This document shows positions 1 to 64,000 of a DNA stretch of 64,000 nucleotides, in pieces. The position numbers and the translations under genes are program-made. Every line of letters begins with the position of its first letter. Position 1 is the stretch's first letter. Location: positions 335,978,001-336,042,000 of the forward strand of contig OZ024743.1 of NCBI GenBank assembly GCA_964016885.1, written 5' to 3'. A model generated the notes under the pieces. It ran no database searches, had not been told where the DNA came from, and saw only the letters and a program-made list of their open reading frames with translations. The DNA is from Eledone cirrhosa (taxonomy: Eukaryota).

Positions 1-96
1 CCAGTAACATAACGGGGTCGATTTAATTGACTTCTCTCTCATTTCCAAATGGTCCAATGCATAAATTGGTTTCTGTTATTCTTCTCTACATTATTT

Positions 97-303
97 AGTG
101 GGTTAGCAGTATCGCTAAAGCGTGGGACACCATGCTTCGTGGCTCTTTACGTTCTGATTTCAAAACTCGTCAAGGTTAGCTTTGCGTTTCATCCTTACGG
201 GGGTCGATAAAATAAAGTACCAGTTTAGCACTTGGGTTGATTTAATTGAATCCCCCCACCTCCGCAAAAAAATGTTTGTCCTTGTGCCTAAACCAAAAAC
301 CAT
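97..303 (+). mobile_element. tRNA-derived SINE (family 1, Nin-domain-like core)
   Basis: Core TTTGC(C/G)TTTCATCCTTACGGGGTCGATAAAATAAAGTACCAG and 3' CCTTGTGCC motif, repeated many times in the window. Confidence 0.75.
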
Positions 304-388
304 TCTTCTTCTTCTTCTTCTTCTTCTTCTTCTTCTTCTTCTTCTTCTTCTTCTTCTTCTTCTTCTTCTTCTTCTTCTTCTTCTTCTT
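304..388. repeat. (TTC)n microsatellite, probably the (GAA)n tail of the adjacent minus-strand RTE fragment
   Basis: Pure TTC run abutting the 3' end of the LINE fragment. Confidence 0.95.
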
Positions 389-505
389 CCTGAGAGGGTC
401 GTGGGGGCAAATTCCTCAAACACCCCTTCCAGCGGGTCCTGTCACAAGCAACCTTGTCCAACTGTTGCGGCTGGATCCCCAAGCAAGACCAGCCAAGCTC
501 ATAGA
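389..505 (-). mobile_element. 3' fragment of RTE-clade (Rex3/Expander-like) LINE
   Basis: Minus strand reads GIQPQQLDKVACDRTRWKGCLRNLPPRPSQE, resembling the LPPRP C-terminus of Rex3/Expander-type RTE; a similar end is at 39245-39360. Confidence 0.6.
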
Positions 506-1011
506 TGTTGAAAAAAAAATAGTATTTTCTTTAATTATCTGTCCTTATGTCATGTCTCATGAGAGAATGTAACACAGACATACGGAAGAGCTCAGTATTA
601 TTGTCGAATAGTTTCGAGTGATGTAAGTTTTTAACCTACGAATAAACAAGTCATTATTTTCAGCTCATATAATGTTTTTGAATTAATACTTTTGGCTGGA
701 TTTACAAATAAAATCCTATGAATATAGCGTGCCAATTTTGAATCATTACATACATTGCTTTAACTAGCTTTCCGTTTCTAATAAAACAACATCCTCTTGT
801 GCTATTGATGCTTATTACTTTTAACTAAATTCAAGAATTTAGTGCAATTATGTTCAAGATTTAGCTGCATATAATTGAGTTAGTCGAGGTCATTACTTTA
901 ATAATACATTATTCACTAAATCACGCTGAATTTTCGCTCTTTGGCAGCGATGATAAGTGGTGGCCGTCAAATTTAACATAGATGGTACTAAATCATCAAA
1001 GGATATGTCAT

Positions 1012-1103
1012 TCACTTGTACAGATCGTTTTGAAGAATTTTATTAACACGATGTACTCTAAATGCTCTTAAGAACCTTTCAGTGTTATTCAAGTCTGATG
1101 CTG
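1012..1103 (-). CDS. candidate terminal coding exon of an unidentified host gene
   Basis: ccttttag|cag acceptor followed by open frame ASDLNNTERFLRAFRVHRVNKILQNDLYK-stop in non-repetitive DNA; no recognisable homology. Confidence 0.25.
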
Positions 1104-1347
1104 CTAAAAGGTTAATACATGACAGTTTTTATCTGTGGAGTAATAAAATGTGAAGCCAAGTAAATACAAGCCGAGTATAAATAAGGAAAGAGCCGTCGTC
1201 TATTTATTCAATCAATCTCATAGCTTCAGCAGAGTTGTCTTGGCAAACGTTCTTGGCAGACAATCAAAAAACACGCTTCTGATGTATAACGTCTAGGACA
1301 ATGGCTTTGATATTTGCTGAATAATATTTAAAAGTGTGTATAAACAA

Positions 1348-1442
1348 ATACATACATACATACATACGTACGTACATACATACGTACGTACGTACATACA
1401 TACATACATACATACATACATACATACATACATACATACATA
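1348..1442. repeat. (TACA)n microsatellite, left edge of target tract 1
   Basis: Direct reading; includes TACG variants. Confidence 0.95.
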
Positions 1443-2769
1443 ACCAAGAAGAGTAAAGAAAATGTGATCATCAGAACTGTCAGCGTACAACAAATACATT
1501 GCCCAACATACATATGCTGTGCGAATTCTAACGCCAACATTTGGCCTGCTGAACTGGTCATTGCAAGAACTAAGTGAGATGGATGTTAGAACTCGAAAAC
1601 TTCTCAGTGTTACTGGGAACTTTAACATCAATGGTGATGTGGATAGGCTATACTTCTCACGCAAGCAAGGTGGCCGGGGTCTAAAATCAATATTAACAAC
1701 ATATGAGACCCGGATAGTAACACTGAAGCAACACCTTTAACAGAGGAAAAAGGTTGACAACCACCTTGCCCAGGTTTATGAGCATGAAAAAAACAAATCA
1801 TTAGAATAGCGACTGATCTGGAGGAGAGATATGGAATAAAGCCTGATATAAATCTCTCACCCAGAAAAATCGGAAGATCCTATTCAATTTTCAAACAAGA
1901 TAAAAAAATTGACCAATTTACGAAAAAGTTGTGCATGGATACTTGAGACGTAAAACACAGACCATAGAGGGGATAAACCACTCAAAAAGCCTGGCATGGA
2001 GTTCCGACAAGTTTATGACATCACACCTTGAGGGATATCTCTATGCAATACAGGAACAAGAACTGCCTACCAAATATCTGCTGCACAAAAGAGGAGGGCC
2101 AGCAGCTGACAATAAATGTAGGCTATGTAAAACAAAGATCGAGGATGTAAGCCACATTGTTGCCAGCTGCGAAAGAATGTCATCTCGCTACTACCTCCCC
2201 ATGAGACACGATGGGATAGCTAGAACCATCTGGAACGCACTTAGGAAAACAAAATTAACAACAAACGAGGAAGAATATATTGAGACAGATGGCACTAAGG
2301 AATACTGGTGGAACCTGAAAATAAAAACTGCCACCAAATTAAAGCACAACCGGCCTGACATTGTTGTTTGGGACCACACATTGAAAACGTGTTCTGTTGT
2401 GGAGATCAGCTGCCCACTTGATGTAAACGTTGTCAGAAAAATACAGGAGAAGGAGGACATCTACGGACCATTGATGAGGAGTTTACAAAACCAGTATCCA
2501 AGATACACCTTTAGTTTATACCCATCATTATTGGAGCTACGGGTTATATACCAACCTGCAGGACCAAAGTATGACTGAACTTGGATTTGCGAACAGAAAA
2601 CGCAGCTCCCTAATTCATAGTCTACAAATGGCTGCGATAGCTGGCACCTTCAAAATTTGCAAAACATTCTTGCGATTCAAGGGATGACAATTTCTTTTCT
2701 TTTACAACCTTGCCACCAGGAAGGTGGCCGGTCAAAAAAAATATACTCGAAATTAAGAGAAAGAGATAA
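1443..2769 (+). mobile_element. 5'-truncated R4/Dong-clade RLE non-LTR retrotransposon, family A copy 1
   Basis: Nearly identical to ~6502-7830. Encodes CCHC knuckle CRLC..H..C, RHD and HNRPDIVVWD..VEISCP restriction-like endonuclease, with stops and frameshifts; (TACA)n on both sides. Confidence 0.92.
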
Positions 2770-2840
2770 CATACATACATACATACATACATACATACAT
2801 ACATACATACATACATACATACATACATACATACATACAT
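2770..2840. repeat. (CATA)n microsatellite
   Basis: Pure run between family A copy 1 and the RTE-derived element. Confidence 0.95.
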
Positions 2841-3431
2841 GGAGGCTGCCAACTCGTTTTCGAGTACGGCCACTACTTTATATCCATGTAGGAGAACCCC
2901 TACCGATGCACTGAACGAGTGTGACTTTTTAGTCCAGCCAGCGACTTGAAAACTCTGGTACAAACACTACACTTCAGACGATTATTGACACATAGTGCTG
3001 GGCCCATGGTACCATGTGACGACAAGTGCAGAGAGATCTCCAGATATAAAGCAATGCCTGAGCCGTGGAGCTTTTATAGTGAGCAAAGCCACTGCACAAA
3101 GCCAGTCCCACTCTCTTAACCAAGATGATATTTACCAAAAAGAAGAACAAGTCAACATCATTGGATACCATCAGGGTTGCAGGTGTTATATCAGAGTTTT
3201 CCTTCTCCTAGAATTCTGCCTTGACAAAGGCTAAGCAGTCATCTCTCCCGGTGAATTTGGATGGCCATTGACTCTTAAGAGCTCCTTTGCCCTTTGACAG
3301 GTTTTGTTTTTAGTCCTGCAGGATGTCCAAAGTCACCCTCCTCACCAAGAAACCTTGGTGGGGTTGCCAGTTTAGTCGCCAACCACCCGACCATGGGACA
3401 GGTTGTACTGGAATACATGTTACCAGTAGCA
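2841..3431 (-). mobile_element. non-autonomous bipartite RTE-derived element (RTE 5' UTR joined to RTE 3' end)
   Basis: Minus strand has CTAGGAGAAGGAAAACTCTGA (RTE 5'-UTR-like), then RLKCSVCTRVFKSLAGLKSHTRSVHR-stop (C-terminal C2H2 finger of RTE/BovB-type ORFs), a CTCG-AAAA-CGAG 3' hairpin and a (TATG)n tail. Confidence 0.7.
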
Positions 3432-3560
3432 CATACATACATACGTACATACGTACGTACGTACACACATACATACATACGTACGTACGTACACACATAC
3501 ATACATAAATACATAATACATACATACATACATACATACATACATACATACATACATACA

Positions 3561-3593
<33 letters not shown>

Positions 3594-3616
3594 GTATGTG
3601 TGTACATACATACATA
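3432..3616. repeat. (CATA)n/(CGTA)n microsatellite between two element 5' ends
   Basis: Direct reading. Confidence 0.95.
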
Positions 3617-6600
3617 TAATGGCGACCGTTGTGGTCAGTGTCCGATAATCGGACGTGTGTAATTACGGCTTACATGAAGGCAACACACCATATATTGGAA
3701 AAGGTTGAGCTACATTACGCGGTAAGATTACATACAATAATTCTACATAAGTGTTTGAACTATAAGTGTGTTGTAAACCACCTATTTATATGAACGATAC
3801 ATACACTTATGATATATGAACAATACATACACTTTAACATATAAATGCAACGTTGTTATATTACATTTATAAAGAAATATACAAGTAACATTTTCGATTC
3901 AGAAACAAAAACATAAGTGTTTGAACTGTGAATATGTTGTGAATAAGTTGTAGAACACCTATGAATGATACATAAACTTTAACATATAAATACAGCGTTG
4001 TTATATTATATTACATTCATAAAGAAATATACTAAGTAACGGTTCTTTTTGTTCTCGATTCAAACGATTCAAGAACAACGTTTAAAACACAGTTGTAGAA
4101 TTAAAAACTAACTGAAAAGAAATATTACCCAAGCTGTGAATAACTTTAAATTTGGTTTTGACAGAACTTTGTCGAAACTTTTAAAGAAGATCATCGACTA
4201 TTTTGAAAAATAAATACGAAATATTAGTGAATAGACGAACACATCATGGCAAAAAGTATTAGTCTCCTTCGACCAAATCGCAACTACAACCGTTGTATAC
4301 AGTGGAGCTACGAGCTTAACAAAGTATTATATGAAGCATACAAACAATCTGAACCCCAAAAGTTCGGTTTTATGCAAAGGCTAAAAACTTTACGGAACTC
4401 CAAACACCCAGAATTAGACTTTTCTCCAAAGCATTTAAATGAACAGGCAAAACGTATCATTATATGTAAATTGATACATCTAACGGAATTGAGTGATACT
4501 ACAAATACATCCCTTGTAGACAACCACCCCACCTCCACTGACAGACAAAGAGAATGGCCAGCTAAATCTAACAGTGAACAGCTCACCAACAATTTTGCTG
4601 AAATCCATCCCACTTCCACTGAAGTACTGCGAGAAAGGTCAGCTAACTCTAGTAGTAATTGTCACCACATCAACAACGAGGCTGAAAATAATGACTCTAC
4701 TGTACAAGCAGAACACCAAAAACTTGTGGACACCTTACAAGTGATATGGAACGATATGTTTCAAGAGATACACAGCCTTAATGTGAGTGACAGACCATAC
4801 AACACCAGAATCAGTAAAGAACCCACTAAATTGGAATTGGAAGCGGTGAACGAAAAAGCTGGCAATTATCTGAAGGCTATACGATCTAAAGGTGTAGAAA
4901 CGACATTTGAAACGCTTAATGTTTTGTTATATGTTTCAGCTGTCACATTGCTATCATATAACACACATCTAAAACCACGCAATCAAGATACAAACAGAAA
5001 GCCTGAACCAGCGTGGATGCGAAATTTAAAAAGCAAACTTTTGTCCCTGAGACGAAGTATCTCACACATCGCAGTCGTTATGAAATGCAACATAGAGAGC
5101 AACTTCACACGACACCAGGAAGACCTAAAGAAAAAGTTAGAGAGACCTTTTGGAGATACAAAATTTAAAACTTTGAACTCCAAATTACACCAGTTCAAAC
5201 AACAACTCACAGCTACAACAGAAAGACTAAAATATAAGTCAACAGCACATAAACGACAAGTGCTAAATAGATTGTTTGCCAGAGATCCTAAATCAGTTTA
5301 TCGCAGCTTCGGTGGCAAAAGCTCAATCCCTGTAAACGACAACCCTTCAAAAGAACAGGTTGAGAGCTACTAGAGATCTGTATGGGAAACGGATGACGGA
5401 TTCAACAGACAAACTAATTGGCTAAAAGAACTGAAACAGGACTACTGCCAACATGTCCAGACAAAACAATATGACATAGATGGGTCAATACTGGAAACAG
5501 CTCTACAGAAAATGTCAAATAGGAAATCGCCAGGCCCAGACCTCATTACAGGATACTGGTTGAAGAATTTCACTTTCTATCGGCAAGATCTCATACGGCT
5601 GTTTACAGAAACCATTAAAGGCACACAAGAACTGCCCAGATGGTTATCAACTGCCACTACTCTCCTCATTCCCAAAAATAGCCAAACCACCCTTGCTAAA
5701 AATTACCGGCCAATATCCTGCCAAACATCATGTATAAATTATATACTGGGTGCCTTAACCTGTTCTTACAGGATCACTGTGCTACCAAGAACATCATAAC
5801 ACCTAAGCAAGCTGGTGGAAAGAGGGAGGTGTGGGGTTGCATAGATCACCTACTAACTAACAAAATGATTCAGGAAAAAACAACAAACAATCGCAGAAAC
5901 ATGACTGTGGTGTGGCTGGACTATCAAAAAGCATTTGATAGTGTATCTCATGGGTGGATTTTTAAGGCTTTACAGTTAGCTAAAGTCCCACAACCATGGG
6001 TAGCTGCTGTTGAACGCCTGACCAAGAACTGGTACACTAATTTGATCCTTAGAGGTGAGAAGGAGCAAGTTAAGACTGATAAGATACATTACCAGAAGGG
6101 CATTTTCAGGGTGATAGCTTGTCAGTGCTACTCTTCGTTCTCTCACTGAATCCACTATCTTACCTACTCAGGAAACAAAGTGGACAAAGAAGTGGGCCCA
6201 GAAGTATCTCCCATCTTTTCTTTGTTAATGACCTGAAGTTGTATGGGCCAAATATCAATGACATCAAGAAACAATTGGACCTCATTACACAATTTTCAAC
6301 CGACATCAAAATTAAATTCTGTGAGTCCAAGTGTGCATATTTGGCAGTAAAACGTGGAAGAGCTGTGCCCTCCTCTAAACATCTAGAGATGAACGGCCTG
6401 ACAATACAACCTCTACAGTCAGGTGACAACTACAGATATCTTCGACAGGATGAGAATGTCAAATATGATGGACCATAAATAAGGAGAGAACCACAACTGA
6501 ATACCTCAGAAGAGTGAAGAAAATATGGTCATCAGAACTGTCAGCGTACAACAAATACATTGCCCACAATACTTATGCTGTGCCAATTCTAACGCCAACA

Positions 6601-7830
6601 TTTGGCCTGCTGAACTGGTCATTGCAAGAACTAAGTGAGATAGATGTTAGAACTCGAAAACTTCTCAGTGTTACTGGGAACATTAACATCAATGGTGATG
6701 TGGATAGGCTATACTTCTCACGCAAGCAAGGTGGCCGGGGTATAAAATCAATATTAACAACATATGAGACCCGGATAGTAGCACTGAAGCAACACCTTCA
6801 ACAGAGGAAAAAGGTTGGCAACCACCTTGCCCAGGTTTATGAGCATGAAAAAAAAAATATCATTAGAATAGCGACTGATCTGGAGGAGAGATATGGAATA
6901 AAGCCTGATATAAATCTCTCACCCAGAAAAGTCGGAAGATCCTATTCAATGTTCAAACAAGATAAAAAAATTGACCAATTTACAGAAAAAGTTGTGCATG
7001 GATACTTGAGGCGTAAAACACAGACCATAGAGGAGATAAACCACTCAAAAAGCCTGGCATGGAGTTCCGACAAGTTTATGACATCACACCTTGAGGGATA
7101 TCTCTATGCAATACAGGAACAAGAACTACCTACCAAATATCTGCTGCACAAAAGAGGAGGGCCAGCAGCTGACAATAAATGTAGGCTATGTAAAACAAAG
7201 ATCGAGGATGTAAGCCACATTGTTGCCAGCTGCGAAAGAATGTCATCTCGCTACTACCTCCCTATGAGACACGATGGGATAGCTAGAACCATCTGGAACG
7301 CACTTAGGAAAACAAAATTAACAACAAACGAGGAAGAATATATTGAGACAGATGGCACTAAGGAATACTGGTGGAACCTGAAAATAAAAACTGCCACCAA
7401 ATTAAAGCACAACCGGCCTGACATTGTTGTTTGGGACCACACATTGAAAACGTGTTCTGTTGTGGAGATCAGCCAGCCACTTGATGTAAACGTTGTCAGA
7501 AAAATACAGAAGGAGGTCATCTACGGACCATTGATGAGGAGTTTACAAATCCAGTATCCAAGATACACCTTTAGCTTCATACCCATCATTATTGGAGCTA
7601 CGGGTTATATACCAACCTGCAGGACCAAAGTATGACTGAACTTGGATTTGCAAACAGAAAACGCAGCTCCCTAATTCATAGTCTACAAATGGCTGCGATA
7701 GCTGGCACCTTCAAAATTTGCAAAACATTCTTGCGATTCAAGGGATGACAATTTCTTTTCATTTACAACCTTGCCACCAGGAAGGTGGCCGGTCAAAAAA
7801 AATATATTCGAAATTAAGAGAAAGAGATAA
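3617..7830 (+). mobile_element. full-length R4/Dong-clade RLE non-LTR retrotransposon, family A copy 2
   Basis: ~630-bp 5' UTR, single disrupted ORF, ~80-bp 3' UTR ending GAGAAAGAGATAA then (CATA)n; flanked by (CATA)n on both sides. Confidence 0.93.
4246..7748 (+). pseudogene. disrupted RT + CCHC + RLE ORF of family A
   Basis: R4-type N-terminal WSYELN..Y..SEP..GFMQRL; RT motifs KSPGPD, NYRPI, WLDYQKAFDSV, HLFFVNDLKLY (DD mutated); CRLC..HIVASC; RPD..E; ends KICKTFLRFKG-stop; several stops and frameshifts. Confidence 0.92.
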
Positions 7831-7895
7831 CATACATACATACATACATACATACATACATACATACATACATACATACATAATACATACATACA
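7831..7895. repeat. (CATA)n, right edge of target tract 1
   Basis: Direct reading. Confidence 0.95.
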
Positions 7896-8052
7896 CGCGT
7901 ATGTGTATAAATTTTCTTCAGTAAAGTAGTGAATAATGAACATTTGAGCATTCTTCAGATAGGATCAATGTGTGACGTTACAGTTGTTGCTCTTATCTTC
8001 TTTAAAGACGAATTTTGTAAATTAGCTAGTAGCTTTTCTTATTATTATTATT

Positions 8053-9932
8053 CACTCTACTGAATGTGAAGGCAAAACTAAAAAGCTACCATCACAACCT
8101 TCTGCCATAGCAGCAGTATCATCTGAAAACGACATCATCACCACCGCCACCACCACCACCACCACCACCACAACAACAACAACAACAACTCAGAGCAATA
8201 ACGACAATAACACCGACAGCTTCAATGTAAACAAGGATGGCGGTGGCAACAGCAAGAATGACAACAACAACAATAAGAGCATCAGAAACACCACATTTGC
8301 TGCAGCAGCAGCAAAAACAAAGCGCTTATTGAATATTGATATTGATATTAGCGATAAAGAAAAACAGTTGGCCAAAGCGTGGAGGCTAATTATACGAGAG
8401 AAGTCCTGGGCAAACCTGACCATCCCGGACGAGGCAATAGCGGCCATGCAAAGGAGGACGGTGCTCTTTCGATGTATTTCGGTGCAGACACGAAAAGTGA
8501 AACTTGCGAGCCAAGCAGAGGTAGAGGCTGCTTTGAAGTACATCGGAAGTAAATAGAGTACAAAGCAAGAGGCAAACAGTTCGGTACCATCTCGGTACTG
8601 TTCAAAACCGAGGCCCTCGCTATTAAGCACTCGGTGACCCCTGCAGAACGGAACGCATTATCATGCATCCGTCCTATATGGGTAAAAGGACAGTGATGGT
8701 ACGCATTCCCAGCATCCCACCAGGAATGAACATATGGTGGCTGCTGGGATGCGTAATCAAGGAGGGGACAGACACCACCCACCTGGACATCAGAAGGACA
8801 GAGAGAGAGGACTGGTCCGGGATGGAATTGGAGATTCTTCTCCAAATGAAACCGGAGGATATGAATAACATCCCAGATTTTGCCCGCCTGCAGGACGGGA
8901 CAACAATCCAACTAATGATTGACGGAAGAAGGCCACGCTGCTTCGTTTGCGGGGAAGCAACGCATCTTCAAGCCTTATGCCCTCAGCGCAAAAATGCAGG
9001 GGGTCGCAAACCTCCTTTGTTGCCAACGCCAGTGTCACCACGGAAAGCTGCACCACCACCACCACCAAAAACAACATCAACAAAAACACGGACACCAACA
9101 TCAAAAGTAGCCGGATCACCACCAACACCAAAACCAATCCAAGGAGAAAACGAGGAAAGCTCACCCACTCCCCCTACCCCCCCCCCCCCCAATTATACAC
9201 ATAGACAAAAAAAAATAAACGCACACACAGACACAGAGACACTCACAGACACAGACCCTTTGTCTTCCAGCAGCGAAGATGAAGGAAAACCCAAAAGTGC
9301 AAAAAAACAGAGAAAACTCACAAAAAAAGCCCCAACAAAACACAAAAACACACACAACAAAAAATACAGACACCACTAATGCAAACACTTCCCCAATAAC
9401 ATTAACACCATCAGCAACATCGACACCACCTCCACAATCCCTGAAACGCAAACAACCTAAACAAACACAAGTACAAATAAACACACAAATACCTGAAATT
9501 GCAGACACCACACCTACAACAAACATAGACATACCCGAAACAACACCACCAAAATCATCGCCACCACCTTCACCAAAACGAAAACAAATAAAACCACACC
9601 AACAAAATGTTAAAAACTTCGTGCTTGTCAGAAGGGCCAACGATAAACTGATGGCCCTCTTAGCGCGAAGCGAGGACATTCAAACAGAGTGGGAGATTTT
9701 TGAAATGAGCACATTTTGCGTGCCAGAAGATTTGCTTCTGGTCCGAATGTCACTCAATTCCTTCAAAGAAATTCGAGAGAGCTTTCCTCAAGACGTGGGA
9801 AACCCGAATGTGAAACCCACATCAAGACTTTTAAAGGGGTTCCCAAAAGAAACCCCACCAACCATGGAGGTCGAACCACCCGACCTTCACAAGACCCGGG
9901 AGGTAAGTAAACCTTCCCTCTCTCTCTCTTAG
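8053..9932 (+). pseudogene. B1 ORF1 (gag-like, frameshifted)
   Basis: GRRPRCFVCGEATHLQALC (CX2CX4HX4C) and a Pro/Thr-rich tail; pieces 8329-8556, 8663-9379 and 9279-9932; homologous to B2 ORF1. Confidence 0.85.
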
Positions 9933-9941
9933 CTTACCAAT

Positions 9942-12900
9942 ATGGCCATATTAAGAGTAGGAAGATTAATTGTTCGCGGCCTGGGGTCAACCTGGAAGCA
10001 GGGTCGCCTGCTCAACGACCTCCGATGGAAATGGATGTGATTGCCGTAAGCGAGACCAACATTTCCGACACGCGCGCACTAGCCCCCATTTTTTTACGAC
10101 TATCAGATCTTCGCATCTGTTAGCAGGCCGGGAATGGGGGGTGGGGTGGCAGTGCTGTTTAGGAAAGGACTGGATCTCGAGGTAAGGTCGATCTTCCGGG
10201 ACCCGGACGGTAAGTTGGTGGTCTTGGATGTGAGCAGTAGCGAAGGTGGTGCCTTTAGACTGCTGGCCGTCTACGCCCCTACAGGAGCGGGACGACCTGA
10301 CTTCTTTAGGCGCGTGGAGACCTTTCTGGGTACGTCTCGCCCTTTACTGTTAGCGGTGGACTGGAATGGCATCTTAGACGCACGCTGGGATTGTGTGGGA
10401 GTAGCCGATAGGAGCGGGGGGTGCAAAAGCCTCAAGCACCTACTCAGCCAGTTCCAACTGTCTGACAGGTATCGACTAGATTTCCCCAATGTGCCAGTAT
10501 GGACATGGACTAACCGAATGGGGTCATCTAGATCGTATATAGACAGAATCTTCATTAGGAAAATAGATAGAAATAGTGTGGGCTGTCCACTTTTTAAAAC
10601 GGTCGCCTATTCAGATCACAAATTTGTGATCTGTACGGTCGACCTAAATAAAACGCGTAGGTTAGCACCGGGTTACTAGAAGCTGAACATGTCATTTCCG
10701 GCACGTAAGGCTTACAGGGACCGAGTCAACAAGTTAGTTAAGCAAAAGTTGTCAGGGGGGATCATCAACAACAGACGGTGGGGGTTCTCAAAAGAGAGAT
10801 TAGAGTAACTTCGATAGAGTTCAGCAAAGAACTAGCGTTAGAGAAAAATAGAAAGGAGGGGGAGCTGGTAGATAAGTTAGACGAGGCTATTTGTAGTGGC
10901 ATCGCAACTGACATGCTAGCGGCGAGAATGGCATTAGACCATTTCTTCAATGCCAAACACGAAGGTTGCATTGTCAGAGCTAAGGCGCGTGCGCTGAGAA
11001 ACGAGGGAACTAAAGCTGTTCGATGGGCCCGCGTGGCGGAGGCGCAGCGTGGTAATAAAACCACAATTCGGTCTTTGGCGGACCGAGACGGACACGAGAT
11101 AAGCGATTCCAAGCGGATGTGTGAGGCCTTTCGCCAGCACTTTGCTCGGTTGTTCAGGGAGAGTGGCGAGTCAGAGAGAGTAGCGGATTTCAGTCCTTAC
11201 CTTGACGGCTTGCCGCGCATCTCGACGGTCGACGCTGAGCGCTGCGAAAGGCCGATTACTTCAGCCGAAATTCAGGACGCCCTTGTCGGCTGCATGAGGC
11301 GCAAGTCACCCGGTTTGGATGGCCTGCCCTACGAGCTTTACGTAAATATGCCAGACTTGTTCTCCGAACTCCTCGAAGCACTCTACTGTAACTGGCAGCA
11401 GAATGGGACTATTCCCAGTTCTGTGAGCAGGGGAGTGGTGACGCTGATAAGGAAAGACGAGAACAAGAGGGATACATTAGACAACTTCAGGCCCATAACT
11501 GCTAAACACAGAGTTTAAGATTTTGGCCAAGGTGTTAGCAAAGAGATTGGCGCTTGTCGTCGAGGATTTGGTTGGGGAGGCGCAAACTTGCGCAATCCCA
11601 GCCAGGTCCGTACACGACAATCTCCACCTCATGCGATACATCATAGAGAGGGTAGCGTGTAAACCTGGCTTCGGTGGGGCACTGATCAATTGAGATCAAT
11701 CGAAAGCATTCGATAGGGTCGACCATCGGTATCTGGAGTTTGTCCTCAAAGCAGCTGGCTTCGGCCCTGTCTTTAAAAGCTGGATCGTTGCAATGCACAG
11801 CGGCACACACTCGGTGGTCAAGGTTAATGGCCACCTCTCGGAACCATTTCGGCTCTCCCGATTGGTCCGTCAAGGGTGCCTTCTCTCTTCCCTTCTGTAC
11901 GTATTGACTCTCGAGCCTTTAATGCGGAAGCTGGAGCTGTTGCAGGGCATCCCGCTCGAACCGGGACGTGGAAAGGCGGTGTCGGCTTATGCGGACGGCA
12001 TCACCGTGATGGTGTCGAACACCTCAGAAATCGAGGTGGTCGGCACCTTATTGAAGGAATATGAAAGGTTGACAGGAGCCAAACTTAACCCGGAAAAGTC
12101 GGTGGGCTTGCAGCTCGGAACCTGGAGAGGCAAGCCCATGCCGTCCAACAACGTCGTGGGGCGCTGGACGGACGGACCAGTAAAGTTGCTCGGGGTTTGG
12201 TTCGGACCAGACCTCCAGGTGGAAAAGAATTGGGACGAGGTAACGAGCAGAGTAGCCAGTCTCTCCCAAAAATGGGCTGGGAGGAAGCTATCACTGAAAG
12301 GTCGCGCGGAGGTGGCGAATGCGTACATCGCGTCCGTCATCTACTACCGCCTAACCGTCGTGCCTTGCCCCCGTCCGCGCCTCGTCAAGTTGGAACGGCT
12401 CCTCTTCAAATTCTTGTGGATGGGACAAGTTCCGTTGGTGAGGCGGTCCATCTGCTGCCAGCACCCTCTACGCGGAGGGCTGGGCATGCCGTGGCTAATG
12501 ATGCACAGACATGCATTGAGGCTGCGACATCTCCAGATATTCTGCCTCAATGGTGAACAGGTGTGGTCGCCGTTTATCAGACGGGCCTTTCCGCAGCTCA
12601 TTTCTTTGACTGAGCTGCAGTCCTGGGTCAAGAAGAGACCGAGACTTGGTGACTGGCACCTGGAATGTTGCCAGGCACTCACTGCCCTCTACCAAGCGGG
12701 CAATGCGATCAGTGGAACTTACACTCTCGAGTTCTATAGAGGATTAGTGGTGGGCAAGTGCGATGACGCACTCGGAGAAGCTTTGGGCCTCGACGAAGTC
12801 GAACTGACCAGTCTGTACCGGAGGACTTTTGAGCCGGGTACGATGGACAATTTCCAGAAATCCCTCGCTTGGTAGTGCTACCCGGGGGCACTGCCGGTTC

Positions 12901-13349
12901 GGGATAAACTCTACAGGCACGGAAGTGCTGTCAGACGGACCTGCCCAAGATGCGCACAGAACGACGAAACCGTTCTGCACGCACTTGACCAATGTCCGTG
13001 CATTACTGACTTGTGGAGTTATGTCGAACAGCTACTGTCGCGTGTGGAACGAATCCGGCTATCGGCCGAGTCCATAGTGAAGATCGAGCCGCCACCTTCC
13101 TTAGGCCAGGAAGAGCAGGACATTTTCCTCTGTCTGGTGGAAGTTGCGAAAGAGATTATATGGTGGACCAGGTTGAATGGACTAAAGACAGACACTTTAC
13201 TCTTCGGCCAATCCCTCATCAACTTATTCAAGTTTCACCTGGTGAGGGTGGAGAGAGAGGTGCTGCCCCCCAGTACATTTGCTAAAAGGTGGGTGAATGT
13301 GGCGAGAATGGCTCGTGTGAATGGGCCTACTCTGACCATGCGCCTATAG
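9942..13349 (+). pseudogene. B1 ORF2 (APE endonuclease + RT + CCHC), disrupted
   Basis: GVAVLF, VYAP, SYIDRIF, SDH (APE); KSPGLDGLP, RQGC, AYADG (DD mutated); multiple stops and frameshifts. Confidence 0.92.
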
Positions 13350-13613
13350 GTTGGCTAACTTGAGGAGAGGGGTGCTTTCCTGAGTGCCGTAGAAGCGCAG
13401 GGTGGTTCAGGATTGGTGGGGTACGCGAATCATCCCAGGGTCGTCCACCCCTATCGGGGAATTTATTTTGTTATATTTATGCATAGTTTATTTTATATTT
13501 TTATATTTTCATTGTTAAATTAGTCTTGCCATTGTGCACTTTTACTCGACCTTATTGTAAACCCCCACTGTCCCTGTCTTTGTATTGTCCCCCTTGTGGC
13601 TAATAAATGAAAT

Positions 13614-13614
<1 letters not shown>

Positions 13615-13645
<31 letters not shown>

Positions 13646-13662
13646 TTATTATTATTATTATT
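13615..13662. repeat. (ATT)n spacer
   Basis: Direct reading; other (ATT)n spacers at 8039-8052, 19534-19585, 23759-23787, 24307-24365, 28918-28930, 29238-29309 and 35176-35220. Confidence 0.95.
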
Positions 13663-13871
13663 TGCGACCTACGTAGTAAATCGTATCATCGTGAGCTCCG
13701 CAAAGGTTTGTTATTTCCGTTTGTTAAAAATTGCCATTTATGGAAAATTTTATTGTTAACTGTTTATAAGCACACATACATTGTTTTCCGAAAAGGACAC
13801 CCAAAAAAGATTGGGGCCTTGTGCCCAAAATTTTAACTTTTATTATTATCCAAAAATTTCTTTGAAAAAAA

Positions 13872-15835
13872 TTGGCTAATTCCCCTCTGCACGAAGCAGC
13901 TGAAAGCCTTCCTCACAAAATAACACCTCACACCGACACCACCATTGTAAATGTTACTACGTTTGCCAACACAAAAAAAAATATAAGCAGTAGCAATATT
14001 TTAAATTTGTCTCAGGCAGACATTCATTTCCCGCCATTGCCAATGACTGCAGGTGTTAAAGCCTCCACCACCACCACCACCGCGACAACCACCACCCCCA
14101 GCACCACCGCGACAACAGAAACAAAAGAAGAAAAAATAAATTAACTCGTGATGTCGAAATGAAATCAAGCAAAATGGACTCTTCCGCACCAAAGACGACT
14201 GACGTCACCACCACCACAACTGAAACTAAAATTAATATTAACACAAATAACGATAGCAACAACAACAACAATGACATTATAAAACCCCCCCTCAGTTTCG
14301 CCATAGTAGCAAAACAATTTGAAGCATTCACGGTAACTCAAGACGATTTAGAAAATGCCAAACAAATGGTAAAGAAAAATGGGTACAGGGTCAGCGTCCC
14401 CCCCCCCCCCCACCTAATAAAATGGAGCATCGGCGCCTATGCACCGTGTCGTATAGAACAATAAATGTAAAATCGCGCCGAGTGGAACGGGCATCCGAGT
14501 CCCAAATCCAAAAAGCTTTGGGACATGTGTGGGCAAGAAAAACCCACATCAGACGTGGGCCAAAGTATGGAACCGTGGATGTGTTCTTTGAAACACCAGA
14601 GGAGGCTAGAGAACACTCCATGGCCCCATTAAAAAGTGACGACTTCACACTCGTCCCAAGCTATTGTGGCCAGAGACTCGTAAAGATCAGGGTGACCCAC
14701 GTTCCACCGGCCATCGAAATTCCCTGGCTAATAGCGGCTGTCCTCGCCGGCATCGAAGCCAACACGAAAATAATAGCAATAGCAAAAGAAAAGCAGGAAA
14801 ACTGGTCCGGATCTGGGATGGAGCTCCTAATCCAAGCGGACCAAAAAAGCATTGAGGAGATCCCAGAGGTAATAGACCTCACTGACGGCAGCCACCTCAC
14901 GGTAATTGTCGAGGGCAGAAGACCTAGGTGTGTCGTTTGTGGTGAAGGAACCCACCTAAGGGCTTTCTGCCCTCAGGCTAAAAGGTTGAGGCCACCTCTC
15001 CTACCCACCCCAGTGACACAACCATCAACACCACCAGTAGCAGAGATGGCAGCAACAACTGTAGCAGCAACAACAGAAGCAACTATAACAGCAACAACCC
15101 CAGCAACAGTAGCAAAACCAACACCACCCAACGCTTCAGAACTAGCACCAGCGCCTACACCATCCACCACACCACAACCAAAACTAACGGCTGTGGAGGA
15201 TTTTCCACTCCCCGGCCTATCACAACTGGAGACAGATTGGGACGACGAGGAGTGGGAAACGATATCCGGAAAAAAAAAGAAACCAAAAAAGAAAAAATTC
15301 TCTTCCTTCCCCCTCCAAAAACAAAATACAGAGGGAAACAAATAAATTAAGAAACAAAAAAGTTAGGACAGATATGCCACCATCCACACCAGCATCACCA
15401 ACCCCATCAACCCAAACACCAACACCATCACCATCATTAACCCCAGCACCACCATCACCTACACCACAAAAGTCACCAAAATGCGAAACAGAAACAAACC
15501 CACAACAAACGCAAACAAAACAAAACAACCAAAACGATACACACTACACAGCATTAAATTTGAAAAACAAGCAATTATTACACTACATCCAACACAACAC
15601 CAGCATCACAGAAAAAGACTACACAACAACCCCAAAATTCACACCACCTCCACACATACAAATCACTCGCATCACACAGAAAACGTACATGACACTAAAA
15701 CAAAAATTCCCCAAAGACATCGGAGACTTCCGACAAGCACTCTCCAGGAGGATTTATAAGGACATCCTTCCTGAGGAGGCCACAAGCAGTGAAAAGGATG
15801 GAAAAACCGTCCTTCCCCTACGAGAAGTAAGGTAA
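13872..15835 (+). pseudogene. B2 copy 1 ORF1 (zinc knuckle; frameshifts in homopolymers)
   Basis: GRRPRCVVCGEGTHLRAFC; pieces 13872-14144, 14159-14464, 14422-15345 and 15374-15835 can be joined by 1-nt shifts. Confidence 0.85.
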
Positions 15836-15869
15836 GTGGTCTTTCCCATCTTTTCCACTCCTTTTCAAC

Positions 15870-18800
15870 ATGACCTCACTCAGAATAGGCAGCATAAATG
15901 CGCGTGGCTTGGGGTCGTCATGGAAGCAGGGCCACCTGCTCAACGACCTCAGGTCACTAAACATAGATGTAGTGGCCATCAGCGAGACCAGAATCTCCGA
16001 AGCACAGGCTTTCGCACCGATCTTCGGCGGTTACGATGTGTACGCATCTCCCAGCCGTCCGGGATCGGGGGGAGGAGTTGCTGTGCTTTTTCGGAGAGGT
16101 TTGGATCTTGCCATACGGGCCATCTTCCTGGACCCAGAAGGTAAGTTGGTGGTGCTGGACGTGACCAGCGGAGACGGGCAAGCTTTCAGGTTAGTGGCCG
16201 TCTATGCCCCGACAGGAGCAGAGCGGCCTGATTTCTTCCGGCGTCTGGAGACCTTTCTTGGAACGTCCCGCTCTTTAGTGTTAGTGGGCGACTGGAACGG
16301 GATCTTAGATGCACGCTTGGATTGTGTGGGATTAGTAGATAGGGAAGGAGGGTGCAAGAGTCTCACCAACCTGCTCAGACGTTTTGAACTGTCTGACAGG
16401 TACCGAATGGATTTCCCGAATGTACCAATGTGGACTTGGACAAATCGCATAGGGTCATCCAGATCATATCTAGATAGAGTATTTTGTAGGGAAATAGATA
16501 GGTCTAGCATAGGATGTCCACAATTCAAGATAGTCAGCTACACGGACCACAAATTCGTGATCTGTGTGCTTGACTTAGATAGGCTTCATAGACGAGGACC
16601 CGGCTACTGGAAGTTAAACGCGTCCTTACCAGCGCGCAAGGCCTACAGAGACCGGATTAGCGAACTAGTTAAGCGGGCGTTGACGGGGGGCCATCGTCAA
16701 CAACAAGTGGTGGTTTGCTCTGAAAAGAGCAATTAGAATAGAGTCCATTAGGTTTAGTAAGACTTTAGCAATAGAGAAAAATAGAGCAGAGGGAGAATTA
16801 GTTAGAAAATTAGATGAGGCGATTAGCAAAGGCATCGCGACCGACGTACTTGCGGCGAATTTGGCCCTTGACCAATTCTTCAATGCAAAGCACGAAGGCT
16901 GCGTTGTCAGAGCTAGGGTGCGTGCTCTCAGACACGAGGGGACGAAAGCCGTTCAATGGGCCCGAGTGGCGGAGGCGCGTCGTGGCAACAAAGCCACGAT
17001 CCGGTCTTTGGTGGACCACGACGGGCGCATGCTACTCGATCCCGGGCAAATGTGTGAAGCTTTTCAGCGACACTTCGCTCAACTGTTCGGGGGCAGTGGC
17101 GGGCCGGATCGAGGGATGGACTTTAGTGTCTACCTCGACGGACTGCCGCGGCTTTCGGCCACTGAGGCGGAGTGTTGCGAAAAGCCGATAACAACCGCTG
17201 AAGTACGGGATGCAATGACTAGTTGCACAAGGAGTAAATCGCCTGGTTTGGATGGTCTGACCTATGAACTTTACGTACAAATGCCAAACTTGTTCGGAGG
17301 CCTCTTGGCGGACGTCTACTGCAACTGGCAACAGAACGGGAGAATTCCCAGCTCTGTGAGCCGAGGAGCGGTGGCGCTGCTGAGAAAGGATCCGAACAAG
17401 GAGGATAACATAGATAATTTTAGGCCCATAACTCTGCTAAACACAGAGTTCAAGATTTTGGCCAAGGTGCTAGCAAAGAGGTTGGCGCTTGTCGTTGGTG
17501 GTCTGGTGGGAGAGGCACAGACATGCGCCATTCCCGACAGATTCATCCACGACAACCTCCACCTCATGCGATACATCGTAGAGAGGGTAGCTAGGGAATC
17601 TGGCACGGGTGGGTCTTTGATCAATTTAGATCAGTCGAAAGCCTTCGATAGGGTCGACCATCGTTACCTAGCGGCAGTCCTGAGGGCGGCTGGCTTTGGG
17701 CCCGTCTTCAGAGGCTGGATCGCTGCCATGCACAGCGACATCTGCTCTGTAGTGAGAGTGAACGGTTACCTTTCGGAACCGTTCAACATCATGCGCTCGG
17801 TCCGCCAAGGATGACCCCTCTCGTCCCTATTGTACGTATTGACTCTCGAGCCATTACTGCACAAACTGGAGACGTTGAGGGGGGTCCCGCGCGAACTAAG
17901 ATGCGGAAGATCCGTGTCAGCATATGCCGACGATGTCACCGTAGTGGTGTCGAACGCCAAACACATCGAGGCGATCGGCACTACACTAAGAGAATACGAA
18001 GCGGTGACAGGAGCAATGATCAACCAGGAAAAGTCAGTGGGCCTGCAGCTCGGCACCTGGAGAGGCAGGTCCATGCCGTCCAACAGCGTCGTCGGGCGCT
18101 GGACGGACGGACCGGTTAAATTGATAGGGGTCTGGTTCGGTCCAGACCTCCAGACGGACAAAAAATGGGACGAGGTGACGAGCAGGGTGGCTTCTCTCAC
18201 CCAGAAATGGGCCGAGAGGAAGCTATCCCTGAAAGGTCGAGCGGAGGTGGCGAATGCGTACATCGCATCCGTCATCTACTACCGCCTGACCGTCGTACCT
18301 TGTCCTAAGCCCCGCCTGACTGCGCTGGAGCGTTTGCTCTTTCGCTTCTTGTGGAAGGGACGCGCTCCGATGGTCAGGCGGTCCATCTGCTGTCAACACC
18401 CGCTACGTGGAGGGCTGGGCATGCCGTGGCTGATGATGCGCAGACACGCGCCCAGGCTACGACATCTCCACCTCTTCCTCGACGGTGATCAGGTGTGGTC
18501 GCCGTTTGCAAGACACGTTTTTCCCCAGCTCGTCTCCTTGACGGAGCTGCAGTCCTGGGTCAAGCGAAACCGAGAGGGAGCGCTTGGAGACTGGAATGTC
18601 TTCAGGCGCTCACAGCCCTCGACCAATCGGGCAATGTGATCGGTGGAAACTCCACCTTGGCGTTCTATTGGAGATTAGTGGAGGGGAAGAGCGACGACGT
18701 ACTTGGAGAAACTCTAGGCGTCGACGAAAATCAACTAGCCAATCTCTTCGGAAGGACTTTCGGGCCGGGGCCTATGGACAACTTCCAGAAACCCCTGGCC

Positions 18801-19289
18801 TGGCAGTGCTACCGAGGAGCTTTGCCAGTTCGGGATAAACTCTACAGGCATAGAGGTGCCGTCAGCCGGGCATGTCCGAGATGCGCGCAGGGCGACGAAA
18901 CCGTCCTGCACGCACTCGTCCAGTGTCCGAGCATTGCTGACTTGTGGGTTTATGTCGAACACCTGCTGTCACGTGTAGGACGTATCCGGCTATCAGCTGA
19001 GTCCATCGTGAGGATTGCCCCGCCCCCTTCCTTTAGCCTGGAAGGGCAGGCAGTTTTTATCTGTCTGGTGGCCATGGCGAAAGAGATAGTATGGTGGACA
19101 CGTTTGAAAGGGCTGAAGACGAGCACTTACCTCTTCGGTGATGCCCTGATTAACTTTTTCAAATTTCATTTGAAAAGGAAAATCAGGGTAGAGAGGGAAG
19201 TGCTCTCTTCCCAGCATTTTGTTGAAAGATGGGTGAGAGAAGCAAGTATGGCCCGAATGAATGGGCCTTCTCTGAGTATGTGTCTGTAA
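15870..19289 (+). pseudogene. B2 copy 1 ORF2 (APE-RT-CCHC)
   Basis: SINARGL, ISET, GDWN, SYLDR, TDH; LDQSKAFDRV, VRQG-stop (TGA at 17812-17814), AYADD; CPRC..HALVQC; two frameshifts. Confidence 0.93.
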
Positions 19290-19532
19290 ATTAAAGGTGG
19301 AAAACTGGGAGAGGGCACTTGCCCTGGTGGTCAGGGCCACTGTGGTCTTTTAATTGGCTTTCTCCACAAATGTCCCTTGGAAGTCTCCCCCCTATTGGGG
19401 AATTTTTCTTTGTTATTTTATTTCAACCTCTGTTCTTTTTACACGCAGAAATGCCCATTTGTACCGTCCTGTATTGTCCTGTACTGTCCTTAATGTCTAC
19501 TTTATGTAAGCCCTTGTGGTTAATAAAGAAAA

Positions 19533-19581
<49 letters not shown>

Positions 19582-19585
19582 GTTG

Positions 19586-22500
19586 TTCTTTGAGTCTCAG
19601 TCATTGATGTCAGTTAACTGGAAAGTTTGTTGAGATGAATATCAAGCCACTACCTGCAGCCTCAGATATTCAGGACGTATCGGAGGGTTCTTGCTGTTCC
19701 CAGCAAGCATGCCTTTTGAAGCGTTCCAAAAAGCGTGAAGGGGCCAATTTTCTTTAACCATCCCTGGAAACTTTTTGAGATAGTACCTAGTGCGCCTATG
19801 ACAATCGGGACCACTTTGACTTCATGGAAGTTCCAAATCCTTTTTACCTCCCACTTTAAGTCCTGGTATCGGTTAATTTTCTCCCTCTCCTTCTCTTGCA
19901 CTCTCGTGTCGAATGAGCAGGCCACATCCACAATCAGGCACGATCTTTTTTCTTTGTCCAAAACCACCAGGTGAGGTCTATTGTGTTCCAGTTTCTTGTC
20001 CGTCTGTATCCTAAAATCCCACAGCACTTTCATCTGATCGTTTTCTATCACCGACTCTGGCTTATGCTCATACCACTTCTTAGAATGTGGTAAATTGTTT
20101 ACTTTGCATAGGTGCCAGTGGATCACCCTACCCATCACATCATGTCTCCAGCCCTTATAGTGAGTCTGGGCTAGGTGTTTACACTAGGATACAATGTGAG
20201 CCACAGACTCCTCTCTCTCTCCACAGATCCTGCACAGTGAGCTAGCCTCCTCCTTGTAAATATGGTGTTTCAACCACTTCGTTTTGAGTGCCTGCTCTTG
20301 CGCAGCCATTAACATTCCTTCTGTAGCCTTTTTAAGGTCTCCTCTTTTCAACCAGTTCCATGTCTGTGGATCTCTGAATTCAGTTTTCTCAAAGAAGGTA
20401 TTATGAAGGGATTTTTCATGAAGGTTGCTCTTTCTCCTTGTTGTTATTTCCTCCTTCGACATCCCCTGGTCTATTGTCCTCTCCTTCAGTACAGTTCTGA
20501 GCATTGGTTCCTTACTATCAGTCACGTATTTGTGTAGGTTGTTTTTCTCCATCTGAACACAGTCCTCTATGCTGATAAGACATCTTCCACCTTCAGATCT
20601 CCTTAAGTAGAGTCTATCGACATCACTCCTCTTGTGGAACATGTTGTAGATAGTCAATAGCTTCCTAGTCTTCCTATCCATTTCTTTTTGTTCAGCAACA
20701 TTCCATCTCAGAATTCCCGCACTGTACCTAATAATAGACAGAGCTCTGGAATTTACTGCACTTATGGCATTCCTACTGTTCAGATGTGACTTTAATACGC
20801 TCCTTACTCTCCGAATGTATTCAGTTCTTATCAATTTCTTCATTTTTTTGTTCTTGATGTCATCAGCCTCCAGAACACCCAAATACTTGTATTCTTCTTC
20901 AGTGTCAATTTCCTTTATCATCTCACCTGTTGGTACCTGGATTCCGTTGCTTCTGCTCAATTTACCCCTCTTCATCACAAGGAATCCACATTTACTAATA
21001 CCAAATTGCATACATATATGATTGCTGAAAATACGGACAGTGTCAATAAGCACATCCAACTCCATCTCACCCTTCCCGAAGAACTTAAGATCGTCCATGA
21101 AGACGAGATGATTGATGGTAAGCTCTCCCTTTCCCAACTTGTATCCTGCTCTCACTTTTCGCAGTATAATGGTCAGGGGCATCAGGGCAAGGACAAACAC
21201 CAGAGGGGACAGACTATCTCCCTGGAAGATACCTCTCTTGATCTTCACGCCTCCCAAGGATTCTCCAGCTGATGTTAACTCTGTTTCCCAGGACTTCATA
21301 CTTTTGACCAACAACTGTCTGATGTTATCTGCCATCTTGAAGATCTCCAGGCTTTTGGTGATCCAAGAATGAGGCACCATGTCAAATGCCTATTTGTAGT
21401 CTATCCATCCCATGGCAAGACCAGTGTGTCTCCTCTTGCAATTCCTCATTACCATCTTATCAATAAGTAACTGGTCCTTTGTACCACGGGACTTCTTTCG
21501 GCATCCTTTCTGTTCGTCCGGTAACAAGTTGTTTGTGTGGAGGTGATGGTAGATTTCCTCATACATAATGCTTGTCAACAGTTTCCACATTACGGGCAGA
21601 CATGTGATAGGTCTATAGTTGGTAACATCATTACCCTTGATTCGGTCCTTCATTACCAGAACTGTGGTACCTTTTGTCAACCACTCTGGTACCTCACCTG
21701 ACATCAAGTAGTCATTGAACATGGTTGTCAGTTTCGGGTGGAGGGATGTTATATTTTTAATCCAATACCCCTGCACACCATCTGGGCCTGGTGATTTCCA
21801 GTTGGTTAGTTTTTTGGCCTGCCCCTTGAGAGTTTCAACTGTGATACTCAAATCAGTTTGTTGGTGTGCCTGTTCACTAATCTCCTTTTGTACTGTCTCA
21901 ATCCACACTGCCTGGTCATTATGTTTAACACCCTACTCCCATGTTCCTCTCCAGAATGTTTTAGTTTGTTCCGCCTCAGGGATCAAGTCGTTGCCTCTTT
22001 CTTTCCCCTCAAGCTGTCCAAACAGTATCTTCTGGTTTTTGTCAAACATGCGGTTCTGTCTATACTGACTGACTCTGCTCTCGTATCGCCTAATGTTTGC
22101 ACTCTTTGCTACAATGCGTTGCTTCAGTTCCTCTATGATAATATTTAACTTTTTCCTCCTAGTTTTGTACTTTATTTCCAGTCTATTTTTAGTGTCTATG
22201 TTTTTTAGTGTCCCATTCAGTAGGGACTCAAGCTTTCCAATGTCATTTCTCATTTCCCTGAATTGACCACTCAGTCGTTTCTTCCACCAAGGCCCTGATT
22301 TTTCTTGTTTGTTGTTTCCTCTCGCTTTTATACCAAGTAATTTCCTCACCGCATGTGCTGTTGCTTTGAGGATATTGTTGCACTGGTGAAGGCTCCTCGC
22401 CCGAAGGTATGGGATGACTTTGTTTACCTTAGCTGTTGTTTCTTTTAACTTTTTCCTGTCTACAAATCTTAGGTTCATAGGTCTCCCACTATCATTGTTC

Positions 22501-23758
22501 AATTCATCTACCACTAAGTTTAGGATATCAACCAAATCTTGTCCTAGCCCGTCAGCATTCATCTCCTCAATGGCCGTATCTTTGTTCCAGGTATTATTTA
22601 TTTCAGCATTCAGATCATTGTCTGCTTCGGGTGGTTCCTCCATTCTCAGGACCTCTTCACCTTCATTTCCCACTGGCTCGTTTGCCTGGCATACTCCACT
22701 CTCCATTTCCAAGCTAATCTCTCTGCTCAGTTCCTCCAGCTCCAGCTCGCTTATCCACCCATTAGTTCTTATTACCCGAGCCTGCCCGGTAAATTTATCA
22801 TCTCCGGTGGTTTCGTCACTCCACGTGATTTTTGTGTGGCATTATCACGTTGTAGACGGACATAAATAAACAAACAAACAGGCAAAAAAAAACATCCAAA
22901 AATGAATAAGCATAAGTTTCATTGTAATGTAATGTTTGATTGTCTGACTTAGTTTTTCCCTTCCCTTCTCTGTCCGTCTGTTTGTTTTTCTCTTTATTTT
23001 TCTTTTCTTTAAGTTTTTCGTTGTTGCTGTGCTGCTTTGATTTTGATTTTTGGGTTTTTTGATTTTTTGACCGGGTCATCAATTCAGTCTATTTATATAT
23101 TTTGATGCCTTCCTCTTTTAGTGGGGACACTACGATGCATGTGTTAGCAGGAGGTAGTGGTAGAGAATAGTGGCGGTAGTGGTAATGAGGCAGTGGTGGT
23201 GGTGGTGGTGGTGGTGCTGTGCTAGTAGTACTTAGTAGGAGGTAGTGGGAGAGAATAGCGGCGGTAGCGATAATGAGGCAGTGGTGATGGTGATGTGATC
23301 GTAGTACTGTAGTGATGATGGTGTTGAAGTTGAAGTAGAAATAGAAGTTGAGGCAACTTGACCAGAGTTTTTAGCGTGGTAGTGGTGGTGGTGGTAGTGA
23401 AATTGCCGTTATCTGGCTGTTGTATTTAGTGTACACAGGGGGTGATGGGATAGGTGGTGTATCTAGTTTGTGGTGTTGGTGAAATTGCTGTTATTTGGCT
23501 GTTCTATATAGTGTAGACAGAGGGGGTTTTCTTCCATTTATAACCATTTTCTTTTTTGAATATAACAGGTATAATACAAAATTAAATATTTGAGCGATAT
23601 AACAGAATATTATGGATCCGAATTTTCTGATGGTTGAGTCCGGTGCTTTATATATCATTTGTACTAAGAATTGCTATTTCACAATTGATTTAAATATGTT
23701 AAAAATCAAAAATTTACGGGAGCGATTTCATGACCTTCTATCCACCACGTGCGTCTTC
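19586..23758 (-). mobile_element. R4/Dong-clade RLE element, family C copy 1 (internal deletion of the ORF N-terminus)
   Basis: Homologous to 24366-28917; lacks about 330 bp around the ORF start (junction ~22790); sense-strand (TAA)n on both sides. Confidence 0.92.
19662..22790 (-). pseudogene. family C copy 1 RT-RLE ORF, disrupted
   Basis: NWKSPGPDG, NYRPITCL, WIDYK-stop, GIFQGDSLSP, FMDDLK, CRIC..H, HNRP..D. Confidence 0.92.
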
Positions 23759-23787
23759 TATTATTATATTTATTATTATTGTTATTA

Positions 23788-24306
23788 CTCTTTGAGTCTC
23801 AGTCATTGATGTTAGTTAACTGGAAAGTTTGTTGAGATGAATATCAAGCCACTACCTGCAGCCTCAGATATTCAGGACGTATCGGAGGGTTCTTGCTGTT
23901 CCCAGCAAGCATGCCTTTTGAAGCGTTCCAAAAAGCGTGAAGGGGCCAATTTTCTTTAACCATCCCTGGAAACTTTTTGAGATAGTACCTAGTGCGCCTA
24001 TGACAATCGGGATCACTTTGACTTCATGGCAGTTCCAAATCCTTTTTCCCTCCCAATTTAATTCCTGGTATCGGTTAATTTTCTCCCTCTCCTTCTCTTG
24101 CACTCTCGTGTCGAATGGGCAGGCCACATCCACAATTAGGCACGATCTTTTTTCTTTGTCCAAAACCACAAGGTCAGGTCTATTGTGTTCCAGTTTCTTG
24201 TCCGTCTGTATCCTAAAATCCCACAGCACCTTCACCTGATCGTTTTCTATCACCGACTCTGGCTTATGCTCATACCACTTCTCAGAATGTGGTAAATTGT
24301 TTACTT
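23788..24306 (-). mobile_element. 5'-truncated family C copy 2 (RLE end + 3' UTR)
   Basis: WDFRIQTDKKLEHNRPDLVV..DVACP..GTARTLRYVLNI-stop; truncation point joins directly to (TAA)n. Confidence 0.92.
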
Positions 24307-24365
24307 TTATTATTATTATTATTATTATTGTTATTATTATTATTATTATTATTATTGTTGTTATT

Positions 24366-27300
24366 CCTTGAATCTCAGTCATTGATGTTGGTTAACTGGA
24401 AAGTCCGTTGGAATGAATATCAAGCCACTACCTGCAGCCTCAGATATTCAGGACGTATCGGAGGGTTCTTGCTGTTCCAAGCAAGCATGCCTTTTGAAGC
24501 GTTCCAAAAAGCGTGACGGGGCCGATTTTCTTTAACGATCCCTGGAAACTTTTGGAGATAGTCCCCAGTGCGCCTATGACAATCGGGATCACTTTGACTT
24601 CATGGCAGTTCCAAATCCTTTTCACCTCCCACTTTAGGTCCTGGTATCGGTTAATTTTCTCCCTCTCCTCTTGCACTCTCGTGTCGAAAGGGCAGGCCAC
24701 ACCCACAATCAGACACGATCTTTTTTCTTTGTCCACAACCACCAGGTCAGGTCTATTGTGTTCCAGTTTTTTGTCCGTCTGTATCCTAAAATCCCACAGC
24801 ACCTTCACCTGATTGTTCTCCATCACCGCCTCTGGCCTATGCTCATACCATTTCTCAGAATGTGGTAAATTGTTTACTTTGCACAGGTGCCAGTGGATCA
24901 CCCTGCCCATCACATCGTGTCTCCAGCCCTTATAGTGGGTCTGGGCTAGGTGTTTACACTCGGACACAATGTGAGCCACAGTCTCCTCTCTCTCTCCACA
25001 GATCCTGCACAGTGGGCTAGCCTCCTCCTTGTAAATATGGTGCTTCAACCACTTCGTTTTGAGGGCCTGCTCCTGCGCAGCCATAAGCATTCCTTCTGTA
25101 GCCTTTTTGAGGTCTCCTCTTCTCAACCAGTTCCATGTCTGCGGATCTCTAAATTCAGTTTTCTCAAAGAAGGTACTATGAAGGGATTTTCCCTTAAGGC
25201 TGCTCTTCCTCCTTGATGTTATTTCCTCCTTGGACATCCCCTGGCCTACTGTCCCCTCCTTCAGTACAGTTCTGAGCATTGGCTCCTTACTATAGGTCAC
25301 GTATTTGTATAGGTTGTTTTTCTCCATCTGAACACAGTCCTCTATGCTGATAAGACCTCTTCCCCCCTCAGATCTCCTTAGGTAGAGTCTATCGACATCA
25401 CTCCTCTTGTGGAACATGTTGTAGATAGTCAATAGCTTCCTAGTCTTCCTCTCCATTTCTTTTTGTTCAGCAACATTCCATCTCAGAATTCCCGCACTGT
25501 ACCTAATAATAGACAGAGCTCGGGAATTTACTGCGCTTATGGCATTTCTGCTGTTCAGATGTGACTTCAATACGCTCCTTACTCTCCGAATGTATTCAGT
25601 TCTTAACAATTCCTTAATTTTTTTGTTCTTGATGCCATCAGCCTCCAGAACGCCCAAATACTTGTATCCTTCCTCAGAGTCAATTTCCTTTATCATCTCA
25701 CCTGTTGGTATCTGGATCCCGTTACTTCTGCTCAACCTACCCCTCCTCATCACAATGACTCCACATTTACTAATACCAAACTGCATACATATATCACTGC
25801 TGAAAATACGGACAGTGTCAACAAGCACATCCAACTCCTTCTCACTTTCCCGAAGAGCTTAAGATCGTCCATGAAGACGAGGTGATTGATGGTAAGCTCT
25901 CCCTTTCCCAACTTGTATCCCGCTCTCACTTTTCGCAGCATAATGGTCAAGGGCATCAGGGCAAGGACAAACAACAGAGGGGACAGGCTATCTCCCTGGA
26001 AGATACCTCTATTGATCTTCACGCTTCCCAAGGATACTCCAGTTGATGTCAACTCTGTCTCCCAGGACCCCATACTCCTGCCCAGCAACTGTCTGATGTT
26101 ATCTGCCACCCTGAAGATCTCCAGGCTTTTGGTGATCCAAGAATGAGGCACCATGTCAAATGCCTTTCTGTAGTCTATCCATCCCATGGCAAGATCAGTG
26201 TGTCTCCTCCTGCAATTCCCCATTACCATCTTATCAATAAGCAACTGGTCTTTTGTACCACGTGACTTCTTTCGGCATCCTTTCTGTTCGTCCGGTAACA
26301 AGTTGTTTGTGTGGAGGTGATGGTAGATTTCCTCAGACACAATGCTCGTCAACAGTTTCCACATTACGGACAGACATGTGATAGGTCTATAGTTGGTAAC
26401 ATCATTACCCTTGATTCGGTCCTTCATTACCAGAACTGTGGTACCTTTTGTCAACCACTCTGGCACCTCACACGACACCAAGCAGTCATTGAACATGGCC
26501 GTCAGCTTCGGGTGGAGGGATGTTAAATGTTTAATCCAATACCCCTGCACACCATCTGAGCCTGGTGATTTCCAGTTGGTTAGTTTTTTGGCCTGCCCCT
26601 TAAGAGTTTCAACTGTGATACTCAAATCAGTTTGTTGGTGTGCCTGCTCACCGAACTCCCTCTGTACTGTCTCAATCCACCCTGCCTGGACATTATGTCT
26701 AACATCCTGCTCCCATATTCCTCTCCAGAATGTTTTAGTTTGCTCCGCCCCAGAGATCAAGTCGTTGCCTCTTTCTTTCCCCTCAAGCTGTCCAAACAGC
26801 ATCTTCTGGTTGTTGTCGAACATGCGGTTCTGTTTATACTGACTGACTCTGTTCTCGTATCGCCTGATTTTTGCACTCTTTGCTACAATGCGTTGCTTCA
26901 GTTCCTCTATGATAATATTTAGCTTTTTCCTCCTAGTTTTGTACTTTATTTCCAGTCTATTTTTAGTGCCTAGGTTTTTTAGTGTCCCATTCAGTAGTGA
27001 CTCAAGCTTTCCTATGTCATTTCTCATTTCCCCGATTTGACCACTCAGTCGTTTCTTCCACCACGGCTCTGCTCTTTCTTGTCTGTTGTTTCCTCTCGCT
27101 TTTATACCAAGTAGTTTCCTCACCGTATTTGCTGTTGCTTTGAGGATATTGTTGCACTGGTGAAGGCTCCTCGCCTCAAGGTATGGGATGACTTTGTTTA
27201 CCTTAGCTGTTGTTTCTTTTAACTTTTTCCTGTCTACAAATCTTAGGTTCATAGGTCTCCCACTATCATTGTTCAATTCATCTACCACTAAATTTAGGAT

Positions 27301-28917
27301 GTCAACCGAATCTTGTCCTAGCCCGTCAGCATTCATCTCCTCAGGGGCCGTATCTCTGTTCCAGGTATTATTTATCTCAGTATTCAGATCATTGTCTGCT
27401 TCGGGTGGTTCCTCCATTCTCAGGACCTCTTCACCTTCATTTCCCACTGGCTCGCTTGTCTGGCATACTACACCCGCCATCTCCAAGCCATTCTCTCTGC
27501 TCAGTTCCTCCAGTTCCAGCTCGCTTATCCACCCATTAGTTCTTATTACCCGAGCCTGCCCGGCCAATTTTTGTTCATCTAATTTAAATAGACCAATCTC
27601 GTTCCAGATGTTATGCATCCGTCTCCTGTAGCCCCTCTCCTTGGGGTTACTTTTCAGGTAACATTGCATAACAGTTCTATTCAATTCTTTCGTCCAGTTG
27701 GTTCTGGCCCCTTTCCTTCTTCTTCTTCCTCCAACATCAGCAGTATTTGGTTGACAGTCAGGTTCCTGCTGCTGAGCCAGGGGGCACCTGTTGGGTGAGA
27801 GTCTGTCACATGACGTTCTAGTCTCCATTTCACCGTTATTCGAACTGTTTATGTTCGATATTTAAACACTCTTATCGAGGATTGGCGAATGTATGGTTAC
27901 ATGGCCATCTCTGGATTCGCCGTTCCACTTGGCCCTTGTGTGGCATTATCACCACGCTGTATACGAACACACATAAACAAACAAACACACAGGCAGAATG
28001 GGCCCCAAAAATGAATAAGCATAAGTTTCATTGTAATGTAGTGTTCGAATGTCAGACTTAGTTTTTGTTTTTTTAGTTTTAGTTTTTCCCCCCTCTTCTC
28101 TGTCCGTCCGCCTGCTTCTCTCTTCATTCTTATTTTCTTTACGTTTTTTGTTTTTTTTTGTTTTTGTTTTTCTCTGTTTGTTTTTCTCGTTTTTTGCTGT
28201 TGTTGCTGTGCTGCTTTGGTTTTGTTGTTTGTTTTTCCTTTTTTCTTTTGAGTCTATCTATATATTTTGATGCCTTCCTCTTTTTTAGTAGTAGGAATTC
28301 TATAATGTGGTGGCAGCAGCCAGCTGAGTGAGGTGGGTGACTGGCGGCGGGAGCGATACTGAGACAGTGGTGGTGGTGATGTCGATACCGAGGCAGTGGT
28401 GGTGGTGATGTGTTAGTATTACTGTAGTGATGGTGTTGTAGCGGTTGTAGCAGTGAAGGAGTGAAGGAGTGGTGGCGGCGGTGATGGGATAGTGGTGGTA
28501 ATGATGGCAGTAGTGAGCGGTGGTGGTGAAATTGCCGTTATCTGGCTGTTGTGTTTAGTGTACACAGATGATGAGGTGGGTGGTGTATCTAGTTTCTGGT
28601 GTTGGTGAGTTTGGCTGTTCTATATAGTGTAGACAGAGGAGAGGAGGAGGGGGGGGGGGGTCTTCTTCCATTTATAGCCATTTTCTTTTTTGGATATACA
28701 GTGTACAATACAAAGTTGAATATTTGAATATTTGAGCCTTATAACAATATATTTTGGGTCCGAATTTGTTTGGGGCTCAAGCCGGGTGCTTTACGTAGCA
28801 TTTGTACTAAGAGTTGTTATTTCACAAATGATTTAAATATGTTAAAAATTCAAAACTTACGGGAGCGATTTCATGACCTCCGCCACCTCGTGCGTCTTCT
28901 TCCCTATTCTTCTTCCC
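24366..28917 (-). mobile_element. full-length R4/Dong-clade RLE element, family C copy 3
   Basis: ~1.1-kb 5' leader, one ORF, short 3' UTR, (TAA)n at both ends. Confidence 0.95.
24440..27828 (-). pseudogene. family C copy 3 ORF (RT + CCHC + RLE), single frameshift near 25845
   Basis: NWTKELN..MQCY..SNP..RGYRRRM (R4/Dong N-terminal motif); WIDYRKAFD, QGDSLSP, FMDDLKLF; CRIC..HIVSEC; RHD; RPD. The 692-aa and 464-aa ORFs join by one base. Confidence 0.93.
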
Positions 28918-28930
28918 TATTATTATTATT

Positions 28931-29235
28931 AAGAATGGCCCGAGTGAATGGGCCTACTCTGAGTATATATCTGTAAATTAAAGGTGGAAAACTGGGAGAG
29001 GGCACTTGCCTTGGTAGTCAGGGTCATTGTGGCTTTTTACTGGGCTTTCTCCACAAATGTCCCTCCGAAGACTCCCCCCTATTGGGGAATTTTTCATTGT
29101 TATTTTCATTGTTATTTTTGTTACATCCTCTGTTTTTGTTTTTTACACGCAGAAATGCCCATTTGTACCGTCCTGCATTGTCCTGCACTGTCCTTAATGT
29201 CTACTTTATGTAAACCCTTGTGGTTAATAAAGAAA

Positions 29236-29237
<2 letters not shown>
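28931..29237 (+). mobile_element. severely 5'-truncated Tx1-like copy (B2 variant: last codons of ORF2 + 3' UTR)
   Basis: RMARVNGPTLSIYL-stop plus a 3' UTR similar to 19290-19533; (ATT)n on both sides. Confidence 0.9.
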
Positions 29238-29309
<72 letters not shown>

Positions 29310-29517
29310 GGCGACCTACGTAGTAAATCGTATCATCGTGAGCTCCGCAAAGGTTTGTTATATCCGTTTGTTAAAAATTGCCATTTATGGAAAATTTTAT
29401 TGTTAACTGTTTATAAGCACACATACATTGTTTTCCGAAAAGGACACCCAAAAAGATTGGGGCCTTGTGCCCAAAATTTTAACTTTTATTATTATCAAAA
29501 AATTTCTTTGAAGAAAT

Positions 29518-31477
29518 ATGGCTACTTCACCTCTGCACGAAGCAGCTGAAAGCCTTCCTCACAAAATAACACCTCACACCGACACCACCATTGTAAATGT
29601 TACTACGTTTGCCAACACAAAAAAAATATAAGCAGAAGCAATATTTTAAATTTGTCTCAGGCAGACATTCATTTCCCGCCATTTCCAATGACTGCAGGTG
29701 TTAAAGCCTCCACCACCACCACCACCGCGACAACCACCACCACCACCACCATCACCACGACAACAGAAACAAAAGAAGAAAAAAATAAATTAACTCGTGA
29801 TGTCGAAATGAAATCAAGCAAAATGGACTCTTCCCCACCAAAAACGACTGACGTCACCACCACCACAACTGAAACTAAAATTAATATTAACGATAGCAAC
29901 AACAACAACAATGACATTATAACCCCCCCCCCCCCCTCAGTTTCGCCAGAGTAGCAAAACAATTCGAAGCATTTACGGTAACTCAGGAAGATTTAGAAAA
30001 TGCCAAACAAATGGTAAAGAAAAATGGGTACAGGGTCAGCGTCCCCCCCCCCCACCTAATAAAATGGAGCATCGGCGCCTATGCACCGTGTCGTATAGAA
30101 CAATAAATGTAAAATCGCGCCGAGTGGAACGGGCATCCGAGTCCCAAATCCAAAAAGCTTTGGGACATGTGTGGGCAAGAAAAACCCACATCAGACGTGG
30201 GAAAAAGTATGGAACCGTGGATGTGTTCTTTGAAACACCAGAGGAGGCTAGAGAACACTCCATGGCCCCATTAAAAAGTGACGACTTCACACTCGTCCCA
30301 AGCTATTGTGGCCAGAGACTCGTAAAGATCAGGGTGACCCACGTTCCACCGGCCATCGAAATTCCCTGGCTAATAGCGGCTGTCCTCGCCGGCATCGAAG
30401 CCAACACGAAAATAATAGCAATAGCAAAAGAAAAGCAGGAAAACTGGTCCGGATCTGGGATGGAGCTCCTAATCCAAGCGGACCAAAAAAGCATTGAGGA
30501 GATCCCAGAGGTAATAGACCTCACTGACGGCAGCCACCTCACGGTAATTGTCGAGGGCAGAAGACCTAGGTGTGTCGTTTGTGGTGAAGGAACCCACCTA
30601 AGGGCTTTCTGCCCTCAGGCTAAAAGGTTGAGGCCACCTCTCCTACCCACCCCAGTGACACAACCATCAACACCACCAGTAGCAGAGATGGCAGCAACAA
30701 CTGTAGCAGCAACAACAGAAGCAACTATAACAGCAACAACCCCAGCAACAGTAGCAAAACCAACACCACCCAACGCTTCAGAACTAGCACCAGCGCCTAC
30801 ACCATCCACCACACCACAACCAAAACTAACGGCTGTGGAGGATTTTCCACTCCCCGGCCTATCACAACTGGAGACAGATTGGGACGACGAGGAGTGGGAA
30901 ACGATATCCGGAAAAAAAAAGAAACCAAAAAAGAAAAAATTCTCTTCCTTCCCCCTCCAAAAACAAAATACAGAGGGAAACAAATAAATTAAGAAACAAA
31001 AAAGTTAGGACAGATATGCCACCATCCACACCAGCATCACCAACCCCATCAACCCAAACACCAACACCATCACCATCATTAACCCCAGCACCACCATCAC
31101 CTACACCACAAAAGTCACCAAAATGCGAAACAGAAACAAACCCACAACAAACGCAAACAAAACAAAACAACCAAAACGATACACACTACACAGCATTAAA
31201 TTTGAAAAACAAGCAATTATTACACTACATCCAACACAACACCAGCATCACAGAAAAAGACTACACAACAACCCCAAAATTCACACCACCTCCACACATA
31301 CAAATCACTCGCATCACACAGAAAACGTACATGACACTAAAACAAAAATTCCCCAAAGACATCGGAGACTTCCGACAAGCACTCTCCAGGAGGATTTATA
31401 AGGACATCCTTCCTGAGGAGGCCACAAGCAGTGAAAAGGATGGAAAAACCGTCCTTCCCCTACGAGAAGTAAGGTAA
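29518..31477 (+). pseudogene. B2 copy 2 ORF1
   Basis: As copy 1; frameshifts lie in A or C homopolymers. Confidence 0.85.
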
Positions 31478-31511
31478 GTGGTCTTTCCCATCTTTTCCAC
31501 TCCTTTTCAAC

Positions 31512-34500
31512 ATGACCTCACTCAGAATAGGCAGCATAAATGCGCGTGGCTTGGGGTCGTCATGGAAGCAGGGCCACCTGCTCAACGACCTCAGGTCACT
31601 AAACATAGATGTAGTGGCCATCAGCGAGACCAGAATCTCCGAAGCACAGGCTTTCGCACCGATCTTCGGCGGTTACGATGTGTACGCATCTCCCAGCCGT
31701 CCGGGATCGGGGGGAGGAGTTGCTGTGCTTTTTCGGAGAGGTTTGGATCTTGCCATACGGGCCATCTTCCTGGACCCAGAAGGTAAGTTGGTGGTGCTGG
31801 ACGTGACCAGCGGAGACGGGCAAGCTTTCAGGTTAGTGGCCGTCTATGCCCCGACAGGAGCAGAGCGGCCTGATTTCTTCCGGCGTCTGGAGACCTTTCT
31901 TGGAACGTCCCGCTCTTTAGTGTTAGTGGGCGACTGGAACGGGATCTTAGATGCACGCTTGGATTGTGTGGGATTAGTAGATAGGGAAGGAGGGTGCAAG
32001 AGTCTCACCAACCTGCTCAGACGTTTTGAACTGTCTGACAGGTACCGAATGGATTTCCCGAATGTACCAATGTGGACTTGGACAAATCGCATAGGGTCAT
32101 CCAGATCATATCTAGATAGAGTATTTTGTAGGGAAATAGATAGGTCTAGCATAGGCTGTCCACAATTCAAGATAGTCAGCTACACGGACCACAAATTCGT
32201 GATCTGTGTGCTTGACTTAGATAGGCTTCATAGACGAGGACCCGGCTACTGGAAGTTAAACGCGTCCTTACCAGCGCGCAAGGCCTACAGAGACCGGATT
32301 AGCGAACTAGTTAAGCGGGCGTTGACGGGGGGCCATCGTCAACAACAAGTGGTGGTTTGCTCTGAAAAGAGCAATTAGAATAGAGTCCATTAGGTTTAGT
32401 AAGACTTTAGCAATAGAGAAAAATAGAGCAGAGGGAGAATTAGTTAGAAAATTAGATGAGGCGATTAGCAAAGGCATCGCGACCGACGTACTTGCGGCGA
32501 ATTTGGCCCTTGACCAATTCTTCAATGCAAAGCACGAAGGCTGCGTTGTCAGAGCTAGGGTGCGTGCTCTCAGACACGAGGGGACGAAAGCCGTTCAATG
32601 GGCCCGAGTGGCGGAGGCGCGTCGTGGCAACAAAGCCACGATCCGGTCTTTGGTGGACCACGACAGGCGCATGCTACTCGATCCCGGGCAAATGTGTGAA
32701 GCTTTTCAGCGACACTTCGCTCAACTGTTCGGGGGCAGTGGCGGGCCGGATCGAGGGATGGACTTTAGTGTCTACCTCGACGGACTGCCGCGGCTTTCGG
32801 CCACTGAGGCGGAGTGTTGCGAAAAGCCGATAACAACCGCTGAAGTACGGGATGCAATGACTAGTTGCACAAGGGGTAAATCGCCTGGTTTGGATGGTCT
32901 GCCCTATGAACTTTACGTACAAATGCCAAACTTGTTCGGAGGCCTCTTGGCGGACGTCTACTGCAACTGGCAACAGAACGGGAGAATTCCCAGCTCTGTG
33001 AGCCGAGGAGCGGTGGCGCTGCTGAGAAAGGATCCGAACAAGGGGGATAACATAGATAATTTTAGGCCCATAACTCTGCTAAACACAGAGTTCAAGATTT
33101 TGGCCAAGGTGCTAGCAAAGAGGTTGGCGCTTATCGTTGGTGGTCTGGTGGGAGAGGCACAGACATGCGCCATTCCCGACAGATCCATCCACGACAACCT
33201 CCACCTCATGCGATACATCGTAGAGAGGGTAGCTAGGGAACCTGGCACGGGTGGGTCTTTGATCAATTTAGATCAGTCGAAAGCCTTCGATAGGGTCGAC
33301 CATCGTTACCTAACGGCAGTCCTGAGGGCGGCTGGCTTTGGGCCCGTCTTCAGAGGCTGGATCGCTGCCATGCACAGCGACATCTGCTCTGTAGTGAGAG
33401 TGAACGGACACCTTTCGGAACCGTTCAACATCATGCGCTCGGTCCGCCAAGGATGTCCCCTCTCGTCCCTATTGTACGTATTGACTCTCGAGCCATTACT
33501 GCACAAACTGGAGACGTTGAGGGGGGTCCCGCGCGAACTAGGATGCGGAAGATCCGTGTCAGCATATGCCGACGATGTCACCGTAGTGGTGTCGAACGCC
33601 AAACACATCGAGGCGATCGGCACTACACTAAGAGAATACGAAGCGGTGACAGGAGCAATGATCAACCAGGAAAAGTCAGTGGGCCTGCAGCTCGGCACCT
33701 GGAGAGGCAGGTCCATGCCGTCCAACAGCGTCGTCGGGCGCTGGACGGACGGACCGGTTAAATTGCTAGGGGTCTGGTTCGGTCCAGACTTCCAGACGGA
33801 CAAAAAATGGGACGAGGTGACGAGCAGGGTGGCTTCTCTCACCCAGAAATGGGCCGAGAGGAAGCTATCCCTGAAAGGTCGAGCGGAGGTGGCGAATGCG
33901 TACATCGCATCCGTCATCTACTACCGCCTGACCGTCGTACCTTGTCCTAAGCCCCGCCTGACTGCGCTGGAGCGTTTGCTCTTTCGCTTCTTGTGGAAGG
34001 GACGCGCTCCGATGGTCAGGCGGTCCATCTGCTGTCAACACCCGCTACGTGGAGGGCTGGGCATGCCGTGGCTGATGATGCGCAGACACGCGCCCAGGCT
34101 ACGACATCTCCACCTCTTCCTCGACGGTGATCAGGTGTGGTCGCCGTTTGCAAGACACGTTTTTCCCCAGCTCGTCTCCTTGACGGAGCTGCAGTCCTGG
34201 GTCAAGCGAAGACCGAGAGGGAGCGCTTGGAGACTGGAATGTCTTCAGGCGCTCACAGCCCTCGACCAATCGGGCAATGTGATCGGTGGAAACTCCACCT
34301 TGGCGTTCTATAGGGGATTAGTGGAGGGGAAGAGCGACGACGTACTTGGAGAAACTCTAGGCGTCGACGAAAATCAACTAGCCAATCTCTTCGGAAGGAC
34401 TTTCGGGCCGGGGCCTATGGACAACTTCCAGAAATCCCTGGCCTGGCAGTGCTACCGAGGAGCTTTGCCAGTTCGGGATAAACTCTACAGGCATGGAGGT

Positions 34501-34932
34501 GCCGTCAGCCGGGCATGTCCGAGATGCGCGCAGGGCGACGAAACCGTCCTGCACGCACTCGTCCAGTGTCCGAGCATTGCTGACTTGTGGGTTTATGTCG
34601 AACACCTGCTGTCACGTGTAGGACGGATCCAGCTATCAGCTGAGTCCATCGTGAGGATTGCCCCGCCCCCTTCCTTTAGCCTGGAAGGGCAGGCAGTTTT
34701 TATCTGTCTGGTGGCCATGGCGAAAGAGATAGTATGGTGGACACGTTTGAAAGGGCTGAAGACGAGCACTTACCTCTTCGGTGATGCCCTGATTAACTTT
34801 TTCAAATTTCATTTGAAAAGGAAAATCAGGGTAGAGAGGGAAGTGCTCTCTTCCCAGCATTTTGTTGAAAGATGGGTGAGAGAAGCAAGTATGGCCCGAA
34901 TGAATGGGCCTTCTCTGAGTATGTGTCTGTAA
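31512..34932 (+). pseudogene. B2 copy 2 ORF2 (APE-RT-CCHC), one frameshift at the G6 run ~32330
   Basis: 288-aa APE part + 809-aa RT part with intact QGCPLS, YADD and CPRC..H..C. Confidence 0.93.
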
Positions 34933-35174
34933 ATTAAAGGTGGAAAACTGGGAGAGGGCACTTGCCCTGGTGGTCAGGGCCACTGTGGTCTTTTAATGGG
35001 CTTTCTCCACAAATGTCCCTTGGAAGTCTCCCCCCTATTGGGGAATTTTTCTTTGTTATTTTATTTCAACCTCTGTTTTTTTACACGCAGAAATGCCCAT
35101 TTGTACCGTCCTGTATTGTCCTGTACTGTCCTTAATGTCTACTTTATGTGAACCCTTGTGGTTAATAAAGAAAA

Positions 35175-35208
<34 letters not shown>

Positions 35209-35385
35209 ATTATTATTATTTGAAACTTCCTTTGAAGTCTGCTGCTTTCCCAAAGTCAAAGTAGAATAATCAAATGACCCAAATAAAATGATATCATAAA
35301 ACCGATATCAGCCAAACAATATATGTATTGGGTCGTGAAGTATGAAATTTGTAGAAAAACAAAAAGTTTCTACAAATTTCATATA

Positions 35386-35435
<50 letters not shown>

Positions 35436-35440
<5 letters not shown>

Positions 35441-35634
35441 CAAGGTTCTGATACCATCAACACTATAAAGACAGAGCTGGCATATCTAAGAACTGCCTAA
35501 CTGCCTGATGATGTCATAGCCATTCAATGGCTATCATCGAAATATATATAGCAGTAAATAAAGGATTATGAGTTCATGCAATTGACTTATGTTTTGTCGC
35601 TATATATATATCTCTATATATATCTATCTATCTA

Positions 35635-35685
<51 letters not shown>

Positions 35686-35844
35686 CGACGAAACATAAGT
35701 CAATTGCATGAACTCATAATCCTTTATTTACTGCTATATATATTTCAATGATAGCCATTGAATGGCTATGACCTCATCAGGCAGTTAGTCAGTTGTAGGA
35801 TATGCCAGCTCTGTGTTTATAGTGTTGATGGTATCAGAGCCTTG

Positions 35845-35849
<5 letters not shown>
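35436..35849. repeat. inverted pair of 165-bp hammerhead-containing units around a (TA)n spacer
   Basis: 35436-35600 is the reverse complement of 35685-35849 with a few mismatches; (TA)n outside both arms. Confidence 0.9.
35500..35555 (+). ncRNA. type I hammerhead ribozyme (second copy on minus strand, 35730-35785)
   Basis: ACTGC-CTGATGA-stem II (ATAGCCATT/AATGGCTAT)-GAAA-TATATATA-GCAGT. Confidence 0.75.
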
Positions 35850-35915
<66 letters not shown>

Positions 35916-35923
<8 letters not shown>

Positions 35924-36122
35924 TAACAGATTAAAGTTTAGGCAAAGAATCGCTGCTTTCATCCTATCAGAAGATTCCGTTAAGGGTGAAAGCACCGATT
36001 CTTTGCTTAAACTTTAATCTGTTATTTTAATAAATATTTGCTCTAGGGCTCTTATTTATTTGATATATATTTATCCTTATCGAGCCCTCTATGGATTTTA
36101 GTCTTCACATTTATTAATATTA
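35916..36122. repeat. fold-back fragment between (TA)n tracts, probable PLE terminus
   Basis: ~50-bp arms 35916-35967 / 35984-36032; degenerate (c)aGAAGA-TTCC..GGG-TGAAA core. Confidence 0.6.
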
Positions 36123-36137
36123 TTATATATATATATA

Positions 36138-36394
36138 TATTAGTAAGAAGGAAAAGAAAATGGTGGCAAATGTTTGCCAGTGAAAAATAGTTTAATTAGG
36201 AATAAGTATAAATTAGTAATAAGTATTGGTTAGTATTCAGTTTTAGTTTTAAGTTTTTACCGGTTGCGCATTTCTTATGCTTTTCAAAAATAATTTTGAG
36301 ATACAGCGCTCGTGATGTTTGCTCTAATCCAGATTAGAGCAAACATCACGAGCGCTCTATCTCAAAATTATTATCTTTTCCTTTTTACTAATAT
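36138..36394. repeat. fold-back element between (TA)n tracts
   Basis: Terminal inverted TATTAGTAA.AAGGAAAAGA plus an internal ~42-bp-arm hairpin at 36289-36372. Confidence 0.65.
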
Positions 36395-36431
36395 ATCACA
36401 ACTCGTGTGTCACACCTCTATTTTTTTTAAA

Positions 36432-36472
<41 letters not shown>

Positions 36473-36615
36473 TATATAGGTCGGTGGATATATATATATA
36501 TATATATATATAAACATCACACTTAACAGAAGAGAAGTCCAACAAAATTGTGTTTACTAAACTGATCATATATGAAGTTTGATAAACTGTGTTCTCGCTG
36601 TAGTAGGTAATGTTC

Positions 36616-37175
36616 TGCACAAGGCCAATAACTCATTTCATTCGACCCCATTGCCTTACTAGTATTTTATTTTATCAACCCGGTATGTATGAAACGCAAA
36701 GCTAACCTAAGCGGGTTTTGAACTCAGAACGTAAATCCACGTAAGTCTTTTCCGTAAAGCATGTTGTCCGACGCTCTGCCGAACAACATTCAATGAAATA
36801 ATTGTTTCTACTTTTTGGCACAAGGCCAGCAATTAATCAATACATTACTGGTACTTTATTTCATCGACCCCGTAAGGATGAAAGGTAAAGTTAACTTCGG
36901 CAGGATTTGAACTTAGACCATAAAGGGCCGTAACTCTTTGCTATAAAGCATGGTGTCCGACCCTCATTCCGAACATTCAATGAAATAATTGTTTCTACTT
37001 TTGGCACAAAGCCAGCAATTGCCTAGTGTATTACTGGTACTTTATTTTATTGGCCCCGTAAGGATGAAAGGCAAAGTTAACCTCGGCGGGATTTGAACTC
37101 AGAATGGCAACGGCCGTAAATCTATGCGTCAAAGCATGGCGTCCGACCCTCTACCGATACTGCCAATTCACCGCC
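36616..37175 (-). mobile_element. three tandem family-1 SINEs
   Basis: Three core copies; the last has a complete tRNA-like head (TGGCAGTATCGG / GAGTTCAAATCC) and the flanking duplication TGAAATAATT. Confidence 0.85.
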
Positions 37176-37289
37176 CTGAAATAATTCACCACCAATGAAA
37201 TGATGTTTGTGGATATCTATATATAACGTTATGTGTTGTTCATAAATGAGATACTTCACGATTAACATTGAGAAATATAAATCAAATAT

Positions 37290-38360
37290 TCACTTCACTT
37301 CCCCTGACTCTTCCCTTGACCCTCCAAGATCGCGAGCATGTTGCAGATTAAAGCACTATGCTACCTCCCTCCATCTATTTTTGTTGCGAGCAAGGACTTG
37401 GGTTGTTGTGACCGGTATATGTCTTGATGATATCCGCCTATTTTTACTTCGGATGTCCTTGCCTTCTTTTTCCCTAAATTGTTTAGAAGATGATCATAAT
37501 CAATCCATCAAATTTTTCACGGGAACGTAACATCTCAGTTTTCTATTCTTTACAGTGATTAGCAGGCCATCGGAGTTGCTCACATGTTGCCTGATTGCCG
37601 TTGTTTATGTTCTGTATGGGAGATGCCCACGATTTTTCTGTAGTATCTCATTTTCTGGGTAAGTATTTTCTTCAATATTTCCAGAATGAGAGTCTACATT
37701 TCAGTGACATATCAAAAGGAGTGTAGATAGCAAACACGAGTTTCAGTTTAGCATTGAGATTGATGTTTTCATCTCGCCATATTAGTTTTAACCTTGTTAA
37801 TACTGCTACTGATTGAGCAGCTCTTGAGAACCTTTTTTGTCTTGACCCTTCTTCGTTGACGATGGTTCCTATATATTTGAAGTGGTCAACTGTCACAAGT
37901 TGCTGCCATTAACAGTGATTCTGTTGTTGATCCTATATTGGTGGTTTGTCAAGACGTTTGCCTTCTCGGTGCTGATTTCCATTCTGTACGTTGTGGTGGT
38001 TTTGTTTATGCTGTTTACTAAACTGGCAAACTATCGTTTGTCACCTGCTAGTCCATCGATATTCTCGGTGAATCTGAGGTTGCTGATGTTACACCCTCTA
38101 GTACTGACGAGGCTAATATCGTTCAAAGGCCCCAGTCTTTATGTTTTCTAGGAATACATTGAAAAGTGTTGGTGGCAGGAGACATCACGGCTGAACTCCG
38201 ACCGCTTTCTAGAACCACTCTCTTATTTTGCTCCGAACAAGAAATGTGCTAATTGCTTTCTCAAAGAGCTGGCTGATAATTTCCGTTAGGTTTTTGTCCA
38301 TGTGTTTCTTCAACGTCGATCATAGTGCCTCAAGCCACGCCTTGTCGAATATCTGTTACT
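37290..38360 (-). mobile_element. decayed RTE-clade LINE (RT C-half to 3' end)
   Basis: FDKAW, LPPTLFNVFLE, ISNLRF, VDHFKYIG..LIWRDENINLNAKLKL; (GTGAA)n tail. Confidence 0.75.
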
Positions 38361-38819
38361 GTTCATCTTTGAGTTCATTCCATTTGTCAATTGAGTTGAT
38401 TCAAGGAGTCCAATTACTTCATCCACTCCCTGTGTTTTCCTTCTGATCTATAGGTTTTGGTACTTATGTCAGTTGAGTTGATACATGGAGTCTAATCCCA
38501 TGATCTAGTTCCTGTCTATTCCTGCTGATGTTTTGGTTCATGTAACTTATGCTATGGCTGGAGATAACCTCCACAATATTTACGCACTACTCATATAACA
38601 TTTACGTTTCCTGGAGTTCATTTTTAGCAGTTTCGAAGGCGTACAGACAACCACTACTGATATTCTTGCGTGTCTTGACTGATCCCACGCTACTGAACTT
38701 CATTTGGTGAAAGATTTCCAGCTTATCGCACTTCTGCTGATTCTTTTCTTAGATCTATTCTCATTCCATCGATATGCTGTTCTTCGTGCAGAGGCAACAT
38801 GACCAAACGATTTGACGTC

Positions 38820-39125
38820 TACTTCGCAATCATTACGCCCCGGGTTCGATCCTACGACATGGCATCTTGAGAAGATATCATCTTTACCGCAGCCTCGAGT
38901 TTATCTATGATTTGTGTGTCAAATTATGTAGACTGTGACTGTTTGGAATCCCGTCAGGTGGAGATTAATTGTTACACATTGAGGTACGCTGAATGTTACT
39001 GAGATTTAAGTTAGGATACTCATGTATGTGGAACACTCAGCCACTTACATGCTACTTTCATGATCAAACTATTCCATTGATTGAACATCTGGAATATTCA
39101 TCGCTTTCAGCGATGAAGGTCCATT
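38820..39125 (+). mobile_element. SINE family 2, decayed
   Basis: GGTTCGATCC B-box; body ..CTCAGCCACTTACA..TTCCATTGAT shared with 41330-41640 (-), 51640-51820 (-) and 51826-52135 (+). Confidence 0.6.
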
Positions 39126-39244
39126 CCATGCCAAGTAGTGTATCAATATATTTCTACTGTTCATCTCTCCATTACACGCCCAATGAGGTTTCAAATACCG
39201 TTATTATATCTACCACTTATCCTTTTTTTTTCTTCGCCCACTTA

Positions 39245-39660
39245 TTCCTGAGAAGGTCGTGGAGGTAGAATACTCAAACAGCCAACCATGTTCCTCGGGG
39301 TCTCCTGCCGGTTTGTTTTGGCTGTAAAACCTGTCCATAGTATCGGAACTGTGTTCTCTCAATTCGGAGAAATAGTTATTTTACCTAGAATGACTCTCTG
39401 ATCTCCGAGCTACTCACTCTATCTAGTAATGTTACTTCAAAATCCCTTTGGGGGAACCCCATTTCGGCCGCTTGTATTCACGATCGTATTCTTTCTGTCA
39501 TTACCGAAGATTCATACAGGTCTTTCCTCGATGGAATCACTGCAACGTTAGATGTAGATAAGACTGAGTTATATATCCTGATGGGCGATTTCAATGCACA
39601 TGTAGTGGCTCTGGGCCCGATGGCTGAGTTCATGATTTTCGGCAGAGGAACTGAAAGTTT
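39245..39660. mobile_element. mixed LINE fragments (RTE 3' end on -, APE fragment on +)
   Basis: LPPRPSQE on the minus strand; ILMGDFNAHV on the plus strand. Confidence 0.5.
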
Positions 39661-40704
39661 AAATAATGTACTAAATAATGTATTAAATATTTTAACCAGA
39701 AATTGTTCAGGATTTACTTTATATCGAAATGATTTCTACGTTACTATGGCTGTTTCTTTTTTGTTTGATATCATCAGAAAAGTTTATATGTATATGTGTG
39801 TGTGTGTGTGTTTGTGTATGTGTGTGTGTGTTTTATTTAAGTATATTCGGAGTAGTAAATATGTCAGTGTGTTATTAATCTGCTTGTAATCAATCATTAT
39901 GATGAGCAGCAATATTTTATCTCTCTCTGCTGTTCCATCCTAAATATCAATTGCATTTCGAATGCGATTATTTACGGCAGATTGAATCAAATTTTGATTT
40001 GCTTTATACCTGACATTGGAGAACTGCAATGGTTAAAGAGCAGAATAAGGTGAGATAAGATGGCATAACTGACTTAATTCGTTTATAGCAGAGAGATTCT
40101 TCAGTTTAACCTTTCCGAAGTGTTAAATCCAAAATCATCTTTAATTCGAAATTGTCCAACTTATGACCCAAGTTATAGCAATGTTCATAAATTAAAGGAT
40201 TACCGCCCGGAATACTGTCAACAATTTATGGCTTTTGTTATAAACGTGAACAATAGGAACGCGAACAATGTGTAATTATGTTTCCTGACAAATTTCCTTT
40301 ACTTATTCGTTGGGTTCAGATCCTTATTGTCGGTTTATAACAGAGATATCCCCCATATTGTCTTCACGAAGCGAATATCAACTTTGTTTGAAACATCGTT
40401 TGTTTATAACCTATCGCAAGCAGACCTACGATCAAGTCTATTCTAGTTGTAAACTTTCCATTTTTTATTCAAACATAATCTATTTAGAAACATTTTATAC
40501 AACATGCCCTTCCTCTATAAAGCGGTAGGATGTGAACTGAAGTGTGTTTTAGTACTACATCTGGCTGGACACGTAACTAAGTAGAAGTACTCAAGTTGAT
40601 TCATGTGTGGATTGTGTCAGATTCCGAGGATGGGCGGTTTAAGGTCCGTTTCGCAAATATATTATTTCAGATTCACTTCCACTGCGCAGCACCGTGATAT
40701 GATG

Positions 40705-41013
40705 CAGTGATTCTCAACGTGGGCTCTTATGCGCACAAGGGGACTTTAGATGTCTTTTTAATCGGCTGGGAGTTGGCACAAGGAAAATAGGTGGACTTTG
40801 AAATTCTATTTTTCCCACCGGTGTAAAATTATGAAAACATAAACTTTATTTTGAAAGGTAAATAATTCAGAAATAAAATTTTCGATGTTTTCTTCTTACA
40901 ATAAATGATAAAATGTAGTTCCTGTTACATGGAATGTCTATTTGTACTTATGTGAGCCTCAAGTTTTCGGACACCAAATAGGGACCACAAGAAGTAAAGT
41001 TTGAGAAACACTG
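40705..41013. mobile_element. hAT-like MITE
   Basis: TIRs CAGTGATTCTCAA / TTGAGAAACACTG; no clear 8-bp TSD. Confidence 0.55.
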
Positions 41014-41329
41014 GTTTAGTGTCTACCACTATAATGCTGGGTCAATTAAAGCCGTTTGGTAAAGGTTCGGTGACGAAAACTGCAAAGAAGCTCGTAGGAA
41101 CTTAATGCACCATCCGGTTAGTCTTTGAACACATTTAGCAAACATTCGGTCCAAGATCCCGATTTACAGATAACTTGCTTCTCTCCTCCTCCAGTTTTTG
41201 AGATAATGAAAAGAGTCATAGGCCGTGCCTTTGCCCTTTCACTTCTGACTAAATCATAAACTTTTTAAAGTAGTCCAGTCACTTATTATCACATGATTTA
41301 ATTAGTATGCACCCACCTGTAGTATTAGG

Positions 41330-41640
41330 ACTTCCGTCAATTCCGAGGACGACTGTTGCAGTTGAATAGATCAACAGAACACATTGCTTGTGAAATTATT
41401 GAGCACGTGGCAGAGCATTCCACAGGCACTTGTAACCTTAACGTAGTTCTCATAGCGATTCCACGTAAAACAACGTGTGACAAACCTAGCTCTTTGAATT
41501 AAAGATACAACTCATTTTTGGCAGCTGAAAGGGCTAAAGAAAATTGAGACACAATGTCTTGTGCAAGGACACTCCTACATACCACCGGGAATTGAACTCA
41601 CAATCATGAGCAGATCACGCTAACAATTAAGTCACGAACC
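41330..41640 (-). mobile_element. SINE family 2
   Basis: Reverse complement of the body at 51950-52135; GGGAATTGAACTC (minus-strand B-box). Confidence 0.6.
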
Positions 41641-41680
41641 TTCACTATTGACTTGTAAACTTGTAAAACGACTAAAGATA

Positions 41681-41780
41681 ATTGTTTCTACTTTTGGCAC
41701 AAGGCCAGCAATTAACCAGTGTATTACTGGTACTTTATTTTATCGACCCCGTAAGGATGAAAGGCAAAGTTAACCTCGGC
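41681..41780 (-). mobile_element. 5'-truncated family-1 SINE with ~20-bp TSD
   Basis: Flanked by GTAAAA(C/A)GACTAAAGATAAT at 41663 and 41781. Confidence 0.85.
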
Positions 41781-42178
41781 GTAAAAAGACTAAAGATAAT
41801 GAAATTAATTCATTAATTATCTTTAGTCTTTTGTGCATATCTCCGATTTCGAATAAAACTGTTTTCCAAATAATTTACGCGTTAGTTTCATCTCCTTATA
41901 ATATATAACCAGCAATTTCTCTGTCTGTCTGTCCGACAGTGGAAACACGTGCGCGTGTGGTTGCTATCTCTCTCTCTCTCTCTCTCCAGCTATCCCTCTC
42001 TTTTAGTCTGTCTGTTTCTCTCACTCTTTCTCTTTGTAACACACTAACATTCCTCTCCTCTATCGCTGTGACGAATGGGGAGATGGAGGGGGAGGAGGAG
42101 GAGGAGAGAGTCACTTCGTCATTTCACATCTGCCTTTCTTTCTCTCCCCTCTCACTCCCTCATTACGTACAGACATTA

Positions 42179-42372
42179 GGGCGGTGGATTGGCAGAATCT
42201 GTAGAGAGTCGGACACCATGCTTCATAGCATAGAGTTACGTCCCTTTACGGTCTGAGTTCAAATACCGTCGAGGTTAACTTTGCCTTTCATCCTCACGGG
42301 GTCGATAAAATAAAGTACCAGTAATGTACTGGGTAATTGCTGGCCTTGTGCCAAAAGTAGAAACAATTATTA
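42179..42372 (+). mobile_element. complete family-1 SINE
   Basis: A-box TGGCAGAATCTG, B-box GAGTTCAAATAC, core, 3' GTAGAAACAATTATT. Confidence 0.85.
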
Positions 42373-42598
42373 GAAACATTGCTTCATTTTTACATATCTA
42401 AGCATTAGTAAAATAACTAATAATTTCAAAAGTAATTTTTCAATTCCAATTGTTATGAACAGCAAAACATTAATAATAATTTTGTTCTAAGAAATATATA
42501 TACATTTCTGTGTCTGTAATATATATATATATATATACACACACAGAAATATATATATATACACACAGAAATATATATACATTTCTGTGTGTGTAATA

Positions 42599-42695
<97 letters not shown>

Positions 42696-43249
42696 ACACA
42701 CACAGAAATATATGGCCATTTCTCTGTTTGTCTGTCTGTCTGTCCTTCCCTAAAACTCAAATGTAGGTGCTACAGAAATATTACCTTCCCCTTCCTTTCT
42801 CCACTTTGGTACTACCAAGAGATACACTGTCGCTATAGAAACATTACCTTCCCCTCTCCACTGACTTTGGTCACTGAGGCCAAGGGAATCGCTGGTTGCT
42901 ATAGAGACACCTTGCACAATCCAGAAGTAACCAGTTCGAGGCGGTTCTGACTTGACACCATGCCAAGGACCATTTGAAGATATATTCCCATCGTTATATC
43001 ATAACGTTTATGTATCATAACGTTTATATTTCCGTCAATAATCTCTTTTTCTCCATTTTCGTTTTAACATATATTTATTTCAAAGATTTCACCGTATAGA
43101 AAACATGTATATTTATACATGCATAAAAGACACACCGAGAGACGGTGAACATGTGGTGCCGAAAACATTTCTCATCCAAATCTCAACAATATCAGTATAT
43201 ACACTAGATTTGCTAGCAGAAAACCGCCCACCGGGTGGTTTTCTGCTAG

Positions 43250-44160
43250 TCTATATATATAAAACTGAGGATGCCTGTGTGTGTGTGTGTGAGTTTGAAT
43301 CCCTAAAACTCGAGAACCACCTAACCAATTGTTTTCAAACTTTACACATACAATACTTATGTTTAAGGGAGTGTTCTAAGCAAAACAAATTTCAAAATTT
43401 CAATGCCCTGGGGATCGCATTAGGCGATTTAGCGATCCCTCTCTATAATTCTTAGTCTTTCTCTTTTTAGATAGATATATACATATAACGTCGCGCCCTT
43501 ATAATATCTGTCTGTATGTCTGGCTGTCTGCATTGCGTCACTTCCCTGAGGATGTCTGTCGGTGTGTGTGTCTGTGAGTTTGAATCCCTAAAACTCGAGA
43601 AGTACCCAACCGATTTTTTCTAACTTTACATGTGTATTACTTATGTTTCAGGGAGTGTTATGCACATAAAAACATTCAAGTTTTTGATCCCCTAGGTGAA
43701 AAACTGTGTTTATCAGGTTTTTAGGGGTTTTTTGAGGCGTTACGTCAGACCGATTTCCTTGAAATTGTAACTATGTATTAGTCAGTCTCTTCTTCATACC
43801 GTAAGCAAAGAAAATCCAACTTTTTTATGGCCTAGGGCCCGCGTTAGGTGAAAAACTTCATTTTTTCAGCTTTTTAGGGCTTTTTTGACGCGTTACATCT
43901 AGCCGATTTTCCCCGAAATTTCAAGGCATATTAAGCACATAAAAAAATTCATTTTCTTGATCCACTAGGGTCGGCATTAGGTGAAAACCTGCATTTTTCC
44001 TGCTTCATCGAGGAAAATCTTAAAGATTATCCAGCCATCAGAGTATTCGGTTTATTTTCTTTACATATTGTCCAGGCATGCAGTTTTTATACGATTAGGT
44101 CTGTTGGCGGCCCGCCTTCCAAAATACCTTATCCCGTGCAACGCCGGGTACCACTGCTAG
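43250..44160 (+). mobile_element. non-autonomous Helitron
   Basis: 5' TCTATATATATAAA; 3' hairpin CCCG-TGCAACGC-CGGG followed by CTAG|T; internal repeats (GAATCCCTAAAACTCGAGA x2, TAGGTGAAAA x3). Confidence 0.7.
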
Positions 44161-44965
44161 TATAGAATATATTTTATTTAGTTTCCTTGTATAGGAATTT
44201 TTCTGATCAACAAGTGAATAATCGTGAATAAACTGATCAACAAGTGAATAATCGTTATTTGATATGTATTTATCTTGTCAGATGAAATGAACACGGTCAC
44301 GACCATATTATTGTTACAGATGTGTTTACAACTTTGTAAATTATATATTTTTTATCACGTAATTATCGTGCAATTTAACTTGACAAATTTACAAAATTAA
44401 CTTGACAATTTACAAAAGATGATGTCTGTGGGAAGTACCTTACAGGAAATGTTTATATATTTTATGATTGTATGACTGAATCTAATATACATTTCTGAAC
44501 GTATCTATCGGTTTGTACTGACTTAAATGAACTTTGCCTTTCATCTATCTGAGGTCGATGAAAAATTTGGTTTGGGTTGTGTGTTGTCTTCATGAGCAAA
44601 ATATTTCATTTCACATTGCTTCAGTATATTCAGCTGGAAATAGGAGCCAGCAATAGAGGTTTAAAGCTGCGATGGACAGGCGTCATGTTTAAAAATAGAA
44701 AGCGTCACCTCTTCAAGGTGACAGAACTAGTATACCACACCATTTAAAACTCCCACTAAGCGGAGTTCTCTCTGGTACCCACATTTGTCTTGTAAATATT
44801 GACCTACGATGTTCAAGCTGTGTAACAACTACATAAATCTCAGGAGTCAAAATGTTTCTGAGGGCACTCATTGTTACTACAGCTTCTCTCACTAACTTAT
44901 AAATTCAGAAAAAAAACTTGATTTCGCCATCTAACAAAGTTTCGTACATTATATAAGGATGTACT

Positions 44966-45125
44966 ACGGCCCTTTACGTTCTAATTTCAAATCCCGCCCA
45001 GATTAGTTTTGCCTTTCATCCTTACGGGATCGATAACATAAAGTACCAGTAACGCACTGGAGTCGATTTAATCAACTTTCCCCTTCCTCAAAATTGTTAG
45101 ACTTGTTCTTAAACCAGGAACCATA
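44966..45125 (+). mobile_element. family-1 SINE, 5'-truncated
   Basis: Core TTTGCCTTTCATCCTTACGGGATCGATAA..AAGTACCAG. Confidence 0.75.
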
Positions 45126-45749
45126 CTTGTTTGTAAGAAAAACTGGCTTTCACAATTTATGAATAAAATACTTTCTCTTATAAACAATTACTTACGATAT
45201 CTACTTGCTCATGATATTTACTTGCTCATGCGTTTTTACTACGGCATTTATTCGCTAATATTCTTATAATAAAATCAATATTGAAAGCTTTATCAATAGT
45301 TATATACAAAATATATCTCTTTTTCTCCATCATATTTTCCATCTGCTGAGTCTATGTGTCCACCCTCATTCCTTTAGTAGAGTGATATGTGTTTTAGTGC
45401 ATTAAACGTAGAATAAATATTCTATTTTTCCCGAATATCGAAACATTTTATGATTATCGCCTCTATTTATTTTATTTTTCACTTTCAAACTGTGTTATAT
45501 GATATTTGCATTTATATAACATATATCATGTGTATATGTGCACATTTGTGGATATTTCTGTGTGATGGCTGTGTATAGATGTATAGACGGCTGCTTCATT
45601 TTCAGAAATTTGATTTCGAGAAGGATTTCTAAGAGGTTTTTGAGTGTTTCAATGAAGAAGCTTTTCTATGTGGAACAATATTCCGAATGAAACGCAAATC
45701 ACATTCATCATAACCATGTTTTCTCCATAAGTATCAAATCTCAAAACAA

Positions 45750-45995
45750 TTTAAGTTGGGATACGTAACACGACTCCCAAGTGAGCGACTTGCTAATCAG
45801 GTCCTGCATTGGTGCCCCCAAAAGAAAGGGGTGAATAGGGCGTCTCAAGTTGAACTGACGGCAGACGATCGACAAGGATCTAAAACAAGTCAACAAAATT
45901 TTGAACGATGTATTGATAGATATAACTGACCGTGGTCATTGGAGCACATTGGATGCCTCATGTATCTCAAGACGCAGGAGCTTCTATGTCTAATA
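45750..45995 (+). mobile_element. decayed RTE-type LINE 3' fragment
   Basis: GYVTRLPSERLANQVLHW..GR.KL..RQTIDKDL..DRGHW. Confidence 0.55.
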
Positions 45996-46875
45996 TTAAT
46001 TCTAGCATTTCAATTTGAGCTGTAATATTGAACGTAGCCGAGAGGTTAGTGTGGGAAATTATAATCATTATGTCATGGCTTCGATACATGATCCAAGTGG
46101 CGCGCGTTGTGATCTGAGCAAAGCACTTCGTTTCACGTTGTTCCTATCCGGCCAGCTACAAATGACCGCCAGCAATAGCTGGGATAATAGCATGCGATGG
46201 GATGGCGTTCTCTCTTATACTCTTCAACTCTTGGTCACTTAACGTCAGTGAAACTGCATCTAATCTCGGGACAAATTTTAAGGTTTTTTCGTTGTTTGAT
46301 TTCTTAACTGCAGCAGTTACAGCACAGGCATTTTTCTTGTTGATGGTGTTGTTGTTATTGTTATCAGTTAGTAAAAGCTATTCTAAAATGCTTCTTTGAT
46401 TAACTAAGACTGGAGTAACGGAGAGTAATCGGCACATTTGAATTCGTTTTATCAGTAACGTAAAGATTTACATTAATAATTATTAATAATCAACGTTGCT
46501 GCTAACTCCTTTCAGTTGTTATGTTATATTCTCACGTGTGCTTTTATTCATTACGGTGTATGTACTTTTATTCTAAACATGGCAGTAACGATTAAGGTTA
46601 TGCAATGAGGTATATAATGACAGAAACATGTCTTGAGTTACCAGAAGCATCTATAGCTTTAATCACTCTCATCAAAAAACAGGTGCAGTTTTGCCATATG
46701 ATTAGGAATATAGCTTCATAAGCAGCTGATTCCGGATCCGATATCACTGGAGGCAAGTGTCTGCTATCATAGACATGGGGTGATCAAATCGTTATGACTG
46801 AAAATGTTTTATGTGGAAGCATATCATTTGTGTATGCGTGTTTGTGTTCCTGTGTGTATGTGCACACACACACAC

Positions 46876-48516
<1,641 letters not shown>

Positions 48517-48560
48517 AAGTTAAATAAAAGTCAAATGATTAAAATTTAGCTTCGTTTATT

Positions 48561-48615
48561 ACTGCTATATATATTTCAGTGACAGCCATCTTTGGCTGTG
48601 ACCTCTTCAGGCAGT
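48561..48615 (-). ncRNA. type I hammerhead ribozyme related to 35500-35555
   Basis: ACTGC-CTGAAGA-GGTC-ACAGCCA-AAGA-TGGCTGT-CACT-GAAA-TATATATA-GCAGT. Confidence 0.75.
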
Positions 48616-48663
48616 TTGAATAAGTATGGTATAGACAAGTACATATGTTGTTTAGGTGTATAA

Positions 48664-48807
48664 TATTGTCAATACTCTGATATGCCCAGTTCCTTGTTGG
48701 GTTGTTAATTCACTGAGGAACTGGAGTCATATTATATAATATGACTCCAGTTCCTCAGTGAATTAACAACCCAACAAGAACCTGGGCATATCAGAGTATT
48801 GACAATA
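48664..48807. repeat. 144-bp near-perfect loop-less palindrome
   Basis: Arms of 72 bp centred on CATATTAT|ATAATATG with about two mismatches. Confidence 0.9.
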
Positions 48808-48886
48808 CTCATGTCAATATTTCATTCAGATCTGAATGAAACAGTACTAGTCCTGTAGAAGCTCCTTCTATAAAATAAAATAAAAA

Positions 48887-48917
<31 letters not shown>

Positions 48918-48938
48918 GTAGTCGATCCTGTGAAGATT

Positions 48939-49230
48939 CATGGCTTAGCACTTAGAGTATTGGGTTTGCAATCGTGAGGTGGGTAGTTCGAGCAAGACAC
49001 TTTATTTCATGTTGCTCCAATTTACTTAGCTGTAAAAATAAGTTGCGACGTCATTGCCGCCAAGGTGTATCAGCCTAAGCCTTTCCCTTGGACAACATCG
49101 GGGGGAGGAGAGGAGTGACTGTCAGGCATGGGTGACTGTTGATCCTCCACAGACATCCTTGCCCAAGAATTTTCTAGGTGCAAATCCCATGTTCATTCGT
49201 GACTGTGTGGGATCTTTACTTTTAGTCGGT
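48939..49230 (+). mobile_element. SINE family 3 (tRNA head, CORE-like body)
   Basis: TGGCTTAG A-box, GTTCGA B-box, GAGCAAGACACTTTATTTCA body. Confidence 0.5.
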
Positions 49231-49585
49231 CCCATGTAAATGGACCATCACAATAATTAATTGTTGGGAAAATTAGATAGAGTACTCCGTACTCCTGAAA
49301 ATGGAACAAATAGACAGAGGTGCCTGGGAGAATGTGTGTCTGTAAATTGTTTCCATCTCCAGGGATAATATACCCAATTGTATCAGCTATTATTTATAGC
49401 GATCGACTATTGTTATAATTATTTACATTGGGACGACTACGTTCAAATATTCCCACTGTTACTTATGTCAAACGAGTATATATTCATACCTGCGAATTGG
49501 TTGGCAGAGGTTTTAGGCTGTTGTACATAATAACTCACGGAACTCAGTCTGGGGAACTGAACAGTTTACTCTTTAAGGTAAATAC

Positions 49586-49723
49586 CAGCTAGTAATCTGG
49601 ATTGATTCATCTTCTTTCTTTCCCCTTCTCTCTCTCATGAAGAAATCAGCTAAAGCGCGATAGGCTTCGTCAGGTTTAAATGCCCAAGTGACTCCGTATC
49701 TGATGATGGCGCCTCTACGTATC
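49586..49723 (-). CDS. candidate internal host exon (138 nt)
   Basis: AG/GT bounded, length a multiple of 3, one open frame IRRGAIIRYGVTWAFKPDEAYRALADFFMRERRGKKEDESIQITS; splice sites are weak. Confidence 0.3.
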
Positions 49724-51112
49724 CTTCGGAAATTGAATGTTTGAATATGATACATACAAAATTTCATTTATTCAGCCACGGTATCTTGCAGCCTATTCGC
49801 AGTATATACTTACAGCTTGTATTCATCCACCATGATTAACCCTTTTGATAACAACCCGCGCAAGATCTATTTCTGTGAAACAAAACCACCCATTTTAAAG
49901 AGTACCTATTTAAATTTGAATCATCTAACGTAATTTTACATAAGGAAACAATTAATATTGTTATATTTGGGGAGGGCCATGTTGTCCTAATATTGCCAGA
50001 GAAAAATAGTAACACACACTCACACTCTGGTTTGGTTTTCGCTCCAATATATTTTTATATTTCTATAAATAATTTAGCTGGCAATCAATGTTTATCATTG
50101 ATTGACTAACAGTTAAATATATAAATATAAATATAGGTTCTCAAAATTCTTTCGTCAATCATATGTGTGACATCTTCAGTGATTATCGTGTTTCCATGTT
50201 TCCTCCCGTTGTGTTCCACTTTTAATTAATACTTTAAATAAATCCCTCCAAGTTCTTTATTGATACAGAGTATTTTTGTTAAGGATTTGGTCACGAAATG
50301 GATTGAAAAGTGTAGCACTAGCGACAAGACATAAATCTTGGAGCCTTCGTCTGAAAGATCGTTACACAATCGAATTGATTAGTTATAACTCCATTGGCTG
50401 AAAGATGTAAAGTTCTACTGTATTAGAATGCGGTTGGTAATTTTATTCGACTATACCCATGAGAAGAACCATATGCTAACTGTCTATACACTGCTGCCAA
50501 AATATCTCAAGCACTGTCCACTTGAAAATAGAAATAATTTTCGAATAATCCACACATCACATGATAGATATCCGGGAAAATATTTTACTATATTCCATTT
50601 TCTCTTTCTTTTTTTTCCTATTTAACTTCATTTTTTTGTTTTTATTTTTCATACCTTATCATTGCAGAAGACCCCCTAGGTCAAAAGAAATCGACTGTTA
50701 TCGCATTTAATGATCTAATATATTGCAGTAATCATATGTCCAATAAATAGTTAAAAATGATATTTTTTTATTGTTCGTAAATAAACAAAATAACTTTTAA
50801 CATGATCTGATTCATTATTAGAGACCAAGAAGGATAATGTACGTAGCAAATACTGTAGAATTGTCGATTAAACACACGTGTTTATTCTGATTTCTAATCT
50901 CGCAGGGATCTGTTTTGTCTTTCGTGATTTTAGGAGTTCGATAAAATAAGTTACAGTTTTATATTATATTTGAATAATTCAGATGCAACTCTCCACTTCT
51001 ATAATTTTCCTTCTTCTTGCATATGAGACTGTTGTCGTTCACCTGATTGAGATCAGAGATCAGTAATTAGTGATCAGTTTCAAAGACCAACCGCGAAAAG
51101 TTGGACAACTTG

Positions 51113-51307
51113 GTCTTCTTCTTCTTCTTCTTCTTCTTCTCCTCCTCCTCCTCCTCCTCCTCCTTCTTCTTCTTCTTCTTCTTCTTCTTCTTCTTCTTCT
51201 TCTTCTTCTTCTTCTTCTTCTTCTTCTTCTTCTTCTTCTTCTTCTTCTTCTTCTTCTTCTTCTTCTTCTTCTTCTTCTTCTTCTTCTTCTTCTTCTTCTT
51301 CTTCTTC
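51113..51307. repeat. (TTC)n/(CTC)n microsatellite within a degenerate ~110-bp duplication
   Basis: CCTGATTGA..TCAGAGATCAG occurs on both sides. Confidence 0.9.
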
Positions 51308-51639
51308 TATATCAGAGTGTTGCTATCTCAGTTTGCTGTCGTTTGCCTGATTGAATTCAGAGATCAGTTTCCGGGGATCACCACAAAATGTTCAACAACT
51401 TAAATCCCTATAATTTTCTTTAAAAAAGGTTTCAGCGTAACGAGTTATCCTTATCAATTGGCGATAAATGTGTGACGCGAATCCAGGTAAGAAATTGTTA
51501 TTACTAGAGATAAATGGCGAGTATCTTTAACTAATAAAAAATATCTACCAAACTGATAAAATACCCACGTTCCAGCCGTCTATAGAGAACCTATTTACTT
51601 TACTTTCATTGTTAATATTCATTGAGCATATATAATGGA

Positions 51640-52135
51640 CCTCCGTCAGTTTCTTCGATGAATGTCCCAGTTTTTCAATCGAGGGAACAACATGCTAATG
51701 AAATTAGCGTGCAAATAGCTGAGCACCACACAGACACGTGTACCTTTAACATAATTCTCATGGTGATCAGGGTGACACAATGTGTGTCATGACTGTCCAT
51801 TTAAGTTACAGGTATAATTAAAAAGTTCGCTTTGCAATCATTAGGTCCCGAATTCGATCCCACTGACTGGCATCATGAGCAAGATTTATTTACCATAGAG
51901 TCGGATGGGTGAAATTGGGTAGGCGGAAACTGTTTGGAAGCCCATCAGATGGACTTTACCTGCAATTCAAAGGGCCAGCCATACCACATAATGTTTAAGG
52001 TTGAACCTCCATATGAATTACGTTAAAGATACACATGTCTATCAACTGCTCAGCCAATTACACTTTAATGTTACAAGCAGGCTGTTCCGTTGAACGAACA
52101 GCTGAACGCACATCTCCCAGACCGACGGAGATCCA
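51640..52135. mobile_element. two family-2 SINE pieces in opposite orientation
   Basis: 51640-51820 (-) and 51826-52135 (+) share the GACACGTGTAC/CTCAGC body. Confidence 0.55.
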
Positions 52136-52626
52136 TTTCATGTTCGCTTTGTTTTTGCCTTCATTTCGTTCTTAAAATATACAAGTTAATCTAAGCAGTT
52201 AATTATTTCGCTTTTCCTAATGTTTTACCAAAATCGTAGGCTTTCTATGGTGAAAAAGTTAAATATCTAATTAAATATATGAACTTAAGACATGGGTGCA
52301 ATCTTTACACTTAAGAAAATAAGTACAAATCATAGAGAAATATTATTGCGTAAACTTAATTCCTTTTAAAAGCAATTAGCATTCTGTGAAAGTAGAGTAC
52401 GCTGCATCATGTGACCATAATCACTTATAACAATTCTGTTTGATTTGTATTATTTGTTGTGTGGCGGTGGGGATATTATTGTTGACTTAATTTGCACGTT
52501 TTCACTGATTTTTATCTCGGAAATATTTTTCTTGTGGCTTCCCTCCCATCAAAGAAGAACCAAGTTTCAATTGGAAATAATCAGTCACGCTAAAAATATC
52601 CTCAACACCTTCTCTTATCATCTCAC

Positions 52627-52667
<41 letters not shown>

Positions 52668-52671
<4 letters not shown>

Positions 52672-54890
52672 GAGGTTCCTCCAATTTGACATTGACAGCT
52701 ACTACGCTTCAATAACCCCGGCACTGCTTAACAAAGCATTAACCCTTGCCAACACCAACTCTGACATAACCAATAACGAGATTGACATTATACTTATGGC
52801 TAGGCAGACCATCATTGAATTCAACGGCTCATTCTGGACTAGAAAGGACAGAACAGACAACTTCGACATCAGTATGGGCTCAACCGACTCTGCGCAAATC
52901 ACCGATTTAATTGGAATCTACCTATTACATAACATCAGAGCTGAAATCCAACCCTTGCAAAGTTGAATATATAGGGACGACGCCCTATTTGCAGTCTACA
53001 ATTGCACTAATCGAGGCACTGACTTGCTCAAAAAACAATTACATAGATTTTTTTAAAATAACGGTCTCTCTATCACCATCGAGCCGAACCATAAAGTAGT
53101 AAACTTCCTGGACGTTACCCTAGATCTTAACAATAACTTATATTACCCTTATCATAAACCAGGTGAAATGCTTACATATATTATCCCACACTCTAAACAC
53201 CCACCGGAAGTCATTAGAGCAGTAATCAAATCTATCTCGTATAGGATCTCCATGTTATCCGCAAATGAGGAGATATTTATAAACCAGGCGGCATATTATA
53301 ATAAGGCTCTTTCTGAATCTGGTTACTGCATACGTAAATGCCATAACACAGCACTTCACCACAACCATAATAAACTTAACACTAGAACTCGAAATAATTT
53401 AGCATATAGCCAGATTCGCCAGAATTTTAGCAGTAACAGCACCTATACAGGGAAGCTTAATGGTGACAGAGGCCTACTTCCCACTCCAAGTAGCAGACTC
53501 AAAATCAACCCTAGAATAGGAATGAGCAATGGGATGACAAATAACAAATGCCCAGGTAATAATAACCCTATGAAGGCCCCTGCCAACTCTACTAGAACCC
53601 CTAGAAGGAATAGGCCTAGAAATATCACTTGGATTAAGCCCCATTCTCATCTAACTTAGCCACTAATAACCCTAAACGCTTCTTCTCTATCCTATCTAAA
53701 CATCCCCTCCCCCAACCATAGATATTACAAACTCTTTAATAAAAACAACATTGAAATCTCATTCTCCACAACACCTAACCTAGCTAGCCACATCGCATTC
53801 AGTAACCATCATAAGCTAATATAGTATAACTCCCACACCGCGGTACCCCCCCCTCAAATACACCACGCCACTACACCAATATTTACTCTAGTAGCATACC
53901 TCCCCCATCTAATCCTTCTAGCACGCACCAACCGCATAGTTTAAACAACCCTACTCTCACTAACCGCAGAAGTAACTGCAACTGGCGTTACCCTAATGCA
54001 TACCCACTAAATGGACAATGCCTGACACCCAATATAGTTTATAGGCGCACAGTTAAAACAGCATCACATACCAGCTCCTATATTGGCTCTACCTCTAACC
54101 CTTTTAAGGTACGCTATAACGCACACTTTTTTTCCTTCCGAGACCCTAACAATAGATGTTCGACATCTCTAGCTAGGCTCATTAAAAACCTTAAATTAAC
54201 CAACATTGAACACTCACTAACATGGGATATCTTGGCTAGAGCCCAACCGTTCAATGGACGCAGAAACTCTTGTGATCTCTGTCTTAACGAAGCATATTAC
54301 ATAACTTTATCACTACCTCTACCGATTAATGATAGAACGGAGTTAACTATTAAATGTCAACATCGAAGGGCTAATTCCTTCGCCAACAGAATATTTGACC
54401 CAACATAGTCATCTATTCTCATTTTTGCTTATAGCTAATAAGTTAAATAGTTATAGCTAACTTAGATAATTATAAGTTACCTCCCTTACATTGTCTCTCA
54501 CTTAAACTCATTAGCACTTCTTCACTATAAACTACCCACAATTTCTAATTTTTCGAGGAGTTACTTCCCCTGAAACCACCCTCTAATTAGTAAGATAAAT
54601 ATGTCCTTTGGCGGCCATCTTGTTACCCATGTGCAGCCTCGACAGAAGAATATTACTCGCCTATGGCAGACAATAGATATACCAAGGACACCATAGTGAA
54701 ATACCAATATATGGAACATTACATTCATGTAACCTTCTTTTTTTACCTTAATTTATATTCCTTTTGAAGTTCCGATAAACTGCTCCAATTTTATCTAAAC
54801 TAATTACCTTCAACTGAACCAGATCAATAATGATCTATCATCATTTGATCCAGAAACATTATATGGAGTAGCGAAACAATTGTAAACGAA
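52668..54890 (+). mobile_element. decayed 5'-truncated Naiad-type Penelope-like element
   Basis: FLQFDIDSYYASI, SMGSTDSAQITDLIG, IYRDD, VNFLDVTL, IVY..YIGST..FKVRY, CDLCLNE; homologous to 57197-59425; ORF remnant ends at 54408. Confidence 0.85.
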
Positions 54891-54892
54891 CA

Positions 54893-54978
54893 TTATACGG
54901 GGTCGATAAAATAAAGTACCAGTAATGCACTGGGTTTTTGCTGGCCTTGTGCGTAAAGTAGAAACAATTATTATTATT
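54893..54978 (+). mobile_element. family-1 SINE 3' fragment
   Basis: TACGGGGTCGATAAAATAAAGTACCAG..GTAGAAACAATTATT. Confidence 0.75.
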
Positions 54979-55069
54979 ATGCTTTACATTCCTTACATCT
55001 AAAACTATGTTGACAATCTTTTAATAATGTCATCCTTGTGAAATTTGTGGTCTTGTTTTGCTTAACTAA

Positions 55070-55141
<72 letters not shown>

Positions 55142-55148
55142 AGCATAC

Positions 55149-55219
<71 letters not shown>

Positions 55220-55223
<4 letters not shown>

Positions 55224-55466
55224 AAACGCCAGCACCAACATTTTTGCAAGAGATTTCAAAATAAATGGACCTGTTATTTTTATCTAAAGACATTTTTTCC
55301 AATTCCATTCGGCCCGTCCCCTCAATCTATTTTATTTCTCATTCTTTCTTCTGATGAAGGACTAGCGTCCGATACGTTAAATCCCTTTTCCTGCTATATC
55401 AAGCGGTAACCTAATATATACCTTCCATATACTGTACCGATTGTGTTGTTATTTCTGTTTACCTTT

Positions 55467-55470
<4 letters not shown>
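55220..55470 (+). mobile_element. solo PLE pseudo-LTR fragment with degenerate hammerhead core
   Basis: CTGATGA-A-GGAC-TAGC-GTCC-GATA-CGTT at 55351-55380; (TA)n on both sides. Confidence 0.5.
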
Positions 55471-55524
<54 letters not shown>

Positions 55525-56606
55525 AAGTTTTATTTAAATTGTTGGGTTAACAACGAGTAAATATTTATAACTGATATAAAAGCACTCAACAAGTATTTGG
55601 AGTATATTTACGATATTAAATAAATGGAAACTATATTTATAAAACCATATTTATTTCATTATATATATTTCAGGGATAACATATTAAAAATATGTTATGC
55701 CTTCTTCAGACAAAATACAATATAAACAGTCTTATAAATAGATAGATTCGACATACCTTTCAACTTCGACTTCTATTTGAAAAGTTGATTTGGTAGTGAA
55801 AAAATATTAGGGACAGTTATAAAAAGAAAGAAAGGTTGATCTCTGTGGTTGATTTGCGGGGCATACTATGTTTTATTTTTATTTTAATATTTTTAATATT
55901 TTTAATATTTTTATTTTTAATATTTTTATGATTTTTTGTTTTTTATTTACTTTTTATTTACTTTTTGTTTCTGATATTTTTATTGATATTTTTATTGATA
56001 TATTGATATCTGTTCTCTATTTATACTTGAACGATAATCATGTAGAGTAAAGACATGAATAGTATTGTTAAAATTAATGTAGACTCTATATATATTTGTG
56101 TGTATGTACACATATATGTATACTTAAATTTTTATAGCACAATGAGAATGTTTTCGTGTGAAATAGGAATTTGCAGAGATGATCACGTAAATTCACATGG
56201 ATGTGTATAGTATAAAATCTGGGATAACCTTCTATTTAACTCAACTCTAATATAAACCTAGAAATTTTAGACTAGACATATGATCATTATTTTTCACACA
56301 TTATTGATACGTGTCTCATTCATGAATACTGATATTTACATTATAATGCCTGGTTTATACGAATTGATATTTTTTTACATTGATGAAACATAGTGCTTTA
56401 AATCTGCCTCGTTTTTGTCTGGATATTTTTCTTTTCTCTCTATGTAACGGCTGTTTTCTCTCTTAACCACATATATCTCTCTCTACATTAATACTAGAGG
56501 TAAATAAATAAATAAATAAATAAATATATCATTGATACATCATTCAACTGGTGCCCAACTACCTAGTTTCTTTCTCTCTATCTCTATCTATATCTATCTC
56601 TCTATA

Positions 56607-56681
<75 letters not shown>

Positions 56682-56951
56682 CTTCTCTCTCTCTCTATCT
56701 ATCTCCCTCTGTGTTTTTTCCTCTCTCTATATATCTCTCTCTGTTTCTTTGCATGAATTTCTTCTCTCTATCTATCTCTCTATATTTATCTCTCTCTATT
56801 TAGTTGCATGCATTTCTTCTTTTTCTTCGTTTTTCTTTCTTTCTTTTTATAACTGTCCCTAATATGTTTTCACTACCAAATCAACTTTTCAAATAGAAGT
56901 CGAAGTTGAAGGGTATGTCGAATCTATCTATTTATAAGATTGTTTATATTG

Positions 56952-57017
56952 TATTTTGTCTGAAGAAGGCATAACATATTTTTAATATGTTATCCCTGAA
57001 ATATATATAATGAAATA
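56952..57017 (+). ncRNA. pLTR type I hammerhead ribozyme (copies at 60803-60868 + and 55652-55717 -)
   Basis: TATTTTGT-CTGAAGA-AGGC-ATAACATATT-TTT-AATATGTTAT-CCCT-GAAA-TATATATA-ATGAAATA. Confidence 0.8.
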
Positions 57018-57196
57018 AATATGGTTTTATAAATATAGTTTCCATTTATTTAATATCGTAAATATACTCCAAATACTTGTTGAGTGCTTTTATATCAGTT
57101 ATAAATATTTACTCGTTGTTAACCCAACAATTTAAATAAAACTTTGCATATATCTTCCTCCAATACTGTTGAGCGCTTTATATTATAACTGAAAAA

Positions 57197-59425
57197 ATGG
57201 AATTCTTTAAGATTTCTTCCTCTTTAAAAGACATACCTCTACCTAGAAACAAAGACTTTATTAAACAATTAATAGATAAATCTGACTCTTTTATAAGGAG
57301 AATCAGGTGGCGGGCATTCCACTTTGATAAATCTAAATCTAATATAAATGAAAATGTCTCGGACTTAGACAAAGTTTTCAAATCTAAAAGAAATCCACCC
57401 CCCAACAAACTTTTATTTGACTTTGAAAACGATATAATTTCTATCATACAAGGAATCAAATTCAAGAGAAACTTCAAAGGCCAGGAATATCTGAAAGGCA
57501 TTAAGGATAATATTGAGAGCTTAGAGAAAACTGAGAAGATCTTGGTGAAATCCGATAAGACCAACAACCTCTATGGAGTGCAAAAACACATGTATAATGG
57601 CCTAATACTGAAAGAACTGAGGAAAAAGTACAAGGTAGCAGATAAGGCCAAGCTTGAGAAAATGAATGTTGAGGCATCTTGTATAATGCATGAGTTGGAA
57701 ATTGAGAACAGAACACAACCTTTCGTGCCCAGGAAACCGAAGATCAATATGAAAGATCACAAAAGTAATTTTGAAAATGACCTGCCAGTCAGATTGATTG
57801 CACCATCAAAATCGGACCTGGGTAAACTAAGCAAAAACATTCTAGACAGGGTGATACAGCAAATTAAAAACTTGAATTGTGTACCTAACTTGAGCTTGTG
57901 GAAGGGAACTGGAGAGGTTGTTGAGTGGTTTAAAGAAATTAAATATAACAATAATAATAAGTTTATTCAACTAGATATTGCTAACTATTATTCATCTATT
58001 ACCCCTAATCTACTAAATAAGGCACTAAATTACGCATTCAAACATACAGACCTAACTAGCAATGAAATGCACATTATATTATCGGCTAGGAAAACACTGA
58101 TAGAATTTAATGACCAACTATGGACCAGAGCAGATAGAGATAACAATTTCGACATTACTATGGGATCATCCGACTCAGCTCAGGTAACTGACCTTGTGGG
58201 CCTATTTTTAATCAACTCGCTGCATAGGAAAATACCCGGTGCTACCGGAGGTTTATATAGAGATGACATGCTTTTACTTATTGAAAATAATAACTCTGAA
58301 CTAAATAGAAAAAGAAAACAAATTACACAATTTTTTAATTACTTTAATCTAAAAATAGAAATTGAGGATAACCATAGAATAGTCAATTTCCTAGATGTAA
58401 CATTAAATCTCAACACATGTCATCACTATCCATTTCACAAGTTGAATGAAAACTTAAACTATGTCAGCTTTAACTCTAACCACCCCAGATCTGTTAAAAA
58501 TACTATAGTAAACTCTGTTCAAAATCGTATCTCTAGAATCTCATCTAATAAAAAGATTTTCGACGAAAAAGCCCAGTATTACAATGAAGCGTTAGCTAGA
58601 GCAGGATATAGTGATAAAATTATGTACATAGATAATAATAGACAAACTAACCAAAATAACAACAATTTTAATTACGGCAACAACTTTAACAACTATAATA
58701 GAAAGCATTACAATAATTCCAAAAGCCAAAAAAGAAATAGAACTAGGAATATAATATGGTTTGCCCCCCTTTTCTCACTAAACATTAAAACCCACATCGC
58801 TAAACTATTTTTTAATGCTCTTGATAATCGCTTCCCTAGAACACATAGGTATCACTCAATTCTCAATAGATATACTATAAAATTAACCTACTCATCCACC
58901 AAAAATTTAGCACAAAATATTAATAGAGTAAATAATAGGAATTTAAAACCTAGCCAAAATATCGATAATAGCATAAATAATATCCAAGTTAACAAATGTA
59001 ACTGTAGAGATAGATCTAAATGTCCGTTAAATAACAATTGCTTAGTTAAAAATATAATATACAACTGTAATGTTAAAACGGACTTAAATTCTTTTAACTA
59101 TGTTGGTTCCACCTCGACAGAATTTAAACTTCGCTATAATAACCACAAGAATTCTTTCACGGATCCAAGCAAAAAATCCTCAACATCACTATCAGGCCTA
59201 CTCTGGCAACTTAGGCATGATAACGTTGGATATTCAACGACTTGGAATATAGTCTCAAGAGGGATTCCTTTTAATTCATCCTCTGAGACATGTGACCTCT
59301 GCGCGGAGGAGATATTCTTTATACTAAAATCTAAAAATTCCCTTAATTTACGGACAAATTTATTCAGTTGCTGCAGACATAGATTGAACTCAACTTTTAA
59401 ATATAAATATAAATTTAAAATGTAG
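57197..59425 (+). CDS. Penelope-like reverse transcriptase + GIY-YIG endonuclease, 742 aa, intact
   Basis: FIQLDIANYYSSI, TMGSSDSAQVTDLVG, GLYRDD, VNFLDVTL; CNCR....CPL...C linker; IIY..YVG..RYNNH..CDLC.EE..CRH (Naiad-type signature). Confidence 0.93.
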   Translation: MEFFKISSSLKDIPLPRNKDFIKQLIDKSDSFIRRIRWRAFHFDKSKSNINENVSDLDKVFKSKRNPPPNKLLFDFENDIISIIQGIKFKRNFKGQEYLKGIKDNIESLEKTEKILVKSDKTNNLYGVQKHMYNGLILKELRKKYKVADKAKLEKMNVEASCIMHELEIENRTQPFVPRKPKINMKDHKSNFENDLPVRLIAPSKSDLGKLSKNILDRVIQQIKNLNCVPNLSLWKGTGEVVEWFKEIKYNNNNKFIQLDIANYYSSITPNLLNKALNYAFKHTDLTSNEMHIILSARKTLIEFNDQLWTRADRDNNFDITMGSSDSAQVTDLVGLFLINSLHRKIPGATGGLYRDDMLLLIENNNSELNRKRKQITQFFNYFNLKIEIEDNHRIVNFLDVTLNLNTCHHYPFHKLNENLNYVSFNSNHPRSVKNTIVNSVQNRISRISSNKKIFDEKAQYYNEALARAGYSDKIMYIDNNRQTNQNNNNFNYGNNFNNYNRKHYNNSKSQKRNRTRNIIWFAPLFSLNIKTHIAKLFFNALDNRFPRTHRYHSILNRYTIKLTYSSTKNLAQNINRVNNRNLKPSQNIDNSINNIQVNKCNCRDRSKCPLNNNCLVKNIIYNCNVKTDLNSFNYVGSTSTEFKLRYNNHKNSFTDPSKKSSTSLSGLLWQLRHDNVGYSTTWNIVSRGIPFNSSSETCDLCAEEIFFILKSKNSLNLRTNLFSCCRHRLNSTFKYKYKFKM

Positions 59426-59732
59426 TATATTTAATTTGATTTATAATTATTTATCAAACTCGCTGATAAATCTTTCGATTCCTTTTTATTTTAAACATAC
59501 TTCATGAATAATTAAACTACCCTAAAAGCTGATGCTCCAAATATATCGAATAAATTTTACACTAGATAAACTTCTATATTAAATATAAGACCATCTGTAG
59601 ATCAAATGGGTATCCTAAACTTTTGGAATGTTTTCTGCTAGACAGGATTTGGTAAATAATTTTTGGTTTTGTTTGCTTTTGATTCTGACGCTTATAACGA
59701 ACTTGGCAATATATTGTCAATTAACTTCGAAG

Positions 59733-60908
59733 GGTTGATCTCTGTGGTTGATTTGCGGGGCATACTATGTTTTATTTTAATTTTAATATTTTTAATATTT
59801 TTAATATTTTTATTTTTAATATTTTTTTGATTTTTTGTTTTTTATTTACTTTTTATTTACTTTTTGTTTCTGATATTTTTATTGATATTTTTATTGATAT
59901 ATTGATATCTGTTCTCTATTTATACTTGAACGATAATCATGTAGAGTAAAGACATGAATAGTATTGTTAAAATTAATGTAGACTCTATATATATTTGTGT
60001 GTATGTACACATATATGTATACTTAAATTTTTATAGCACAATGAGAATGTTTTCGTGTGAAATAGGAATTTGCAGAGATGATCACGTAAATTCACATGGA
60101 TGTGTATAGTATAAAATCTGGGATAACCTTCTATTTAACTCAACTCTAATATAAACCTAGAAATTTTAGACTAGACATATGATCATTATTTTTCACACAT
60201 TATTGATACGTGTCTCATTCATGAATACTAATATTTACATTATAATGCCTGGTTTATACGAATTGATATTTTTTTACATTGATGAAACATAGTGCTTTAA
60301 ATCTGCCTCGTTTTTGTCTGGATATTTTTCTTTTCTCTCTATGTAACGGCTGTTTTCTCTCTTAACCACATATATCTCTCTCTACATTAATACTAGAGCT
60401 AAATAAATAAATAAATAAATAAATATATCATTGATACATCATTCAACTGGTGCCCAACTACCTAGTTTCTTTCTCTCTATCTCTATCTATATCTATCTCT
60501 CTATATTTTCTCTCTCTCTCTCTCTCTCCTCTCTTCTCTCTCTCTCTATCTATCTCCCTCTGTGTTTTTTCCTCTCTCTATATATCTCTCTCTGTTTCTT
60601 TGCATGAATTTCTTCTCTCTATCTATCTCTCTATATTTATCTCTCTCTATTTAGTTGCATGCATTTCTTCTTTTTCTTCGTTTTTCTTTCTTTCTTTTTA
60701 TAACTGTCCCTAATATTTTGTCACTACCAAATCAACTTTTCAAATAGAAGTCGAAGTTGAAAGGTATGTCGAATCTATCTATTTATAAGACTGTTTATAT
60801 TGTATTTTGTCTGAAGAAGGCATAACATATTTTTAATATGTTATCCCTGAAATATATATAATGAAATAAATATGGTTTTATAAATATAGTTTCCATTTAT
60901 TTAATATC

Positions 60909-60910
<2 letters not shown>
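59733..60910 (+). repeat. 3' pseudo-LTR, direct repeat of 55833-57059
   Basis: Near-identical apart from (CT)n length and a few substitutions. Confidence 0.95.
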
Positions 60911-61007
<97 letters not shown>

Positions 61008-61065
61008 TATATACATACATGTATATATAATACACACATATATATATAAATTCGTGCATTTTATA

Positions 61066-61286
61066 TCGAATAGTAACAAAGTTCTAATCGCATGAAAGCA
61101 AACAGACTCATTACGCTATATTTTGGATGACCATCACCCTTCTTCTAGTGGTGACAGAGAGAAACAATATGGCCGATTGATTCGCTCTATCACCACTAGA
61201 ACAAAAAGATGGCGATTGTGATCTAAAAAATATAGCGTAATGAGACTGTTTGCTTTCAAACGATTCGAACTTTGTTATTATTCGAT
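61066..61286. mobile_element. fold-back/MITE-like element
   Basis: Imperfect ~100-bp arms starting TCGAATAGTAACAAAGTTC and ending GAACTTTGTTATTATTCGA. Confidence 0.6.
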
Positions 61287-61295
61287 TAATCGATT

Positions 61296-61590
61296 GTGGA
61301 TTGGCAGAATCGGTAGACCGTCTAACGCCATGCTTTGCAGCAAAGAGTTACGGCCTTTTATGGTCTGAGTTCAAATCCCGTCGAGGTTAACTTTGCCTTT
61401 TATCCTTACGGGTTCAATAAAAATAACGTACTAGTAATGTGCTCGATAATTGCTGGCCTTGTGCCAAAAGTAGAAACAATTATTATTACTGAGTTCAAAT
61501 CCTGCAATGGCCAACTTTGCCTTTCATTCTTACGGGGTCGATAAAATGAAGTACCAGTAATGCACTGGCGTAATTTGTGGCCTTGTGCCT
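61296..61590 (+). mobile_element. family-1 SINE followed by a 5'-truncated second copy
   Basis: Head + core at 61296-61488; the second copy starts at its B-box at 61489. Confidence 0.8.
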
Positions 61591-61591
61591 A

Positions 61592-61852
61592 CACAGACAA
61601 GTTATATATATTGTGCATGTGTAGAATATCCTTTTCATAATAGTATATATGACATGTACTTGGAAAGGATGCATACATGGAATATATCGGGAATGTATAG
61701 AATGTGTTTCATAACATTTCATATATATTGTAATGAAACTCATTCTATGCATTCCCAATATATTCCATGTATGCATCCATTCTATGTACATGTCATATAT
61801 ATTATTATGAAAAGATATTCTACACATTCACAATATATATAACTTGTTTGTG
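61592..61852. mobile_element. palindromic MITE with TA flanks (Tc1/mariner-like)
   Basis: TA-CACAGACAAGTTATATA...TATATAACTTGTTTGTG-TA; the arms pair over almost the whole length. Confidence 0.7.
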
Positions 61853-63371
61853 TATGCACACACGGTCCCTTACGTCCACCAGTCATGAAACCTGTCTTAT
61901 GTGCATTCTTGATGTGCAGGCTCTTACCAAGTCCCTTGGATCGTCAGTCCTTCTGTATCTTATATAACCCTATGCATCACAGTCCTCAAGTATTTTATGC
62001 AACTTTATGCACATCCCGATAATGTCCGGGTGGCGTGAACAGATACCCCCTCTGCATCTTTGTCATGTATAGATTCCTTTTTCCAGTATTTTATTTTATG
62101 TACGTACACGTATTTATATATGTGCCCCACATGTTATCTGCGATTAGTGCATGGCTACTACGTAGCTATTGCATTTATGCATATTGTGCATGCACTTTCA
62201 GTCATATAACGCCACATGAATGGGTTGGGTCCAAGCCTCAAGAATGTTGTCTCATATAATATTTTATGCGCCATGTGCACAGTTGTGTGTGTGTGTGGAT
62301 GTGTAGGTATTCATCAAGTATGTGCTTTTTTGAGATGTATAAGCATGCCCTTGCGCGGGTACATGTATATATGTGTGTGCACGCACATATGCATACATGC
62401 ATGTGCATGCATGTCTGGGTGGATGTATTTGTATGAACATGTCTGTGTCAGTGTATGCATGTGTATGTGTAGATCTTCCATTTTTCATCTGTATATATGT
62501 GCAGCGTCTTAACTATATATGCTTCCCTGAGTACCGTGTGTGTGAGTGTAGATATGTGTATATTTATCAAAAATACCTTTGAAATAACGTTTTTGAAAAG
62601 CTATTTCAAGTATTCTTTTAAAAACGTTCTTTTTATAGTTTTTTTTAAAGTGTGTTTTGTAAGGTATTTTGAAGGTGTGTTTTTCTGAAACGTTCTTTTA
62701 AAAGTTTTTCCATTTTTATTTTTGTAAGTACTCGCTGTACATTCAATATTTACTGTGATTGTCGCATATAATACAGTTGCGGGTGAGGTATGTGATCACT
62801 GTAGGTGTATAAGTGCCCATATGTATCACGCTTGCGCGAAACATGGACATGGGTAAGGGCGCCTACAGGTTGAGAGGGCTGCGACAGGGCGCGAGCGGTT
62901 CAATCATACAACCCCTACCTCCTACAGTAGTAATTCCGATTTAAGAAACAACTTTGATTGGCAGGTGGCAAATGAAAGGAACAAAATATAGGACGGCCAT
63001 GAGTAGCCAAAGATACCGATGACGTGTACAATTCTTGACCACTCATCGAATGACAACAGGATCTAAGCTACCCAGTGAAGGCCGCGGGTTTAACTTGACA
63101 TTTGGAAATTCTGCTTCGTAGAATCGAGAGGTATCTGAGGACATTGCGATTTCAGAGTCAGGTTCGACCATTACATCGATCGTGCCTCGAGCTGGTGACC
63201 AGAGAAACAATCGTAATATGCCTAATAAATGTTATTCGTCGCAACACTGATTCTCCGTTTCTTATGTGATATCATACTCTGCTCTGTAAGAGCGTTGAGT
63301 GCTGAAACGGTCTATCGCATACTGACGCTTTAAGCATCCCATACCAATTATATATATATATATATATATAT

Positions 63372-63439
<68 letters not shown>

Positions 63440-63557
63440 TTAGAGATACATAGATATAGTCATGTATATATGCATATATATATAAAGACACACACATATA
63501 TATATATAACATATATGCGCATATATATACATAAGTATATATATATATATATAAATA

Positions 63558-64000
63558 ATAACAGCCAGATAACAACAACAGCCAGATAACGACAATTTCA
63601 CCACCACCACCACCAATCGCAGCATAATAATAATAATTACTATTATTATTGTCTCAAGTTTTAACAAACTGTTTAATAACAAAATGTTTAATTCCAATAT
63701 CAAGGAAATATGTCAACACATATACGCGTCTAACCCCATAGATTCTCCGATCAAACAAAAATACAGTCTATTTAATAAAACTCAGTAACGACAACGCCAT
63801 CACTACAGTCACCGCCGCCGCCGCCCATCCATCATTACTACCACTATCCCATCACCGCCGCCACCACTCCTTCATTGCTACCACCGATATCCCCCCATTA
63901 CCTTCTGTTAACTTACGAAAGGGGAACATGGCGGTATCACTAGACAATATTAATAAACAATATTAATATTTAATTTTGGATCAGGAATGTTAGAGTCGAA
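63558..64000 (+). mobile_element. element fragment sharing blocks with the family C 5' leader
   Basis: CAACAGCCAGATAACG.CAATTTCACCACC, ACAAC.CCATCACTACAGT and CCATCATTAC.ACCACTATCCCATCACCGCCGCCACCACTCCTTCA match the reverse complement of 28420-28552. Confidence 0.6.

What the first reader, a model, noticed from the sequence alone, without database searches (positions are those of the whole stretch)
9903..35090. Conserved predicted intron that removes the whole of ORF2 in both Tx1-like families (ORF1-only subgenomic mRNA)
Seen: a perfect AG|GTAAGT donor sits at the end of ORF1, about 40 nt before the ORF2 ATG, in B1 (GT at 9903) and B2 (15832, 31474), although the two ORF1 tails are otherwise very divergent. 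Each 3' UTR has a conserved CCCCTATNGGGG hairpin, then a long U-rich tract ending in YAG at the equivalent position: B1 TAG|TCTTGCCAT (13523), B2 CAG|AAATGCCCAT (19448, 35090, also 29152). Joining donor to acceptor keeps ORF1 in frame. B2 gains ..VR-NAHLYRPVLSCTVLNVYFM and stops just before AATAAA (TAA in two copies, TGA in the third). B1 gains 28 open codons and stops right after AATAAA. Inference: splicing yields an ORF1-only RNA that retains the 3' end, which could set the ORF1p:ORF2p ratio and seed half-L1 type non-autonomous copies. Known analogies are spliced gag RNA of Drosophila copia and ORF1-only HAL1 elements. I do not know of this being described for Tx1, but cannot check.
Basis: partly seen in the sequence, partly recalled or inferred. 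Interest (0 to 1): 0.85.

Follow-up and report, generated by a model that had tools for sequence, protein, structure and literature searches.

The report
Octopus LINE brackets its enzyme gene
A family of octopus-type jumping genes keeps an invariant splice-donor signal where its first gene ends, plus matching sequences predicted to fold the whole enzyme gene out as one loop; this likely lets some transcripts drop the enzyme gene, but the exit site proposed earlier is not shared between subfamilies and no spliced RNA or spliced copy was seen.

Summary
The sites exist at the stated coordinates, but not as one conserved intron. Donor: the 8-mer AG|GTAAGT is invariant in 5 of 5 sister subfamilies (flanks 21-26% invariant) and lies in three different ORF1 reading phases, so it is probably a selected U1 site. 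Acceptor: B1's TAG and B2's CAG are not homologous; B3 has CAC at B2's position; young subfamily B6 has no AG after the hairpin. Only B2's CAG is strong (rank 1 of 262). No spliced copy among 1086 B2, 208 B1 and 340 B6/B5 exon-end matches; no RNA run on record. Added part, from an earlier scan note and tested here: donor-to-AUG RNA is predicted to pair with the ORF2 stop region (best of about 710 windows in 5 of 5 subfamilies, partner changing with lineage), looping out exactly ORF2 and covering the donor in B2/B3. Best reading (0.42): a regulated splice switch giving some ORF1-only mRNA through unfixed acceptors. Main rival (0.33): U1 binding without splicing. Host is an octopod by closest homologs. 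The scan noted this donor five times before in this genome. Interest 0.6.

The parts
8050..13615 (+). B1 element: Tx1-like LINE, broken copy, in an (ATT)n tract (5' end approximate)
   Evidence: PF03372, PF00078
9901..9908 (+). B1 donor 8-mer AG|GTAAGT (GT at 9903), ORF1 phase 0
9905..9946 (+). B1 5' strand of predicted long-range helix (pyrimidine spacer and ORF2 ATG at 9942)
   Evidence: 31 pairs, -36.2 kcal/mol
13342..13377 (+). B1 3' strand of predicted helix; holds the ORF2 stop TAG 13347-13349, a candidate acceptor (rank 12 of 269)
13448..13459 (+). B1 3' UTR hairpin motif
13521..13523 (+).
13602..13607 (+). B1 AATAAA before the (ATT)n tail
13663..19534 (+). B2 element copy 1 (ORF1 broken, ORF2 ATG 15870, stop TAA 19287-19289)
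15830..15837 (+). B2 donor 8-mer (GT at 15832); contains the ORF1 stop TAA, phase 2
15832..15874 (+). B2 copy 1, 5' strand of predicted helix, donor included
   Evidence: 31 pairs, -40.2 kcal/mol
19282..19322 (+). B2 copy 1, 3' strand of predicted helix; its last 7 nt pair with the donor
19389..19400 (+). B2 3' UTR hairpin motif
19446..19448 (+). B2 acceptor candidate CAG, rank 1 of 262 AGs in the subfamily
28931..29238 (+). 5'-truncated B2 3' end with CAG at 29150-29152
29310..35176 (+). B2 element copy 2 (donor GT 31474, ORF2 ATG 31512, stop 34930-34932)
31474..31516 (+). B2 copy 2, donor and 5' helix strand
34925..34965 (+). B2 copy 2, 3' helix strand
35088..35090 (+). B2 copy 2 acceptor candidate CAG

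Best explanation
These Tx1-like LINEs carry an invariant splice-donor signal at the end of ORF1 and two complementary stretches predicted to pair across ORF2, which together likely form a switch that lets a minority of transcripts splice out ORF2 and make ORF1 protein alone. Shown: the donor's conservation, its position at the ORF1 stop, and the sequence complementarity. Predicted: the helix. Inferred: U1 binds the donor while ORF2 is transcribed; once the 3' UTR appears, either the spliceosome commits to an acceptor at or after the ORF2 stop, or the helix closes, covers the donor (B2, B3) and the ORF2-stop AG (B1, B3, B5, B6), and the full-length RNA survives. The spliced RNA makes no ORF2 protein in cis, so it would rarely be copied back into the genome.
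For: Donor 8 of 8 columns invariant across 5 subfamily majorities, against 25 of 96 in the ORF1 tail, 6 of 28 in the spacer and 93 of 239 fourfold sites in ORF2; it is the only invariant run of 4 or more before the ATG. It is kept in ORF1 phases 0, 1 and 2 between ORF1 proteins 29-36% identical over the aligned N-terminal part. A look-alike at +309 in ORF2 is lost in B5 and B6. The donor stays fixed while its predicted partner strand changes, which points to a partner in trans. Helix: own stop region beats all 704-713 other windows in 5 of 5 subfamilies; B2 -40.2 with its own partner against -21 to -24 with B1/B5/B6; B3 -47.3 against -26 to -28; spacer-only shuffles 0-26 of 1000; forms in the 3.8-kb minimum-energy fold in 4 of 5. 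Joining at the ORF2 stop gives a stop within 1-2 codons in the donor's own phase in B1, B3, B5, B6. B2, the one subfamily of five without AG there, has the strongest 3' UTR acceptor (7.4 bits). Two distant ORF1 proteins end in G-K-stop or G-K-S-stop, as a phase-1 donor would encode (P0126; P0123 from Argonauta; 2 of 7 distant homologs aligned; protein only). Precedent: Drosophila copia and plant Ty1/copia use a donor at the end of GAG (PMC5580714, passages).
Against: No spliced genomic copy: 0 of 1086 B2, 0 of 208 B1, 0 of 340 B6/B5 exon-end matches, and 2 B3 hits that are point mutants, whereas human L1 leaves spliced copies at about 2% of full-length insertions, though those keep ORF2 (PMC5860796, passages). 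The ORF2-stop acceptor is weak: ranks 6, 12, 14 and 42 of about 266, with little pyrimidine tract. B6 has no AG from the hairpin to the tail in 7 of 7 full-length copies. No AG shared by all five subfamilies scores above 1.9 bits at its weakest. B2 also keeps a phase-1 stop that it cannot use, so the matched stops may be inherited. The helix is absent from B6's global fold, and its window edges were set after a first look. Donor-like GTAAG before ORF2 in 2 of 27 distant Tx1 loci is at background (11 of 369 windows), and 0 of 8 distant loci show the helix. No database ORF1 tail matches a 3' UTR exon convincingly (150 tails).
Confidence: 0.42

Rival explanations
1. U1 binds the donor but splicing is not completed. 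U1 protects the 3.7-kb intronless remainder from early cleavage or decay; the helix then displaces U1 before 3' end formation and export, and may also gate ribosome passage from the ORF1 stop to the ORF2 AUG.
For: Donor invariant, acceptor not. No spliced copies. The helix spans exactly ORF1 stop to ORF2 AUG and covers the donor in B2/B3. In Arabidopsis EVD the same kind of donor also blocks premature termination (PMC5580714, passages). AATAAA/ATTAAA sites lie within 600 nt upstream of the donor in 4 of 5 subfamilies.
Against: ORF2 holds few poly(A) signals and none shared by all five; B3 lacks a steady upstream one. It does not explain the phase-matched stops or B2's top-ranked acceptor.
Confidence: 0.33
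2. The 8-mer is kept for a reason other than U1: a DNA-binding site or internal promoter for an ORF2 RNA, a translation-restart signal, or plain shared descent; the helix serves translation or RNA packaging only.
For: A conserved human L1 donor overlaps a RUNX3 site proposed to explain its retention (PMC5860796, passages). The motif overlaps the ORF1 stop in 4 of 5 subfamilies. Eight invariant columns in a row could occur somewhere in about 130 positions with probability near 0.07 at the fourfold-site rate (my arithmetic).
Against: The one invariant run equals the canonical donor consensus (consensus recalled), survives three reading phases, and does not change with its helix partner.
Confidence: 0.15
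3. One reading: one conserved intron from the donor to a homologous YAG after the U-rich tract, whose product seeds ORF1-only copies.
For: B2's CAG ranks 1 of 262; B1 and B3 have 3' UTR AGs ranking 5 and 7. The helix would shorten such an intron to a few hundred bases.
Against: Sites not homologous, B3 has CAC, B6 has no AG; no ORF1-only copies.
Confidence: 0.06
4. A 52-59 nt intron from the donor to an AG in the first codons of ORF2 fuses ORF1 to ORF2.
For: An in-frame AG exists for B2, B3, B5 and B6 (read). An Octopus sinensis gene model (P0121, XP_036364761.1) runs past the aligned terminal G into a tail with L-G-x-x-W-K-Q like the ORF2 start.
Against: Such RNA would keep ORF2 in cis and should leave copies; none in B2 or B6. 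No in-frame AG at usable length in B1 or the L165 type. Two AGs in two phases come from the R and I/V-G codons, so a match is likely by chance.
Confidence: 0.04

Closest known systems
Tx1-clade non-LTR retrotransposons (Tx1, Keno, Kibi, Koshi; PMC4494074, passages); L1-Tx1 families of Octopus vulgaris (13 recently active families; PMC13282606, passages)
   Same: Two ORFs; ORF1 with a CCHC knuckle; ORF2 with APE-type endonuclease, RT and zf-RVT; insertion in a microsatellite; 28-30% identical relatives sit in U2 snRNA like Keno.
   Different: Sits in (ATT)n, not (TC)n or (TTC)n. The passages seen name no splice donor or ORF2-bracketing helix ('splic' occurs 0 times in PMC13282606). Distant Tx1 loci lack both features.
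Drosophila copia spliced gag RNA and Arabidopsis Ty1/copia (EVD) shGAG RNA (PMC5580714, passages)
   Same: A conserved U1-type donor at the end of the structural gene; copia removes the whole enzyme region; EVD's donor also blocks early termination.
   Different: Those are LTR elements with one ORF, shown splicing and conserved acceptors. Here: a bicistronic LINE, no fixed acceptor, a predicted helix across ORF2, no RNA proof.
Human L1 splicing and SpIREs (PMC5860796, abstract and passages)
   Same: A LINE with a conserved donor that is mostly not used.
   Different: That donor is in the 5' UTR, its products keep ORF2 and leave genomic copies; this one is at the ORF1 end and leaves none.
HAL1 half-L1 elements (PMC5753468, passages)
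   Same: The predicted product would code for ORF1 only.
   Different: HAL1 are genomic non-autonomous families; no such copy was found here.

Membership tests
Tx1 clade LINE | ORF2 with APE endonuclease, RT and C-terminal zinc-binding domain | tested here: met
   PF03372, PF00078, PF13966
Tx1 clade LINE | Separate ORF1 with CCHC knuckle (feature recalled) | tested here: met
   565-aa ORF1 with C-x2-C-x4-H-x4-C in L014
Tx1 clade LINE | Target preference | tested here: met
   Copies end in, and mostly follow, (ATT)n; endonuclease specificity not tested
Tx1 clade LINE | RT groups with named Tx1 references | tested here: inconclusive
   Quick tree of 47 rows, careful search unfinished, no named references; B elements form their own clade with Argonauta (SH-aLRT 99); U2-inserted Keno-like loci lie in a neighbouring clade under an open fork
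Copia-type spliced subgenomic RNA | Conserved U1-type donor at the end of the structural ORF | tested here: met
Copia-type spliced subgenomic RNA | Conserved acceptor | tested here: not met
Copia-type spliced subgenomic RNA | Spliced RNA detected | not testable with these tools
   no RNA holder listed
HAL1 / SpIRE-type copies | Genomic copies with the splice junction or without ORF2 | tested here: not met
   0 of 1086, 0 of 208, 0 of 340 exon-end matches; 39 of 40 ORF1-picked loci continue into ORF2, the other has an internal deletion

The most novel reading that the evidence does not exclude
A LINE that controls its ORF1p:ORF2p ratio by splicing out all of ORF2, with the choice set by a 30-pair helix formed across 3.4 kb that joins the ORF1 stop and ORF2 start to the ORF2 stop and masks the splice sites: a copia-like strategy reached independently in a non-LTR element, with acceptor turnover between subfamilies.
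Probability: 0.4. Interest if true: 0.85.

Novelty: new variant of a known kind. Interest (0 to 1): 0.6.

Why it matters
LINEs need far more ORF1 protein than ORF2 protein and are thought to get it by inefficient restart of translation on one unspliced RNA (own knowledge). A selected donor at the ORF1 stop with a helix that closes exactly around ORF2 points to control at the level of RNA processing and structure. Under either main reading it gives a compact, testable cis-element for how an intronless parasite RNA uses U1. It also means thousands of copies carry a strong donor that could join ORF1 to host exons. Nine paper searches (open-access library only, listings read) showed no title or abstract start describing this for Tx1 or other LINEs; supplements were not read.

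Tried and rejected
No RNA holder listed among 6 runs. Contigs of 4 runs of unrecorded kind showed no donor-to-acceptor joint among the listed joints, with 1071 not shown; run X5 alone at 94% showed one skip joint, elsewhere. Contigs drop rare forms, so neither is evidence. ORF1 word-index search found nothing among 533 candidates. PF14529 in the genome gave 30 loci that were not of this family. P0135 search returned only B2 copies in 30 of 30 loci, so no deeper Tx1 lineage could be tested in this genome. Acceptor-side probe: 9 hits, 6 changed acceptors in ordinary 3' UTRs, 2 truncated copies starting at the acceptor, 1 inversion junction. The copy probes are exact-match and blind to junctions whose second base is T (B5 and B3 ORF2-stop junctions) and, for B2, to junctions starting with G; the B3 total was not counted. 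The invariant TCAGG in the 3' UTR was considered as acceptor and set aside: low scores and part of a local hairpin. AG exclusion rejected as compositional. The acceptor score uses approximate textbook frequencies (recalled), not a host-trained model. HUSH-style protection (PMC8770142, passages) does not depend on the donor and was set aside. Rows dropped: 3 single-copy clusters of 8 left out of the five-subfamily statistics; 3 of 11 distant loci skipped in the helix test. A planned motif survey of more distant families was not run, which leaves the depth of donor conservation inside this genome open.
Full report
Setting. The window lies in a 3.0-Gb genome. ORF2 is 69% identical to an Argonauta hians protein, and the named ORF1 homologs come from Octopus and Argonauta, so the host is an octopod by inference. 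B1 (about 8050-13615) and two B2 copies (13663-19534, 29310-35176) are two-ORF LINEs with endonuclease, RT and zf-RVT domains, head to tail in (ATT)n tracts. They are Tx1-like; formal clade placement was inconclusive.

Observation. All stated sites are present. To test conservation I collected copies of sister subfamilies and clustered 37 copies with both ends into 8 groups; five groups with 5-9 copies were used (B1, B2, B3, B5, B6; 72-90% identical).

The donor is real. AG|GTAAGT is invariant in 8 of 8 columns across the five majorities, against 25 of 96 in the ORF1 tail, 6 of 28 in the spacer and 93 of 239 fourfold sites of ORF2; it is the only invariant run of four or more before the ATG. 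It lies in phase 0 (B1), 1 (B3, B5, B6) or 2 (B2) of ORF1, so protein sequence cannot hold it. Of 39 ORF1-picked loci with an ORF2 start, 37 have GTAAGT. A look-alike at +309 in ORF2 is lost in B5 and B6. Two of seven distant ORF1 homologs end as a phase-1 donor would encode, a hint from protein only. Distant Tx1 loci from metagenomes show GTAAG at background (2 of 27; 11 of 369).

The proposed acceptor is not conserved. B1's TAG and B2's CAG are different columns; B3 has CAC at B2's site; B5 has a weak AG elsewhere (rank 63 of 266); B6, young and with at least 40 near-identical copies, has a perfect donor and no AG between hairpin and AATAAA in 7 of 7 full-length copies. AG scarcity is mirrored by GA scarcity.

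No spliced copies. Exact exon-end probes gave 1086 B2, 208 B1 and 340 B6/B5 matches. Probes for a changed donor gave 1, 1 and 0 hits, and 2 in B3, all local variants still followed by the spacer. Nine acceptor-side hits were not joined to ORF1. RNA could not be tested.

Two leads from earlier scan notes, tested here. First, a long-range helix. The spacer alone pairs with the 40 nt after the ORF2 stop better than 974-1000 of 1000 shuffles. The stretch from donor to ATG pairs with its own stop region better than with any of 704-713 other windows in 5 of 5 subfamilies, and better than with the other lineage's partner (B2 -40.2 against -21 to -24; B3 -47.3 against -26 to -28); within B1/B5/B6 partners are interchangeable. 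It forms in the 3.8-kb minimum-energy fold of B1, B2, B3 and B5, not B6. It pairs ORF2's AUG with ORF2's stop region, and in B2 and B3 it covers the donor. The window edges were set after a first look. None of 8 distant Tx1 loci shows it. Second, the ORF2 stop TAG as acceptor: present in B1, B3, B5, B6, followed by a stop within 1-2 codons in each donor's own phase, but weak (ranks 12, 42, 14, 6). B2 lacks this AG and has the strongest downstream acceptor; B2 also keeps an unused phase-1 stop, so the pattern may be inherited.

Mechanism. Shown: invariant donor, complementarity bracketing ORF2, unfixed acceptors, no spliced copies. Inferred: U1 binds the donor during transcription; at the 3' end, splicing competes with helix closure.

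Comparison. It would work like Drosophila copia and Arabidopsis EVD, where a donor at the end of GAG yields a GAG-only RNA and, in EVD, also blocks early termination (PMC5580714, passages). It fails the conserved-acceptor test for that kind and the genomic-copy test for HAL1 and SpIREs (PMC5753468, PMC5860796, passages). PMC3812793 and PMC4494074 (passages) list microsatellite targets of Tx1-clade elements as (TC)n, (TTC)n, (TTCC)n and (TTTC)n, and TAA for Dong. Nine searches of the open-access library (listings only) showed nothing on this donor or helix; no supplements were read. The scan's own five earlier notes on this genome reach similar readings; they are not independent support.

Verdict. 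Observation partly confirmed, interpretation partly supported. New variant of a known kind; interest 0.6, or 0.85 if splicing and the helix are shown.

Noticed in passing
window 19580-28900, minus strand: Several copies of a single-ORF RT element with a C-terminal restriction-like nuclease motif (label R4/Dong recalled) inserted in the same (ATT)n tracts as the Tx1-like elements; the two groups appear to share a target.
   Followed up: partly
window 1447-2835 and 4246-7895, plus strand: A second RT element of the same broad kind, ending in (ACAT)n tracts.
   Followed up: no
window 57197-59425, plus strand: Open 742-aa frame with no Pfam hit; by eye an RT-like motif and a GIY-YIG-like end, so probably Penelope-like (motifs recalled).
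   Followed up: partly
P0121 (XP_036364761.1, Octopus sinensis): This ORF1 gene model continues past the aligned terminal G into a tail containing L-G-x-x-W-K-Q, like the ORF2 start; it may reflect a splice, a deletion or a frameshift. DNA not available here.
   Followed up: partly
L034 and L038, near position 1503: Two 5'-truncated B2 copies begin exactly at the candidate acceptor AG after an ATT run; the probe selects for this, so enrichment is untested.
   Followed up: no
L172, L177, L183, L188: Distant relatives flanked by U2 snRNA pieces (Keno-like); L172, L177 and L183 also hold an internal U2-like match.
   Followed up: no
G000:C1:423365594-423418126, minus strand: Ten B6/B5-type exon-end matches at about 5.84-kb spacing: a long head-to-tail array.
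   Followed up: no
P0004-P0080: A large clade of ORF2 proteins 38-48% identical, almost all from ENA assemblies and unnamed, is sister to the octopod elements; its DNA would test how deep the donor and helix go.
   Followed up: no
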